DNA of 60,925 bases from Patescibacteria group bacterium (GTDB taxonomy: Bacteria > Patescibacteriota > Microgenomatia > UBA12405). Made by a program: the position numbers and the translations under genes. Under the pieces are notes generated by a model, which made no database searches, was not told the DNA's origin, and saw only the letters and a list, made by a program, of their open reading frames with translations. The stretch spans positions 1 through 60,925 of the forward strand of contig JAHIPV010000012.1 in NCBI GenBank assembly GCA_018902845.1, written 5' to 3'. Shown here in pieces: positions 1-60,925 of this stretch (the stretch's first letter is position 1; every line of letters starts with the position of its first letter).

Positions 1-118
1 ATCAATTCGTACGACCTCTCCGACGTTACGTCGGAGCGCTCTTACCAACTGCGATTCCGACTTAAGTCGGATGAGTCCCGAAATTCGATTTATCGAATCA
101 TCGGGAAGCTACCCTGCC
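1..118 (-). tRNA. tRNA-like gene (3' end outside window) interrupted by palindromic insertions; isotype not assignable
   Basis: The minus strand reads GGCAGGGTAGCT-[55-nt insert, 52-106]-CAGTTGGTAAGAGCG-CTCCGACGTAACGTCGGAG-AGGTC. This gives an acceptor 5' half, D-arm, an abnormal anticodon arm and a variable loop. Confidence 0.55.
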
Positions 119-242
119 AACTACCCTGCCAAAGCTACACGATTATACCAAAAAATCCACTCCGGTATTCATCCGTCATTAAAAACCGCCATTTTTTCAC
201 TCAAACTATAAGATATACACTAGATATGTATATAACCCTATC

Positions 243-290
243 ACAAAACAACAAAAACCCTCTTTGTAAAGAGGGTTTTTGTTGTTTTGT
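243..290. terminator. Long perfect hairpin, probable intrinsic (possibly bidirectional) terminator after tRNA-Met
   Basis: ACAAAACAACAAAAACCCTCTTT-GT-AAAGAGGGTTTTTGTTGTTTTGT, a 23-bp inverted repeat. Confidence 0.75.
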
Positions 291-359
291 TGCGGAGCCA
301 GGAGTCGAACCTGGTCTGTAAGATTATGAGCCTCACGTGCAGCCGTACACTACCCCGCA
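290..359 (-). tRNA. tRNA with CAT anticodon (Met or Ile2)
   Basis: Reverse complement TGCGGGGTAGTGTACGGCTGCACGTGAGGCTCATAATCTTACAGACCAGGTTCGACTCCTGGCTCCGCAA folds as a cloverleaf with a CTCATAA loop and GGTTCGA T-loop. No encoded CCA. Confidence 0.9.
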
Positions 360-378
360 CATAATTACAGCATAAATT

Positions 379-729
379 CTACCACAAAAGCATCCATTTT
401 TTCCAATTACTTATCTTTTCCTCTGTTGTTAATTTTGGGTGAACCTGGCTGAAATCAATTTCAGGCAAAACAAGCCAGTAGTCATCTTCACCGCCTAATC
501 CAAATTTGTCTCGCAACTCTTCAGCCACAAAAGCAGAACTGCTGGCGTATTTTAATTTCTGTTTTAGTAAAATATTTTCTTCTTTTAAAAACTCCAATCT
601 ATTTTCTAAATTCTTGTTTTCTTTTTTAGCTTCTGATAATATCAATATCTGTTTTATACTGTTTCTAACAGATGATATAATAACAAATCCAATGACTAAA
701 TATAGGGCTATTTCTCTTGTTTTTTTCAT
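379..729 (-). CDS. Septum formation initiator (FtsB/DivIC-like)
   Basis: N-terminal TM helix, coiled coil, and an 'AFVAEELRDKFGLG' motif resembling DivIC E-x-x-A-R-x-x-L-G. Confidence 0.7.
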   Translation of the reverse strand: MKKTREIALYLVIGFVIISSVRNSIKQILILSEAKKENKNLENRLEFLKEENILLKQKLKYASSSAFVAEELRDKFGLGGEDDYWLVLPEIDFSQVHPKLTTEEKISNWKKWMLLW

Positions 730-771
730 TGACTTGTAAGCTATCCCTGTTTATGTTACTATAAGACCAAT

Positions 772-1638
772 ATGAACACAACTTTTGAAAAAGCACTAAA
801 TTTGTTTACCAAGTCCCTCTCAAAAGCAGGGAAATCAACCAATACCATTATAGCCTACAAAGGAGATATTAATCAGCTTTGTAACTTTTTAATTAGCACA
901 GGATCGGCCAACGATGTTACAAAAATCACCACTCAGCACATTGAAGAATTCAAAAAAAGTCTGCAAGACAAGAATTACACCGCCAAATCAGTTTCCAGAA
1001 AAATCAATTCTATAAAAAATTTCTTTGTCTTTTTAAAAAACGAAGGGGTTACTGACAAAGACCCTTCCGTGGGTATCAAGCATCCAAAATATGAAAACGG
1101 CCTGCCAAGAATTCTAAAGCCTTTAGAGTACAGATCGTTACGCGATGCTTGTAGAAACGATCTCCGGGCCACGGCCATTGTCGAGCTTATGCTCCAATGC
1201 GGTCTCAGAATTAAGGAAATAGAAAACCTAAAAATAGATAATATCGCCGACAATGAAATTGTCATTCAGGCTTATGAAAGCCACGGGGAACATACAGTTC
1301 CTCTAAATAATTCGGTTAAATCCGCTCTCAAAAATTATCTAAAAGATTCTCGCTTCCAAAGCAAAAACAAAAATGTGTTTGTCACAAAAACTGGCAGGGT
1401 ATTGCTAGCCAGAAATATCAGAAGCCTTTTAAACAGATATTTCAACAAAGCCGATATCCAAAATGTAAAAGTAAACGATCTTAGAAATACTTTTATTGCT
1501 TTTCAGCTTAAAGCCGGTATACCAATTGATATCGTTTCACAAATTGTTGGTCACAAAAGAATTTCTACTACCGAAAAATACCTCCAACTGATCGAAGGCA
1601 AAGAGGAAAGTCGTGGGATCAAATTAAAAGAGTTATAA
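772..1638 (+). CDS. Tyrosine recombinase, XerC/XerD-like
   Basis: N-terminal SAM-like domain, GLRIKE, DLRNTF and VGHKRISTTEKY catalytic motifs. Confidence 0.9.
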   Translation: MNTTFEKALNLFTKSLSKAGKSTNTIIAYKGDINQLCNFLISTGSANDVTKITTQHIEEFKKSLQDKNYTAKSVSRKINSIKNFFVFLKNEGVTDKDPSVGIKHPKYENGLPRILKPLEYRSLRDACRNDLRATAIVELMLQCGLRIKEIENLKIDNIADNEIVIQAYESHGEHTVPLNNSVKSALKNYLKDSRFQSKNKNVFVTKTGRVLLARNIRSLLNRYFNKADIQNVKVNDLRNTFIAFQLKAGIPIDIVSQIVGHKRISTTEKYLQLIEGKEESRGIKLKEL

Positions 1639-1640
1639 AA

Positions 1641-3974
1641 CTAAAACTTTGCTCTTTTGGCTATATCAGATTCCACAATAGCTCTAGGCTTACCATATTT
1701 TAAAGAAGATAGTTTTTTGATCATTTCCGCCATTTTTCGATTTCCCGGTGCCTGTCTTTCCTTGGCTGCTACCTGTAACGAAAAAGGAGTTTTGGGTATA
1801 CCGTTTATCATAGTTTTCATATAAATCTCTCCCACCGGCAGGTTCATCAAGTCCTGTTCCCCAAAAGTTGGCTGATATTGTCTTACCAGGAATCCGGCAT
1901 CGGCAATACCGGTTCTAAAACTGCATATAGTACCTACATTTCCAAACACAGCATTTTTTACCTCTTCTTCCATTTGAGATATAAACTGGTTAGCCACAAT
2001 CAAGTTCAAATGATACTTCCTTGCTTCGCTCATGATTACGGCAAAATCCTGCGTGGCAAAATTTTGGAACTCATCGACATACAAATAAAAATCTCTCCTC
2101 TTTTCTTCCGGCACATCCTGCCTGCTCATGGCTGCGATCAAAATTTTTGGAATCAAAATCAAACCCAAAAACGACGAATTCTCCTCACCAATAGTACCTT
2201 TAGCTAAGTTGATGATCAAAATTTTACCTTCATCCATGGCTGTTCTAAAATCAAAAGATGACTTTGATTGGCCAATGATATTTCTCATCATTGTATTGGT
2301 AATAAAACGGCCAAATTTTGACACGATATAGTCCAGTACCTCAGATTTGTGGAATTCGTTTGTTTGGGCAATCTGATCTGTCCAATATCTCTTAACCATC
2401 GGATCTTTTACTTTCGGCAACATCTGTTGTACATAAGATTGATCGGTCAAGCAACGTACAATTTCGATAAAAGTTGCCCCTGGTTCACTCATTACCGTCA
2501 GCATTATATTTCGGATACTATGTTCAAATCTTGGCCCTACAATTCCTGTTTTGTAAGGGTCATAAAGTTTATACATCAAATTTATAATTGATGAAGTTAC
2601 AAAGTCTTTCTGGTCTTCTCTCTCGCACTCCATCACATTAAAACCCATTGGCCTATCCGTTACCGAAGGATCAAAATAAATTACATCCTCCACTCTTTCG
2701 GGCGGGATTCTTTCCAAAATGCTTTCAAATGTATCGTGTGGATCAATAAAACAAACCCCTTTTCCTGCTTTTATATCTTGCAGAGCCATATCAGCCAATA
2801 ACCATGATTTACCCACACCAGTCTGTCCGATGATATAAAAATGTCTTTGTCTGTCCGATTCCCCCATACAAAACTTTTTTGATACACCTCGATACTTATT
2901 ATCACCGATATACAAGCCTTCCTGTGGAGAATCAGCCGGCGCCGCCGCTTTTTTTGCCTTCAGCCAATATATGTTTGGTGTTTCAACCGTTCTATTGGGT
3001 AAATGAAAAACCGAAGCTATTTCATCAGACGACAAAATGGTTTTTCCTTTATGCCAAAAAATCAGTGGATATTTATAAATAAAATCAGTCATAAAAAAGC
3101 TTTTCAATCTTATTTTTCTTCCAGAAAACTTGTTCCACGGTGATTCAAACTGAGTAAAACAAGATTTAATGTTAGACAAATTACTTTTAGCCGATCCTTC
3201 GTCCTTGGCTACCGATACTATCCTGATGATAGTTTCAAAACCAACATTACCGGATTTAATATCAATTGCTTCTAATTGTTTAGCATCAATCTTGTAAGAA
3301 GCTTTTTCTGGATTAGCTTCAGATTTTTTAGTATCAGAAATAAAATTCTTACCCTCTTTCGACCAGCTTCCGTCTGTAGCCGACAAAATTATTTGTATTG
3401 CCGCCGATTCGTTTTCTCTCAATTTAGATAAAGTAGAAGTTAAGGAAGACAACGGATCAACCGGTATTTCTCTGTAAGTCTTAATTGGATAAAAACTGGA
3501 TTTTTTTGTCCCCAAGGCCGCATATTCCACCTTTCCCTCGGCAATAAAAATATTTGGATCTTCTACTTCTTTTATATCTGCACCAGGATAAACGCTATAT
3601 AATTGCTTTTCAATCATATCTTGATATTTCTTTGGTACCGAAATATAAAATCTGATATCTTCACTAGTCCCAATAATTTCCAAAGATAAACTTGGCTGGG
3701 CCACAAACGCTTGCAATAATTTAATCTTGGCTTTTTTATACATATTTCCAAAAGAAGATATCACCTGTTCCATTGAGTCAATTTTTATCTCATTATCATC
3801 AGGAACAGCCAGTAACAAGGTAACTAAATCCAAAGATCTTTTTTCTCTGTCTCTCCATTTACACCACAATACAAAAACATAAAAACAAAAACCTAGTAAA
3901 ATCAACACCAAGGTTAATATCACCAGCAAAAACACCCCTCTGCTTATTTGATCTGCAATATTTTCACCCATCAT
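1641..3974 (-). CDS. VirB4/VirD4(TraG)/HerA-like P-loop ATPase with N-terminal membrane anchor
   Basis: Walker A GQTGVGKS, Walker B LYVDEFQNF, SEARKY and ANQFISQ motifs. Confidence 0.85.
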   Translation of the reverse strand: MMGENIADQISRGVFLLVILTLVLILLGFCFYVFVLWCKWRDREKRSLDLVTLLLAVPDDNEIKIDSMEQVISSFGNMYKKAKIKLLQAFVAQPSLSLEIIGTSEDIRFYISVPKKYQDMIEKQLYSVYPGADIKEVEDPNIFIAEGKVEYAALGTKKSSFYPIKTYREIPVDPLSSLTSTLSKLRENESAAIQIILSATDGSWSKEGKNFISDTKKSEANPEKASYKIDAKQLEAIDIKSGNVGFETIIRIVSVAKDEGSAKSNLSNIKSCFTQFESPWNKFSGRKIRLKSFFMTDFIYKYPLIFWHKGKTILSSDEIASVFHLPNRTVETPNIYWLKAKKAAAPADSPQEGLYIGDNKYRGVSKKFCMGESDRQRHFYIIGQTGVGKSWLLADMALQDIKAGKGVCFIDPHDTFESILERIPPERVEDVIYFDPSVTDRPMGFNVMECEREDQKDFVTSSIINLMYKLYDPYKTGIVGPRFEHSIRNIMLTVMSEPGATFIEIVRCLTDQSYVQQMLPKVKDPMVKRYWTDQIAQTNEFHKSEVLDYIVSKFGRFITNTMMRNIIGQSKSSFDFRTAMDEGKILIINLAKGTIGEENSSFLGLILIPKILIAAMSRQDVPEEKRRDFYLYVDEFQNFATQDFAVIMSEARKYHLNLIVANQFISQMEEEVKNAVFGNVGTICSFRTGIADAGFLVRQYQPTFGEQDLMNLPVGEIYMKTMINGIPKTPFSLQVAAKERQAPGNRKMAEMIKKLSSLKYGKPRAIVESDIAKRAKF

Positions 3975-4357
3975 TATTCTTCAACCTTTTTAAAGGACAC
4001 CTCGCCTTTATTTTTTTTAATAATTCTAAACACAAAAACTGACAACCATCTACCAGCCTCACTTAGCCCCTTTTTAAAACCAGTCACAAACGTTTTTCTG
4101 TCTATTGGCAATTCCACCTTAACTTCTTCATCGTCTACGGCGGTCAAAACCTTTTGCCCCGTATCGTCACTTACACTTTTTTGCTGACTTGGGTCAAGCT
4201 CAAAATCTTCCATCCAGCTTTTAACCTCTCTTGGCAGGGTAACATCTTTTCTTGTTTCAACCAAGCCTTGCCTTATTCTCTTTTCAGGTTGTTCAACGCC
4301 ACCAGCTTCAATTCCCACCTTTTCCGACCCAACACCTTTTTCTTTAATTTCAGCCAT
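3974..4357 (-). CDS. Hypothetical protein
   Basis: 127-aa ORF whose stop overlaps the ATPase start (translational coupling). Confidence 0.7.
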   Translation of the reverse strand: MAEIKEKGVGSEKVGIEAGGVEQPEKRIRQGLVETRKDVTLPREVKSWMEDFELDPSQQKSVSDDTGQKVLTAVDDEEVKVELPIDRKTFVTGFKKGLSEAGRWLSVFVFRIIKKNKGEVSFKKVEE

Positions 4358-4421
4358 GCTAAAAGTATATATCTAAAATCGTTTATAATCACTATATGGC
4401 CATTAAATAATCTATAAACCC

Positions 4422-5579
4422 ATGAAACAAAGCCAATCCATAAAAAAAATTTATCAAATCGACAATTCCATAAAGTGGCTTCCTATGCTCACTACTGTAT
4501 TGTTTCTAATTATTATTTTTTTATTTATTTGGTTTTTTCGCGGTGGCAGTTTCAAGCTCTATGCTAGCTTGTTTTTCTCCCTTTATTTTCTGACTCATCA
4601 AATTTGGCTTTCTGTAATTCTTATCGGAGTTATCCAAAATCTGGCGTTTCTACCTCTAAGATTTATTGGTCTCAAACTTTCTACCTCCCTAAAAGCATTT
4701 GAAGAAAATCTGGATCAAACCAAAGAATCAGATCAATATTTTCTTTTTACAAAAAAAGTAAAAGAAGGGGATACTACCGTTCTTTTTTATATCTTTAATT
4801 TTATTGTTAACGCCATTGCCTTTTTTTCAGCTGGTCGAATATTTTTAATTGATTTTTATAGTTCTCAAATAAGCACAAAATATCTTTACGATTGGGTGCC
4901 TTACCCCAAATACCCCTTAAATGGAACAACCTTCAATTTTCCATTTCTTAATATAGACAAAACTTTTTCTCTTCCATGGAAAAATATCATTACTGTTTGG
5001 GTTTTTATTTTAATTGGTCTGATTGTCCCAAGACTAATATGGCGTTTTCTAAAAATTTTTCTTCATAAAAACAAAGAAATCCTAAAAGCCCGCATCAGTT
5101 ACAACAAAATTCTCCTTTATATCGGCGGTTTTACCGGTACTCTATTTGTCGTTTCGCTTTTTATTCTTCGCCATATTCCAACTGTAGCTCATGCCATCAC
5201 TTTGTCGGTTGATCTTACCAAACCAAGTCCGGCTATGAACTTGATTACCGCCATTGGTACTTTTATTACTACCCTTCACGCCGGTTGGAAACGAAACAAA
5301 GAAACTGTCAAAAAAGCTCAGCAAGCCAAAATTCCTCAAAAAGTAATAGAAACAGTCTCAAAAGACAATCTTTCTAATAGTTTTAGAAATGCTGTTATAT
5401 TGGGCATTGGTGCTTATGTAGTCACTTCTCAAATTCCTTCGGCCTTTGAATTATCTGTTCTAGTCTTCGAAGTTCTCTATATTCTGTCTCCCTACACCTT
5501 CGACCTAATCTTGAAAAAACAAGTGAATACGCAGTCCGCCCGTGGCGGATCAACCAAACCTGTCATTGCGAGCGAATAA
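4422..5579 (+). CDS. Multi-pass membrane protein (weakly YidC/Oxa1-like)
   Basis: Several TM segments, including 'WLSVILIGVIQNLAFLPL'. The 3' end runs into a palindromic repeat. Confidence 0.6.
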   Translation: MKQSQSIKKIYQIDNSIKWLPMLTTVLFLIIIFLFIWFFRGGSFKLYASLFFSLYFLTHQIWLSVILIGVIQNLAFLPLRFIGLKLSTSLKAFEENLDQTKESDQYFLFTKKVKEGDTTVLFYIFNFIVNAIAFFSAGRIFLIDFYSSQISTKYLYDWVPYPKYPLNGTTFNFPFLNIDKTFSLPWKNIITVWVFILIGLIVPRLIWRFLKIFLHKNKEILKARISYNKILLYIGGFTGTLFVVSLFILRHIPTVAHAITLSVDLTKPSPAMNLITAIGTFITTLHAGWKRNKETVKKAQQAKIPQKVIETVSKDNLSNSFRNAVILGIGAYVVTSQIPSAFELSVLVFEVLYILSPYTFDLILKKQVNTQSARGGSTKPVIASE

Positions 5580-5597
5580 AAACGAGCGCGACAACCA
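5533..5597. repeat. Short palindromic/MITE-like repeat (TCCGCC..GGCGGA hairpin plus TGTCATTGCGAG..CAACC)
   Basis: The same motifs recur at 11604-11660, 11797 and 11870. Confidence 0.6.
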
Positions 5598-5722
5598 CAT
5601 TTATCCATCTTCTTCCAAAACAAACACCACCACAATACTCAGAATCAAGCCCTCCTGTATTTACCATAAATAAATTATATCACATTTTTTCAATAACACT
5701 AAATTTTCTGTTAATCTAAATT

Positions 5723-6901
5723 ATGTCAATCAGCAAAAACAAAAACCCTCCCACTATAGTACTTGGCGGTTGGTATCAAAGAACCACCCTACATTTAAGC
5801 GAAATTTATGATTTTCTGGCTCTGGCTCACTCAAGACTGCCACTTTCTACCCAAAAATTAACAGCCTTACACCAAAAACTAAACATAAATTCAGTCAGCC
5901 GCCAAGCTGATTATTTGGAATTTGTCCAAGCTCAAACCAAGGACAACATAGAAATCAGGTACTACGAAGACGGCCTCTACATTCTCAAAATAAAATCATC
6001 AGATATCAAAAAAGCCCAAAAAAAACTCCAAAATTATTTTGATAATTTTTTCAATCCAGCCATTTCTTATATTTTTTCTCTCGGTGCCCCCACCCCAAAA
6101 ATTTTAGCTAATATCAAAATTCATAATCCTCTTGCCGTTTTGATAAACAAAGACCAAGTCAAAAAAATCAAATTTGACAAACAAAACTTTGGTGAAGTTT
6201 ATAGCAAAATCAGCTCAAAGGATCTTACTGTTTACAAAACTCCCCAATATATTTTTATTGAGTCTCCCCAGGCAAATCAAAATGCTATGAATCTTGTTGA
6301 AACTCAAATCTTTTTTAGGGAATTCAAAGACCAACTTGAAAAATATCTAAACATTCACCGCCAAATCTGGGAAGATATCTCACAAATTAAGGAACAGCGT
6401 TTTATAAAAGGCAAACAAGTTGAATCGGTTCGCCAAAAGCTTGATGCTCAGCAAAAAACCGTCAACCTTATCAACAGTCGCATCACTCAAATGTCATCCT
6501 ATGTCAAAACTCGTGCTTCCATCGCTCAAAAATTTAATTTAGAGCAAGACTTGCTTGCTATTTTTCAATATAAATTCGAAACTCTTTCCAACACTCATCT
6601 TTATATCAAGGAAATTTGGAAAATGACCAGTGATTATTTATCCACTGCCATTGGAGTTATTGTTGAAATAAAAAACCAATCAACCACTAACAATATAAAA
6701 TCACTAAGTTTTATAACCGCCATCGGAGTTCTTAGCGGAATAACCAATTACTTTACCAAAAATGAATTTCCTGTCTTTACGTCAGTAGGTTTTCTCTATT
6801 TCGTTTTTCTTGTTATTTGCGCCTTTTTGGTTAATCAAATTATTAGCCTAGTTTACCAGCACATCAAATACGAACTCAAATTTTCTAAAGACAAAAAGTA
6901 G
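5723..6901 (+). CDS. Hypothetical protein with helical core and two C-terminal TM helices (CorA-like topology)
   Basis: Long helical region followed by two hydrophobic segments; no GMN motif. Confidence 0.6.
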   Translation: MSISKNKNPPTIVLGGWYQRTTLHLSEIYDFLALAHSRLPLSTQKLTALHQKLNINSVSRQADYLEFVQAQTKDNIEIRYYEDGLYILKIKSSDIKKAQKKLQNYFDNFFNPAISYIFSLGAPTPKILANIKIHNPLAVLINKDQVKKIKFDKQNFGEVYSKISSKDLTVYKTPQYIFIESPQANQNAMNLVETQIFFREFKDQLEKYLNIHRQIWEDISQIKEQRFIKGKQVESVRQKLDAQQKTVNLINSRITQMSSYVKTRASIAQKFNLEQDLLAIFQYKFETLSNTHLYIKEIWKMTSDYLSTAIGVIVEIKNQSTTNNIKSLSFITAIGVLSGITNYFTKNEFPVFTSVGFLYFVFLVICAFLVNQIISLVYQHIKYELKFSKDKK

Positions 6902-6903
6902 CA

Positions 6904-7986
6904 ATGCCCTCAAAATTTACCAAAGCTATATTTCTTCAATTTTCCGGCATGGTCGGAGCCGGGATTTTTTCCCTGCCTTTTGTTTATAGTCAGTCAAGTT
7001 TTAATTTAAGCATACTTGGTCTTATTTTTTTAACCTTAATCACCGCCTTCATTAATCTTCTTTATATAGACATCATCAACGCCACCCCTGGAGATCATCA
7101 ACTCCCTGGTTACGCCCAAATCTATTTAGGCTCTTTTTTCAAAAATATTTCTATCTTAAATATTTCCCTCACTTCACTTGGAGCTACTTATGCTTTTACT
7201 ACCCTAGCCTCCGGTTTTTTGACTGTTCTTTTTCCTTATCTTTCTGTCTATCTTGCCACAGCAATTTTTCTCATTTTCTTATTTTTAATCCATATAAACA
7301 ACAATAAATTTTCTAATAAATTATCAGATATTATCCCTATTTTATTTTTGTTTCTTCCTATTTTTTTCTTCTCTTTTATTTTTCAAAACAGGCTTCCGTC
7401 CATAGTCATCAACAATCCATCCCTTGTCTTTTTTGGCCCCACTATTTTTGCTCTTTCCGGTTTTACTATTCTCCCCGAAGTCGAAGAAATTTTGAGAGGT
7501 CAAAAAAATTACAAAAAGCTTTTCAAAAAAGCTTCTTTAATTGGTCTATTTTTAGCTTCTTTCCTCTATCTCCTTTTTTCTTATTCGATTCTAAAAATCA
7601 GCGGCCCTTTTTTAACCCAAAACTTGGTAGACGGCTTGGTACAAGTTTCTCCTTTTTTAAGCAAAATCCTTGCTATCTTTGGTCTTTGTGTTACTTTCAG
7701 TGCTTCTCTTATTTTTTTAAATATTTTCAAAGAAGTCTTTTATCGCGACCTTAACATAAAACAAAATCTAGCCAGGTTTTTACCCATACTCATACCAATT
7801 ATCGCCATCACAATTATAAAAACATCTTTTATTTCGGTTATTTCCCTAATTGGCTCTCTTTCCGTTTTCCTTTCAGCTATTATTATCTCTTTAATTCGTC
7901 TCAAACTCCCTCACAAAAATTTTCACAAACTCCAAATCCTAGCCGTTCTTGTCACCTTCCTCCTCGGCCTCCTCTCGCTTTTTTAA
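6904..7986 (+). CDS. Aromatic amino acid permease family transporter
   Basis: GMVGAGIFSLPF N-terminal motif, FALSGFTILPE, about 11 TM segments. Confidence 0.85.
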   Translation: MPSKFTKAIFLQFSGMVGAGIFSLPFVYSQSSFNLSILGLIFLTLITAFINLLYIDIINATPGDHQLPGYAQIYLGSFFKNISILNISLTSLGATYAFTTLASGFLTVLFPYLSVYLATAIFLIFLFLIHINNNKFSNKLSDIIPILFLFLPIFFFSFIFQNRLPSIVINNPSLVFFGPTIFALSGFTILPEVEEILRGQKNYKKLFKKASLIGLFLASFLYLLFSYSILKISGPFLTQNLVDGLVQVSPFLSKILAIFGLCVTFSASLIFLNIFKEVFYRDLNIKQNLARFLPILIPIIAITIIKTSFISVISLIGSLSVFLSAIIISLIRLKLPHKNFHKLQILAVLVTFLLGLLSLF

Positions 7987-7994
7987 CTATACAC

Positions 7995-8023
7995 TTGACA
8001 ATACACTAAAGTGTATACATAAT
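7995..8023 (+). promoter_or_regulatory. Sigma70 promoter of the TA operon with palindromic operator in the spacer
   Basis: TTGACA(7995)-17 bp-CATAAT(8018). The spacer contains the perfect IR ATACACT-AA-AGTGTAT. Confidence 0.75.
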
Positions 8024-8029
8024 TAAAGC

Positions 8030-8293
8030 ATGAACTTCATGTCAACTACCGATTTAAGAACGAAATCATCACAACTAATAAAACTGCTTTTAGCAGGGGA
8101 TTCTGTTTCTTTGCTATACAGATCTAAAATAGTAGGTCAAATAATACCTCAGGAAGATCAACTAGAATCAGAAAAGAAACAACCACTTTCCTATCTTCTA
8201 AAAAAACTTAGACCTACAAAAAACTTTCCACAAGACTATCGCAAAGCTTACAGAAAACGTTTAAAAAAGGAATATGGCAAATATTTTTCTTGA
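8030..8293 (+). CDS. Antitoxin (Phd/YefM-like)
   Basis: 'STTDLRTKSSQLIKLL' Phd-like N-terminus; overlaps the PIN gene. Confidence 0.75.
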   Translation: MNFMSTTDLRTKSSQLIKLLLAGDSVSLLYRSKIVGQIIPQEDQLESEKKQPLSYLLKKLRPTKNFPQDYRKAYRKRLKKEYGKYFS

Positions 8294-8642
8294 TACTAAC
8301 TATTTTATCGGTCTTATCCAAAAAAAAATTAAAATTAAACAATTATTGGATTTTCATAAACTTTTTATTTCACCACTTAGTGTTCATATTTGGGCTTATA
8401 TTGGAAAAGAAAAAATACCAAGTAAAAAACTTAATGAATTTTTAGAAACTTTTTACTTTGTTAATTTTGATAAAGACATTTTAGAAAAATCACTAAAAGG
8501 CCCCACTAATGATTTCGAGGACAATGTTCAGTTACATTCAGCTCTTTTAGTCAACTGTCAAATTTTCCTTACTTTAGACAAACAACTCCTAAAAATGGCC
8601 TATTTCGGCCAGACGGAAATAAAACAAAATATCCAAGACTAG
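8274..8642 (+). CDS. PIN-domain (VapC-like) toxin
   Basis: IFLDTN, DFEDNVQ and FLTLD PIN motifs. Confidence 0.85.
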   Translation: MANIFLDTNYFIGLIQKKIKIKQLLDFHKLFISPLSVHIWAYIGKEKIPSKKLNEFLETFYFVNFDKDILEKSLKGPTNDFEDNVQLHSALLVNCQIFLTLDKQLLKMAYFGQTEIKQNIQD

Positions 8643-8657
8643 TGCTAAAATCCATCA

Positions 8658-10448
8658 ATGGATAATCAGGTCGAAGAAATCAAAAACAAGCTTGATATTG
8701 TCAATGTAATCAGCCAATATCTAACACTCAAAAAACGCGGTCGTCACTTTTTGGCCTGCTGTCCTTTTCATGGCGAAAAAACTCCTTCTTTTACAGTTTC
8801 TCCCGAACTTCAAATTTTTAAATGTTTTGGTTGTGGCAAAGGCGGGGATATTTTTACTTTTCTCCAAGAATACGAAAAAATTGATTTTAGAGAAGCTTTA
8901 GAGATTTTGGCCAAACAAGCCGGAATCACTCTAAAAAGATCAGCCGAATTTACCCAATCTTACGATCAAAAGAAAAAAATACTTGAAATCAACAATCTGC
9001 TTTCTCATTTTTACCACTTTGTTTTGACAAAACATGATCAAGGCAAACAAGCTTTAAATTATTTAAACAAACGGCAAATCTCCTCAAAAACTATCAACAC
9101 ATTTAAAATCGGCTATTCGCCTCAAAATTCAAACAGCCTTTTGAATTTTCTATCAAAAAAAGGCTATAAGCCCCAAGAACTAATAGCTTCTGGTACTTTT
9201 GGTCAATCCTATAATCGTTTATATGATCGTTTTCGTCATCGGCTGGTTTTTCCTCTTATAAACCACCGTGATCAAATTGTCGCTTTTTCCGGTCGTATAT
9301 TGCCATCATCCGGCGATCAAAAATTAGCCAAATATATAAACTCACCGGAAACAGATCTATACCACAAAGGCGGTATGTTTTTTGGGCTCAATCTGGCCAG
9401 AAATCATATTCGAAAAAAAGACTCAGTCATTGTTGTCGAGGGTGAGTTCGATATGATTTCACCTTTCCAAGCCGGTATCAAAAACATTGTTGCCCTAAAA
9501 GGCACCGCTTTTACACAAGATCAACTTCGGCTTCTAAAAAGATACACAGAAAATTTAGTTTTAAGTTTTGACTCGGATTTTGCCGGTACTCTGGCCGCCA
9601 GAAAAAGCATAGAATTGGCCGATTCTATCGGTTTTAACATAAAAGTTTTAGATTTAAAAAATAAGTACAAAGATCCCGACGAAGCTGTTTTAACCGATCT
9701 GCCTTTTTTCAAAAAACAAGTCAAACACAGCCTGTCTATTTGGGATTATTTAATCCGTAGTGCCGTTTCCAATTTTGGTATAGACACGGACAAAGGCAAA
9801 AAACAAATTCTTTCTTTTACTCTACCTTTCTTAGCCAAAATCGACAATTCTGTTATTAAATCAGATTATCTTCGCAAGCTGGCCGCAGAACTTGGGGTTG
9901 ACAAAAATGCTGTCGCTCAAGAAGCCGATAAACTCAGTAAGCCTAATGCTAACAATAATTCTGTTGCTTCAATTTCCTTCATCCACAAACCCAGTCAGGA
10001 AATACTTAGGACAGAAAAATTGGAAGAATATTTATTGGTTTTGCTTTTTTCTGCCCAAAATCCTATCGAATTACTCAAAGAAATCAGCCCCGAGACAGAT
10101 TTGGATCAGATTTTAAGCATGGTCAAATTCAAAACCGTCCTAAACTTGCTTTCAAAACAAAAAAACTTCATCGCCATTTCATTTTCAAAAAAACTGCCAC
10201 CGGAATTAAAAGATATATTTGCCTCCATCTATATCTCCGCCACCGCCAATCAATTCGACCAAGAAAAAATACTTTTAGAGATAAACAAGGTAATCAAAAA
10301 CATCAAGTTGGTTAATCTCAAAACGACACTAAAGGAGTTAAGTCTAAAAATCGCCCGTCTGGAAAATCGCGGACCTGGCGATGAGTTAAAAAAAACCGAA
10401 GAAGAGTATAATCTGACTATTGGAAAGTTATCAAAACTTCAATCATAA
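8658..10448 (+). CDS. dnaG: DNA primase
   Basis: CPFHGEKTPSF/CFGC zinc finger, KYINSPET, VEGEFD, DSDFAG TOPRIM, KDPDE. Confidence 0.97.
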   Translation: MDNQVEEIKNKLDIVNVISQYLTLKKRGRHFLACCPFHGEKTPSFTVSPELQIFKCFGCGKGGDIFTFLQEYEKIDFREALEILAKQAGITLKRSAEFTQSYDQKKKILEINNLLSHFYHFVLTKHDQGKQALNYLNKRQISSKTINTFKIGYSPQNSNSLLNFLSKKGYKPQELIASGTFGQSYNRLYDRFRHRLVFPLINHRDQIVAFSGRILPSSGDQKLAKYINSPETDLYHKGGMFFGLNLARNHIRKKDSVIVVEGEFDMISPFQAGIKNIVALKGTAFTQDQLRLLKRYTENLVLSFDSDFAGTLAARKSIELADSIGFNIKVLDLKNKYKDPDEAVLTDLPFFKKQVKHSLSIWDYLIRSAVSNFGIDTDKGKKQILSFTLPFLAKIDNSVIKSDYLRKLAAELGVDKNAVAQEADKLSKPNANNNSVASISFIHKPSQEILRTEKLEEYLLVLLFSAQNPIELLKEISPETDLDQILSMVKFKTVLNLLSKQKNFIAISFSKKLPPELKDIFASIYISATANQFDQEKILLEINKVIKNIKLVNLKTTLKELSLKIARLENRGPGDELKKTEEEYNLTIGKLSKLQS

Positions 10449-10505
10449 AATCATAAAATTGCCAAAAGCTAGATTATTCCCTTCTTTTTTTATACAATAC
10501 AACAC

Positions 10506-11591
10506 ATGAACACCGTTCTCGATTTCCAAAAGATCAAAGAAAAATTATTTCGCCTAGCCAAAAAAAATAACTATCTGACCAACGATGAAATCCTGGAACT
10601 GATTTTAGAACCATACAAATATATTAACGAAATAGACGATATTTTTGATTCGCTTTTTGATAAGGGTATCAATGTTTTCGACAAAATTGCCGAAGAGAAA
10701 GATATGTCTTCCGATTTAGAAGGTCCTCGTAGCATCAATTTAGCCACTCTTGTCAATCCAAAGGCCGGAGTTGATTCCGTTCGTATGTATCTTAAGGAAA
10801 TTGGCAAAATCGACCTTTTGACTTTTAAAGAAGAAATAGAATTAGCCCAAGCTATCGAAAGAGGCTCAGAAGCCGCCAGAGAATGGCTTACCAGCGCCAA
10901 TCTTAGGCTAGTTGTTTCTATTGCCAAAAAATATATCGGTAGAGGCCTAAGCTTTCTTGATCTTGTACAGGAGGGGAATCAAGGTCTTATGCGGGCTGTA
11001 GAAAAATTTGACTGGCGCCGTGGTTTTAAATTTTCCACTTATGCGACTTGGTGGATTCGTCAAGCTATCACCCGTGCTATAGCCGATCAAGCCAAAACCA
11101 TTCGTATTCCTGTTCACATGGTTGAAACTATCAACAAAGTTTACAAAGCCACCAGAGCATTAACCCAAAAACTTGGCAAAGAACCGACTATTGAGCAAAT
11201 AGCCGAAGAAGTTGGTGTGACAGTAGAAAAGGTAGAAGAAATTTACAGAATATCTCAAGACACTACCTCGTTATCTACTCCAGTAGGGGACGACGAGGAT
11301 TCTTTTCTGGGTGATTTTATCGAAGATACTACTCAGGCATCTCCATACGAAGAAGCCTCAAGAGATTTATTAAGAGAATCGGTAGAAGACGTATTGGATT
11401 CTTTAGATGAAAGAGAAGCAAAAGTATTAGGATACAGATTTGGTCTTTTTGGAGAAACCCCTAAAACTTTAGAAGAAGTTGGCAGGGTTTTTAATGTTAC
11501 CCGCGAACGCATTCGTCAGATAGAAGCCAAAGCATTACGCAAACTCCGCCACCCCTCCCGTCGCAAAAAACTCCAAGACTATCTAAACTAA
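10506..11591 (+). CDS. rpoD: RNA polymerase primary sigma factor
   Basis: [55 protein letters not shown]; follows dnaG. Confidence 0.97.
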
Positions 11592-11602
11592 AGGGAAAAC
11601 CC

Positions 11603-11900
11603 TTGTCATTGCGAGGACTCCGATTAATCGGAGGACGTGGCAACCTGTCCGCCTCTGGAGGATCCCGTGGGAGTTTAAACTCTTTTTTCTGGATTATTTC
11701 CAAAAACTAAACTATAATCAAGCACGCCTTTGCACCTTAAACTCTTAATTTTTTATTTTCAACTCTCATTGAAAATTGGAATTTGAAAATTCTTTAGTCC
11801 GCCTTTGGTGGAGAAAATTAGCCAAGCTTCAACTCTCATTGAAAATTGAAAATTGCGTAGCAAAGCGAAGTCCGCCTTTGGCGGAAAAATTAGAAATTAA
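11603..11900. repeat. Cluster of palindromic repeats and a 21-bp direct repeat
   Basis: TGTCATTGCGAG..CTCCGATTAATCGGAG..CGTGGCAACC; TCCGCC-hairpins at about 11648, 11798 and 11871; TTCAACTCTCATTGAAAATTG at 11758 and 11828. Confidence 0.65.
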
Positions 11901-11905
11901 TATAA

Positions 11906-11977
11906 TCCCCTGTAGCTCAATGGTAGAGCATTCGACTGTTAATCGAAGGGTTCGTGGTTCGAGTCCACGCGGGGGAG
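11906..11977 (+). tRNA. tRNA-Asn(GTT), integration target
   Basis: TCCCCTGTAGCTCAATGGTAGAGCATTCGACTGTTAATCGAAGGGTTCGTGGTTCGAGTCCACGCGGGGGAG, a canonical cloverleaf. Confidence 0.97.
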
Positions 11978-13525
11978 CCTAGTCGTACTTAATATAACAG
12001 TATTGGCCTGTTGAAGCACATCAATAATCGGTTGGAATTTAATTTCAGCTATTTTTTTGTCTTTTATCAAAAACTCCTTAAAGAAAAAATGGAGATATGC
12101 CTTCTTAAGGTAAATATCTGCCTCTTTGTAGGCTTTTGCAATGTCTTGAGTAATAGCCATAACTTCTTCAATAAGATTTATGTCAACCGTTCTCACTTTG
12201 TCAATTTCCAATAGTTCTGTCTGAATATCTAGGAGGTCAGAATCTATTTTGGTAATAAGTCGTTTGTAGGTATCTCTATCAAACGTTCCTTCAAGCAATT
12301 CTTCCTCCAGTTTATCTCTCTTTAATTCAATTGCCACCTTTCGGTTGTTGATGGCCTTTTTAGATGCTTGAACTCTTTCTGTTGTATTGCTGTATACCTG
12401 ACTGATATTTCTTTTTACCGCTTCAATAAATTCGGGTTTAAATTGCAGTTTTTCTATTTCCTGTTCAACTTGTCCTTCTAGGTTCTCTAACAAGACATAT
12501 TTCTCCTTACAGCCTGTCCCACGTTTACCAAGACCTGAGCAATGATAATACCCTATCTTTCCACCTCGTGATTTAAACCTAGGGCCGTAATGCCATTCAG
12601 CTACAAACCTTCTGCCACAATTCTGACAAAACACGAAACCGTTTAATAAGAAATTATGCTTTCTTTTTCGGATACCGTAATCACCTTTACCTGCCAAGAT
12701 GTTTTGTACAATATCGAATATCGGTTTAGTAATTAATGGCTTATGTTTACCCATAACTTCTAGCCCTTTCCAACGCATTAGGCCGTAACAAAACGGATTA
12801 GTCAGAATCTTATAAACAGCCGAATAGTGAAGTTTTTTACCCAATCTGCCCTCAACCCCATTTTTTGTTAGAAATTGTGTAATTGAATAAATACTGTGGT
12901 CCCCAGTCGCATACATCATATAGGCTTGAGTAATAAATGGGGCTGTCTTTTCATCTTGGACTACTATCCTTTGGTCATAGCTTCCTGTCGGATTAGGATT
13001 AATGATATTTTTAAAACCCAATGTTGCAAATGCGGGCCAGATACCACTTTTAAGCTTTTCTCTAGCAGTTTGTTTTACTTTATAAGAAGTGAGTTTTGGT
13101 TGGATAGAATTTACCACTGCCAATAACTCGTCAATAGCTTCAGAAAAAGGATTGTTTTCATCAACCACCATTCCTGTTAGGGGAATGGTTTTAACCCCAT
13201 ACTTTTCTAGCTGTTTTTTTATAAACAAATATTCGAATGTATTTCTGGAGATACGGGAAGAATCCTGGACAACTAAATAGGATATATCGCCTTTGGAGCA
13301 ACGTACTAGCATCTCTTGAAGGGCAGGGCGGTTCATACTTGTACCACTTATTCCATTTTCCATATAAATATCTTCCGCTAGTTCACCACCTATTTCCTGT
13401 ATCTTTTCGAGAATTTTTGTTTTTTGAACATCGAGAGAAAGACCATTCTCCGCCTGGGAAATCGTACTTACCCTGTCGTACCCCAGGCACAAAGGAATAC
13501 TATTTTTTTCATTCTCTATTTTCAT
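11939..13525 (-). CDS. Large serine recombinase (integrase 1)
   Basis: YDRVST catalytic Ser, SRISRN, recombinase domain, CxxC..C zinc ribbon and coiled coil. The last codons are antisense to the tRNA. Confidence 0.95.
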   Translation of the reverse strand: MKIENEKNSIPLCLGYDRVSTISQAENGLSLDVQKTKILEKIQEIGGELAEDIYMENGISGTSMNRPALQEMLVRCSKGDISYLVVQDSSRISRNTFEYLFIKKQLEKYGVKTIPLTGMVVDENNPFSEAIDELLAVVNSIQPKLTSYKVKQTAREKLKSGIWPAFATLGFKNIINPNPTGSYDQRIVVQDEKTAPFITQAYMMYATGDHSIYSITQFLTKNGVEGRLGKKLHYSAVYKILTNPFCYGLMRWKGLEVMGKHKPLITKPIFDIVQNILAGKGDYGIRKRKHNFLLNGFVFCQNCGRRFVAEWHYGPRFKSRGGKIGYYHCSGLGKRGTGCKEKYVLLENLEGQVEQEIEKLQFKPEFIEAVKRNISQVYSNTTERVQASKKAINNRKVAIELKRDKLEEELLEGTFDRDTYKRLITKIDSDLLDIQTELLEIDKVRTVDINLIEEVMAITQDIAKAYKEADIYLKKAYLHFFFKEFLIKDKKIAEIKFQPIIDVLQQANTVILSTTRLPRVDSNHEPFD

Positions 13526-13527
13526 AA

Positions 13528-13722
13528 TTATCTACTATTTAATAACCCTATAACATTATTATAAGAACTATCTTTGTGGGAAACGACTGGTGCATTCTTT
13601 ATTTGTTTCAGTACCATTTCAACCCATAATTTAGCCATCTCATTTATATCAACCTCACCTCCAATAGGGGGGTGGGTAGGATTGCATTGTTCTTTGATTG
13701 ATATTGATTGGCTGGTTGTCAT
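13528..13722 (-). CDS. Small protein directly upstream of integrase (candidate directionality factor)
   Basis: 64-aa ORF ending 2 nt before the integrase start; the function is inferred from position only. Confidence 0.45.
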   Translation of the reverse strand: MTTSQSISIKEQCNPTHPPIGGEVDINEMAKLWVEMVLKQIKNAPVVSHKDSSYNNVIGLLNSR

Positions 13723-13728
13723 AGTCGT

Positions 13729-13917
13729 TCAGTGGGAAAAACATATCTCCCCATATAATTTCAAGAGGGCGGACGTGACCTCTAATAGGTCATCACTTAC
13801 GAAATTAATAAGACTCTTTTGACTTAGCTTTAAAAGTGCCCTTTTAACTCTTCTAAAAATAGAATGTCCTATTACTTGAGAAGTTATATTTTTAATAGTC
13901 ATTTCAATGTTTTTCAT
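13729..13917 (-). CDS. Small hypothetical protein
   Basis: Overlaps the stop of the upstream HTH gene; co-oriented. Confidence 0.35.
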   Translation of the reverse strand: MKNIEMTIKNITSQVIGHSIFRRVKRALLKLSQKSLINFVSDDLLEVTSALLKLYGEICFSH

Positions 13918-14407
13918 ATTCGTTTAACTTGGGTTTAATTACGACAGTGGTATGTTCTTTAAGTCCCATTTCTTCAAGTTTTCTTCGACACTTTTCCAGA
14001 CCTTTTAAGCTTCTTTTACCTTTTCCTTTTAGATAAGTATTAATAGATGGAACTACAGTTTCGTTATGGATAGGAACTTTCTTTCCTGACTGAGGGGGAC
14101 TTGAGGTTTGTGATGGTACGGAAATAAGCTTCCTGTCGGTATCAAGAAGTTTTTGAACATGATAGGTGTTGCTTCTATTCCATCCACTCCTTTTCCTTGA
14201 TACCAGCCCAGCCCCTATAAGCTCGTTCAATAACGTTCTTATGTGCTTATCGGTGTAGCCAAGAATTTTTCCTAAAGTGATTTGGCTAGGGAAACAATAT
14301 TCATCTTTACCACAATATTTCAACAGGACACAGTAGAGAAATCGAGCCGGGACAGGCAACTGCGATTGTCCAAATATTTGGTTAGGAATAATTGTAAAGT
14401 TTTTCAT
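13904..14407 (-). CDS. Phage/ICE-type replication initiator-like winged-HTH protein
   Basis: FTIIPN, ARFLYCVL, CFPSQITLG..LNELIGAGLV..SNTY (HTH_36-like), followed by a repetitive linker. Confidence 0.75.
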   Translation of the reverse strand: MKNFTIIPNQIFGQSQLPVPARFLYCVLLKYCGKDEYCFPSQITLGKILGYTDKHIRTLLNELIGAGLVSRKRSGWNRSNTYHVQKLLDTDRKLISVPSQTSSPPQSGKKVPIHNETVVPSINTYLKGKGKRSLKGLEKCRRKLEEMGLKEHTTVVIKPKLNEYEKH

Positions 14408-14525
14408 GCTTCTAAAGAAAATGTTTATTACTGACTACATTCTCTCTAGAAACAAACAGGCAAAATATACCAATTGAAAGACTTGTTTATGGGATATGCA
14501 ATATAGAAGCCTCTAGGTTGCAGGG

Positions 14526-15329
14526 TTACAAAGCCAGCCGTTTTTCGTAAGTCTTGACTGCCTTGAGTATATCAAGATAGGTTGTAGTTTCGTTTTCAAA
14601 TTTTTCTACCCACTCATCAGCTATTACTTGATATGTTTTTCCTTTTATTCTTTCCCAATACCATTCTCTATATTTTCTGATATTCGGAGCAATATCTACT
14701 CGTGGCCGATAATAAGAGAGCCTTTTATCAGTGCTGTATAAATCATTTATTTTGCGTAGAGCATCTTTGACATTCTCGTAGGTACTGGTTGGAGATATAA
14801 AAATAGCCGCTTGAGGTAACTTAAAATAACTTGCGGTTACGTAGGCATTGCTACTCTCTATAATTTCTGTCGATGTTGGGTGAAATGATTCATCCACTGC
14901 CATTCCGCAGTAAATTGCCTGTCTTATTGCTTCACCAAAATATGGGGGACGGTTAAACCGAATACAAACAAGGTCGATTTCAGTGGCAACCAACCGGTAC
15001 ATGTCCATTTCTTTCTCTATCCCGCCGGAACCAAAGAATGATTCGTTTTTTTCAATAAATTCTTTAATTTCTTCTACCTCTTTATATTTTGAAAGGTTAA
15101 TTTTCTTTTTCTCTTTACTGTTAAATGGTTTATCATAGGCTTCGTCTATAAATTCTTCAGGACCGACAATTTCTCTTATTCCTAAGTCATTTCTTAAAAT
15201 AGGAAGCAAATCGAGAAACTCTGGTTTGTCAAAAAGCAAGCAAAGTTCCTGAAAAGAGGTGTCACTTTTAGCCCCAATTTCAATTTTTAAATCCAAAAGA
15301 TAAACCTTATCATTTTTTTTAATTCTCAT
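14526..15329 (-). CDS. Hypothetical regulator with C-terminal HTH; homolog of 38424-39104
   Basis: REWYWERIKGKTYQVIA..ILKAVKTY matches RKWYWKVRKGMTYRQIA..IVKAVKAY. Confidence 0.7.
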   Translation of the reverse strand: MRIKKNDKVYLLDLKIEIGAKSDTSFQELCLLFDKPEFLDLLPILRNDLGIREIVGPEEFIDEAYDKPFNSKEKKKINLSKYKEVEEIKEFIEKNESFFGSGGIEKEMDMYRLVATEIDLVCIRFNRPPYFGEAIRQAIYCGMAVDESFHPTSTEIIESSNAYVTASYFKLPQAAIFISPTSTYENVKDALRKINDLYSTDKRLSYYRPRVDIAPNIRKYREWYWERIKGKTYQVIADEWVEKFENETTTYLDILKAVKTYEKRLAL

Positions 15330-15434
15330 AATTCTCTTTTACTATCAGTTTACCAAAAAAGAACCGTCAGTTATGACGACTCCTATTGATTGAGAATATC
15401 TATTTATTACGAAACTTTTTCTTCAACGAATTAG

Positions 15435-16319
15435 TTAATCTTTTACATTAACAACCGACCCCCCTAGCCAAGAAGAACCACCAACATTATTCCCATTCAA
15501 ATCAACAAGTTCCATGCGACACTTATCTTTCTCATCTTCTAAAAAATAACTCTGAGACCATAATGACCAGAGATTTTGAGTTGCTTGCAGTCTTACTTGT
15601 TTAAGCTGAGAATGCCACGTGTTTCTGACTTTTACGACAATAGAACACTCATTTGTACTAGCGTATTTATAACTGATTGACTCTATAAATTGATTCATTC
15701 CTGTATCGTCTAATTTTTTTATGTAGTCTTGAAGGATTTTTTTCCTGTTTTCAATAAGATTTTTCACTTGTCTTTCCTCGTTCTCTTGAGCAATTTTGCT
15801 ATTTCTTTGTTCCTGATATTCGGTGTTGGATAGCACTAAAACATAAATAGCTTTAAGTTTTGGGATAGAGATACTGTATTTTTTAGCAACCTCAGTATTT
15901 ACAGCTTTCTCATCGGTAGATTTGCCGGGTAGGGTATTATCAATGGCTTCGTCCAACTTTGTCTCATATGTTTCATAAATTTCTATCTCTTTTGTTGTAG
16001 GTCTTGCTTTCGTTACTTTATCAACTATTTGCTCGGCTTGTTCAGTTGATATTTGGAATTGTTCAGCAGTTAAAGAAATGGCGTTTTTGTGTAAATTTTT
16101 GTCTATGATTTGTGCTACATTCAATACCTGTCGGTAATTTTCATCATATTTATAAAAAATCTCTCTTTCGTTTTCTGTAACAGCAATTACTGGTTGTACT
16201 GTGGTGGTTGGAATTGGAACAGCAGAGTCGACACTTTTATCGGTTGTTTTGCTTGCTTTTGAACCAACAAAACCTATAAAAATAATTATTCCAATTACTA
16301 TCAAGAATACCTTTTTCAT
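15435..16319 (-). CDS. Membrane-anchored/secreted hypothetical protein
   Basis: Likely ATG at 16319 (MKKVFLIVIGIIIFIGFVG), then a Thr/Pro-rich linker. Confidence 0.7.
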   Translation of the reverse strand: MKKVFLIVIGIIIFIGFVGSKASKTTDKSVDSAVPIPTTTVQPVIAVTENEREIFYKYDENYRQVLNVAQIIDKNLHKNAISLTAEQFQISTEQAEQIVDKVTKARPTTKEIEIYETYETKLDEAIDNTLPGKSTDEKAVNTEVAKKYSISIPKLKAIYVLVLSNTEYQEQRNSKIAQENEERQVKNLIENRKKILQDYIKKLDDTGMNQFIESISYKYASTNECSIVVKVRNTWHSQLKQVRLQATQNLWSLWSQSYFLEDEKDKCRMELVDLNGNNVGGSSWLGGSVVNVKD

Positions 16320-16436
16320 AATTCTCCTTAAATATATCTTAGTATTTCTTAGAGAAGAAAACAAGGGATATTTGAGGCTAAATCTATAATTGTGGTTTAT
16401 TAAAATTTCAGTATGGATATACCACAATGTCATGGT

Positions 16437-16658
16437 ATGCCAAAAACTAGTCAACAGACACTACAAGCATTAGGAAAAAAACTTAAAAAACTGAGAAAAG
16501 AACGTGATTTAACACAAGAAGAATTAGCTGAACAACTAAGGATTTCTACGGTTTATGTGGGGTTTCTTGAAGCAGGAAAGGGAAGTCCTTCCCTAAAGCT
16601 TCTGATGAAAATATCTCGTAAGTTTAAGGTAAAGGTAGAAGATTTGTTTCATAGGTAA
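16437..16658 (+). CDS. XRE-family HTH regulator (C-protein-like position before the R-M genes)
   Basis: LGKKLKKLRKERDLTQEELAE..VGFLEAG..PSL. Confidence 0.9.
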   Translation: MPKTSQQTLQALGKKLKKLRKERDLTQEELAEQLRISTVYVGFLEAGKGSPSLKLLMKISRKFKVKVEDLFHR

Positions 16659-16761
16659 AGTATGATTTCTAGGGCTATTTATTGGTGAATGTACGGGGTA
16701 AATCGTGTCAAAAAGTGCTAGAATAAGACTGTTTAGGTAGTAGAAAATTTAGAAACATTTC

Positions 16762-19029
16762 ATGAAATTAACAGATAACGAAAAACGTGACGTAATTAAG
16801 TATTTAGAAGCGAGTAAGCCACTTCCTGAAAAATATCGTTTTCTCTTATTTGATGGTGACCGAGAGGTTGAGCTTTTGTGGAATGGAAAGACTAATGAGG
16901 TCACAAATGTGGTTTTACCTTTTCAAGTAATTGAGCAAATCGATGAACCGAGAAGTGACGCCAAATTTGGTATGCAGGAGACACTTTTTGATACTTCTGG
17001 TAGACAGTTAACAGGTTGGACAAATAAACTTATTTGGGGTGACAACAAACTTATTCTTTCTTCATTAAAAAATGGTCCACTTCGAAAAGAAATTGAAGCA
17101 CAAGGTGGACTAAAACTTGTCTATATTGACCCTCCATTTGATGTTGGCGCAGATTTTTCAATGGATATTGAAATAGGCGAAGAAAGTTTTACAAAGAAAC
17201 CATCTGTTATTGAAGAAATTGCTTATCGTGATACCTGGGGTAAGGGAGCAGATAGTTTTATCGCCATGATTTATGAAAGATTGAAATTAACATACGGACT
17301 TCTAGCAGAAGATGGAAGTATTTATGTACATTGCGACGAAAGAGTTTCCTCCTACACTAAATTAGTATTGGATGAAATCTTCGGAAGTAAAAATTTTCAG
17401 AACGAAATAATCTACAGAAATACAGACCCCAAAAATAATACTACAAAAAAATATAGTCGTATTCATCAAACGATTTTCTTTTATACAAAAAGTAACAATT
17501 ACTTTCTGAATAACAAAGGTATCTCAAGTGATTCAGCAATTAACGAATACTCATATTTAATGTGTACTGACGGAACTGTAAGGTCAGCAAGTGAATTTAA
17601 TGGCAATAATGGTAGATTATTTAAACTAGAAAATACAACTGCTCCTAAATACACACCATCTAGAAAATTTGAGTGGTACGGATATACACCAAAGAATGGG
17701 TGGCGCTACAACAAAGAGAAAATGGATGATTTATTTAAGGAAGGGAAAATATTGTTAAAAAACAACAAAGCGAGTTCAAGGTGTCATGTTAAATTTTTAG
17801 ATACTGTTTCAGGTTCGGTGAAATCTTCTCTTTGGACTCAAGAAGGAAATGTAAAAGGTGGAACGATATATCCAACACAAAAACCTGAAGAGTTGTTGGA
17901 GCAGATAATTAGTGCTTCTTCGAACGAAGGAGATATCGTGGCAGATTTTTTCTGTGGGTCGGGAACTACTTTGGCCGTTGCAGAAAAACTTGGCAGAAAA
18001 TGGATTGGGTCTGATTTGGGTAAGTTTGGTATACACACTTCACGAAAAAGACTAATTGGTGTCCAAAGAGAACTTAAAAAGGCAGGTAAAAACTTTCGGG
18101 CATTTGAAATATTAAATGTTGGAAGATATGAGAGAGAAAATTATTTAACAGTAAACGGTGATTTACGTGCCGAAGAAAGAGCTAAGCAAGCGGAAAGAAA
18201 AGAAAAAGAATTTGTCAATCTTATTATTTCCGCTTATAAAGCCGAACCAGTAGAAGGTTTTATAAATATTTCAGGTAAAAAACGAGATAGGTTAGTTGGA
18301 GTTGGTCCAATAAGTACCCCTGTATCTTCAAAGCTTATCCAAGATATTGTAAATGAGTGTAAAGACAAGAAGCTCACAAAGGTTGATGTGCTTGGTTTTG
18401 ACTATGAAATGGGCATGGACTTACAGGAATATAAAGACCAGGGGATTGATATTGCCTTCCGTATGATTCCAAGAGAAGTGTTTGACAAAAATGCTGTCGA
18501 AAAAGGTCAAGTTAGGTTTTATGACGTGGCTTATATAGAAGCAAAACCAATTGTAAAAGGAAAGGTAAATAACAAAGAGCTATCCATTGAGTTAACAGAT
18601 TTTTCAGTCTTTTATAACCAAGATGCTACCGAAGAAACATCAGAATCACTTCGACCAGGTGGAACTAAAGTTGTTGTTGAAAATGGACAGGTAGTTAAAC
18701 TTTCCAAAGATAAAGTTTCCGAACTAGTATCAAGAGAGATATTAACCAAAAAATGGAGTGATTGGATTGATTACTGGGCGGTAGATTATAATTTTGCCGA
18801 CAGAAAGGAAATTATTAGTGAAACCGATAAGGATGGAAATGTTGTTGAACGGTGGACAGGTGATTATGTCTTTGATAATGAATGGCAAAGTTTCAGAACC
18901 AAGAAAAATAGAAATCTTGAGTTAGTATCGGCTCCAAAGATAGTTATAAAAGGAATTTATAAAGTTGCCGTCAAAATTGTAGATATTTTTGGCAATGACA
19001 CAACCAGAGTTATCGAGGTAAATATATGA
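16762..19029 (+). CDS. mod: Type III R-M methyltransferase (Mod)
   Basis: YIDPPF, YPTQKPE and DFFCGSGTT in beta-class order; lies upstream of Res. Confidence 0.9.
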
Positions 19030-19586
19030 ACTCTAAAAATAAAAAAAAGGTTCTACTCACAAAACCATTTGTACACGAAAATCTAGAATTTAAAAATGCT
19101 CTTCTTGAATATGCAAGACAATTAAAAAAGAATCCTAAAGATAATTTTGAATCCCAATTAATATCCGCAGTCTTGTATGCACAATTAGCAGAATACATGG
19201 CAAGTTTTCTTTTAGAAAGTTTAAGGCACTTAGTTTATGATATTACTTATTCTTTTAGTCAAGCCTTTGCTTTTATTGACACTCGAAACAGAGTTGGTGT
19301 TTCACTAGATAGAATAATTGAAGGGCTAAAGGAATTTTCTTTTTCAGATAAGCCAGACATATTAAGTCTATTAATTGAAGTAAAAGATGCAAGAAATGAC
19401 TTATTTCATAATTTAGTATCCAAATCTCAAGAAGACTTAAAAGAAATTGGAGAAGATATCATTACGATACAGGAAAAAACGGAAGTTATTATCCAAAAAT
19501 TGAATGTTGTTATACCAGGACTACAAAATGTATTCTATCCTGCTAACTTAAACAACAATCAACCCGAAGCAGATAAAACAAAATAA
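19026..19586 (+). CDS. HEPN-like protein inserted between mod and res
   Basis: Helical protein with RNDLFH (RxxxxH); its start overlaps the mod stop (ATGA). Confidence 0.6.
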
Positions 19587-19588
19587 AT

Positions 19589-22276
19589 ATGGCATTACAC
19601 AAAGATTTTCCACGAGACCCATATGCAATACTTGACCCCAGTATTCGATGGTTTCCAGCCGATGAGGACTTGCGAGAAAAAGGATACGACAAACTGTTAC
19701 CTCCCCTTGTTGCCGACCTTAGAAATAAAGTAAAGGAATGGCGAGACAAACATTACGAAGGTGCAAGTGATACTTCCAAAGCCTTGTTGAATTGGTGGTT
19801 TAAAGAAGAACATATTTTATATGACCAACATGGTGTTTCTTCACCATTTCGATATTATTTTTGTCAAAGAGAAGCACTCGAAACTGTTATCTGGCTTTAC
19901 GAAGTAGCAAAAGTAAAAGATAAATACGACCTTATTAGATATAACTCGACAGGAGTATTGAGTGCGGGAATGTTTACTGAGGACTGGTTGCGTTTTGTAA
20001 TTAAAATGGCGACCGGATCAGGTAAAACAAAAGTAATGAGTTTAATGATCGCTTGGGCATATTTTCACAAGAAATATGAGCAAGATTCGCAACTCGCAAA
20101 GAATTTTCTTTTGATTACGCCAAACGTTATTGTCTTTGAAAGAATCAAGAACGACTTTGAAGGATTAAAAATCTTTTTTGCTGATCCTATTTTGCCAGAT
20201 AACGGATACCAAGGACAAAATTGGCAAGATGATTTTCAGATGACATTACACTTACAGGATGAATTAAGGACTGTTTCCGATACAGGTAATATCTTTTTAA
20301 CCAATATTCATCGAGTCTTTGAAGGAAATATCAAAGATGCCAGTTTAGAGGATGAAGATACATCTGCCTACTTTTTGGGTCACAAACCAGTTACTAAAAC
20401 AAATGATTCAACAGTCGACTTGGGAATGATTGTTAGGGATATCGATGAACTGATAGTAATAAATGATGAGGCGCACCACATTCACGACGAGAATATGGCT
20501 TGGTACAAGTCAATCCTAGATATTGATAATAGATTAAAACAAAAAGGCTCTGGATTAGCTTTACAACTCGATGTTACAGCAACACCAAAGAAGAATGACG
20601 GCTCGATATTTGTGCAAACGATAACAGATTATCCCCTTGTTGAGGCAATTCATCAAAGAATAGTTAAGAATCCCGTTGTTCCTGATGCTGCAAGTCGAGG
20701 AAAACTGAAGGAAAATCAAAGCGCACTATTTAGTGAGAAATATCGTGATTATATTAACCTTGGTATTGAAGAATGGCGTAAAACATACGAAGCACTAAAG
20801 CCGATGGACAAAAAATCAATTCTATTTATCATGACTGATGACACCAAGAACTGTGATGAGGTTGCTGAATATATAAAAACCAACTTTGCTGATCTAAGTA
20901 ATGCCGTTTTAACCATCCACACTAATAAAAGTGGTGAAATATCAGAAAGTGTTACAGGAAAAAATAAAGAAGAATTAAATTTATTGAGAAAACAGGCAAA
21001 TGAAATAGACAGCTGGGAAAGTCCTTTCAAAGTAATAATTTCTGTCATGATGCTTAAAGAGGGTTGGGACGTTAAGAACGTAACCACTATTGTTGGGCTT
21101 AGACCATATGCCGCTGATTCAAAAATACTTCCTGAGCAGACTCTCGGTAGAGGTCTAAGAAGAATGTTCTTTGGTCGTAATGATATTGAAGAATATGTTA
21201 GTGTGGTTGGCACCCCAGCCTTTATGGACTTTGTAGAGTCAATTAAAGGAGAGGGAGTTATTTTGGATAAGAAAGCTATGGGAGAAGGATCAAAACCGAT
21301 TGCTCCTACAGTTATTGAGGTAGATAAAGACAATCCTCATAAAGACATTGAAAAGCTCGATATCGAATTACCAGTTATGACACCAAGGATTCAAAGAGAA
21401 TATAAAAATCTTGCTGAGTTAGACGTATCCTCATTTGGAAACCAAAAAGTAAAAGTCAAAGTTTTCTCCGAAGAAGAAAAAAGGGAAATTGTATTTAAAG
21501 ATGTCGTTGATGAACAAACACATCACACCACTATTTTAACTGGCGATATTGAACCAGATTATAGAAGTGTTGTTGGTTTCTTCGCCCAGGCAGTAATGAG
21601 AGAACTAAGACTATTCGGTTGCTATGATATTTTATTTGGGAAAGTAAAAGAATTTCTTCAGAGCTATCTGTTTGACACGCCCGTAGATTTATCAGACCTA
21701 AATGTGTTAACAAATTTATCGGAAGTTGAATACATAAAACTGATTAAAGACTCATTCAAAAAAGCTATTAATGAGCTAACGGTTCAAGATAAAGGTGATA
21801 CTGAAATAAAAAATTACATCAAAATCAGCGATGCCCGACCTTTTGTAGTTAATGATAAAGCTTATTTATTACCTAAAAAGTCAGTATTCAACAAGATTGT
21901 CGGCGATAGTGATTTCGAGCTTACTTTTGCTGATTTTATTGAGAACTGTGAAGACGTAATTTCATTCTCTAAAAACTTTCAAAATAAGGAAGCCAGTGCT
22001 CTCCGAATTGAATATAAAAATTCCGAAGGCTTTATTGCCACCTACTATCCCGACTTTTTTGTTAAAAAAGACGACAAAACGGTTTACATTGTCGAAACAA
22101 AAGGTAGAGAGGAAGAAGATGATAAGTTGAAGTTTGAACGGTTACAAAAGTGGTGCGAGGATGTAAACAGTCGTCAAACCAGAATGGAATATAAAGCACT
22201 TTACATTAAACAAGAAGAATGGGAGAAATATACACCGAAAAACTTTGATGAGGCCGTAAGATTGTTTAGCAAATAA
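19589..22276 (+). CDS. res: Type III R-M restriction subunit (Res)
   Basis: MATGSGKT, DEAHH, TATP, EGWDV, QTLGRGLR, and C-terminal YPDF..VETKG nuclease motif. Confidence 0.9.
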   Translation: MALHKDFPRDPYAILDPSIRWFPADEDLREKGYDKLLPPLVADLRNKVKEWRDKHYEGASDTSKALLNWWFKEEHILYDQHGVSSPFRYYFCQREALETVIWLYEVAKVKDKYDLIRYNSTGVLSAGMFTEDWLRFVIKMATGSGKTKVMSLMIAWAYFHKKYEQDSQLAKNFLLITPNVIVFERIKNDFEGLKIFFADPILPDNGYQGQNWQDDFQMTLHLQDELRTVSDTGNIFLTNIHRVFEGNIKDASLEDEDTSAYFLGHKPVTKTNDSTVDLGMIVRDIDELIVINDEAHHIHDENMAWYKSILDIDNRLKQKGSGLALQLDVTATPKKNDGSIFVQTITDYPLVEAIHQRIVKNPVVPDAASRGKLKENQSALFSEKYRDYINLGIEEWRKTYEALKPMDKKSILFIMTDDTKNCDEVAEYIKTNFADLSNAVLTIHTNKSGEISESVTGKNKEELNLLRKQANEIDSWESPFKVIISVMMLKEGWDVKNVTTIVGLRPYAADSKILPEQTLGRGLRRMFFGRNDIEEYVSVVGTPAFMDFVESIKGEGVILDKKAMGEGSKPIAPTVIEVDKDNPHKDIEKLDIELPVMTPRIQREYKNLAELDVSSFGNQKVKVKVFSEEEKREIVFKDVVDEQTHHTTILTGDIEPDYRSVVGFFAQAVMRELRLFGCYDILFGKVKEFLQSYLFDTPVDLSDLNVLTNLSEVEYIKLIKDSFKKAINELTVQDKGDTEIKNYIKISDARPFVVNDKAYLLPKKSVFNKIVGDSDFELTFADFIENCEDVISFSKNFQNKEASALRIEYKNSEGFIATYYPDFFVKKDDKTVYIVETKGREEEDDKLKFERLQKWCEDVNSRQTRMEYKALYIKQEEWEKYTPKNFDEAVRLFSK

Positions 22277-22278
22277 AT

Positions 22279-23019
22279 ATGATTGGAATTTTTAACAGAG
22301 AAGAAGTTGTTATCGAGAATTCTTTTTTGACTAAATTTAAGAGCGAAATAAATTGTTTCAATAAATTATTGGGAGTATATACCGCCTTTCTTGAGGCTAC
22401 TTCTAATAAAATTAAGGATAATGAATATCCAAATTGGACTATCCTTATGCTTCTATCTCAGACCGTGTCGTTGATGGAGAATGGAATTAAGTTGCTTGCT
22501 ACTGGTTATTTGAGGTCTTCAGAAATAATGATACGTGTATGCGCCGAAGCGATTATCCTATCTACCTATTTTAAAGAATTCCCTGATTTTGAAATCGAAT
22601 ATAGGACCACAAACTACCGAGAATTTTTTAGAAATCACAGTATTGATAATATGCTCAAGAAAGTTGAAGAGGATGGAACGATATTTATTAAAGATAAAGA
22701 CAAAGCAAAACAAGTTAAGTGGAATAAAATTGTTTTCACTAATTTATTTAAGGAATCATCAAGATTTGTGCATAATAACTCAGATTTAATATATGATTTG
22801 TCAAAAAATAACTCAAATCAATCTGGTGATATACAGTTGATAATGGGACCCCAAAATTATTCTGATGAAATACTTTCAGTGGGGATGAGAAGATTATTTA
22901 ATACTCTTTTATTTTCTTTAGTTGTGCTTGGTGTTTCATTAAATATAGTTCCTGATGAAAACGAAAAAGAAATTATGACTCAAGCATCAGCTATTACTGA
23001 GATATTACTTAAAAAGTAA
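22279..23019 (+). CDS. HEPN-like helical protein (DUF5677-like); paralog of 48172-48957
   Basis: GY..S.I..R...E and S.FVH motifs are shared with 48172. Confidence 0.6.
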   Translation: MIGIFNREEVVIENSFLTKFKSEINCFNKLLGVYTAFLEATSNKIKDNEYPNWTILMLLSQTVSLMENGIKLLATGYLRSSEIMIRVCAEAIILSTYFKEFPDFEIEYRTTNYREFFRNHSIDNMLKKVEEDGTIFIKDKDKAKQVKWNKIVFTNLFKESSRFVHNNSDLIYDLSKNNSNQSGDIQLIMGPQNYSDEILSVGMRRLFNTLLFSLVVLGVSLNIVPDENEKEIMTQASAITEILLKK

Positions 23020-23242
23020 AAGTTTTTTGTTATTAAACATTTATTAAATCGTATTGTAATTTCATGTATTGAATGGTTTATGGGCTAAAAGAAGACTAGT
23101 GTCACTTGCCCTAATTACTGCATTTTCGACTATACTATATATAGTTTTGTAGTTTTAGGCCACCTTGGAAAGTTAAGAGAAATAGGTTAAGTGAATTTCG
23201 AAAATAGATATATCATTTATTGTTTTTATTGGAGGTCTGATT

Positions 23243-23803
23243 ATGTTAATTAAGCAAATAGATATTCTTGTCCATCCTGATTTTTCACAAATGCCAGTAC
23301 CAAATTGGCCACTTCATGAAAGCCAATTAGTCCTTCGAAAAAAATGGGAGGAAAGGTTCGAACTACTAGAAAAACAGGAAGATGCCATACTTCTATATTT
23401 CTCATACCTAACTATCAACGAAGTTGACCGAGGCTTAGAAGATTTATCAACTATTACAAACAAAATTAAACGAGACGAAATTGAACGAATTAAAAAAGTA
23501 AAAGCAATGCTTGGTAATCGAATCATTGTATTTGGATGGTTAGCCATGCCCAATTTTGAAAGTTTTGACAAAATATTCACCTCTTGTGGTTTTACTTATG
23601 TTCCCAAAGAAACCAAAATTCATGCCTATGGTGAAATATTAGGGATGTGTGTCTGGGCAAATGCTAATAATGTTGCGCAATCTCTTGGTATACCCAATTC
23701 CAACATAGAATACAATCTTGAAAAGTCATTAACAAATAACGGCAGTCAAGAAATATTAAATTGGCAGGTTTTTAAGATGGATAAGTCGTTCCTGTTTGCT
23801 TGA
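23243..23803 (+). CDS. Hypothetical protein
   Basis: 186-aa ORF with GGAGG upstream. Confidence 0.6.
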   Translation: MLIKQIDILVHPDFSQMPVPNWPLHESQLVLRKKWEERFELLEKQEDAILLYFSYLTINEVDRGLEDLSTITNKIKRDEIERIKKVKAMLGNRIIVFGWLAMPNFESFDKIFTSCGFTYVPKETKIHAYGEILGMCVWANANNVAQSLGIPNSNIEYNLEKSLTNNGSQEILNWQVFKMDKSFLFA

Positions 23804-23947
23804 TAATAAAAGCAATTTTTGTCTAATTTTAAATTACTGTTTAATAATAATAATAATTTAAATTATTTTGTCTCACTTACGAGCCCAGTGTTGAATAAGT
23901 AAGTGGTCAAAAAGATGTATAATTCGGATAGTTAGAATAAAAAGAAG

Positions 23948-24280
23948 ATGAAAAAGATTATTGATTCACCTTTTAGTGAAATTGAGGATGAGGTTTATGG
24001 ATATCAATGGTCAGCCATTTTAGATGCTAATACTTGTAATTATTGTGCCAGTATAGACGGCAAAGTAATCAGTGTTAATGACGAGGCTTTTCATAAATAT
24101 AAACCTGGAAAAGTACACCCTGGTTGTCGATGTATTTGGGTGGCAATTATGAAAGACGAAATTAATCCACCTCCCATTACAGGTATTCCTAAAAAATTAA
24201 AACCTCAATCGGAAGTCCCAGCTTCAGAGTTTAAAGACTTGAAATTTCCTTTAGTTGGGGCTGGAAAAAGAAAAATGTAA
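23948..24280 (+). CDS. Stand-alone phage Mu F/SPP1 gp7-like head morphogenesis domain
   Basis: WSAILDANTCNYCASIDGK..HPGCRC. Confidence 0.75.
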   Translation: MKKIIDSPFSEIEDEVYGYQWSAILDANTCNYCASIDGKVISVNDEAFHKYKPGKVHPGCRCIWVAIMKDEINPPPITGIPKKLKPQSEVPASEFKDLKFPLVGAGKRKM

Positions 24281-24319
24281 ATATTTTTATCAGAAAGCAA
24301 TTATTTCTTAGAAAAAAAC

Positions 24320-25024
24320 ATGTTTAAAAAAAATTTTCCACCAATTGAAACTGTTCTAGATATGGAACCTTCTGAACTTGCTCCTTTTGTATTAAAGGAT
24401 TTAAATGAAATAAGTCAAACAAATCAAATAAACAGATACAACTACACATTAAGTACCAGTAGTGATATTCAAGATTATGCAAGAAAACATGTAAAAGATT
24501 TTCAAAAACGACTAATGGAAGCATATATTTGGCTCGAGAGAGAAATGTTTATAGCTCCTGAACCAGATTCACAAGGAGAGTGGCGGTTTATAACAAGAAG
24601 TGGTGAAAAAGTTTTACAGAATGAAGACTTTACAGCATACAAGCAAGGATTATTATTACCATCAGAAAATTTACATCCAATCCTTATAAGAAAAGTTAAA
24701 CCACTTTTCTTAAGGGGTGATTATGATACATCAGTGTTTCAGGCTTTTAAGGCAGTTGAAATACAGGTCAGAAAAGTCGGTGGATACACAAAGGGTGATT
24801 ATGGTGTTGATTTAATGAGAACGGCATTCCATCCACAAACAGGTAAATTAACCAATACCCATTCATTAAACTCTGAAAAACAGGCTATGAGTGATTTATT
24901 TGCCGGTGCCATAGGATTGTTTAAAAATCCAGTTAGTCATAGAGACATCGAAATTATGTCTTCTGAAGAAGCAGTCGATTATATTATGGTTGCAAATTGT
25001 TTATTGAAAATGGTTAGTGAATAA
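24320..25024 (+). CDS. TIGR02391/Ymh-like protein (HEPN-related defence domain)
   Basis: AFKAVE..YGVDLM..AF..LFAGAIGLFKNPVSH. Confidence 0.8.
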   Translation: MFKKNFPPIETVLDMEPSELAPFVLKDLNEISQTNQINRYNYTLSTSSDIQDYARKHVKDFQKRLMEAYIWLEREMFIAPEPDSQGEWRFITRSGEKVLQNEDFTAYKQGLLLPSENLHPILIRKVKPLFLRGDYDTSVFQAFKAVEIQVRKVGGYTKGDYGVDLMRTAFHPQTGKLTNTHSLNSEKQAMSDLFAGAIGLFKNPVSHRDIEIMSSEEAVDYIMVANCLLKMVSE

Positions 25025-25092
25025 AGAGTAACTATAGTCTCTCATAAGAAATTCAACTACCCAAAACAGTTTAAAATTTATTTTTTGTAAAT

Positions 25093-25770
25093 ATGTTAAA
25101 TATAGTCAAAAAAATGTTCAAACCTAAAAATTTCACCGATACGGTAACTATGTCAGATAATCTTAATATGATATTACTGGATAAGTCTGGAAAAACAAAG
25201 GCTATTAGAGATGTTTCAGACATTCATGAACTTGCCGTAAATTTTGACAAAAAAAGCGACGTTGTTAAAGAAAAGTTCACTCTTAAACAAAAAAATAAAC
25301 AATCAAATAATAATCAAGAAAAAGAAATTATAGTTGTAAACAGGTTTTTACCAGTATTTAATAAAGAAAATAATACACAATTTATTCTTTCTCAAAATCA
25401 ACCACTCACGGATAGTCATATAGATATACTCATCAGTGATGGGTCAAAAGAAATAGAGTTACAAGTGCGAGTTTCAGATGATGAACCATGGGGAAAACTA
25501 TTTAAGAATAAATTTTTTGAGCGTTCAGGAAAGGGCTTTGAAATATCTCATAATGCTATAAAACGAGCAATTGAGACTAAAATAAAAAAGTATCCCTTAC
25601 AAATTCGCAACGACTTAATACTTTTACTTGATGGATGGTTAGCCGTTAGACCAGAAGATTTAGAAAATTTTATCACTACCGAAAATGAATTTATGAAAAA
25701 TTCCGAATTTAAGGAAATTTGGTTTGTAGGGGAAATTCAAAAGACAATAATCAAGCTATATCCCTATTAA
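25093..25770 (+). CDS. Hypothetical protein, possible PD-(D/E)XK nuclease fold
   Basis: IDILI..IELQV, K..KY, LILLLD, FKEIWFV pattern. Confidence 0.5.
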   Translation: MLNIVKKMFKPKNFTDTVTMSDNLNMILLDKSGKTKAIRDVSDIHELAVNFDKKSDVVKEKFTLKQKNKQSNNNQEKEIIVVNRFLPVFNKENNTQFILSQNQPLTDSHIDILISDGSKEIELQVRVSDDEPWGKLFKNKFFERSGKGFEISHNAIKRAIETKIKKYPLQIRNDLILLLDGWLAVRPEDLENFITTENEFMKNSEFKEIWFVGEIQKTIIKLYPY

Positions 25771-25807
25771 TTTAAATTTACTTTACTAATCAATAGACAA
25801 ACTTTAT

Positions 25808-26557
25808 ATGTATAAAAAACATCCTGTATTTGAAGAACCATCAGACGAAAATTCAACCATATGGAGATATCTAGATTTTACAAAATTTGTTTCTTTACTG
25901 GATAAAAAATCATTGTGGTTTTCAAAATCAGACAAACTAGGCGACCCATTTGAAGGTTCTTTCCCAGAAGTAAACATAAATTTGAGACCTAGCCTTTACA
26001 AAAAAATACCAGAAGAAATTATTAAAAAAGTTCTTCCTGATTTTTATAAAAATGTTAGAGAACATACATTCTTAAATTGTTGGCACGAAAATGATTGTGA
26101 ATCAATTGCAATGTGGAATATGTATCTTAAAAGTAACGAAGGAATTGCTATTAGGTCTACATATAAAAGATTAAAAGAATGTTTGAATAAAACTACAGAA
26201 GACATATTTATAGGAAAAGTTAAATATATTGACTATAAAAAAGAATGGATGCCTGAAGGTAATTCTCTTTATCCATTTGTACACAAAAGAAAGAGTTATG
26301 AATATGAAAAGGAGATTAGAGCAGTTATTCAACATTTTAGTATTGACAAAAAAACAAACACCGTTAAGTTGGCTTTAGAAAAAGTATCTGACGGCATGAG
26401 TGTACCAATTGAAATTGAAACATTAATAGAAAGTGTATATGTTTCTCCTGAATCCCCAGAATGGTTTTCCAAGCTTGTTGAATCAGTAGTAAAGGAATAC
26501 GGATTTGCACAAATAGAAGTAATACAATCCAGTCTAAAAGACGACCCAGTATTCTAG
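25808..26557 (+). CDS. DUF2971-like protein
   Basis: IWRYLDF, DPFEG, NCWH..ESIAMW..Y, KRKSYEYEKEIR. Confidence 0.75.
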   Translation: MYKKHPVFEEPSDENSTIWRYLDFTKFVSLLDKKSLWFSKSDKLGDPFEGSFPEVNINLRPSLYKKIPEEIIKKVLPDFYKNVREHTFLNCWHENDCESIAMWNMYLKSNEGIAIRSTYKRLKECLNKTTEDIFIGKVKYIDYKKEWMPEGNSLYPFVHKRKSYEYEKEIRAVIQHFSIDKKTNTVKLALEKVSDGMSVPIEIETLIESVYVSPESPEWFSKLVESVVKEYGFAQIEVIQSSLKDDPVF

Positions 26558-26965
26558 TTATAAAATTAACACACAGAAATTCTAATCTCTTTCAAAACTC
26601 AATTCTTAGCACCTTAGATTCGAGTAAACTAACGAAACATCCAAAAAAGTACATTTATTAGCTTTGAAATTGTCGTTCGTTTTAAGTGGTTGTCTAATTT
26701 CGTATCACCGGTAAATTAGGTTCAAATAAACAGTTTCCTAATTAATCATTGATATTGCCTATCATGGGCGCTAAAGTAATCGGATTTTTTAATTTATTTT
26801 CTCGAGGATGAGGAAGCAAGACGCAGAAGGCGGCAGTCCAGCGAACGAAGTGAGTTGGAAATCCTCGAGGGGGGAGCATCATAGACTCGGACTTACTTTG
26901 AACCTAAAATAGGTTCTCACCAACCCGTAACCCGCCGTGAAGGCCGGAACTATATATAATCTGTT

Positions 26966-27690
26966 ATGGAGATGAAGACATACTATGTAGGGGGCAATGA
27001 AACCGGCGACTTTGAACTATTTTCAGTTTTAGAAAGACCAAATCCTGATGACTCAAAATACAAGGATTTGCAACTGCATTTTCCTGGAAAAGGACTATTT
27101 TTTACTTCTCAAGATTTTAGAGAAGTGCTAAAAACTGACGATGAGGAGAAATACGACAAGGCAGATAGTCCTCACATCTCAATTCATTACAACCCATCCC
27201 AAAGTTATCTCCTAATTAAGAAGACACTTGTGGCCAAAAAGGTTTTTCAAGTATCAAGAGTAAAGGATGTGCGTGACAAAATGCTTTTTGCCCCCGTTAT
27301 TCTCAAGATATATGGAGATACTAGCCAAGACTGCTTTATACCCCCCAAAAAACACTTAAATAGTAGCTCTAGGGTAATATAAATTACAACCCCAAATCCG
27401 ACACACTGGTGGCTTTTTTCTTAGTAACAAGAAAGGGGAATGAAATATATAAGGACCCTGAATATCCAGCCAACTTCTATGAAATTGATTTTGGTGACTT
27501 CCGTTTAATCGTAATCTACCGATATTTCAATCGTCCATCCCTAAATCAGACAATAAATTTATTTATTCCGACTCCTGATGGCTTTGTCATGAAAGGTTTG
27601 GAATGGTGGCAAGCCTGCAATCTACTTAATGACTTACAAACTCCCCATATGGCCGAGTATTTCAAGCTATATCCTGATAGGGCCCATTAA
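26966..27690 (+). pseudogene. Probable single gene split by a frameshift near 27373-27382
   Basis: ORF 26966-27382 stops just after the downstream frame opens (27373). The downstream piece has only a weak GTG start. Confidence 0.5.
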
Positions 27691-27777
27691 TAGTATTACT
27701 TGGTTCCATATTTCCACAATAGTGAGGAGTTTTGTAGGTTAGAATTTAATAAATATCACAAAAGGCAAATCAAACAT

Positions 27778-28533
27778 ATGACTGAATTTAACCCAAACCA
27801 ATTTAGTGACCGAAGAATTTTTATCTCAAGTAATAAAAAACAGTATTATCAAATGTTTCATTTCACTCAAGATAAAGATGGAAGCATTTATGCCAGTTGG
27901 CCTGACTTTCCGAACACAAGTTGGTTATTTCCAGTGGTAGACATTGATGGTAATCCCAAAATGGGTGTAATTGATTTTGCTGAGGAAGGTAAGTTAAGTA
28001 TTCATGGTACGGGTATGGGGACTTTTAGGTCACACAACAATCCCAATAATAGGCCAGCAATTATAAAGGGAAATAAGTTATTAGATTTGGGAAAAGGTGA
28101 AAGTGGTGCCAGACATCTTTTTACTGCTTTTATGAAAGAACCTGTTTATTTACCTAATTCTCCTGCCTTAAATAGACAAAGCGATTATCTTATTAACAAC
28201 GCAGAAAAGATGGAACCATTTGTTATTATCTTTTTTGCAATTCCGCAGACAGGTAAAGGACTTGAACTAAATTTCCAAACGAGTTTTCACATTGACGATG
28301 TTGATATACCACCTCGCGGTGGATGGGGAGTTATTAATTTAAGGTTTCACGATGTTTTTTGGTATGTTTATTGTACTCACAATATGGATAAGTGGCCAAA
28401 AAAATATCAAATTATTTTTCATGATGGTTTTGTCGTCCCTGTAATTATCGGTACAAGATTAGGTCAATTTCGTCTTGAATTTAGAACACCAAAATACTTG
28501 TTGGAAAATAATAAACTTACAGTTGAATTTTAA
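27778..28533 (+). CDS. Hypothetical beta-rich protein
   Basis: Likely ATG at 27778; long ORF. Confidence 0.65.
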   Translation: MTEFNPNQFSDRRIFISSNKKQYYQMFHFTQDKDGSIYASWPDFPNTSWLFPVVDIDGNPKMGVIDFAEEGKLSIHGTGMGTFRSHNNPNNRPAIIKGNKLLDLGKGESGARHLFTAFMKEPVYLPNSPALNRQSDYLINNAEKMEPFVIIFFAIPQTGKGLELNFQTSFHIDDVDIPPRGGWGVINLRFHDVFWYVYCTHNMDKWPKKYQIIFHDGFVVPVIIGTRLGQFRLEFRTPKYLLENNKLTVEF

Positions 28534-28632
28534 CTATAACCCACTCACCGCCTTCCTAATTTCTTTCAAGGCAGGAAGGCTAGTTACACAATTTAACACA
28601 TTATCCCAAATAGAACATATAATCCTTAATAT

Positions 28633-29199
28633 ATGAATATGGATAAATCAAAATATTTAGATTATTTGCAAATTACAGAGTTCTTTCTTAATAATTTTGA
28701 AAAAATAAAAAGTGTTGAAGAGATAAAAAGAAATTTTGATTCAAAAATTGTAGATATAACAGAAGAAACAGAAAATCTATCTCCTGAAATACTTGTTGAA
28801 AATCATCAGTTTATTGGTCAAAAACATTATGATTTCAAGTTTTTCGAAAATAATAATTATTGGGGGGAATTAAGTGTAGATTTTATTGATGGTGTTTTAA
28901 GAAACGTAAGGTGTCAATTATTTGCACTGGGTTTCATCCAAAATAGTTGGGGTATTGGTAAGAAAATTCAATATATATCAAAGTTGTTTTCAGACAATTT
29001 TGGTAAAGCTAATGAATTAGACTACAGTATAGTTGGTGTAGCAATGCCACCAGGTGTAAAAAATATCGGATGGATTGATAAAAAAGAAAATATCTTTATT
29101 ACTTTGAGAAGTAGTATAAATCAGCCAAATATAAGAAATTACATATCTATTGCGGTGGAGTATTTGATTGAGAACCACAAGCTACTAATAAAAAAGTGA
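28633..29199 (+). CDS. Hypothetical protein
   Basis: 188-aa ORF overlapping the next gene (GTGA). Confidence 0.6.
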   Translation: MNMDKSKYLDYLQITEFFLNNFEKIKSVEEIKRNFDSKIVDITEETENLSPEILVENHQFIGQKHYDFKFFENNNYWGELSVDFIDGVLRNVRCQLFALGFIQNSWGIGKKIQYISKLFSDNFGKANELDYSIVGVAMPPGVKNIGWIDKKENIFITLRSSINQPNIRNYISIAVEYLIENHKLLIKK

Positions 29200-30158
29200 A
29201 GTTTATAAAAAATTTTAAAAATATAATTTTTTTATTTGTGTTTGTGGCTTTAATTCTAGGTGTCATTTTAATTTATCTTGTTCAAATAAAAAAAACAAAA
29301 GAGATAAAACAATCTGAATTGGTTATCTCCCAATCAGTTTGTGATGAACTAATAAAGCAAATGGAATTAATTCCGGTAAAAAAGTTTGACGGCAAACTGG
29401 CCAAGGTAGATTTTTTAACAAATCCTGATGCAAAATCGTTTTATACTTCAATTACTACTCAAGCATCAGAAGGGCCAAATTTTGCAGGACATTTCAATTT
29501 TGCAAGTTGGGGGTGTGGTACTGATTGTGTTGGTTTTGCGGTAGTGGATTCAAATACCGGTAAAATCGTTAGATATGTTCCATTTGATGAGGATGGTAAT
29601 AGTTATTCTTATGACATAAATAGTCGGATATTAGTCTTAAACCCAAAAAAAGATTTTGAAAAATATCAAGGAAAAACACTTGAGGAAATATCGCAAAATG
29701 ACGATTTCCTAACTGGTCATATTCGAAAATACTACGAACTTGTTGAGGGTAGTGATGGTGAAATTTGGTTGGATAAATTATGTACAGAAAATGTTCTTGA
29801 TGGTATTTATTCTTTAGGAGAAAAAACTGATGAGCAAATTATTTATTATGCAAAATTAAAAACGGTCTCAACTGCTAGAGAAGCTAGATTCTACTGGTAC
29901 GATACGGAACTAAGAATGGTCAAGGCTTCCGATGATAAATATGCATGGTTTTGGGCAATGCCACAGAAATTTTTTGACGACACAAAAATAACAGACAGGT
30001 GGTTCAAGTTTATGGACGAAAATAATGATGCAGTTTTCAAAATAACCGGTACACGGCTTAAAGACGATTGTGATTACTATGGTCCAGAACATTGTATTGA
30101 AGATATTGATGTTAAAAGCATTGAAGTAGTGGGTACAAATTTAAAAATGAAATTTTGA
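29196..30158 (+). CDS. Membrane-anchored extracytoplasmic protein
   Basis: N-terminal TM, GPNFAGHF..WGCGTDC motif, several Cys pairs. Confidence 0.7.
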   Translation: MKFIKNFKNIIFLFVFVALILGVILIYLVQIKKTKEIKQSELVISQSVCDELIKQMELIPVKKFDGKLAKVDFLTNPDAKSFYTSITTQASEGPNFAGHFNFASWGCGTDCVGFAVVDSNTGKIVRYVPFDEDGNSYSYDINSRILVLNPKKDFEKYQGKTLEEISQNDDFLTGHIRKYYELVEGSDGEIWLDKLCTENVLDGIYSLGEKTDEQIIYYAKLKTVSTAREARFYWYDTELRMVKASDDKYAWFWAMPQKFFDDTKITDRWFKFMDENNDAVFKITGTRLKDDCDYYGPEHCIEDIDVKSIEVVGTNLKMKF

Positions 30159-30170
30159 TATTCTTAACTT

Positions 30171-31319
30171 ATGTCTAACCTTCAACACAAAAAAATATTA
30201 ATAACTCAAGCAAAAGAAATTTATACAATGCTGGATGAGTATCTTACTATCCATAATAAAGTAATTAAATCGACAGGTACAGTCACAAGTCTTTTTAAGG
30301 ACCATGATTACTTGGCAATGTACAACGAAATAGACAAGGTTAAGACTAGTTTTGACAATAAAGTATTAGAGTTAAAGGAAATTAAGGGAAAATACTATGC
30401 AAGTTTTACAGGCGTGTCAGCCGATTTCTTTGATGCTCTTGATGGCTATTTTAATGCTCTGTATGAGGCCGTAAGGGAATTTCATTTATTTATCACAAGA
30501 TTATACGAAACGAGCAAGGGTATTATCAACAATAAGCAGAAATTATCTTGGTTAGAATATTCTCAGTTGACAAAAGCATACGACAAAAAGGTCAAGGCAT
30601 ATCAGGAGTTAGGGAGTAAACTTAATGAAATGTACCAAAAACTTGAAGGTGAAAAGACAAACTATATAGACGAAAAAAATATCGAGACAAAGATGCTTGA
30701 TGAATTGGAAAAAATTAAGTTAATAAAAATTAAAATTAATTCTTTTGAGAGATACCCGATACTTTATACGTGTTTAGTGCTCCTTTGCTTATTTATAACC
30801 CTTGCGGTGTTGCTTAATGGTTTTCTAAGCATTATGTTTTGGATAGTTACAGTAATTGTTGGTTTCTTTACTTTCTCAATTATGTATGTACGTTTATCAA
30901 CCAAATGGAGACGAATACACTATCCATTAATGGTGAGATATGCAAGTGCACTAGGTTTTGCACAAGGACAAGATGAATCCATAACAATTGATGAAAAGAT
31001 GGATTTTGCCTTGTTGTTTTTATTGCAATCTGTCTACCCTACGATATCTCCGGATATTCTTAAATCATACTACAGTAGTTTGTTGGAAGAATTTCCCTTA
31101 TTTATGGGTTATGAAATGTTATGTATTGTTTTAAAAAAGAAATTGTCAAGCGCATCAACTGAAGATATTGAAAAATTGGCAAAACATTTTACAGACAAAG
31201 TTAAGAATGAAAAATTTAAGAAAGTTTGGCTCGTTATGTCAAACTTAATTAAAATAAAGTATGGTGAAGAAGAAAAATTTGAATATCTATTCTCAATTAT
31301 CAATGGAAAAGCGACCTAA
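30171..31319 (+). CDS. Hypothetical protein, helical with two central TM helices
   Basis: Long ORF with a hydrophobic hairpin near aa 195-240. Confidence 0.65.
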   Translation: MSNLQHKKILITQAKEIYTMLDEYLTIHNKVIKSTGTVTSLFKDHDYLAMYNEIDKVKTSFDNKVLELKEIKGKYYASFTGVSADFFDALDGYFNALYEAVREFHLFITRLYETSKGIINNKQKLSWLEYSQLTKAYDKKVKAYQELGSKLNEMYQKLEGEKTNYIDEKNIETKMLDELEKIKLIKIKINSFERYPILYTCLVLLCLFITLAVLLNGFLSIMFWIVTVIVGFFTFSIMYVRLSTKWRRIHYPLMVRYASALGFAQGQDESITIDEKMDFALLFLLQSVYPTISPDILKSYYSSLLEEFPLFMGYEMLCIVLKKKLSSASTEDIEKLAKHFTDKVKNEKFKKVWLVMSNLIKIKYGEEEKFEYLFSIINGKAT

Positions 31320-31374
31320 ATAAAAAATGAAAAAATCATATTTTAAATTATTAGTTGTCGTTATCTATTAAACT

Positions 31375-32934
31375 ATGGCCTATTTTGAAAAACACATCAC
31401 CAACCAAAAGACAGGAGAGACGAAGTTAATAAAATCAAATGATGCCACTACCTTTAATTCAAAAGTTCAAAGACAATTCGAGGTGTGGGATAGATTGAAT
31501 CAAAGATTAGACCAACAAGCAGAGAAAGAGCATTCAATATCAGAAGCACAAAGGCAGACAAAAGAAGCTACTAAAACAATTGAAGATTGTAATAACATTC
31601 TAAAATACACCCTAAAAATTGACGACAAAATCAACTGGGAAGAACTGCAGGATAATAAGCTATTTCAAAAGTATAAAGCTATATCAGAACCGGTAAAAAA
31701 AGAAGTAAAAAATAGTTTTTTTGAAATAATTCCATACCTCAAGAAAAAGAAAGATATCGACAGAAATAAAGCAGAAGAACAATACCAAAAAGATTTACAA
31801 AAATACAAAAAGACAGAAAAAAAGCTTAAATCGGAGTATGAAAAAGAAAAGGCCGAGTTTTTAAAGAAGCAAAATCAGTTCAATGCTAGCCTGGAATCGA
31901 ACAAACAGAAATATGAAAAAGGTGAAGTTGAGGGCGTGAAGAAATACGTCGGTATGGTTATGGAGAGGTCAAAATATCCGGAAGTAATTAGTGTGTTTCC
32001 CGAAGTAAATTACGAACCGAATGCAAAAGTAGCTTTGGTGGACATGGAATTACCAAGTGATAAGCAAGTACCGTCTGTCAAAGAGTACAAATATGTTACC
32101 AGCAGAAAAGAAATTGATGAGATAAAAATGGGGTTAAAAGAATTTGAAGCCTTTTACAATAATCTTATTTTCCAAATTTGTCTTCGCACAATTCACGAAG
32201 TATTTGAAGCTGATTATGCCAAGGTTGTCGAGGTGGTTGTTTTTAACGGTTGGGTACAAGGAATTGATGGTCGAACCGGAAAAGAATTTAATAACTGTAT
32301 CGTTTCTTTGCAGGTAACCCGCGATGAATTCGGAGAAATCAATCTTGAAATGATAAACCCCAGGGATTGTTTTCAACATTTGAAGGGTGTCTCTGCCGGT
32401 TCTTTGATAAATCTGTCGCCAATCAAACCAATAATGGAGATGAACCAGGAAGATAAGCGTTTTATTGTCGCCGACAATGTTTTAGATAGTCTTGATAAAA
32501 GCACCAATCTTGCCATTATGGACTGGCAGAAGTTTGAAGTATTAGTTAGAGATTTAATTAAAAAAGAATTTTCTCGTGAAGGGTGTAAAGTTGAAGTTAC
32601 CCAAGCCTCACGCGACCAAGGAGTTGATGCTATTGCCTTTGATGAAGACCCAATTCGGGGTGGAAAATATATTATTCAGGCTAAACGCTACAATAATTTA
32701 GTCCCTGTCAGTGCCGTTCGTGATTTGTATGGAACAGTTCATGCGGAAGGGGCTGTCAAAGGGATTCTAATAACCACCAGTTACTATGGGCCTGAAGCCT
32801 TGAATTTTGTTAAAGATAAACCATTAAAGCTAATTAATGGCGAGGAGTTAATCTATATGTTCAACAAACATGGCTACAACTATAAAATCGAGTTGACCAA
32901 AAAGCAAAAAGCCGCATCATCCTTAACCTATTAA
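31375..32934 (+). CDS. Mrr-family restriction endonuclease with long coiled-coil N-terminus
   Basis: FEVLVRDL, DQGVDAIA, IIQAKRY, AVRDLYG, GILITTS, LINGEEL. Confidence 0.9.
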   Translation: MAYFEKHITNQKTGETKLIKSNDATTFNSKVQRQFEVWDRLNQRLDQQAEKEHSISEAQRQTKEATKTIEDCNNILKYTLKIDDKINWEELQDNKLFQKYKAISEPVKKEVKNSFFEIIPYLKKKKDIDRNKAEEQYQKDLQKYKKTEKKLKSEYEKEKAEFLKKQNQFNASLESNKQKYEKGEVEGVKKYVGMVMERSKYPEVISVFPEVNYEPNAKVALVDMELPSDKQVPSVKEYKYVTSRKEIDEIKMGLKEFEAFYNNLIFQICLRTIHEVFEADYAKVVEVVVFNGWVQGIDGRTGKEFNNCIVSLQVTRDEFGEINLEMINPRDCFQHLKGVSAGSLINLSPIKPIMEMNQEDKRFIVADNVLDSLDKSTNLAIMDWQKFEVLVRDLIKKEFSREGCKVEVTQASRDQGVDAIAFDEDPIRGGKYIIQAKRYNNLVPVSAVRDLYGTVHAEGAVKGILITTSYYGPEALNFVKDKPLKLINGEELIYMFNKHGYNYKIELTKKQKAASSLTY

Positions 32935-32950
32935 TATTCCAAATATAAAT

Positions 32951-33529
32951 ATGAAATATAAAATCTATTTGGCAATAATTTTACTATTAGTAGTAGCTGG
33001 ATTATTTTTATTTAATTACAAAAACAACAATAAAAAGGTTGTTGTTGACCAAATTCAAACCACCAAACCAGAAGAACCAACGCCAACAAAGATAGAACCA
33101 ATTGTCTTTACCCAAGAACAATTAAATGATTATTACCAAACAACTAAAAACCCATTTGTACTTCATATCCGCAAAGCCCTTAACGGATATTTAAACGGAA
33201 CAAATGTTGGGATGGATTCATCAGACCTAGTAATTGAAAAAGATGAAATTGACGGTTCACCTACAGGTTTATCTTCATTCGATAAAGATTATTACAAAAG
33301 TAAATTTGTAGTTTTCATGATAGACGACAGTATCGCTGGTGGCAAATTTATCAGAATTATTTTTCAAGATAAACCAGACAAAGTATTTATTGCCTGGGTA
33401 TATAAATTAGCGGGCGGTGAGTATGATTTTAGAGGTTTTAGTCAAGACTCAACCTACACCGAAGAAAAAATGAAAGAAGTACAAGTATTATATAAAACAA
33501 TCCTTGAAGATAAGTTTCACTCAATTTAA
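32951..33529 (+). CDS. Membrane-anchored hypothetical protein
   Basis: N-terminal TM followed by a PEEPTPT linker. Confidence 0.7.
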   Translation: MKYKIYLAIILLLVVAGLFLFNYKNNNKKVVVDQIQTTKPEEPTPTKIEPIVFTQEQLNDYYQTTKNPFVLHIRKALNGYLNGTNVGMDSSDLVIEKDEIDGSPTGLSSFDKDYYKSKFVVFMIDDSIAGGKFIRIIFQDKPDKVFIAWVYKLAGGEYDFRGFSQDSTYTEEKMKEVQVLYKTILEDKFHSI

Positions 33530-33540
33530 ATTTACACACC

Positions 33541-33771
33541 ATGGTTCTAGTTCCTTCCAATAACTGGTTAACAAATAAATTAAAAGAAGAAGTCATCGAG
33601 CTTTTTCAACCTTTATATAAACACACCCTTACTGAGACTGAAATAACCAATATCGCCAACACTCTAGCCAACGCCGCAGAACTATGGATTAAATTTAATT
33701 GGAGGATTAAACACCCACTATTTAAAGATAGGGTTATAATTCGTACAGTTGGAATAAAAGATAAAAATTAA
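33541..33771 (+). CDS. Small hypothetical protein
   Basis: 76-aa ORF in the co-oriented run; helical 'LTETEITNIANTL'. Confidence 0.5.
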   Translation: MVLVPSNNWLTNKLKEEVIELFQPLYKHTLTETEITNIANTLANAAELWIKFNWRIKHPLFKDRVIIRTVGIKDKN

Positions 33772-33785
33772 AATTCAAAAATAGT

Positions 33786-35594
33786 ATGTCTAGATATAAA
33801 CTTATTAATGAATTGTTCGACGAAGCAAAACAAAAGAATATTTTAGAATATATCTTCACCCTTGTGAGGGCAGGCCCCATAGATATTTATGATAAGGATG
33901 AATTATTGTTACTTCAGGAAAATTCAAAGCTAAGTGGATTTAAAAAAGAGAATATATTGTCTTCACAAGCCTTCTGGCAAGTGTTGGGCAATTTACTATT
34001 AGTAAATACTGGCCAAAGTTATAAACCATATCTTTTATTTGGTTCCAGTGGATTTATCAAAACAATACTGCCGTTAACCAGCGGGGAACTTAAAGAATTC
34101 CTAGATAAGGAATTTGTCCAAGGTGATGGCAAAAGCAATGAATGGCTAGCATTTACAAGGGCATTATTGGATAAATATTTTTTTGAACTATCTTCATTTA
34201 AACATGCACCTAACTTCTATAAACTCCCAAGATTCGAGGTATTGGAAACATTAGTTGATGACATTGTGGGACTTTACGGATTTAAGATGTACTTTTCTAA
34301 TGGCTCTAATGCTGAATTCACAAGAGATGAAAAAAGTACTTCAGCTATTAACTTAATGCTTGATGATTCAGGTGTTGGTTTTCAGGTTGGCTTTATTGAT
34401 AAATTGATTGATGAGTGGAAGGTTGGAGATAAACGATTATATGAATTGGGTCTTAAGGGAAAATATAACAAAACTGGGGAATGGAAACCCATTCTTTACC
34501 CTGGAGATTTTGGGAAACTTGAACAGGAAGCGATGTTTTTATCAAAAGACGAAAGAGTTCAGGGAATTTTGTTTTACGTGTTTTGTACAGGCTATCGGGT
34601 TATTGAATTTGTAGCCAAAATGTCCATAAACCTTCCTGACAAACATACTGTTTTGGCAGGTGACGTGCATTTGGAAAATTTAACCCACACTGATACCGAA
34701 CTGGAGTTTACTAACGAACACATGTACGACGGTTGGTTAGAACTTGCTAATGGCTCTATAGAAACAATTAAAGAGGGAGTAGGAACTATCCAACGTGCCA
34801 TGCAAGGTTTGGCCTTTTCTCTTGATAATGAGGTTAGATGGAATTTAAAGTACACAATCGCCAGTCATAAACCCGGAGCAGGAGCTCCTAAAAGAAAAGA
34901 CGTGAAGTTTCTAAATCAAATTATTGAAGAAACTCAGAAAGTCAGAGACCCCATTATTGATACTGCGGTCAGTTGGTATCAGCTTGGTATATTAACCCAG
35001 AACCCACTAAATGCCTTCCTTTGTTATCACATAGCTATCGAGGGCTTGGCCATGAAACTAGCTAACGGTGAATTGGAAGTTAGTAAGATTTATGGGTTTA
35101 AACCAGAAGATAAAGACTTAAAAAACAAGAGGCTGTCAAAGTGCTTTAAAGAATATTATGACAAATATTATTCTACAGATTTGGAAAAAATGGTTAAAGA
35201 AATTTACTTTGAAGGTGTTGTTTCTCTTAAGTTTCATTTAAAAAAAGCATTAGAAGGGGTATTTGGTGACCAGCATCCATTTATTAAGGAATATTTTCAG
35301 GGTAAAGAAAGCATATGGAGCCTTAGGGGCGAACTGGCTCATGGAGAATATTCTAACTGGCATGACGATAAATATATGATGGTTTGGAAAAAGTTGGCTA
35401 CAATGCAAGACATTTCTAAATCATTCTTAACTAGAGTGATTCTCAAAGTCGACTCAGGGAAAAATCCTCCAGGATGGACTAGAGAACACACCTTTTCAAT
35501 TGGTATGGATGACCCGAGAAGTACCTTAGCTGTTAGCAGTTTAGATGTTTTACCTCGCCAAGATTGGTCAATAAGACCAGAGTGGATTGATTAA
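33786..35594 (+). CDS. ApeA-like protein with C-terminal HEPN motif
   Basis: AVSWY..AFLCYHIAIEGL..LRGELAHG (RxxxxH). Confidence 0.7.
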   Translation: MSRYKLINELFDEAKQKNILEYIFTLVRAGPIDIYDKDELLLLQENSKLSGFKKENILSSQAFWQVLGNLLLVNTGQSYKPYLLFGSSGFIKTILPLTSGELKEFLDKEFVQGDGKSNEWLAFTRALLDKYFFELSSFKHAPNFYKLPRFEVLETLVDDIVGLYGFKMYFSNGSNAEFTRDEKSTSAINLMLDDSGVGFQVGFIDKLIDEWKVGDKRLYELGLKGKYNKTGEWKPILYPGDFGKLEQEAMFLSKDERVQGILFYVFCTGYRVIEFVAKMSINLPDKHTVLAGDVHLENLTHTDTELEFTNEHMYDGWLELANGSIETIKEGVGTIQRAMQGLAFSLDNEVRWNLKYTIASHKPGAGAPKRKDVKFLNQIIEETQKVRDPIIDTAVSWYQLGILTQNPLNAFLCYHIAIEGLAMKLANGELEVSKIYGFKPEDKDLKNKRLSKCFKEYYDKYYSTDLEKMVKEIYFEGVVSLKFHLKKALEGVFGDQHPFIKEYFQGKESIWSLRGELAHGEYSNWHDDKYMMVWKKLATMQDISKSFLTRVILKVDSGKNPPGWTREHTFSIGMDDPRSTLAVSSLDVLPRQDWSIRPEWID

Positions 35595-35705
35595 TAATAG
35601 AGAAAAATAATTTTCAATTACAGGTATTACACTTATCCAATTAGCTTCAATCGTTTGTTAAATCGCCTTATACAAGCTCTGTATCGCTTGCCCGTTAGGT
35701 TCAAA

Positions 35706-37355
35706 TCAATAGTTCCCTAATTGATTAGTCATTGATGTAGTAGGTAACAGAGTCATCGGATTTTTTAGCTTGTCTAGCTCTTGTCTTAGTTCTGCCATTA
35801 ACTTGAAGTTTTCGAATATTTGGAAGGTTTGGGCTAAATAACTAGTTATATTAAGCTTACGGTCCTGGAGCTGATTGTCCGCTAATATAACCCCTTTATT
35901 TTCCCGTAAAATAGCGAAAATAGGGGTTGGCTGAATTCTACTAATCTTCTTATTTTCCACAAAAATCTTCTCATAAAAGAACCGTAAATAGTGACGTTTC
36001 AGAAACTTCGGTGCCTGTTTGTAAGTTTTGTAGATATCTTTGGTAAAAGATAAAACTTCCTCAATTAAATTAATATCAATATTACTCTTGTGTTCAAGGC
36101 CTTGGATTCTTTCATTTATTTTATGAATTTTGTTTTGAATCCTAACATACAATCTTTTAAAAACGTCCGATTCAATTGTTTCATCTAACAATGAATCTTC
36201 AAGCTTGTTTCTTTTTGTCTCTAGTGATGTTTTTTTGTTTATTAGCTTAATTTTTTCCGACTTAAAGTAAAGTCGGTTTTCTTCTAAAATTTCCTTAGTT
36301 TTTTTAACTACAGTAGCAACAAATTCTTGACTAAATTGCATTTTTTTAAAAGTTTTTTCAACTTGAAGTTCAAGATTTTTGAGCTCGACATAAGGAGCAG
36401 GACAACCATTTCTGTTTTGTTTAGGACAATGATAATAAGCAATTTTGTCTAATCTCGAGGATTTAGGTAAATTATGCCAATCAGCCGTATATCTTTGTCC
36501 ACACTCTTCGCAATATATAAACCCTCTTAACAAAAAGTTATATTTACGCTTTCTAATTAAAAAGCTTCTGTGTTTAGCTAAAACATACTGACAAGTATCA
36601 AACAAGTCCTTGTCGATAATTGGTTCTTGCTTCCCATTTTTCGACCTCCCTTTCCATCGAATACGCCCATAATAAAAGGGGTTGTTTAAAATGTTATGAA
36701 CAACTGAATGTCCTGGCGGATTACCGTTTTTGGATACAATATCTTTATCGCTTAACTGTGTTTGTAAATCCGAAATGGAATAACTACCTGTAGCGTAAAG
36801 TTCGAAAAGCTCTTTGATAACAGGGGCTACATATGGGTCTGGTTCGCAAGTTTTTCTTTCTTTTTCACCACCAACACTTTGGTATCCCAACGGTGGCGGG
36901 GTAGGTTGCCAACCACCGCGAAACTTTTGTTCTAAAGCGTCTTTAGTTCGCTTACCGTTGACTTCTGACTCCCATTCGGCAACCGAAGCAAAGATATTAG
37001 CTATCAAGCTAGAGCCATTAGACAAATCACCCTCCATAACCGAGTGAAACTCAATGTTAGATTCCACGAACTCTTTCCTTATCCTTGAAAAGTCAGTTAC
37101 ATTTCTGGCGAAGCGGTCAATTTTGTATATAACTAAGCATTCAACCTCTTTGTTTTTCAGTCTTTTAAGCATTTCCTGAAATTCAGGACGATTGGCCGTT
37201 CTTCCAGACTTGCCATCATCAATAAAAACTTCCTTGGGATGATATCCCCTGTTTACTGCGTATTCCTTGCAAGCTCTTTTTTGGTTATCTAAAGAGTAAC
37301 CCTCAGTAGCCTGCTCATCGGTCGAAACACGAATATAAATGTAACAATTTTTCAT
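35706..37355 (-). CDS. Large serine recombinase (integrase 2)
   Basis: YIRVSTDEQ, DRFARN, zinc ribbon CEECG..YYHC..C, coiled coil. Confidence 0.95.
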   Translation of the reverse strand: MKNCYIYIRVSTDEQATEGYSLDNQKRACKEYAVNRGYHPKEVFIDDGKSGRTANRPEFQEMLKRLKNKEVECLVIYKIDRFARNVTDFSRIRKEFVESNIEFHSVMEGDLSNGSSLIANIFASVAEWESEVNGKRTKDALEQKFRGGWQPTPPPLGYQSVGGEKERKTCEPDPYVAPVIKELFELYATGSYSISDLQTQLSDKDIVSKNGNPPGHSVVHNILNNPFYYGRIRWKGRSKNGKQEPIIDKDLFDTCQYVLAKHRSFLIRKRKYNFLLRGFIYCEECGQRYTADWHNLPKSSRLDKIAYYHCPKQNRNGCPAPYVELKNLELQVEKTFKKMQFSQEFVATVVKKTKEILEENRLYFKSEKIKLINKKTSLETKRNKLEDSLLDETIESDVFKRLYVRIQNKIHKINERIQGLEHKSNIDINLIEEVLSFTKDIYKTYKQAPKFLKRHYLRFFYEKIFVENKKISRIQPTPIFAILRENKGVILADNQLQDRKLNITSYLAQTFQIFENFKLMAELRQELDKLKNPMTLLPTTSMTNQLGNY

Positions 37356-37508
37356 TTTGTCCTCCCTTAATTAACTAATTATACTTAATTATATAAAATT
37401 ACTTTTAATTAAGCAAAAGAATATGTTTTGTTGTAAAATTCTGACACTTTTCTGACATTACAACAATACTCAAAATCTGTTTCAATCTCAGACCAGCTCA
37501 TTTTTAAT

Positions 37509-37910
37509 TTAGTCATAATTTCTGTTTTTAAATAAAAATCCCTTTCTTTTTAAAATACCTACGTAATATTTAGGTAGTGAAGTCCTAATCATCCTCATTC
37601 TCTTGGCATTTAAGGCTAAGCTCAAACATTCAAATAATACTTCTGCTTTATAGTTTTTCGCCATTTTTATATGAAAATTTAAATTACTTTCATCGTCACC
37701 CAATTTCTTCATAATTTCTTCGGCAACAACTTTTGGTTTATTTTTTTGTTCGTCTAGTAAATTCATGAGATTGTTTAAGGCATTTTCTACTTCGTTATTA
37801 ACGTTACTTAAGTAATTATTTTCGTTAACAACGTTTACGTTGCTAACGTTATCCCTTTTAAAGAATTTTTTATTATTAATTACTTCCGAAATTTTAGAAA
37901 CTTTTTTCAT
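37509..37910 (-). CDS. Replication-initiator C-terminal-like protein
   Basis: Asn/Val-rich repetitive N-part and C-terminal 'IRTSLPKYYVGILK'. Occupies the position of the rep-like gene in unit 1. Confidence 0.5.
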   Translation of the reverse strand: MKKVSKISEVINNKKFFKRDNVSNVNVVNENNYLSNVNNEVENALNNLMNLLDEQKNKPKVVAEEIMKKLGDDESNLNFHIKMAKNYKAEVLFECLSLALNAKRMRMIRTSLPKYYVGILKRKGFLFKNRNYD

Positions 37911-37935
37911 TTATATTTTTATTTTTGACAATTAT

Positions 37936-38202
37936 TTAGTTATCGACGGGAAAACTTTGGTCATATAAAAAAGTTTTAAGCTCACGTTGAGCAATACAAA
38001 AACTTCTCGGCTCAACTAATCCTTTTCCACTCCAAAACTTTCTTGTTAAAGCTTCCCTTGTTGAGTCATCCTCGAAGCCAAAAAAGGCATGTTTGGGGGT
38101 TTCTCTGGTGATGTGCAAAAGATTGCAACCTTTGGTCTTTAAAAATGTAGCCAGTGGTAGATTGTCAGTATGGAAAAATGGTTTTTTATTTTGAGTATTC
38201 AT
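37936..38202 (-). CDS. DUF5659-like small phage/ICE protein
   Basis: Likely ATG at 38202; 'TDNLPLATFLKTKG..FFGFED'. Confidence 0.6.
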   Translation of the reverse strand: MNTQNKKPFFHTDNLPLATFLKTKGCNLLHITRETPKHAFFGFEDDSTREALTRKFWSGKGLVEPRSFCIAQRELKTFLYDQSFPVDN

Positions 38203-38423
38203 AGTCAGTATTTTTATTTTGATATTTTTGATAAATATGGAACAAACAAATTCGAACCCAAGCATTGGCAACATTTTCAAGCTCATTTCTCTTTAATTTT
38301 TGTTTATGTTTATTTTTGGCCTTCATGTTCTTAAGACATATTCGTCTTAAGAGTAGGTTAGCCGTTAAGAGACACCGAAAAAATGGAGGGATAGGGTTTG
38401 GTAAAATTCCACCCTAAAATTTC

Positions 38424-39104
38424 TTAAAAAAGGTTTTTTCTGTAGGCCTTGACTGCTTTTACGATTAAATCTTTTACTGAGCGGTTAAAATCATCCCCAC
38501 TTATTCCATCTTGTCTGGCAATTTGCCGATAAGTCATCCCTTTTCTTACTTTCCAATACCATTTTCTATCCCTATCAACCTCTTTCCTAATTTTATTGTA
38601 TTCATCTGCCCTATAATGAGTGTCTGGAGACGCTTGTACCTTTCTCATTGCCTCTTTGTATTTACCGAAAGCTTCAAGAACATCTTTCTTTTTTGTTTGA
38701 GAAGTAATTAAGATAGCCCAAATAAAATAAGGTTTGTATGTAACAAAAGACGGCAATTTAGAGAAATTAATTAGTTGAGTTGCTACATAATCCACATCTG
38801 TTATTTCACAACCTAATACCGCTTTTTCAAATACATCTTGATAATTAGTTTCCAAGCCCATGGACATTCTCAAGTCTTTTATTTTTTTATAAAACACTCG
38901 AATCGTCTTTTTCCCCAAATTTGTAATTAACCAATGTTGGTAATTATTGAGCCCAAAGGGTTTGCTGATTCCGTACTTCTTTCTTATTTTTTTAGCTTCT
39001 TTGATAAATATCGGACTATCAATTATGAAAGCAATATCAGTATATTTCTTAAAATCTTTTATCTTTATTTTTGCGGGCTCAAAACCATATTTATTTTTAT
39101 TCAT
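38424..39104 (-). CDS. Hypothetical regulator with C-terminal HTH; homolog of 14526-15329
   Basis: Shared DxPxF..LR..GI, ITSQT/ISPTS and WYW..GxTY..IA motifs. Confidence 0.7.
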   Translation of the reverse strand: MNKNKYGFEPAKIKIKDFKKYTDIAFIIDSPIFIKEAKKIRKKYGISKPFGLNNYQHWLITNLGKKTIRVFYKKIKDLRMSMGLETNYQDVFEKAVLGCEITDVDYVATQLINFSKLPSFVTYKPYFIWAILITSQTKKKDVLEAFGKYKEAMRKVQASPDTHYRADEYNKIRKEVDRDRKWYWKVRKGMTYRQIARQDGISGDDFNRSVKDLIVKAVKAYRKNLF

Positions 39105-39166
39105 TCGTTGTAGATATTATTTATCTTATGTATAATTTAGCATAATTAAACACAGTAACTGAAAAA

Positions 39167-39361
39167 ATGAACAATCAAGACAATAGCTTGCCAAGACTAA
39201 TAGGAATAAAAAAAGCGGCAGAAATGCTTAGTGTCCATCCTGCCACTTTGAGGCGTTGGGATAACGAAGGTAAACTAAAAGCAATAAGAATTGGAAGCAG
39301 AAAAAAAGTAGGGGACAGGCGTTATCGCTTGGAAGATGTCCAAAAATTAATGCAGGGCTAA
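39167..39361 (+). CDS. MerR/excisionase-type HTH protein
   Basis: IKKAAEMLSVHPATLRRWDNEGKL..GDRRY. Confidence 0.85.
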   Translation: MNNQDNSLPRLIGIKKAAEMLSVHPATLRRWDNEGKLKAIRIGSRKKVGDRRYRLEDVQKLMQG

Positions 39362-39394
39362 CCAAATAAAACTCGCATCTGTAAATATAAAAAT

Positions 39395-41182
39395 ATGAAT
39401 AAACAAGATAAAGCACAAACAGTTTCCAAAGCAAAAGGTCGACCAATGCTTACTTGGGTTGGGAAAAAACCTTTAGATAAAATCGAATACTTTCCCGCTC
39501 AAGAAAAAGAGGTCTATGGCGATAAATCCTCAAAAGAATTTAACAAGCTATTCTGGGGCGATAATCTTCAAGTTCTCTCTCATCTCCTAAAAGAATACCG
39601 AGGAAAAATTGACCTGATTTATATTGACCCTCCTTTCGATAGTAAGGCTGATTATATTAAGAAGGTAAAAATTAAAGGCGAAAAAACAGAAGGTACACAA
39701 CAAAGTATTTTGGAGGAAAAGCAATATACCGACATTTGGGAAAACGATGAATACCTCCAATTTATGTACGAAAGATTTCTTGTGATAAAAGAGCTTCTTT
39801 CCGAAACAGGAAGTTTATATGTTCATTGTGATTACAGGAAAGATAGCTACCTGAGAATTATACTTGACGAAGTTTTCGGGGAAGAGAATCTGGTGAATGA
39901 AATTATTTGGGGGTATAGAACGGGTGGTATATCGAAGGGCACCTTTGCTCGTAAACACGACACAATACTTTTTTATGCTAAATCAAATAAGTTTAAATTC
40001 AATACGCAGTTTTATAAATCTTATCAACAAAAAAAGTACAATTTTAGTGAAAAATACCCAGAGCTTTATGACAAAGAAAAACAAAAATGGTACCACAATT
40101 CCGTGTGCAGAGATGTCTGGGAGGATATCTTTCCAATCGGAACAGAACCTGGAAACATGGAAAGGGGAGATTATCCGACCCAAAAACCAGAGGCTTTACT
40201 GAAGAGGGTAATTGAGGCATCTTCAGATCCAGGGGGCATCGTGATGGATTGTTTCTGCGGAAGCGGAACAACATTAGCTGTGGCTCAGAAATTGGGCCGA
40301 CGATGGATTGGATGCGATATTAACATTGGAGCCATCCAAACATCTTCTAAGCGTTTAGCAAGTATTATCGAGGCCCAATTGGGGAAGGTGTCGGCAAAGT
40401 TAATTAAAGACGATTTTAAGAGACTACACGCCTTTAAAGTACTGAATGTTAACGACTATGACATTTTCAAAAATGAAATTGAAGCCAAAGAGATTGTTAT
40501 GGACATGTACGGGGTTGAACCGATTAAAAGAAGCAGTTTTGACGGGATTTTGGACAACAACTTTGTCAAAGTAATGCCCCTTAATCGAGTACTTAACAAA
40601 TTGGATATAAAAAATGTTCTAAAAAACATAAATGACAGTATCGATAGTTTTACTGCCAAGTCAACCTCAAAATCTGGAGAAGAAGTCTATCAAGAGGGTG
40701 TTATCTTAATTTGTTCAGGTGCAGAACTCGATACCGAAAATTATCTTAAAAAAGAAAACAACACAGGAGTAAAAGTCACCATTCGAGATATTCTTAACGA
40801 TAAGAAAAACTTAATCTTCAAAAAGAAGCCGGAGGCCAAAATTGAGGTTAAAGCAAAAAACAGTGAGTTATCGGTTGTCATTAAGGAATTTTACTCACCA
40901 ATTTTGATGAGAAAACTAGAGCTTGAGAACGAGAAGATGATTGATAAGAAAGCTCAAGCTAAAGTGGAAGACTTTAAACAAATCATTGAAAGTGTAGCAA
41001 TTGATGTTGACTACGATTCCGAGCTATTTAACGCCGAAATTATCGACTTACCAGACAAAAAAGAAATTATCAAATCGAAATATAAATATCACTATCCCAA
41101 AAAAGGAAAATATACTATAGCAATTAAAATTGTTGATGTTTTGGGAGAAGAATATTTTGAAACGTTTAATGTTACAGCGTAA
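39395..41182 (+). CDS. mod: Type III R-M methyltransferase (Mod), second system
   Basis: YIDPPF, YPTQKPE, DCFCGSGTT. Confidence 0.9.
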   Translation: MNKQDKAQTVSKAKGRPMLTWVGKKPLDKIEYFPAQEKEVYGDKSSKEFNKLFWGDNLQVLSHLLKEYRGKIDLIYIDPPFDSKADYIKKVKIKGEKTEGTQQSILEEKQYTDIWENDEYLQFMYERFLVIKELLSETGSLYVHCDYRKDSYLRIILDEVFGEENLVNEIIWGYRTGGISKGTFARKHDTILFYAKSNKFKFNTQFYKSYQQKKYNFSEKYPELYDKEKQKWYHNSVCRDVWEDIFPIGTEPGNMERGDYPTQKPEALLKRVIEASSDPGGIVMDCFCGSGTTLAVAQKLGRRWIGCDINIGAIQTSSKRLASIIEAQLGKVSAKLIKDDFKRLHAFKVLNVNDYDIFKNEIEAKEIVMDMYGVEPIKRSSFDGILDNNFVKVMPLNRVLNKLDIKNVLKNINDSIDSFTAKSTSKSGEEVYQEGVILICSGAELDTENYLKKENNTGVKVTIRDILNDKKNLIFKKKPEAKIEVKAKNSELSVVIKEFYSPILMRKLELENEKMIDKKAQAKVEDFKQIIESVAIDVDYDSELFNAEIIDLPDKKEIIKSKYKYHYPKKGKYTIAIKIVDVLGEEYFETFNVTA

Positions 41183-41187
41183 ATATA

Positions 41188-43731
41188 ATGGACAACACTT
41201 TGCTTCAAGCCATACAAAAACAAGTCGAAGATTGGCGAAGTGGTGAGTATAAAGGAATCAAAAAAGAAACGCTCAATATTCTCAGGTACATAAAAAGGAT
41301 TGGATTTCTCCACCAACCCCAAGTTGAAGCTCTTGAAACATATATTTATCTTAAAGAAATATATGGCAATAAGCCATTTGTAGATATTGTTCGAGATATT
41401 TTTGAAAATGAAAAAGACTTGATTCTATCTTTGGGGTTAAGTGAGAAAGAGGCTCTTGAACTGGCTTTTGATAAAGAAAAAGAAAAGAAAATTGATGCTT
41501 TACTCCACAAACAATACAACAGCGTTGACTATTCCAACCAAGTATATGCCCTTACAATGGGAGCGGGTAAAACAATCTTAATGGGAACAATGATTTTATA
41601 TGATTTTGTTTTATCTTACTATTACCCCGAAGATGCTCGTTTTGGTAAAAACGCCCTCGTTTTTGCTCCAGACACGACCATTATTGACAGTTTAAAAGAA
41701 ATAAAAACATTTGATTACGCCAAGGTATTGCCCAGAGAGTATCGTTTGATTATTTTAAACATTAAATATCATTACCTTGAAAATACAGAAACATCAGTAT
41801 CGGCCATTGGAAATTACAACATTATCGTTTCTAATTCACAAAAAATTATCCTTAAAACCCGCCATAAAGAAAATAATAATGCCAAGCTGTTTAGAGACGA
41901 GCGGTTTCTCAAAAGTAAAGCAATCGAAAACAAAAGATTACATGCAATTCGAGAGTTACAAAGTTTGATAGTTTTTGTTGACGAAGCTCACCATTCTTTC
42001 GGTACCACCTTGGAGGGAACGCTTAAAAAAACCAAAGAAACGATTAATTTTATTCATAAGGAAGGTAAAACCCCACTTGTGGCTGTAATCAACCTGACAG
42101 GAACACCATATATTAAAAACAAAATGATTAGCGATGTGGTTTGCCATTTTGGACTAAAACAAGGGATTGAGAAGGGAATTTTAAAGCAAGTTAGATTTTT
42201 TGAATATGACAATGTTAAAACAGAAGGTTTCATCGAAGACATAGTTAAAAAATTTTGGGGGGAGTATAAGGAAAATAGGTTAGAAAATAAACTACCCAAA
42301 ATTGCTTTTTATGCCTCAAATATTGACGATTTACAAAAAGAATTAAAACCTAAGTTAGAAACAATTTTATTAAAACACGGAATTCCTCAAGACAAAATTC
42401 TCGAATATCACACAGAAGCAGAAAAAAGCAAAGAAGAATTTCAAAAATTAGACACCCCAGATAGCACAAAGCAATTTATCCTTTTGGTTGGCAAGGGTAC
42501 GGAAGGGTGGAATTGTCGTTCTTTGGTTGCTTGTGCTTTGTATCGTAAGCCCAAAAGTTCAATTTTTGTTTTACAATCTTCGACAAGGTGCTTAAGAAGC
42601 ATTGGTGACAATTCAACAATAGCCTCAATCTTTTTATCTCAGGAAAATTACCAAATCTTAGATAGGGAACTAAAAAACAATTTTGCTACGACAATTGAAG
42701 AACTTAATAATCAGGAACAGAAAAGTGTTGAGCACACTCTCACAGTTGAAAAAAAAAGGAAAATCAAAGTAAAAAAGGTATTAAAAGAAATTATTTCCGT
42801 AACAACTAAAGACGCAGAAGAGATTAATATCGATTGGGATAACTTTAAAGCAAATGACTATCTTCCTTATTTATCAGAAAGTGGAATTTTACTAAATCAA
42901 GAGAAAAAAGCCGAGTATCTTAAGTCTCACGCCAAAAAACAATTATCAATAAAAAGCGACCTAACATTTTATGAAATAGTCGAAATCATTAATAGATACA
43001 CTCTTCTTCCTTGTTTAATTATCGAGAAAATATTGTTAAACGAAAAAAGTAGAGACTCAATTACTTTAAAAGTGAATAGCAATACGGGATTGTTACCGTT
43101 TATAACAGAAAACATACTTAAAAAAGCTTATCAGTATGAAGAAAAAACAGACATTGTTGAAGAAGAACTGGAACTTACAAAAGAATATCCATTCAAAATT
43201 AACATCGACGAGAGAAGAAATGATTTAGTTGTTTACAAACAAGACTCCGATAAAAGCAGATTAGGGTTTCATATCAATCCTTATAATTTTGACAGTCGAG
43301 ATGAAAAAAGTTTGTTTTCTTATTTAAAAGAAGTTCTAGATGAAGATGAGGTAATTGTCGATATTTACTTCACAGGTGGGGTAACTGACGCAGTCCACAA
43401 TGACTTCTTCTTTGAATATTATAGTCCGACAGCTAAAAAAATTGCTCGTTACTTTCCAGATTTTTTAATCGAAACAAGCAAGGGAAGATTTTTGGTAATT
43501 GAAGTTAAATCAAATACCGAGAAATTAAGCTACGAACATAACAAAAAGGAATATAAAGGCGATAGAGAACATTTATTTGACGAGGTTTTTTCTAAAGAGC
43601 TTGGATTTCGACAATTTCAAAATATAAACAAAAATTTCGACTATCACATAATTTTTGACGCTGGTTTACAAGCACAACAGAAAGAGTTACTTGGAATAAT
43701 CAACAAAAAGTATGAATCGAATTTTAACTGA
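41188..43731 (+). CDS. res: Type III R-M restriction subunit (Res), second system
   Basis: MGAGKT, DEAHH, TGTP, EGWN, YFPDF..IEVK. Confidence 0.85.
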   Translation: MDNTLLQAIQKQVEDWRSGEYKGIKKETLNILRYIKRIGFLHQPQVEALETYIYLKEIYGNKPFVDIVRDIFENEKDLILSLGLSEKEALELAFDKEKEKKIDALLHKQYNSVDYSNQVYALTMGAGKTILMGTMILYDFVLSYYYPEDARFGKNALVFAPDTTIIDSLKEIKTFDYAKVLPREYRLIILNIKYHYLENTETSVSAIGNYNIIVSNSQKIILKTRHKENNNAKLFRDERFLKSKAIENKRLHAIRELQSLIVFVDEAHHSFGTTLEGTLKKTKETINFIHKEGKTPLVAVINLTGTPYIKNKMISDVVCHFGLKQGIEKGILKQVRFFEYDNVKTEGFIEDIVKKFWGEYKENRLENKLPKIAFYASNIDDLQKELKPKLETILLKHGIPQDKILEYHTEAEKSKEEFQKLDTPDSTKQFILLVGKGTEGWNCRSLVACALYRKPKSSIFVLQSSTRCLRSIGDNSTIASIFLSQENYQILDRELKNNFATTIEELNNQEQKSVEHTLTVEKKRKIKVKKVLKEIISVTTKDAEEINIDWDNFKANDYLPYLSESGILLNQEKKAEYLKSHAKKQLSIKSDLTFYEIVEIINRYTLLPCLIIEKILLNEKSRDSITLKVNSNTGLLPFITENILKKAYQYEEKTDIVEEELELTKEYPFKINIDERRNDLVVYKQDSDKSRLGFHINPYNFDSRDEKSLFSYLKEVLDEDEVIVDIYFTGGVTDAVHNDFFFEYYSPTAKKIARYFPDFLIETSKGRFLVIEVKSNTEKLSYEHNKKEYKGDREHLFDEVFSKELGFRQFQNINKNFDYHIIFDAGLQAQQKELLGIINKKYESNFN

Positions 43732-44428
43732 GGGTTTTGGTGCGTTTGCTGGGGCATTTTTTGCTTTCCTGTTTCTACGACTTGCCGAGTTTTTAACAAA
43801 GCTATACCAGAGAGAGGTTAAACACTATAATTCTCTAGTCCATCTTGAGACGCAATTAAACGAGATTATAGGTATTATTCACGATAATCTATATATTTTG
43901 CCAAATTTTATAAGAGTAATTAAGTCTGGGAATATTTATTTCAATAATCTGCAAACTATTCCGATAGACAAAAGCCATTATGACAATTTATACAATTTAG
44001 AATTAATGAATACTTTGTTTTCTTATCAGTACCAAACACGGAAGCTAAATGACGATATAGCAACCGCTACTCTTGGATACACAGATATTAAAAATGCATT
44101 AATTCAAAAAAACCTTGAAAAACCCGATTATATTATTAACGCAGAATTAATGGCTAAAAACTTGAAGCATATAGAAGTTTTCTTAGCAGAATTACAAAAT
44201 GAAACGATAGACCTACTGGCAAAAATTCGAATTCAGATAGCTTATGACAAGCCTCTTGGCACCAAACTACAATCATTTTTTATTCGTTCTTCCAGTAAGA
44301 AAATTAAAAAGAAAGAGATTGAGAAAGAAAAATCAAAACTTTTGAAGGAAATTGAAGAAACAAAAACTCAAAGTCAAAAACAAATTGATGAAATCATCAA
44401 AAAATATGAAAAAGATAGACAAGACTAA
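43712..44428 (+). CDS. Hypothetical protein, N-terminal TM plus helical domain
   Basis: GAFAGAFFAFLF TM segment; overlaps the res 3' end. Confidence 0.65.
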   Translation: MNRILTEGFGAFAGAFFAFLFLRLAEFLTKLYQREVKHYNSLVHLETQLNEIIGIIHDNLYILPNFIRVIKSGNIYFNNLQTIPIDKSHYDNLYNLELMNTLFSYQYQTRKLNDDIATATLGYTDIKNALIQKNLEKPDYIINAELMAKNLKHIEVFLAELQNETIDLLAKIRIQIAYDKPLGTKLQSFFIRSSSKKIKKKEIEKEKSKLLKEIEETKTQSQKQIDEIIKKYEKDRQD

Positions 44429-44545
44429 GATTCCAGCTAGTGAAAAAGTTGCAACGAAACCCACACCACCAGACAACCTGGCCTCCGATTTTCAGGAACT
44501 TATAGACGATAAACCAAAAAATAACGAAAAAAAATAGGGGAAAAA

Positions 44546-45073
44546 ATGACTGACGAACAAAAAAAAGGAGCATTAAAAGAAAGAATACTTATTGAACAAC
44601 TACGTCGCTTTGTAAAAGAACATCATTTTACTCGAACAAATCTGGTGACTGAGGAAATTAACAAAATTGAATCAGGCTTAAGGAATTTGTTATTTACTCT
44701 AGCAATTTTTCTTTTTACTTTCACTTCACCCATTTTTATCGAATCAAAAGGTTTACCAGAAATAGTAAAATTACTTCTTTTTCTTTCATGGATTTTTCTA
44801 TTTTCCTCAATGATATTCGGCTTAATTCAGATAGTAATTGATATAAAATTTCTTAGTAAAAGTGGGGAAATAGAAAATAAAGCTGAAAAGCTATGGTCAA
44901 CGGCATTTATAGGCTTTGACGAATACGAAAAGAGGGCAAAGGAAGGAGAAGAGTTGTTTGAAGATTTCGATACCCACTCTCCCTACATTCCATTGATTCA
45001 ACAAGTAGTCTTTCTCTTGATAGCGTTTTTATTGATTATGAGTGGAGCAAGCCTGCTATTATTTGGAAAATAA
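44546..45073 (+). CDS. Three-TM membrane protein
   Basis: Three hydrophobic segments. Confidence 0.65.
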   Translation: MTDEQKKGALKERILIEQLRRFVKEHHFTRTNLVTEEINKIESGLRNLLFTLAIFLFTFTSPIFIESKGLPEIVKLLLFLSWIFLFSSMIFGLIQIVIDIKFLSKSGEIENKAEKLWSTAFIGFDEYEKRAKEGEELFEDFDTHSPYIPLIQQVVFLLIAFLLIMSGASLLLFGK

Positions 45074-45098
45074 CAATTCGTTTTTAGTTTGTAAATCT

Positions 45099-45635
45099 TT
45101 ATTCACCGCACTGATTTTTGAGAGTTAAATAGCGAGACCTTAATTCTTTAAGATTGTCTACTTTTTCGTCCATATGATACTTTTTATAATTTTCTTCACC
45201 CAAGTATTCTAATTTACTTTCCAATTCTTCTATGCACTCATCTGTTCCTGGGAACGGCTTTACGTCACAAGCTTGTTTTATTTTTAAAAAAAGGTCATTT
45301 GCCTGCCTACAAACTTCTTCTTTATCTGCTTGGGTGTTATGTTCCACAATTTGCTTATTTTGTACCCCAAGGATATGTGAAAACTCTTCATCTTGTTTTG
45401 ACAAGTTGTTTGTAACCGTCTCTAACTCCTCTGTCTTACTATTAAGTTTACTGTTAAGATTTTTCACCTCACTTTTGAGAGAGGAAACTTCTTGTAAAAG
45501 TTTATTTTTTTCCTCCTCTTGTTTGTTGTAAAAAGTATAACCCGTAAAGCCAATCAGCACGAAAATGCCCATAATAAGGGTTATTGCTAGCCATCCCCAT
45601 ATGGAAATCCGTTTATTTAACGACTTATTTTTCAT
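45099..45635 (-). CDS. Membrane-anchored coiled-coil protein
   Basis: Likely ATG at 45635; TM, heptad repeats, four Cys. Confidence 0.7.
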   Translation of the reverse strand: MKNKSLNKRISIWGWLAITLIMGIFVLIGFTGYTFYNKQEEEKNKLLQEVSSLKSEVKNLNSKLNSKTEELETVTNNLSKQDEEFSHILGVQNKQIVEHNTQADKEEVCRQANDLFLKIKQACDVKPFPGTDECIEELESKLEYLGEENYKKYHMDEKVDNLKELRSRYLTLKNQCGE

Positions 45636-45736
45636 AAATATATTACCCCCTAACTTCAATTATAAATAATTTCTCCCATAAAGTCTATGTTTACTGCGTT
45701 GTCGTTTTCTAATGGTTGTTCAAGAATTAAACTATT

Positions 45737-45958
45737 ATGTTAACCAAGAGTGAATTTACCGCTGAAGTCGGCAAGGGAATCAAAAAATGGAGGATAAAGA
45801 GAAATGTCTCCCAAGAGGAGCTAGCTCACCGTGCAGGGCTCTACAGGACCTATGTAGGGCATTTAGAAAACTTCAAGTATTCTCCCAGTGCTTATGTTTT
45901 GTATAAAATTGCAAAGGCTCTAAAAGTTCAGATTTCTGATTTTTTCCCTGAAACCTAA
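45737..45958 (+). CDS. XRE-family HTH regulator
   Basis: GKGIKKWR..SQEELAHRAGLYRTYVGHLE..PS. Confidence 0.9.
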   Translation: MLTKSEFTAEVGKGIKKWRIKRNVSQEELAHRAGLYRTYVGHLENFKYSPSAYVLYKIAKALKVQISDFFPET

Positions 45959-46084
45959 ATTGCTCAAGAGCAGGGTGAAAAAATTCTTCCCGCCTTCTTT
46001 TCCAACGAATATCCTTGTCATTAAACTTGTAATGGGTATGTAGTGTTTGAGAAACCCGATAGTTCATGTTATACTAGAACCATC

Positions 46085-46636
46085 ATGATAGATTACAATA
46101 GATTTCCACTGACCCAAATGAAAATTCTTTTACGTCTCTGGGATAGTCCAGACAAGATGGGATTTGCTGAAGGTCGAGATGAAGGAGGAAGCGTTAAAGA
46201 ATTGTATAAAAAGGGATTTTTGGAACCGACAGGGAGGGACAGGCGCAGAATAAGGTGGAGATTAGTAAGCGGTAGATTAAGAGAAAATGACGTTATCTCC
46301 ATGAGGAAACTAGTAATACTACAATACTCAGGTTATGAAATAATTAAGTGGTCTGATGGTTTCAAGTTAGTCCCCAATAGCCTTAATATCGTTGCTTCTT
46401 TTATTGTTAAAAAGGAAAACTTTGTAGCTGGATTTGCTTTTAGGGTTGGGTACCTTGATTGGGTTGCGAAACAGTTGAGGGAAAAGAAAGAAGAAACAAT
46501 TAATAAAGCACTAAAAGTTATTGAGGATTATTTAACCAACAAGGAAGTAAAAAATCTGGAAGAATATACTTTTGAGTACTATTTTCCTGATTTTGTTAAA
46601 GTAGACAATCCAAAATGGTGGATAAAATCAAAATAA
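46085..46636 (+). CDS. Hypothetical protein with N-terminal winged-helix-like region
   Basis: Likely ATG at 46085; 'GGSVKELYKKGFLE'. Confidence 0.55.
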   Translation: MIDYNRFPLTQMKILLRLWDSPDKMGFAEGRDEGGSVKELYKKGFLEPTGRDRRRIRWRLVSGRLRENDVISMRKLVILQYSGYEIIKWSDGFKLVPNSLNIVASFIVKKENFVAGFAFRVGYLDWVAKQLREKKEETINKALKVIEDYLTNKEVKNLEEYTFEYYFPDFVKVDNPKWWIKSK

Positions 46637-46648
46637 ATTGAGATAAGT

Positions 46649-48154
46649 ATGAAAGCAAAAGATAAGCCTAAATTTGTTAAAGAAGCCCGTACGCTATTAG
46701 GAGAATTAGATGTTGAAAAGTTAATTAGCGACCCCAATGATTTAAAAATCTTATCAAAAATTAACCGCCTTATTGTAATTTTTACGGATTTTTCTTCGAA
46801 TGATGGGCAAGAATTGGAAAGGTTGTTAGCGGAGTATCAGAAATGGGGAAGAAGAAGCACAAGAGTAGGGCATATTAAAAATAGAGTTGTGGATATGTTG
46901 AGGTTCATTGACCAGAAAATTGGACAGATGGCTCTTTATGTTATCGAGGATGAAACTAGCAAATTGGTAAAATCCGCCGTTACTCAAGATGAAAAGTTTG
47001 ATGTTGCCTTCTCATTTGCAGGCGAACAAAGAGATTATGTGGCACAAGTTGCCCAACATGTTGAGAATAAAGGTAATATAAGTGTTTTTTATGATGATAA
47101 TTATGAGTTGGATATGTGGGGGAATAACATGGTCGATTATTTTAAGGATATTTTTGAGAACAGAGCAAATTATTGTGTAATGTTTATTTCAAAGGAGTAT
47201 GCCAATAAAACTTGGCCAAACTTTGAGAGACAAATTATTCAGGCAAAATCATTATTTCAAGAGGGGTATTTATTGCCAGTTAGGTTTGATGATACTCAAA
47301 TAAAAGGGGAAGTTTCTACGGTTAAGTATTTGAGTATTAAGGGCATGAAACCAGAAAATCTCGGTGAGAGAATAATCAAGAAGGTAGTTGGAAGTGACAA
47401 ATATACAGTAAAAAAAGAAACCAAAGTCGTAACGGTTACGAGTAAGGCAAACATTGCGACCCCAGAGGAAATACCACTTTTATACATAAAACCGAATGTC
47501 GGCAAACAGGGTGGCCCGAAAGGACACTTTCTTCATTTTACTGTAAAAAATATGTCTAATCAGGTGCTGTTTGACATTAATTGGGGCATGCGTGGTTTTA
47601 ACTATGAATGGAGACCTAAAACTGATTTTTTTGAGTTGGAACCAGAAAAAGAAAAAGAGTTGACATTTCCCCTTTCAAGTGAGGCGATATTTAAAGAAGA
47701 AATTCCTGAGTTAAATGTTTTTGCTGAATATAAAGACTTAGAAAATCGTCATTTTTTTGCAAGAAGAGAGCTCAAACAAGAAAAAGTTCCATCAGGAGCA
47801 TTTTTTGCTTTTAAAGCAGCTGAGTTCCATAAACCAAGCTTATTAAGGGATGATGGTTTAAAGTTATTATCAGGTCCAAACCTTATTGGAGATAGATACG
47901 AAATCGAGTTTGAAGTAAAGACTTCTAAAGGTATTGAAAAAGCAAAGATTGGAGTTAGTAAGACTTTTTTGTCGGTTTGGGATATGACTGAAGAAGATAA
48001 AGTTAAACAAGTTTTGGTTGAGTTGGGTCATAGGCAAATGAGAAAAATGACGAAAGAAGGTAGGGTGGGAGATTATGTGTTTGTAACAACAAGTTATCCG
48101 TTGGAATACCAAAGGGGGTTTGAAGGTTACAAAAAACTTAGAGACGCAATTTAA
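46649..48154 (+). CDS. TIR-domain protein with unknown N- and C-terminal domains
   Basis: FDVAFSFAGEQR, VFYD, FISKEY..WPNFE (catalytic Glu), LPVRFDD. Confidence 0.85.
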   Translation: MKAKDKPKFVKEARTLLGELDVEKLISDPNDLKILSKINRLIVIFTDFSSNDGQELERLLAEYQKWGRRSTRVGHIKNRVVDMLRFIDQKIGQMALYVIEDETSKLVKSAVTQDEKFDVAFSFAGEQRDYVAQVAQHVENKGNISVFYDDNYELDMWGNNMVDYFKDIFENRANYCVMFISKEYANKTWPNFERQIIQAKSLFQEGYLLPVRFDDTQIKGEVSTVKYLSIKGMKPENLGERIIKKVVGSDKYTVKKETKVVTVTSKANIATPEEIPLLYIKPNVGKQGGPKGHFLHFTVKNMSNQVLFDINWGMRGFNYEWRPKTDFFELEPEKEKELTFPLSSEAIFKEEIPELNVFAEYKDLENRHFFARRELKQEKVPSGAFFAFKAAEFHKPSLLRDDGLKLLSGPNLIGDRYEIEFEVKTSKGIEKAKIGVSKTFLSVWDMTEEDKVKQVLVELGHRQMRKMTKEGRVGDYVFVTTSYPLEYQRGFEGYKKLRDAI

Positions 48155-48171
48155 AAAATTAAAATATTACG

Positions 48172-48957
48172 ATGAACAATATTGGAATATTTTCCGAACA
48201 GGAAATAATCATAAATAATAAATTTTTTGTGTTATGCGCTAAAGAATATGAATTGCTTGTGAAGCTATTGCAACACAAGGAAAGTCTTGTTATGCAACTT
48301 AGTGGAAAGATTAAGGACACAGATAAACCTGATTACTCAATTGAGTTGATGCTTGCATACAACCTTCCTTTATTGAATGGCGCTGTAGAAAACTTAGCTA
48401 ATGGATACTTGGGGGTTTCTCAAATAATATTAAGGACGGTGTTAGAGAATACATGTCTGTCTATGTATTTTTTTGAATTTCCTAAAGATGAAAAGAAATA
48501 TAGGAAAAACAGAAAGTCATTTAATTGTAAGCTTAATGAATTGGGGTATGATACTTGGATAGAGGGGTGGTTAAATCGAATAGACAAAGAAGGTGAGAAA
48601 TTTTCAAAGCTGAAGGGAGAAGATAATGCTTGGTATCGGAGAATTTTCACAAACATTGTCAGCGAAGCTAGTTCTTTTGTGCATGTAGATATAGATTTTA
48701 TCTATGGTTTGGTTTATATAGATACTGGTGAAGAAAAATCTGATTACGCTCTTGGTCCAAACTGGTCAGATGATTTATTGGTAAAAAATGCATTATGGAA
48801 AATTATTGAAACATGTTTATATAGTTGTGCTGTTTTAGACAGAGTTTTTAAGAAATACATAACTGTCATTGATATGGCTTTATATAAGGATGCAATTAAC
48901 CAGTTAAACAATTGGAAAAAATTTTATGATAAAACAAATAGGAAAAAAAATAATTAA
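48172..48957 (+). CDS. HEPN-like helical protein (DUF5677-like); paralog of 22279-23019
   Basis: IGIFSEQEIIINNKF vs IGIFNREEVVIENSF; SSFVH; LGPN. Confidence 0.6.
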   Translation: MNNIGIFSEQEIIINNKFFVLCAKEYELLVKLLQHKESLVMQLSGKIKDTDKPDYSIELMLAYNLPLLNGAVENLANGYLGVSQIILRTVLENTCLSMYFFEFPKDEKKYRKNRKSFNCKLNELGYDTWIEGWLNRIDKEGEKFSKLKGEDNAWYRRIFTNIVSEASSFVHVDIDFIYGLVYIDTGEEKSDYALGPNWSDDLLVKNALWKIIETCLYSCAVLDRVFKKYITVIDMALYKDAINQLNNWKKFYDKTNRKKNN

Positions 48958-49519
48958 AAAAACCTCTTCGAGTGTACAAAGTAAACCTAATGAATATTTG
49001 ATAATCGACGAAGAAAGCAATGCAGTTGATTACTTAGTTCAATCTTGTGAATTTTTAGATAAAATTGAGAAAAATCGTTTATATATAAAGTGGTTTATTA
49101 TCGCTTTTCATGGCGCTATTTACTCCTTCATGATGTTGGCTTTATTAAAAGTAAATTCAGCTCAAATTTTTAGAGATAAAAAGAATAGCAAGCATCCGAT
49201 TGACCGTGATTTATTAAGTTTTTTGCAAATATACTTTTTACTTAAGAATAAAGACAATATGGGACAAAATCCGTTTATTTCAACAAATTATCATGATGAT
49301 TGTATGCAAGAACTGAATGATGAATTAAGGAATTTGATGATGCATTTTAGACCAATGGTGTGGGCAACAGAACCTTGGTATCCAGCCAGTGTTTGCTATC
49401 CTTTGCTTGATATTTTGAAATTTTGTATAAACCAAATACAATTTCGGCATTCAGATAATGCAACATTGCTAGCATACATAAATAGAGTCAGGGACTTATT
49501 AAGTAAATATAAAAAGTAG
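48926..49519 (+). CDS. HEPN-like protein
   Basis: KWFIIAFHGA, LRNLMMHF (RxxxxH). Confidence 0.6.
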   Translation: MIKQIGKKIIKKTSSSVQSKPNEYLIIDEESNAVDYLVQSCEFLDKIEKNRLYIKWFIIAFHGAIYSFMMLALLKVNSAQIFRDKKNSKHPIDRDLLSFLQIYFLLKNKDNMGQNPFISTNYHDDCMQELNDELRNLMMHFRPMVWATEPWYPASVCYPLLDILKFCINQIQFRHSDNATLLAYINRVRDLLSKYKK

Positions 49520-49602
49520 ATAAAAGCAATTTTATATTCTGTTTTGGACACGAGAAGAATGGGTGGTAAAATTCATAAATATAAAAATGTCTGAATCAAA
49601 AA

Positions 49603-49998
49603 ATGAATATTGAAGTAAAAAACCAAAAAATTTGGATTGGGTTGATTTTTGTAGCCTTAATTTCTAGTCTTTTGTCGGTTTTTATAAGTTTAAAACCAAC
49701 ACAACAGGCAAAAACTAATTTTCCTGCCAACGACAATCTCTGTAGTACAAATGACCTTTTAGAAATAAAAATGAAACTAATTTCAAGACAAACTTTCAAT
49801 CAAAGGTTGGTTTTTTCAGAAGGAATTTATAGTCTCACCGAAGAGGAATTAAACAACAAATGTATTCCAGAAAATTTCAGAAAAGAGTATAAAATTGCAC
49901 GGGACTGTTATTTGAGTAATAAAGGTTGTTCTCAGAACGGTTTTTTTGAGGAATTAAAGAAATTTCTCGAGATAACAACTCCAAGTAAAACTAATTAA
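49603..49998 (+). CDS. Small membrane-anchored protein
   Basis: N-terminal TM and four Cys. Confidence 0.55.
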   Translation: MNIEVKNQKIWIGLIFVALISSLLSVFISLKPTQQAKTNFPANDNLCSTNDLLEIKMKLISRQTFNQRLVFSEGIYSLTEEELNNKCIPENFRKEYKIARDCYLSNKGCSQNGFFEELKKFLEITTPSKTN

Positions 49999-50005
49999 AG
50001 CATAT

Positions 50006-51670
50006 TTACACCGTTGATAAAGCCAAACTAGGTTGCTTTGTTATTTTTTTAATTTCTTCCCATCTCTGTCTTAATACCCCAATATAAGCCACATTTTGAA
50101 AGCTTTCTAAGATTTCTTTGATGTTTATATCTTTTATATTAGTGCAAGGATTAGGGAGCACGTTTGACTTTTTTGGTCGTTTTGCGAGTATAAAATAAGG
50201 TTTTTTCCAGTCCCATAGGAGTTTTCCGTCTTTCCATATAAGGTTCTCACAGAAAATACTTACCATCTCTCTCTTATTCTCTGGTAAAGCCATTCGTAAA
50301 CGTTTAGTAACGTGTTTAATATTATCTAGAAAGCCATACATTAACTCGTTCAGTTCGTGAGCCACATCTTCACACTTCACAACAGTCTTTCTCAGAGATG
50401 CCTCTTTTTGGTAACTATCTTCTTTTAAACGATCATATTCACTTTTTGTCAGATCATCTTCAGCAAATTTTCGCCCCAACTTATTTTGTAGTCTTTTTTC
50501 CGTCCTAATTTGTCCAGTAAGACCCATAACTTGTCTTTTGATATTGATTCTTTCTGGCTGGTTTAATTCAGCAACATATTCACGAGCCACCTTCCACGTT
50601 TTCTGATCAATTTCTAAAAATTCAAAAGCTTTCATAAGCTCATCCTCAAGTTTCTTCTCAGGTACATAAGCTCGTTTAACCCCTTTACAGGGAAGTTTTC
50701 TTTTTCCACACCGATAATAGGTAATACCTTTCTTGTGAGTACCAGAGAGCATTTCACCACAAAACTCACATTTAACAATCCCTGAATAAGCATAATCTAG
50801 ACGTGCCCTTTGCGGATGTTTACGTTCATTTATCACTTCTTGTACCTGGTAAAATAACCCTGAAGTAACTAAATCCTCGTATTTGCCCACAACCTTCTCT
50901 CCATCAGAATAAAAGATACTGGTATATTGGATATCACGCAACCGGTTACACCAAGTATTTTTTGCAATCTTTCCCGTAGTGCTCTTTTTACTCCTGGATC
51001 TTAATCCAATACTGTAAGCATAGTCAGTTATTTCATTAAAAGTGTACATACTTGACGCAAACTGTTCAAAAACTTGTTTGACTAATGGGCCTGTTTCAGG
51101 GTCTATAATCCATTTTTTTCTACCAACAGGGCCACGAGTCATATAGCCCAATATCGCCGGTCTAGCAGGATGTCCCATTATCCGAGCCTTAGTTTTCATA
51201 CCTTCCCTAGTTCTATAGCCAGTCTCATCACTTGATTTCTTAGACATAGCGAACTCAATTGCTACCATTAACTGGTCAGACGATGAGTCAGTGAATGTCT
51301 TTGTGGCAGTGTAGATGCGTTTAATAACCCCGCTTTGCATATACCACAAAAGTAAGCCCCCATCACCAAAATTACGGGCAAGGCGACTAATTTCTGTACA
51401 AACGATGCCATCTACTTCACCTTCGTGCTCTTCTAGATATTTAAGCATTTTATTAAAATCATCACGGACAAACGCTTCATATCCCGTCTTGTCATCTTCA
51501 AAAACAGGACAAACAAGTTCTAAATCGTGGTTCTTGATTGCCTCTTTAACAAAATTACGCTGGTATCGAATAGAATTAAGTTGTTTGTGCTCTTTTCCTC
51601 CTTTGTTGTCTTCCGATGATTTTCTTATATAGGCAACAACCTTGTTATATTTTTTTACATCATCCTTCAT
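50006..51670 (-). CDS. Large serine recombinase (integrase 3)
   Basis: YIRKSSE, SRLARN, CEFCG..YYRC..C zinc ribbon. Confidence 0.95.
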   Translation of the reverse strand: MKDDVKKYNKVVAYIRKSSEDNKGGKEHKQLNSIRYQRNFVKEAIKNHDLELVCPVFEDDKTGYEAFVRDDFNKMLKYLEEHEGEVDGIVCTEISRLARNFGDGGLLLWYMQSGVIKRIYTATKTFTDSSSDQLMVAIEFAMSKKSSDETGYRTREGMKTKARIMGHPARPAILGYMTRGPVGRKKWIIDPETGPLVKQVFEQFASSMYTFNEITDYAYSIGLRSRSKKSTTGKIAKNTWCNRLRDIQYTSIFYSDGEKVVGKYEDLVTSGLFYQVQEVINERKHPQRARLDYAYSGIVKCEFCGEMLSGTHKKGITYYRCGKRKLPCKGVKRAYVPEKKLEDELMKAFEFLEIDQKTWKVAREYVAELNQPERINIKRQVMGLTGQIRTEKRLQNKLGRKFAEDDLTKSEYDRLKEDSYQKEASLRKTVVKCEDVAHELNELMYGFLDNIKHVTKRLRMALPENKREMVSIFCENLIWKDGKLLWDWKKPYFILAKRPKKSNVLPNPCTNIKDINIKEILESFQNVAYIGVLRQRWEEIKKITKQPSLALSTV

Positions 51671-51993
51671 TTTTTAGCCTTTGTTACCGTCCTATTAAAT
51701 TTGAGAATGGTTTCTATTAGAGGATACCTTTTCTTTTTTCCGTCAAGTACTTTTACTAATTCTGTAAGATCAGTTTTAATGACCCGTTGCTTTATTGTTT
51801 TCTCTCCAATTTTCCTATCTTTGTATATAATCTCGGCCTGAGGTTCAGTGTAAATTTTTCTAACCACATTGACGAACCTTCTGATCCCGTTCATTAGAAC
51901 CAAGACTTCTTTTTCGCTTAATTTTGAATCACGTTTTTTTAGATAGGAAATAAGTTTTTTCTGTGCTTGCGTTGGCTTGTTTTGTTTTTTCAT
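51667..51993 (-). CDS. Small basic protein coupled to integrase 3 (candidate directionality factor)
   Basis: Its stop overlaps the integrase start (ATGA); function inferred from position. Confidence 0.6.
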   Translation of the reverse strand: MKKQNKPTQAQKKLISYLKKRDSKLSEKEVLVLMNGIRRFVNVVRKIYTEPQAEIIYKDRKIGEKTIKQRVIKTDLTELVKVLDGKKKRYPLIETILKFNRTVTKAKK

Positions 51994-52013
51994 TGAAAAT
52001 AAACAAGGGTGAT

Positions 52014-52376
52014 TTACCTGTCAAGAAATTCACTCAATTTACAATAAACAGCATCAAAACACTTTCTTTTAGGGAATTTTTTCTCTTCTTTTGCCGAATA
52101 CAGCAAACATTTAACGTAATAACCATCTTGAGTAATAACAAACCACAATCTACAACCTTCTGAAGGTGACATTTTTGGGTTAGAAGTCCCCACTCTCTGT
52201 TTGCAAATTTTAAAACCCTGGTTTGTAGCTATCTGACACGATAAGTTGCCTCCGTTTCTAGCTTGGTTTTGATGATAGTTAAAATACTTTTTCAAATCTT
52301 CCTTAAGAGACTTAAGTTTTTTTAACCTCTTAAGGTCAGATAAAATCAAATCATTTCCACAATCAATGAGATCCAT
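52014..52376 (-). CDS. Putative RelE/ParE-like toxin
   Basis: 'KICKQRVG..SEGCRLWFVI..LLYS'; overlaps the Panacea-like gene. Confidence 0.6.
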   Translation of the reverse strand: MDLIDCGNDLILSDLKRLKKLKSLKEDLKKYFNYHQNQARNGGNLSCQIATNQGFKICKQRVGTSNPKMSPSEGCRLWFVITQDGYYVKCLLYSAKEEKKFPKRKCFDAVYCKLSEFLDR

Positions 52377-52974
52377 TTTTCAAGTTATCGCCTTTCAATT
52401 TTTCATTGATTTTTTTCATCAGGCTATAAAACTTATCACTTGAAAAAAACTTTTTCGCTTCACTATCTTCTAAATCTAGGTCTTCTTCACTAGATTCACG
52501 GTACTGGACTAAACCATAATCAATAACACCACCCATTTCAGGAGTTGCTAAATAAGGAAAATCTTGATGAGAAATATGGCTTATCTCACGTGGAGTCAAA
52601 TCTTGATATGCTTCGTTCACTTGATTTATTACTAGTAATTCTGAATCTGAAAATTGTTCCTCTGGAGAAATGTCAGCATTGCTAATCGAAAAAGTTTTTT
52701 GAGAAGTTCCATAGTAGTTCTTACCCTCCAGAATACAAATCAAATTCTGATCTTTCAATTTCTTCAAAACAGAAGGAAGGCCATAAATCGTCGGGCCAAA
52801 ATGATTTTTACGATACTTTAATCCGGTAATGGATTTCTCGCACTGTGAATAAAACCCAAAATCACAAAAATACAAAAGCTTCTGTAATTTCGTTTCAGTA
52901 AGCTTTGAATTATTGTAGTTACGCAATATATACAGTACTAACGCTCCCAATTTGCTATCTATTTTTTGACTCAT
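52363..52974 (-). CDS. Panacea/SocA (DUF4065) antitoxin
   Basis: TKLQKLLYFCDF..SITGLKY..HFGP..ISHISH. Confidence 0.85.
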   Translation of the reverse strand: MSQKIDSKLGALVLYILRNYNNSKLTETKLQKLLYFCDFGFYSQCEKSITGLKYRKNHFGPTIYGLPSVLKKLKDQNLICILEGKNYYGTSQKTFSISNADISPEEQFSDSELLVINQVNEAYQDLTPREISHISHQDFPYLATPEMGGVIDYGLVQYRESSEEDLDLEDSEAKKFFSSDKFYSLMKKINEKLKGDNLKNGSH

Positions 52975-53152
52975 TTATCCACCCTAGTTAAAGTATACAA
53001 CAATCATCACACCAGAGGTCAAGAAACTCAAGACCTTTGGTTTTAGATATTTCTTACAGTTTGTGCAGGTTGACAATAAGGTGTTTTTTTTGAACCTAAT
53101 CTGATCCGCAAAATCCGCATAACTTTCTTCATAAGTACATAAACACCGTCTC

Positions 53153-53371
53153 TTAAAAAGGGAACAAGTCTCGAACTTTCACTTCCAATGTTCTTGCTAG
53201 CCGGTAAATTGTTTTCAGTGAAGGTTTCCGACTGCCTGCTTCGATAAACTGAATATACTTGGTGCTCAGTTTTGTTTTCTCAGCTAATTGATCTTGGGTT
53301 AATCCAGCCAATTTCCGATATTTCTTTATCTTTTTACCAAGTCGAATATCTTTTTCTGTAACCATACCCAT
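53153..53371 (-). CDS. XRE-family HTH regulator
   Basis: LGKKIKKYRKLAGLTQDQLAE..YIQFIEAG.RKPSL. Confidence 0.9.
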   Translation of the reverse strand: MGMVTEKDIRLGKKIKKYRKLAGLTQDQLAEKTKLSTKYIQFIEAGSRKPSLKTIYRLARTLEVKVRDLFPF

Positions 53372-53470
53372 AGGGTATGAATAATATGGTGTTTGTAGAA
53401 CCAACCGTGTGTATCTATTTAGCTACAAAAATGGCTTGTTTTTACACCAACTATTTGTTACCATCTCCTT

Positions 53471-54106
53471 ATGAAGAAATGGGAAAATAAGAAATGGGAA
53501 GAAATGACAAAAATTGAGAAGGCAATAGGTTTGTTTATTGTTTTCTCGATCATCTCCATTATCGTCTCCAAGGTTTTACCTTCAAAGACAGTAAATGTGG
53601 CAGAACTAGACACTACAGAAGTTTCTCCCAGTCCAACCGAAGTAGAAAAATCAGACGAGCAAGTGCTCGAAGAAAAACTAATTAACATTGTGAAAACCGA
53701 TGGAAGTAATATGAATTTTAGAAAACTAGACGCAGAAGAACCCAGTCTCGACAACCCAGAAGACAGCCAATTAACGAGAGTAAGTATTGATGTAAAAAGT
53801 TTTCTCAACAAAGACCACTTACTAAGAAGTACTGGTAAGTTATCATCATCTATTTTTCAGGCAATCTATGGTGCTGAGAATATAGAAACATACAATACTA
53901 CTATCTGGTATTACGGAGAAACAACCGATCGATATGGTAACACTAACAATAATGCTGTTTTAATCTACACCGTAAACAAAGATACCTATGAAAAAATAAA
54001 TTGGGATAACTTTAACCAGTATGACCTCTGTGATTTTCTTAAAAACGAGGAAATACTGACAGGTAAGAATAATACTAGATGTGACACACTGGTTAACATT
54101 GAATAG
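53471..54106 (+). CDS. Membrane-anchored extracytoplasmic protein
   Basis: N-terminal TM, SPSPT linker, 'DRYGN..KINWDNF'. Confidence 0.7.
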   Translation: MKKWENKKWEEMTKIEKAIGLFIVFSIISIIVSKVLPSKTVNVAELDTTEVSPSPTEVEKSDEQVLEEKLINIVKTDGSNMNFRKLDAEEPSLDNPEDSQLTRVSIDVKSFLNKDHLLRSTGKLSSSIFQAIYGAENIETYNTTIWYYGETTDRYGNTNNNAVLIYTVNKDTYEKINWDNFNQYDLCDFLKNEEILTGKNNTRCDTLVNIE

Positions 54107-54142
54107 ATATTTCAAAGATTAGGGTCAGAAAAACCGAACCAA

Positions 54143-54568
54143 TTATGGCATCGTTGGCACTCCGTTCATGACTTGTTGTAGTTCTTTAAAACCAACTATT
54201 TCACTAAAATTACTCTCTCTTTCTAAATCATCACACAATTTATTAAGTTCATCATCTGTAGGTCTCATCTTAAGCTCTTTTCTTATTGAAAACTCATTTC
54301 TAGCCTTTCTTTCTAAATACCACTGAGAAATTCTAATGTCACCTTTTTCTAGAGCATTAAATATTGTCTTCTTTGCTAATAAAATTGGATTAGTTTTATA
54401 CTCCTCTTTTTGCTCCGAAAATTCAGGATTCTTTTTCTGATAATCATACAGAGTTTGAGATCCAATATTGGCGTAAATACAGGCCTCTCGATCGCTAAGA
54501 CCCATTAAAAAAGCCCCTTTAAGTCTAGCCAGAGTTTCCGTAGTCATTACTGTTGGCCTTCCGATCAT
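54143..54568 (-). CDS. Terminase small subunit-like HTH protein
   Basis: GRPTVMT..EACIYANI..TLYDY..NPEF..WYLERK..EF. Confidence 0.65.
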   Translation of the reverse strand: MIGRPTVMTTETLARLKGAFLMGLSDREACIYANIGSQTLYDYQKKNPEFSEQKEEYKTNPILLAKKTIFNALEKGDIRISQWYLERKARNEFSIRKELKMRPTDDELNKLCDDLERESNFSEIVGFKELQQVMNGVPTMP

Positions 54569-54590
54569 AAATAATTATACCGAAACAGTG

Positions 54591-55796
54591 TTACCCTTTT
54601 ATCCACCCTGGCTTAATATCGATTGATTCTACAACCCCACTCCTTGTTTTAATAACTAGTTTTAGCGTGTCTCGATCTAAGTCTGGCATTTTCCTTGGAT
54701 ACCTTATCCCCTCGCTTTCTGTATCCGATACGTAAAATTGATAGTTACCCCTATCGTTCGCATCAACTTTTAGTTCCTGATCTAGTTTAAGTCCTTCAAA
54801 TAAAAAGTGACTGGTTTTCCAAATACCGTCTGTATCTTTAGCCTCGATCGCAATAGATGTTATAAAATCAGGTCGATTATTTTCGTAATTGTCTACTAAC
54901 AACACCGATGTAAAACTTGAACCATTATATGCGGCATAATTGTCCCAAAATATTTCATTGTTAACCAAACTAAACTGAATTTTTTGTTTTGTTTTTGTTT
55001 TTTGACCTTCGCTTTTAAATGCTTGATATTGCCGTAATTCTTTAACCGATCCTCCTTTTTCTGCACACTCCTGTAACAATCTGTTAAGGCAAATTGGTTC
55101 TGGTATGCAATCCATTTCTATTAGGTCATTACTAGTACCTATCTGTCGGTGCAAACCATCATCTGCTATATCTTTAAAGCTTAACAATTTTCTTAGATAA
55201 CTTTTGTCAGTTGTTCCCCAACGATGATTATTTACCACACCATTGAAATTAACCTGTCCCAATAGAGGAGGAATGTGATCTAGTATTGCTCTAATTAAAG
55301 CTGATGTGGTGTAGGGGTAGTTGTTTCTATAGCTTACATTAAGTTCGTTTAGTAATGATAACAATTTTTTATAGTTAAAAGGATCTTGTTTCTTCAAGAA
55401 TAAACCCACAACTTCTCCCTTAACATAGCCTCTTTTTTTACTATTAGCCACATCATTTTCTGGTGTGTTTACCTTTTTCCCACCGTGGTAAGCAACTGCT
55501 TTAATCAAATATTGTGGAGCCAATTTTAATAAATGAAAGGCTGTTGTCGAATTATATTCAGAATATACATTTTCAAAAACATCGATATTATTATGCCCAA
55601 ACATTGATACCGATGGAACTTGCCCGCCATTGGCTTTTACTATAAGAGTTTTCAATTCCTCGTACCTCTTTGCTAAATCTTCTCGATACTCACCAGCTTC
55701 TTTTGAATTAAAAAAGTCTCGGTTTGCAAAAAATTTCTCCTTGTAAGCTTTTGTTTTTTTAAGTAATTGTTTTAATCTGTCGATGTTGTTTCTCAC
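54591..55796 (-). CDS. Hypothetical multidomain protein, possible Abi/HEPN-like central domain
   Basis: ELN.SY..ALIRAILDHIPP..ADDGLH. Confidence 0.55.
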   Translation of the reverse strand: MRNNIDRLKQLLKKTKAYKEKFFANRDFFNSKEAGEYREDLAKRYEELKTLIVKANGGQVPSVSMFGHNNIDVFENVYSEYNSTTAFHLLKLAPQYLIKAVAYHGGKKVNTPENDVANSKKRGYVKGEVVGLFLKKQDPFNYKKLLSLLNELNVSYRNNYPYTTSALIRAILDHIPPLLGQVNFNGVVNNHRWGTTDKSYLRKLLSFKDIADDGLHRQIGTSNDLIEMDCIPEPICLNRLLQECAEKGGSVKELRQYQAFKSEGQKTKTKQKIQFSLVNNEIFWDNYAAYNGSSFTSVLLVDNYENNRPDFITSIAIEAKDTDGIWKTSHFLFEGLKLDQELKVDANDRGNYQFYVSDTESEGIRYPRKMPDLDRDTLKLVIKTRSGVVESIDIKPGWIKG

Positions 55797-56077
55797 AATG
55801 TCTCAATTATATCTCACAATTAGATTCGTAAATTCGATCAACAAAATGAGTACCTGTACAATCTTGCTACTATATTTGGGCAAAATTCTGTGGCGAAGGA
55901 CGATTTTCAAAGCAACTAACTAAAACAGAAATGTCATATTCAGTAGCTGGAATAGGTGTAAGTAACTGTTTAACAAAATAAGTTCTCACAGCTTTCAGCC
56001 ATCGGAGCCAGCCATTCTTATCTACAACTTTTGTGTATCCCGCCGTGGAAGCCAGAACCTTTGGTAAAATCAGATCA

Positions 56078-56656
56078 ATGAAAAACAAAACAAAAATTCT
56101 GTTTACCACTCCGATTAAGGATGTCATTGCGAATTATAAAACTGGCGAAAAGTGTGTCCTAGTTTCAAATGAAGCCACTAACAAATTTACAAAGGCCGAT
56201 CTAATAAAAATAATTAAAATATGTAATCAACCTCCAGTCTATAATTTTTTATTTAAATATAGACTTAAAAGTAAACCATATGAACTTAATGATGCTAAAG
56301 AATTTACTAAATGGATTGTTGAAGGATGGAATAAACAAAAGTGGTTTGTCTTCTTAATTCGTAACAGTCAAGATAAAATTATTGGAGCAATTGACATAAA
56401 ATCAGACAATCTGGATTTGGCAGAAATTGGCTATTGGGCAGATGGTAATAGTTTAGGGATTATGACAAACGCCACCCAAAGATTAATTGAACTAGCAAAA
56501 AAAGCTGGTTATAAAAAACTGTACGCCACCACAATGCCAAATAACGATCGTTCTCAAAGTGTGTTAACAAGAAACGGTTTTATTCGTGACGGAGAGATGG
56601 AAAAATCAAGCGGTATGCGTTTTAAATTCACCAAGAATTTATCACCACAATCCTAA
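56078..56656 (+). CDS. RimJ/RimL-family GNAT acetyltransferase
   Basis: IIGAI, AEIGYW..GIMT, N.RSQSVLTRNGF. Confidence 0.85.
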   Translation: MKNKTKILFTTPIKDVIANYKTGEKCVLVSNEATNKFTKADLIKIIKICNQPPVYNFLFKYRLKSKPYELNDAKEFTKWIVEGWNKQKWFVFLIRNSQDKIIGAIDIKSDNLDLAEIGYWADGNSLGIMTNATQRLIELAKKAGYKKLYATTMPNNDRSQSVLTRNGFIRDGEMEKSSGMRFKFTKNLSPQS

Positions 56657-56742
56657 TTTCCTCCAAGGCGGGGAGCACAAAAAATCAAAAATCGCGCACA
56701 AAAAATAACTGATATAAAGGCTTTATCGTACCATATCAGTTT

Positions 56743-57711
56743 TTAACATCTTTTCATATTACCAAATATTGTTGCCAATTCCTGATAAGTCTCTGGACTG
56801 GCAATTTCCACTTGGCCAAGCATCATTAAAGCATCTTCGCGATCAATAACACCAAATCTGGCACGTTCCGCTAAATATTCAAGAATAATAGGATATCTTT
56901 CAATCACAGCCTCAGGATCCTGACTGGCTTGATGATCAAACGCATCAGCAAAAAATACACCCGGAACAAGACAGTCTGTGTCGTAACCTCCACAATTAGG
57001 GTCTATCCAGGGAACCTCATTCTCTAGTATAAAATTTTTGTTACCTCGTTTTGTTAAAGCAAAGGCATATCCACCACGAAAAATTATTATCCCACTAGGC
57101 TTTTCCCAATATAAAGAATATCTGCCATCAGAATTACGCTTAGGAGTGTCACCACCTGTTACTAACACCGTTACTCCTTCGTCTCTCATAATCTCCTTAT
57201 ATTTAGCGTCCATTATTGAGTTGCAAATCTTCCCGCAAGGCAGAGTTCCTTCCTGTCGACATTTTGCATAAACTTCCAAAGTCGACACAGGTTCCCCCGT
57301 AACACCCAGTACAGTGGAACTAGTCTGCAATTGATCTGCAATATCGATTAGCCTATGATTTTGCTCTAAATGTAAAAAAGATACAACACTTCTTATATTT
57401 TCAGCAGTTACTCTCCCTTTCACTCCAGTTTCGATTGTAAAAAGCTTCAAGTCAATTCCTCTCCTTCGACATTCATCGGCCAGCCTTACCAATACTACAG
57501 TACTATCCAACCCGCCTGAATAAGCATAAACAATTTTTGAGTTATTTGATAAAAAATCCTCCAACTCTTGATCAAATATCTCGCGGTTAGGCATTTCTCT
57601 CAATGCCTGTTCACAGGTTCCACATCTTGGTTGTATATCCGTAACCCCAGTTGGTTTTTCTAAACTAACAGGGTTGATACATATTTGACAATATACACGT
57701 TCATTAAACAT
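56743..57711 (-). CDS. PP-loop ATP pyrophosphatase (QueC/amidotransferase-like) with N-terminal Cys pairs
   Basis: CQIC..CGTC, YAYSGGLDS PP-loop, PCGKIC, DTDC. Confidence 0.75.
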   Translation of the reverse strand: MFNERVYCQICINPVSLEKPTGVTDIQPRCGTCEQALREMPNREIFDQELEDFLSNNSKIVYAYSGGLDSTVVLVRLADECRRRGIDLKLFTIETGVKGRVTAENIRSVVSFLHLEQNHRLIDIADQLQTSSTVLGVTGEPVSTLEVYAKCRQEGTLPCGKICNSIMDAKYKEIMRDEGVTVLVTGGDTPKRNSDGRYSLYWEKPSGIIIFRGGYAFALTKRGNKNFILENEVPWIDPNCGGYDTDCLVPGVFFADAFDHQASQDPEAVIERYPIILEYLAERARFGVIDREDALMMLGQVEIASPETYQELATIFGNMKRC

Positions 57712-57813
57712 CCAATAATACTCCCTATGTATTCTCTAAACTTTAAAATGATGATATCAAAAAATATCACGACCAATTAATAAAATCAATATGTGTGTGA
57801 CCCGTACAAATCA

Positions 57814-57842
57814 TTGACTTATTTCATACAAAGATCTACAAT
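57814..57842 (+). promoter_or_regulatory. Sigma70 promoter for the precursor/rSAM operon
   Basis: TTGACT(57814)-17 bp-TACAAT(57837), ending 10 nt before ATG 57853. Confidence 0.65.
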
Positions 57843-57852
57843 TTTTTTAATT

Positions 57853-58014
57853 ATGAATACACAAAAAGAAAATCCATCTGTCACTACTAGAGTAGCAACA
57901 GAAGCTACAAGGCCAGTTGTCGAAAGTAAAAAGCCTTCAGGATCACACAACCCGACTTGGAGAATGGTTGCCGAGGATGCATTTCGCGCCGGATGTTTGA
58001 TTAATGCAGATTAA
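57853..58014 (+). CDS. Candidate RiPP precursor peptide (53 aa)
   Basis: MNTQKENPSVTTRVATEATRPVVESKKPSGSHNPTWRMVAEDAFRAGCLINAD, directly upstream of two rSAM/SPASM genes and with its own promoter. Confidence 0.65.
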   Translation: MNTQKENPSVTTRVATEATRPVVESKKPSGSHNPTWRMVAEDAFRAGCLINAD

Positions 58015-58072
58015 ATCAACTTTCTAAATAGTTCTGTATTACATTTAGCCCATCCAGAATTTTTGGTACGAT

Positions 58073-59137
58073 ATGACATTTTTAGAAGATAATAAGCTTA
58101 TTTTTGAAAGGCCAGTTAAGGTTCAATTAGACATAACTAATAAATGTAATTTAAATTGCCTGTATTGCTATAACAAATCAAACTATTTTTCGTCAAAAGA
58201 CGACTTAGCTGACAAAGATTTATTCTTAATTGCCAAAAAGATAATAAAAGAACTCAAACCAATTGTATTATCACTGTCAGGTGGAGAACCGCTTCTAAAG
58301 AAAGAACTCACATATAAGATCTTAACGTATGCATCCAAAAAAAATACTGAAATATGGCTCACATCGAATTTACTTTTATTAGACAAAAATACCGCAAAAA
58401 AATTAAAAAAACTAGGATTAAAAAAAATATTTACAAACATTGACAACGTAAACCCCAAAATTCATGATCGACTTAGAGGAAAAAAGGGAGCATTCAATAC
58501 GGCAATTAAGAATCTTAAGCAGGCTAAAAAAATATTTGACCATGACAATATAACCATTACCTCAGTTATTACTAAACACAACTACAAAGACATTGACTTG
58601 ACTATCGACTTTCTCCACAAACACGGCCTTAGTAAACTGAAATTACTAGATATGATTCCAATTAATAATCAATCAATGAAAGATGTTTTAAACCAAAAAC
58701 AATGGCAAGAGTTTTATAAAATTTATAAAAAATCCAATATTAAAGCAAAAACATCTGGCATAACTATCACTCCCTGTCATGCATTATTATTTATGGGACA
58801 AAAATATCTAAAGATGAAATTACCCTTCTGTATGGCAGGCAGGCTTAATTTAGTTATCTTGGCTACCGGTGAGATATTGCCATGTAATCATTTAAAGTTT
58901 AAAGAATTCGGTTGCGGAAATGCTTTAAATGATTCATTATTGGAGGTTTGGCAACAATCTCCCATCCTTAATCGTTTTCGATATGACTTAGACAGCTATC
59001 ATGCTTGTACAAATTGTCCCAGATATACCAAATGTGCTGGTGGCTGTAAAGCAATGTCATACGCATTCTTTCAGAACGCATTTCAAAAAGATCCTTACTG
59101 TAGTACATACAAACTTAATCAACATAAATATGAGTAA
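58073..59137 (+). CDS. Radical SAM/SPASM domain enzyme 1
   Basis: CNLNCLYC, SGGEP; SPASM CMAG..GEILPC..CTNC..CAGGC..DPYC. Confidence 0.93.
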   Translation: MTFLEDNKLIFERPVKVQLDITNKCNLNCLYCYNKSNYFSSKDDLADKDLFLIAKKIIKELKPIVLSLSGGEPLLKKELTYKILTYASKKNTEIWLTSNLLLLDKNTAKKLKKLGLKKIFTNIDNVNPKIHDRLRGKKGAFNTAIKNLKQAKKIFDHDNITITSVITKHNYKDIDLTIDFLHKHGLSKLKLLDMIPINNQSMKDVLNQKQWQEFYKIYKKSNIKAKTSGITITPCHALLFMGQKYLKMKLPFCMAGRLNLVILATGEILPCNHLKFKEFGCGNALNDSLLEVWQQSPILNRFRYDLDSYHACTNCPRYTKCAGGCKAMSYAFFQNAFQKDPYCSTYKLNQHKYE

Positions 59138-60125
59138 AAAAAATGTGGGATTACATATATTAGAACTCGAGTTGACAAATAAATGCAATTTAAATTGCAA
59201 GCACTGTTATGTTGACAAAAAACATACAAGTGAACTACCTTGCGAAACAGTCAAAGACATAATAAGTCAGGCAAAAGAACTTGATGTCTATAGATTGGTA
59301 TTTACTGGTGGCGAGCCGCTTATCTATTCAAAAATATTTAATGTAGCGACATATGCAAAAAAACTTGGGATAAAAAATCTATTTTTATTAACTAATGGTA
59401 TTCTCGTTAATAAAAAAAATATTAACAAGCTAAAAATATTTGATGGAATCCAATTAAGTTTAGATAATATACCTAACCAAAAATCATCATTAAGAAAAGA
59501 TTATTCAAATGTTCTTGAAAATGCTGTTTCATTACTCCAACAAAATAATATCAATATTAACTTTTACTGCACTTTATGTAAAAGTAACACTGATAAGATA
59601 GATCAAATAATAAAATACGCAAACAATTTAAATGTAAGAATTGGTTTCAATACCCTCATACCATTATATCCAAGTTTAGAAAATCAAACCCTATCTCCTC
59701 AAGAAACGAAAGAATCTTTGACAAAAATAATTAATTATATAAATAAAGGCTTTAACGTCAATTTATCTCACCATCTTAGATTTTTAGTAGACAAACAAAA
59801 GAAAGCAGATTATGAATCATTAATTAAGGAAAATCCGAATAAAATCCATGGTGGTTGTCTTGCGGGTATTGCTGCTTTATACATTTCTAGCGATGGCTCT
59901 GTACTGGCATGTCCATTTATAAAATATCCCTGTGATAATATTTTTAAAAATAATTTATACAATATTTGGGAAAACAACGAAATATTAAATGTATTAAGGA
60001 ATCGAAAAAATTTTGAAGGAAAATGTGGAAAATGTAAATACGTTAATGTTTGTGGCGGTTGTAGAGCACATAGTCTTCTAAAATATGGCAAAATAAACTC
60101 ATCAGAATTTGGATGTTTCCTTTAA
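59130..60125 (+). CDS. Radical SAM/SPASM domain enzyme 2
   Basis: ATG at 59130 overlaps the enzyme 1 stop; CNLNCKHC, TGGEP; SPASM CLAG..ACP..CGKC..CGGC..GC. Confidence 0.93.
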   Translation: MSKKNVGLHILELELTNKCNLNCKHCYVDKKHTSELPCETVKDIISQAKELDVYRLVFTGGEPLIYSKIFNVATYAKKLGIKNLFLLTNGILVNKKNINKLKIFDGIQLSLDNIPNQKSSLRKDYSNVLENAVSLLQQNNININFYCTLCKSNTDKIDQIIKYANNLNVRIGFNTLIPLYPSLENQTLSPQETKESLTKIINYINKGFNVNLSHHLRFLVDKQKKADYESLIKENPNKIHGGCLAGIAALYISSDGSVLACPFIKYPCDNIFKNNLYNIWENNEILNVLRNRKNFEGKCGKCKYVNVCGGCRAHSLLKYGKINSSEFGCFL

Positions 60126-60732
60126 AAAACCAATGATCAAAATACGCCCGGCATTAACTAACGATGCTAAAAAAATAGCCTACATAAAAAACACAACTTG
60201 GAAGGACACATATAAAAATCTAATAGACTCTTTTTACCTAGACAATCTCGAGATATCGCAAGAAATAATCAATAAATGGAAAAACAGAATCCTGGATACA
60301 AAAAGTAATCAAACATATTTTTGGGTTGCTCTTAAATCCAATCAAGTTGTCGGTTTTTTGTGGGGAGGTGGAGCCAGAGATCCTAAGATTGAAAAACTAA
60401 AATACGAACTGTACGCTTTCTATGTTTTACCTAAATATCAACACCAAGGAATAGGTAAGAAGTTGTTCTCTACGTTTGCAAACAATATAAAAAAAGATTT
60501 TTTTCTTTGGATGCTAAAAGACAATATGTCCGAGCTAATATACGAAAAATTAAAATGTCAGAAAACCAATTACGAGAATTTAATAGATATAGGAAATAAA
60601 CAATATAAAGAAATTGCGTTTATATATAAACATAAAAATATAAACCAATTAGACCCAAACTGTGCTTTTTGCGATCCGTCCGTAATTGAAAAACAGGGGA
60701 TTTACAAAAACGGTTCTGTTGTTGTGACCTGA
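60109..60732 (+). pseudogene. GNAT acetyltransferase fused to the start of a HIT-like domain, truncated by IS insertion
   Basis: IRPA..YVLPKYQHQGIGKKL GNAT, then 'DPNCAFC' (HIT-like CxFC). The stop codon lies within the IS end CCTGAC. Confidence 0.65.
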
Positions 60733-60925
60733 CTTCCGCATTCTAGTGCCCCGGAATTTGTCGATAAATTGTTTTAGCTTCGTTGCTTAATTCTGAGTCA
60801 ATTATTGTTTTTAGTTTGCCAAAAACCACTTCACCTTGCCCAACTTTTCCCAGAATTTGGATGGCTTTGATTAATGAGATTTTGGTTGGTTCGAGCATTC
60901 TTTCCACCTCCTTCATCACTAAAAG
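60728..60925 (-). mobile_element. End of an IS1634-family-like insertion sequence (transposase 3' end 60743-60925)
   Basis: Terminus CCTGACTTCCGCA resembles IS1634/IS1549-type ends. The minus-strand frame LLVMKEVERMLEPTKISLIKAIQILGKV..PGH* resembles an IS1634 transposase C-terminus. Confidence 0.65.

Follow-up and report, generated by a model that had tools for sequence, protein, structure and literature searches.

The integrases of SSV are tyrosine recombinases of archaeal viruses whose gene spans attP, and integration into a tRNA gene splits this gene near its N-terminal part into two large fragments. Mx8 also targets a tRNA gene (tRNA-Asp). In the phage and SCC large serine recombinase systems (TP901-1, TnpX, CcrB/CcrC, and XisF), the open reading frame (ORF) of the recombinase does not include attP or the ends of the element, and none of these systems is known to target a tRNA gene. 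In the integration-dependent immunity of mycobacteriophages, attP lies in a gene, and integration truncates the product and changes its stability. The attP of Mx8 is located in the integrase coding sequence; integration recombines the gene so that its 3' end is replaced, and the prophage form (IntX in place of IntP) has altered properties (Tojo 1996; Magrini 1999; both cited in PMC6070905 and PMC4383910). SSV-type archaeal integrases are also named in PMC4383910. In Dehalococcoides, DsiB is a CcrB-like large serine recombinase (LSR) encoded at the attL edge of islands that follow a small RNA gene in a tandem row, and its ORF always crosses attL into the target RNA gene or the neighboring island (McMurdie et al. 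2011, PMC3146451). The same authors suggested that full function of dsiB may be confined to the circular form of the element or to a position downstream of an adjacent island carrying the 3' fragment (PMC3146451). The idea of a directionality or stability switch acting on the integrase itself is already in print for Mx8 IntP/IntX, SSV, and DsiB (2011). According to the Islander 2014 report, targeting of tRNA genes is not known among serine integrases.

The locus described here is in a contig of 60,925 nucleotides (the window, meaning the whole stretch of DNA that was analyzed) from an ultra-small groundwater member of the Patescibacteria (Microgenomates-group), and it carries three head-to-tail mobile defense islands at a tRNA-Asn gene. 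As in the DsiB type, a CcrB-like LSR is encoded at the attL edge, its ORF overlaps attL, and the islands are in tandem. As far as the excerpted text of PMC3146451 describes that system, the Dehalococcoides target is the tmRNA gene ssrA with a 20-bp direct repeat, whereas here it is tRNA-Asn with 5 nt in common; the Dehalococcoides islands have an integration module of six genes that includes another, small serine recombinase (DsiA), whereas tblastn with the three integrases found no further recombinase on this contig; and the DsiB C-termini are reported there as divergent with no conserved tail described, whereas here the tail is conserved, evolves under purifying selection, and matches the LSR of its own unit. 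As in Mx8, attP lies inside the integrase coding sequence and integration changes the C-terminus, but the Mx8 integrase is described as a tyrosine recombinase of a phage and the present enzymes are serine recombinases of cargo islands, which work like Mx8 without being members of that group. As in SSV, the gene extends across attP and is split upon tRNA-gene integration, although here a serine recombinase is involved and a C-terminal tail is split off. The present enzymes have the domain set of TP901-1, TnpX, CcrB/CcrC, and XisF, and a short att core with symmetric arms of attP is a further common feature. An earlier note on this DNA had chosen attP within a mycobacteriophage repressor as its analogy; the split gene there is a repressor and here a recombinase, and Mx8 IntP/IntX, SSV, and DsiB are closer.

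The tandem array and its integrases

The integration target is a tRNA-Asn (GTT) gene identified by ARAGORN at positions 11906–11979 of the plus strand, in a dnaG-rpoD-tRNA-Asn gene order that is kept in relatives. It is followed by three LSR islands with GGAGC common to all junctions in one codon phase, and we propose that each island was inserted by its own LSR at the tRNA-Asn 3' end. Based on Pfam matches, the cargo of unit 1 (11979–35866, ~23.9 kb) consists of an HTH protein, a type III-like restriction-modification system (methylase and Res helicase), Hypoth_Ymh, an Mrr-type nuclease, and unknowns, with the HTH protein and unknowns encoded in the genes adjoining the integrase gene. Unit 2 (35872–50154, ~14.3 kb) encodes an N6/N4 methylase, an 847-aa helicase/nuclease-like protein, a TIR-domain protein, DUF5677, and unknowns, and unit 3 (50160–56671, ~6.5 kb) encodes a SocA/Panacea antitoxin-like protein, a GNAT acetyltransferase, and unknowns. 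No recombination directionality factor (RDF) was recognized among the cargo of the units, and a tblastn search of the contig with the three integrases as queries matched only those three genes. The island family is distributed over many Patescibacteria lineages.

Resolvase, Recombinase, and Zn_ribbon_recom domains were found in three minus-strand ORFs, which were assigned by domains and alignment as the LSRs Int1 (11939–13525; 528 aa in the integrated state), Int2 (35706–37355; 549 aa as assembled), and the more distant Int3 (50006–51670; 554 aa; 22% identity to Int1 and Int2). All three match the resolvase catalytic domain PF00239 (E-values of 6e-17 to 1.5e-35) as well as PF07508 and PF13408, and the R-V-S motif (R9 and S11 in Int2) is invariant in an alignment of 48 sequences. 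In the AlphaFold model of Int2, long paired helices (residues 343–390 and 396–424) follow the zinc ribbon. Each integrase has the domains that define an LSR, namely a catalytic domain, a Recombinase domain, and a zinc ribbon with an inserted coiled coil, and all of these parts are intact in the integrated ORFs. Among NCBIfam models, Int1 and Int2 scored best against CcrB/CcrC, in all cases below cut-off (for Int2, CcrB at 169 bits versus a cut-off of 900 bits), and XisF was also matched below cut-off; sequence matches to solved structures were to catalytic domains.

As the earlier note had observed, all three ORFs cross a GGAGC near their 3' ends with a Leu in the same frame. Int1 and Int2 are 35% identical, and their alignment stops exactly at this Leu (517 in Int1, 496 in Int2). 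Beyond Leu517, Int1 ends in PRVDSNHEPFD and a stop codon; the tRNA-Asn 3' end forms the B arm, and the antisense of the tRNA provides the last 11 codons of Int1. Read-through into tRNA-Asn is also found in the Int1 homologues of L133 (84% identical) and G035 (54% identical). Beyond Leu496, Int2 carries the tail of unit 1 (53 aa after the Leu), and Int2 homologues with 57–75% identity lose similarity at residue 496. Int3 continues from Leu505 into the tail of unit 2 (49 aa after the Leu), and in its homologues from G061 and G070 (62–68% identity) the similarity ends near residue 506. As had been noticed before, the two long tails resemble each other, and they are homologous.

Junction cores and rebuilt attP sites

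The GGAGC cores are located on the plus strand at 11974–11978 (junction 1, attL of unit 1, assigned from sequence and the sites of relatives), 35867–35871 (junction 2, an assembly-graph branch point in 4/4 runs), 50155–50159 (junction 3, assigned from sequence and the unit 2 attP repeat), and 56672–56676 (junction 4). The phase of the minus-strand GCTCC is identical in all three ORFs (xxG CTC Cxx, where CTC encodes Leu) and equal at all four cores. The pentamer itself is not enriched in the window, with 39 matches on both strands versus 40.6 expected and 28 on the plus strand; its significance therefore rests on position, phase, and independent evidence. Only these 5 nt are common at junctions 1–3, with a diverged tRNA-end-like motif at junction 4, and the common core shrinks to GAG across G035 and G078. 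In relatives, GGAGC is followed by A at empty sites, including five empty tRNA-Asn sites, and by C at occupied sites. Crossover probably occurs at the GA of GGAGC.

To rebuild attP, unit ends were joined in silico and inverted repeats were ranked over 756 pairs of GGAGC sites. The unit 1 attP contains an 11-nt perfect inverted repeat that is the unique maximum of the 756 pairs. Its P' arm, CTTAATATAAC (11988–11998, plus strand), lies within the Int1 coding sequence and encodes VIL, and its P arm, GTTATATTAAG (35845–35855, plus strand), lies within the tail coding sequence and encodes NIT. The unit 2 attP, in which the left flank of junction 3 is joined to the right flank of junction 2, contains a 9-nt inverted repeat (50134–50142 and 35882–35890) that ranks in the top five of the 756 pairs. 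The rebuilt unit 3 attP has no symmetry (a run of 3). The short core and two-fold-symmetric attP expected of serine integrases are present in units 1 and 2 and lacking in unit 3. We read G035 and G078 as having a similar attP layout centered on the G before AGC, and in G042 the tail repeat is 29 nt from the core, not 12. In units 1 and 2, the crossover falls within integrase coding sequence, so integration alters the C-terminus. Circularization at GGAGC, proposed earlier as a check, gave open ORFs of 570 aa for unit 1, 545 aa for unit 2, and 519 aa for the third circle.

Presence and absence of unit 1

In 4/4 groundwater runs, 55-nt contigs link the tRNA-Asn 3' end to window positions 35867–35896. 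The assembly graph branches at exactly 35867, with the tRNA-Asn 3' end as the alternative left side, which places the real breakpoint at the core. The depths sum (47.9 + 80.6 versus 127.2 in X2; 49.6 + 40.6 versus 75 in X4), and run X4 contains a 23,948-nt contig ending at 35896. Unit 1 is missing, with an exact junction, in roughly 37–55% of the population. Since the tRNA-Asn/unit 2 junction breaks exactly at 35867, unit 1 is a discrete unit that is present or absent in nature, and this is an indirect pointer to attP x attB recombination by these enzymes. The polymorphism could come from insertion only, not excision; a search of the assembly for 12 alternative junctions found none, and no circular junction was observed in the region covered by the runs, which did not extend to junction 1.

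Ownership and conservation of the tails

The tail fused in frame to Int2 (type A; 35706–35870, minus strand; 54 codons including the core Leu; tail HMM E = 2e-16) is the genuine 3' end of the Int1 gene. Over codons 14–36, it is 78% identical to the tail of the L133 unit, the LSR of which is the 84% homologue of Int1. The tail fused to Int3 (type B; 50006–50158, minus strand; 50 codons containing YIGVLRQRWEEIKKIT; tail HMM E = 5e-21) is likewise the genuine 3' end of the Int2 gene; its nearest relatives are far-end orphan tails of the Int2-clade units L121 and G078. In units 1 and 2, then, a conserved tail of 45–50 residues has been cut off and left at the far end of the island.

The same arrangement was found in a survey of 65 family loci across Patescibacteria. 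Similarity to Int1/Int2 ends at the core Leu, G CTC is present at the aligned codon in 55/65 loci, and in 30/65 (29 of them Asn) only 1–4 nt separate this codon from an antisense tRNA 3' end, with integrated-state tails of 3–16 junk residues. A tail profile applied to 80 loci confirmed conservation after the Leu in the Int1/Int2 family: 25/25 significant matches are on the LSR strand, and 21/25 are 6.1–11.5 kb upstream of the LSR, in 20/41 loci with full upstream flank. Tail type agrees with the clade of the unit's own LSR in 4/4 cases for type A and 15/15 for type B, whereas in tandems the tails contiguous with an LSR mismatch the clade of that LSR. The tail matches 293 cluster representatives in 1.84 billion proteins, of which the best 150 are nearly all short pieces. 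Of the longer database matches, 14 were examined, and none has an LSR body fused to the tail of its own clade; in each, part of an LSR from a different family or clade is joined to one of these tails, as in tandems.

If the long tails belonged to the integrases they adjoin, the boundaries would lie beyond the stop codons and nothing would be swapped. Int2 and Int3 are indeed uninterrupted ORFs as assembled, and their tails are alike. This reading is nevertheless already contradicted and can hardly be right: homology to close relatives ends at the Leu, the population breakpoint falls inside the Int2 ORF, tail type follows the far-end LSR, and single elements (G035, G078, L136, and L132) carry orphan tails.

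It is very improbable that the orphan tail is a separate small gene, or a DNA or RNA element, instead of a part of the recombinase. Gene callers called many of the pieces as short proteins, and an in-frame start codon is present somewhere upstream in 11/22 orphan segments, but the other 11/22 have no in-frame start, and the length of the stretch upstream ranges between 0 and 40 codons. Furthermore, the 11 orphan or fused tails with a placeable first profile position all start at G CTC in recombinase phase, tails lie on the LSR strand without exception, and the substitution pattern is of the protein type. This pattern was measured on tail codons 14–36, beyond the att arm, where pN is 0.02–0.14 and pS is 0.4–0.85. 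Between L136 and L130, there are 9.0 synonymous changes over 12.7 sites versus 1.0 non-synonymous change over 56.3 sites; pS and pN are 0.74 and 0.07 for L136–L132 and 0.62 and 0.10 for L131–L132. Such ratios, far below 1, indicate strong purifying selection on orphan tails as protein.

The selection also bears on whether the overlap between attP and the end of the gene is just a chance product of compaction, with a functionless tail. The variable 3–16 residues of integrated tails on otherwise intact ORFs would fit such an accident, as would the lack of a conserved tail in unit 3, and variable C-termini were given as a trivial explanation for DsiB by McMurdie et al. (PMC3146451). We consider it improbable, given that pN is well below pS beyond the att arm, that YIGELRQRWEEIKKL is kept by type B tails in 15/15 Int2-clade units, and that so many cluster representatives match the tail.

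The right end of unit 3

The earlier note had also reported an in-frame orphan tail at 56672. The frame is present as the 15-aa LPALEEIRIVVINSW followed by a stop codon (56628–56675, minus strand), but it is not homologous to the long tails and is the antisense of a right-end motif, TCCTAATTTCCTCCAAGGCGGGGAGC (56651–56676, plus strand), that includes the junction 4 core and was delimited by comparison with contig C13, the similarity of which ends exactly at 56676. To the right of junction 4, GGAGC is followed by ACAAAA, like the empty sites of relatives. This 26-nt pseudo-tRNA-like motif recurs three times on C13, five times in G026, and twice inside the G042 array, in arrays without any integrase, and G026 also contains an Int3 fragment. 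No conserved tail was found among close Int3 homologues. The 15 residues were therefore rejected as a stored integrase tail. The general claims that each element stores its integrase tail at its opposite end, and that the circle would encode a long isoform whereas the inserted copy encodes one that is truncated or chimeric, hold for units 1 and 2 and are not supported for unit 3.

Proposed mechanism

Our main reading, to which we assign a probability of about 0.8, is that in this tandem array the attP of the Int1/Int2 family straddles the integrase frame; integration therefore splits the gene, and excision would restore it. Crossover would occur inside the Leu codon, 50–54 codons before the natural stop, between symmetric arms, of which the body arm codes for VIL and the tail arm for NIT. 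After integration, the body stays by the tRNA and runs into its antisense, and the real tail becomes an orphan at the other end of the island. In a tandem, the next integrase gains a tail in frame, Int2 that of Int1 and Int3 that of Int2, and excision to the circle would restore full-length genes. Several observations weigh against this reading: no circular junction was observed; no protein joining an LSR body to the tail of its own clade turned up; the polymorphism of unit 1 could come from insertion only; unit 3 does not conform; the tail repeat in G042 is farther from the core; and AlphaFold predicts the tail only as a low-confidence helix (residues 503–530, pLDDT 40–65), in a model uninformative about docking.

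Because the orphan tails have been kept protein-coding, we infer that a full-length enzyme must come from the circle (or a tandem) and that the tail must matter there, most likely in the attP x attB reaction or its control. By analogy with Mx8 IntX, the integrated element would encode an altered enzyme. A possible, though on balance unlikely, variant is one-way self-inactivation, in which the tail is essential for any activity, so that after integration the gene specifies an inactive or crippled enzyme, similar to the SSV type; arrays would lengthen through successive insertions followed by decay, and excision would be infrequent or would depend on the tail of a neighbor. The many LSR-less cassettes and remnants in arrays (the 26-nt motif on C13, G026, and G042), the Int3 fragment, the core codon mutated to CCC in L107, and the cargo without a recognized RDF are consistent with this variant. 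The intact catalytic, recombinase, zinc-ribbon, and coiled-coil parts of the integrated ORFs argue against it, as do the absence of unit 1 from part of the population, which fits ongoing gain or loss, and the spread of the element family across many Patescibacteria lineages.

Returning to the split and restored gene, we suggest tentatively, as a speculation that may well not hold, that the tail is a state-dependent control module, a self-contained directionality switch for RDF-less islands, with the full-length enzyme of the circle integrating and the tail-less enzyme of the chromosome excising or being silenced. In the SPbeta RDF (~58 residues), a C-terminal helix restrains the coiled coil and the RDF is active when fused to the integrase (PMC11722253), a precedent that makes a C-terminal helix physically plausible as a control module. 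If this were true, tandem neighbors would swap tails, and the arrival of one island would re-arm or re-program the integrase of the next.

Tandem islands at tRNA-Asn

The window, one whole 60.9-kb contig of a 1.06-Mb genome with 34% G+C, carries dnaG (8658–10448) upstream of rpoD (10506–11591) and tRNA-Asn (11906–11979), after which three islands (units 1, 2 and 3) follow in tandem. Their minus-strand large serine recombinases (LSRs), Int1 (11939–13525), Int2 (35706–37355) and Int3 (50006–51670), each matched the full LSR domain set of Resolvase, Recombinase and Zn_ribbon_recom. Among the LSR genes lies defence-type cargo, namely a type III-like restriction-modification pair, Hypoth_Ymh, an Mrr-type nuclease, a second methylase with an 847-aa helicase/nuclease-like protein, a TIR-domain protein, a SocA/Panacea protein and a GNAT acetyltransferase. 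Neither phage genes nor conjugation genes were recognised in the window. Scanning viral contigs with a four-sequence LSR alignment gave 41 pattern matches, none of them a relative of the recombinases, and the islands thus show no sign of a phage nature.

Several neighbouring genes merit mention. In unit 2, the 501-aa TIR-domain protein (46649–48154) adjoins a DUF5677-like protein (48172–48957), a candidate defence gene of unassigned type; a second, weak DUF5677 match in unit 1 (22279–23019), after the type III restriction-modification genes, is likewise a candidate. The right flank (56743–60732) encodes a PP-loop ATPase-like protein, two radical SAM/SPASM proteins and a GNAT protein, resembling a peptide-modification cluster; it is without counterpart after tRNA-Asn in the relatives examined and may itself be accessory. 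Another contig of the same genome, C13, carries diverged copies of the two GNAT genes of the window at 130–228 (82% identity over 33 aa to 60109–60732) and 1999–2616 (74% over 206 aa to 56033–56656), which suggests that the bin includes a paralogous island or a strain variant.

The integrase genes cross the junction cores

GGAGC cores are located at 11974, 35867, 50155 and 56672 (junctions 1–4), and all three integrases cross GGAGC as xxG CTC Cxx. Beyond the core Leu codon, Int1 ends in PRVDSNHEPFD and a stop, an antisense reading of the tRNA, while Int2 and Int3 continue for 53 and 49 residues, respectively; the frame at 56672 reads LPALEEIRIVVINSW and a stop. The core positions, common phase, tails (the residues after the core Leu) and frame at 56672 described in the earlier note are all present in the sequence. 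The abundance of GGAGC was dropped as evidence, since its 39 copies in the window against 40.6 expected represent no enrichment. The weight of the core comes not from the pentamer alone but from the alignment of Int1 and Int2, which are 35% identical and cease to align exactly at the core Leu (residue 517 of Int1, 496 of Int2).

The junctions are unit boundaries

Three independent lines of evidence, from relatives, population data and rebuilt attP sites, establish the junctions as real unit boundaries. For the first, the tRNA-Asn loci of 13 relatives (14 regions) were compared. Five apparently empty sites read GGGGGAGC followed by A, the same reading as the right side of junction 4 (GGAGC followed by ACAAAA), and LSR-occupied sites read GGAGC followed by C. 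At the DNA level, the right flank had only weak matches in 41 relatives, and a protein search of the relatives' tRNA-Asn loci with the right-flank and unit 3 genes returned none; comparison of the empty sites is therefore limited to the first bases past the tRNA.

For the second line, Logan contigs from four groundwater sequencing runs, two of which may be the source of the assembly (the others, X7 and X8, come from other studies), were aligned to positions 35400–55399. In all four runs, a 55-nt contig joins the 3' end of tRNA-Asn (25 nt identical to 11949–11973) to 35867–35896, and this contig coexists in each run with one joining unit 1 to unit 2. Depths at the two alternative joins were 47.9 and 80.6 in run X2, vs 127.2 for unit 2, and 49.6 and 40.6 in run X4, vs 75; X4 also contains a 23,948-nt contig, unit 1 in size, that ends at 35896. 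Because both junction forms are found among the contigs, unit 1 is a discrete unit that some members of the population carry. It is bounded by the core at 35867, so that the natural breakpoint in all four runs maps inside the Int2 ORF, where the earlier note had placed the crossover. No alternative joins were found for junction 3 among the contigs of X2, X4 and X7. None of 12 alternative junctions had an exact match in the assembly, as expected of a consensus.

Two observations on coverage and contig ends can be added. In X8, the summed depth among the contigs listed falls to 23.7 at 50074–50740, just right of junction 3, with flanks at 142–158. Many MAG contigs of relatives stop at tRNA-Asn or about 50 nt or less from the core codon (loci L035 in genome G022, L025 and L029, contigs G015:C3 and G021:C8, and several other loci), consistent with assembly-graph branching at polymorphic junctions of the kind found in the four groundwater runs.

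For the third line, attP sites were rebuilt by joining the right end of each unit to its own left end and were compared with 756 ordered GGAGC site pairs in the window. The unit 1 site, GTTATATTAAG-25 nt-CTTAATATAAC, contains an 11-nt perfect inverted repeat, the unique longest among the 756 pairs, and the unit 2 site contains a 9-nt repeat that ranks in the top five. The ends of the elements in genomes G035 and G078 read in the same attP layout. The symmetry centres on the G preceding AGC, and GA is the likely crossover dinucleotide, as the bases common to all junctions narrow to GAG. Since the exchange affects only bases beyond the acceptor stem, the mature tRNA is unchanged. The earlier note had also expected an open integrase frame on each excised circle, and upon in-silico circularisation at GGAGC all three ORFs remain open, giving 570 aa for Int1 (528 integrated), 545 aa for Int2 (549 integrated) and 519 aa for Int3 (554 integrated).

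Recurrence of the split gene and ownership of the tails

An order-level search covered 132 genomes, 29 of which had an LSR match at E ≤ 1e-30, and a one-genome-per-species search with the four-sequence LSR alignment yielded 128 confirmed loci, 80 of which were kept. The named relatives are MAGs of Daviesbacteria, Roizmanbacteria, Shapirobacteria, Gottesmanbacteria, Levybacteria and other Patescibacteria. At 65 of the 80 loci the LSR could be aligned at the core codon with at least 30% identity; the codon is G-CTC in 55 of these, and 52 have GCTCC at the core. In 30 of the 65, an antisense tRNA (tRNA-Asn in 29) has its 3' end 1–4 nt from the core codon, and at about eight further loci the contig ends within some 50 nt of the core. 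Common LSR endings are LPRVDSNHEP, LPREDSNLEP, LRD and LPR, each followed by a stop. Judged by these alignments, a core at the tRNA end together with a split gene is a trait of the family.

A profile built from eight long tails was then run on all six frames of the DNA of the 80 loci. All 25 significant matches share the strand of the LSR, with none on the opposite strand. Four are contiguous with a family LSR. The other 21 lie 6.1–11.5 kb upstream and come from 20 loci out of the 41 whose 10-kb upstream flank is complete; 17 of these 20 loci have orphan tails, which adjoin no LSR body, and three have the tail fused to another LSR. In each of the 11 placeable cases, the tail starts with G-CTC in the recombinase phase. 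The type of a tail matches the LSR at the opposite end of its unit: type A tails (F[EQ][DN]F[KR]) occur with Int1-clade LSRs in four of four units, as well as in unit 1 of the window, and type B tails (YIGELRQRWEEIKKL) with Int2-clade LSRs in 15 of 15 units, as well as in unit 2 and in G078. The G078 LSR is 59% identical to Int2, and its far-end tail ends in ATV and a stop (STV and a stop in unit 2). In tandems, the adjoining tail is mismatched, with Int2 followed by a type A and Int3 by a type B tail, and likewise at loci L130, L133, L113 and L115.

Further tail types were seen at other loci. At L107, an LSR (10001–11593) whose core codon is CCC, not CTC, carries a third tail type (FQNP..W.EQ.RERLKQI), with tRNA-Asn (11699–11771) about 100 nt further on; the stretch between them seems to be all that survives of an older unit, namely its tail end. 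At L121 and L101, Int2-clade LSRs are fused to still other tails (LKKWNEFRTLS and LPLVDIFKNRQIEF), and a second, distant LSR lies some 5 kb beyond, so that other LSR families at tRNA-Asn also seem to have far-end tails of their own. More distant LSRs from the same order and from other Patescibacteria (loci L044–L056 and L144–L152) run into the antisense strand of tRNA-Gln, Asp, Ser, Lys and Leu, with recurrent DSN-type endings such as WDSNPR, and tRNA targeting by serine integrases looks general in Patescibacteria.

The tails are conserved as protein

Selection was assessed by Nei-Gojobori counts over tail codons 14–36, which lie outside the att arm. The earlier note had asked for such a test of orphan tails, and the counts show high or saturated synonymous change with few replacements. 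The L136–L130 pair has 9.0 synonymous changes at 12.7 sites and 1.0 non-synonymous change at 56.3; pS and pN are 0.74 and 0.07 for L136–L132 and 0.62 and 0.10 for L131–L132 (orphans in both pairs), 0.76 and 0.11 for the unit 1 tail and L133, and 0.77 and 0.18 for the unit 2 tail and L121. Synonymous change is lower in codons 1–13, the att arm (pS 0.12–0.55), the pattern expected if the DNA itself is constrained.

An orphan tail is unlikely to be an independent small gene because 11 of 22 orphan segments have no in-frame start codon ahead of the tail and because the length of the stretch upstream ranges between 0 and 40 codons. The tail profile matched 293 cluster representatives among 1.84 billion proteins, and the best 150 are nearly all pieces of 35–130 residues. 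The 14 longer matches examined join tails to C-terminal pieces from various LSR families and represent tandems; none of these 14 joins an LSR body to the tail of its own clade. Pfam searches with 13 tails gave nothing below E = 0.06. In an AlphaFold2 model of Int2 as it stands, the body is confident (mean pLDDT 80.8) and the tail is a low-confidence helix only (residues 503–530).

Unit 3 ends in a DNA motif

Int3 homologues in genomes G061 and G070 (62–68% identical) likewise lose similarity at the Leu, and the one in G070 is located at a true tRNA-Asn. The far end of unit 3 (56651–56676) is a 26-nt motif, TCCTAATTTCCTCCAAGGCGGGGAGC, that resembles a decayed tRNA-Asn 3' end (consensus TCCTRAYTTnnTCCAAGGCGGGGAGC), and the similarity between the window and C13 ends exactly at 56676. 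The motif occurs three times on C13 (about 612–637, 2614–2639 and 20693–20718), which is without an LSR, five times in 9 kb at L163 (G026), twice inside an array in G042, and directly left of the LSR in G078, G093 and G085. In every case it is on the tRNA strand and terminates in GAGC at the core, with divergent sequence downstream. The rebuilt unit 3 attP has no symmetry. The 15-residue frame at 56672 is a by-product of a DNA site, because the motif recurs without an LSR and on the tRNA strand and because the unit 3 attP is asymmetric. The proposal that each element stores its integrase tail at its far end thus stands for units 1 and 2, where the feature is real and the anatomy is as first read, and fails for unit 3. 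Comparisons of motif, homologues and attP gave no support for an isoform switch in Int3. G070 and unit 3 share their integrase genes (69% over 1.5 kb) and no other DNA similarity, and a search for a far end of the G070 homologue gave one weak motif match, 6.5 kb away.

The motif also divides arrays into cassettes, many without a recombinase, and on C13 it accompanies type I restriction-modification, GNAT and HIT-like genes. These copies may be scars of past insertions or sites for mobilising cassettes in trans.

Mechanism and significance

Integration splits the integrase gene, and the severed piece is kept as coding sequence; a full-length protein must therefore be made at some stage. It would be available only from the excised circle, with its own tail, or from a tandem, with the homologous tail of the neighbour. 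The tail would act in the enzyme made from the circle, where its most likely role would be in attP × attB recombination or in controlling that reaction. The integrated gene would encode an altered enzyme, and its truncated product may be inactive, less stable or excision-prone. An altered enzyme is also the outcome in Mx8, for which a review describes attP within int, with integration making a new 3' end with changed properties (PMC6070905). A role in directionality is plausible, no more, because in SPbeta, according to a cryo-EM preprint, the C-terminal helix of the recombination directionality factor (RDF) restrains the coiled coil and an Int-RDF fusion is functional (PMC11722253).

The principle of an integrase split by integration is already in print. 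The 2014 Islander paper notes that the Mx8 and SSV integrases span attP and that serine integrases were not known to target tRNA genes (PMC4383910). The principle extends to a serine recombinase in the most relevant precedent, that of McMurdie et al. (2011), who proposed that DsiB may reach full function only when it is carried on the circle or lies next to a neighbouring island that holds the 3' fragment (PMC3146451). Int1 and Int2 are closest to the CcrB/CcrC models, with scores below the cut-off. The islands described here add the use of a tRNA gene as target, a conserved tail that is under selection and goes with its own LSR, spread of the family over Patescibacteria, and a natural presence/absence polymorphism at the exact core. 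Our literature search, with supplements outside it, found no description of Patescibacteria islands whose serine integrase targets a tRNA gene and has attP within its own gene.

The split gene accounts for some oddities of annotation and assembly, namely integrases ending in DSN-type antisense-tRNA peptides, many short "proteins" that are in fact the orphaned ends of genes, and breaks between contigs at the junction. Serine integrases are prized as tools because they are strictly one-way without a separate directionality factor. If the DNA state rewrites the C-terminus of the enzyme, this would be a new coupling of recombinase activity to integration state; we consider the interest moderate to good because two isoforms and four att sites would suffice for a direct test. 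In Patescibacteria at least, tRNA genes are targets of serine integrases, and the defence genes of these ultra-small bacteria are found on exchangeable islands stacked at one tRNA.
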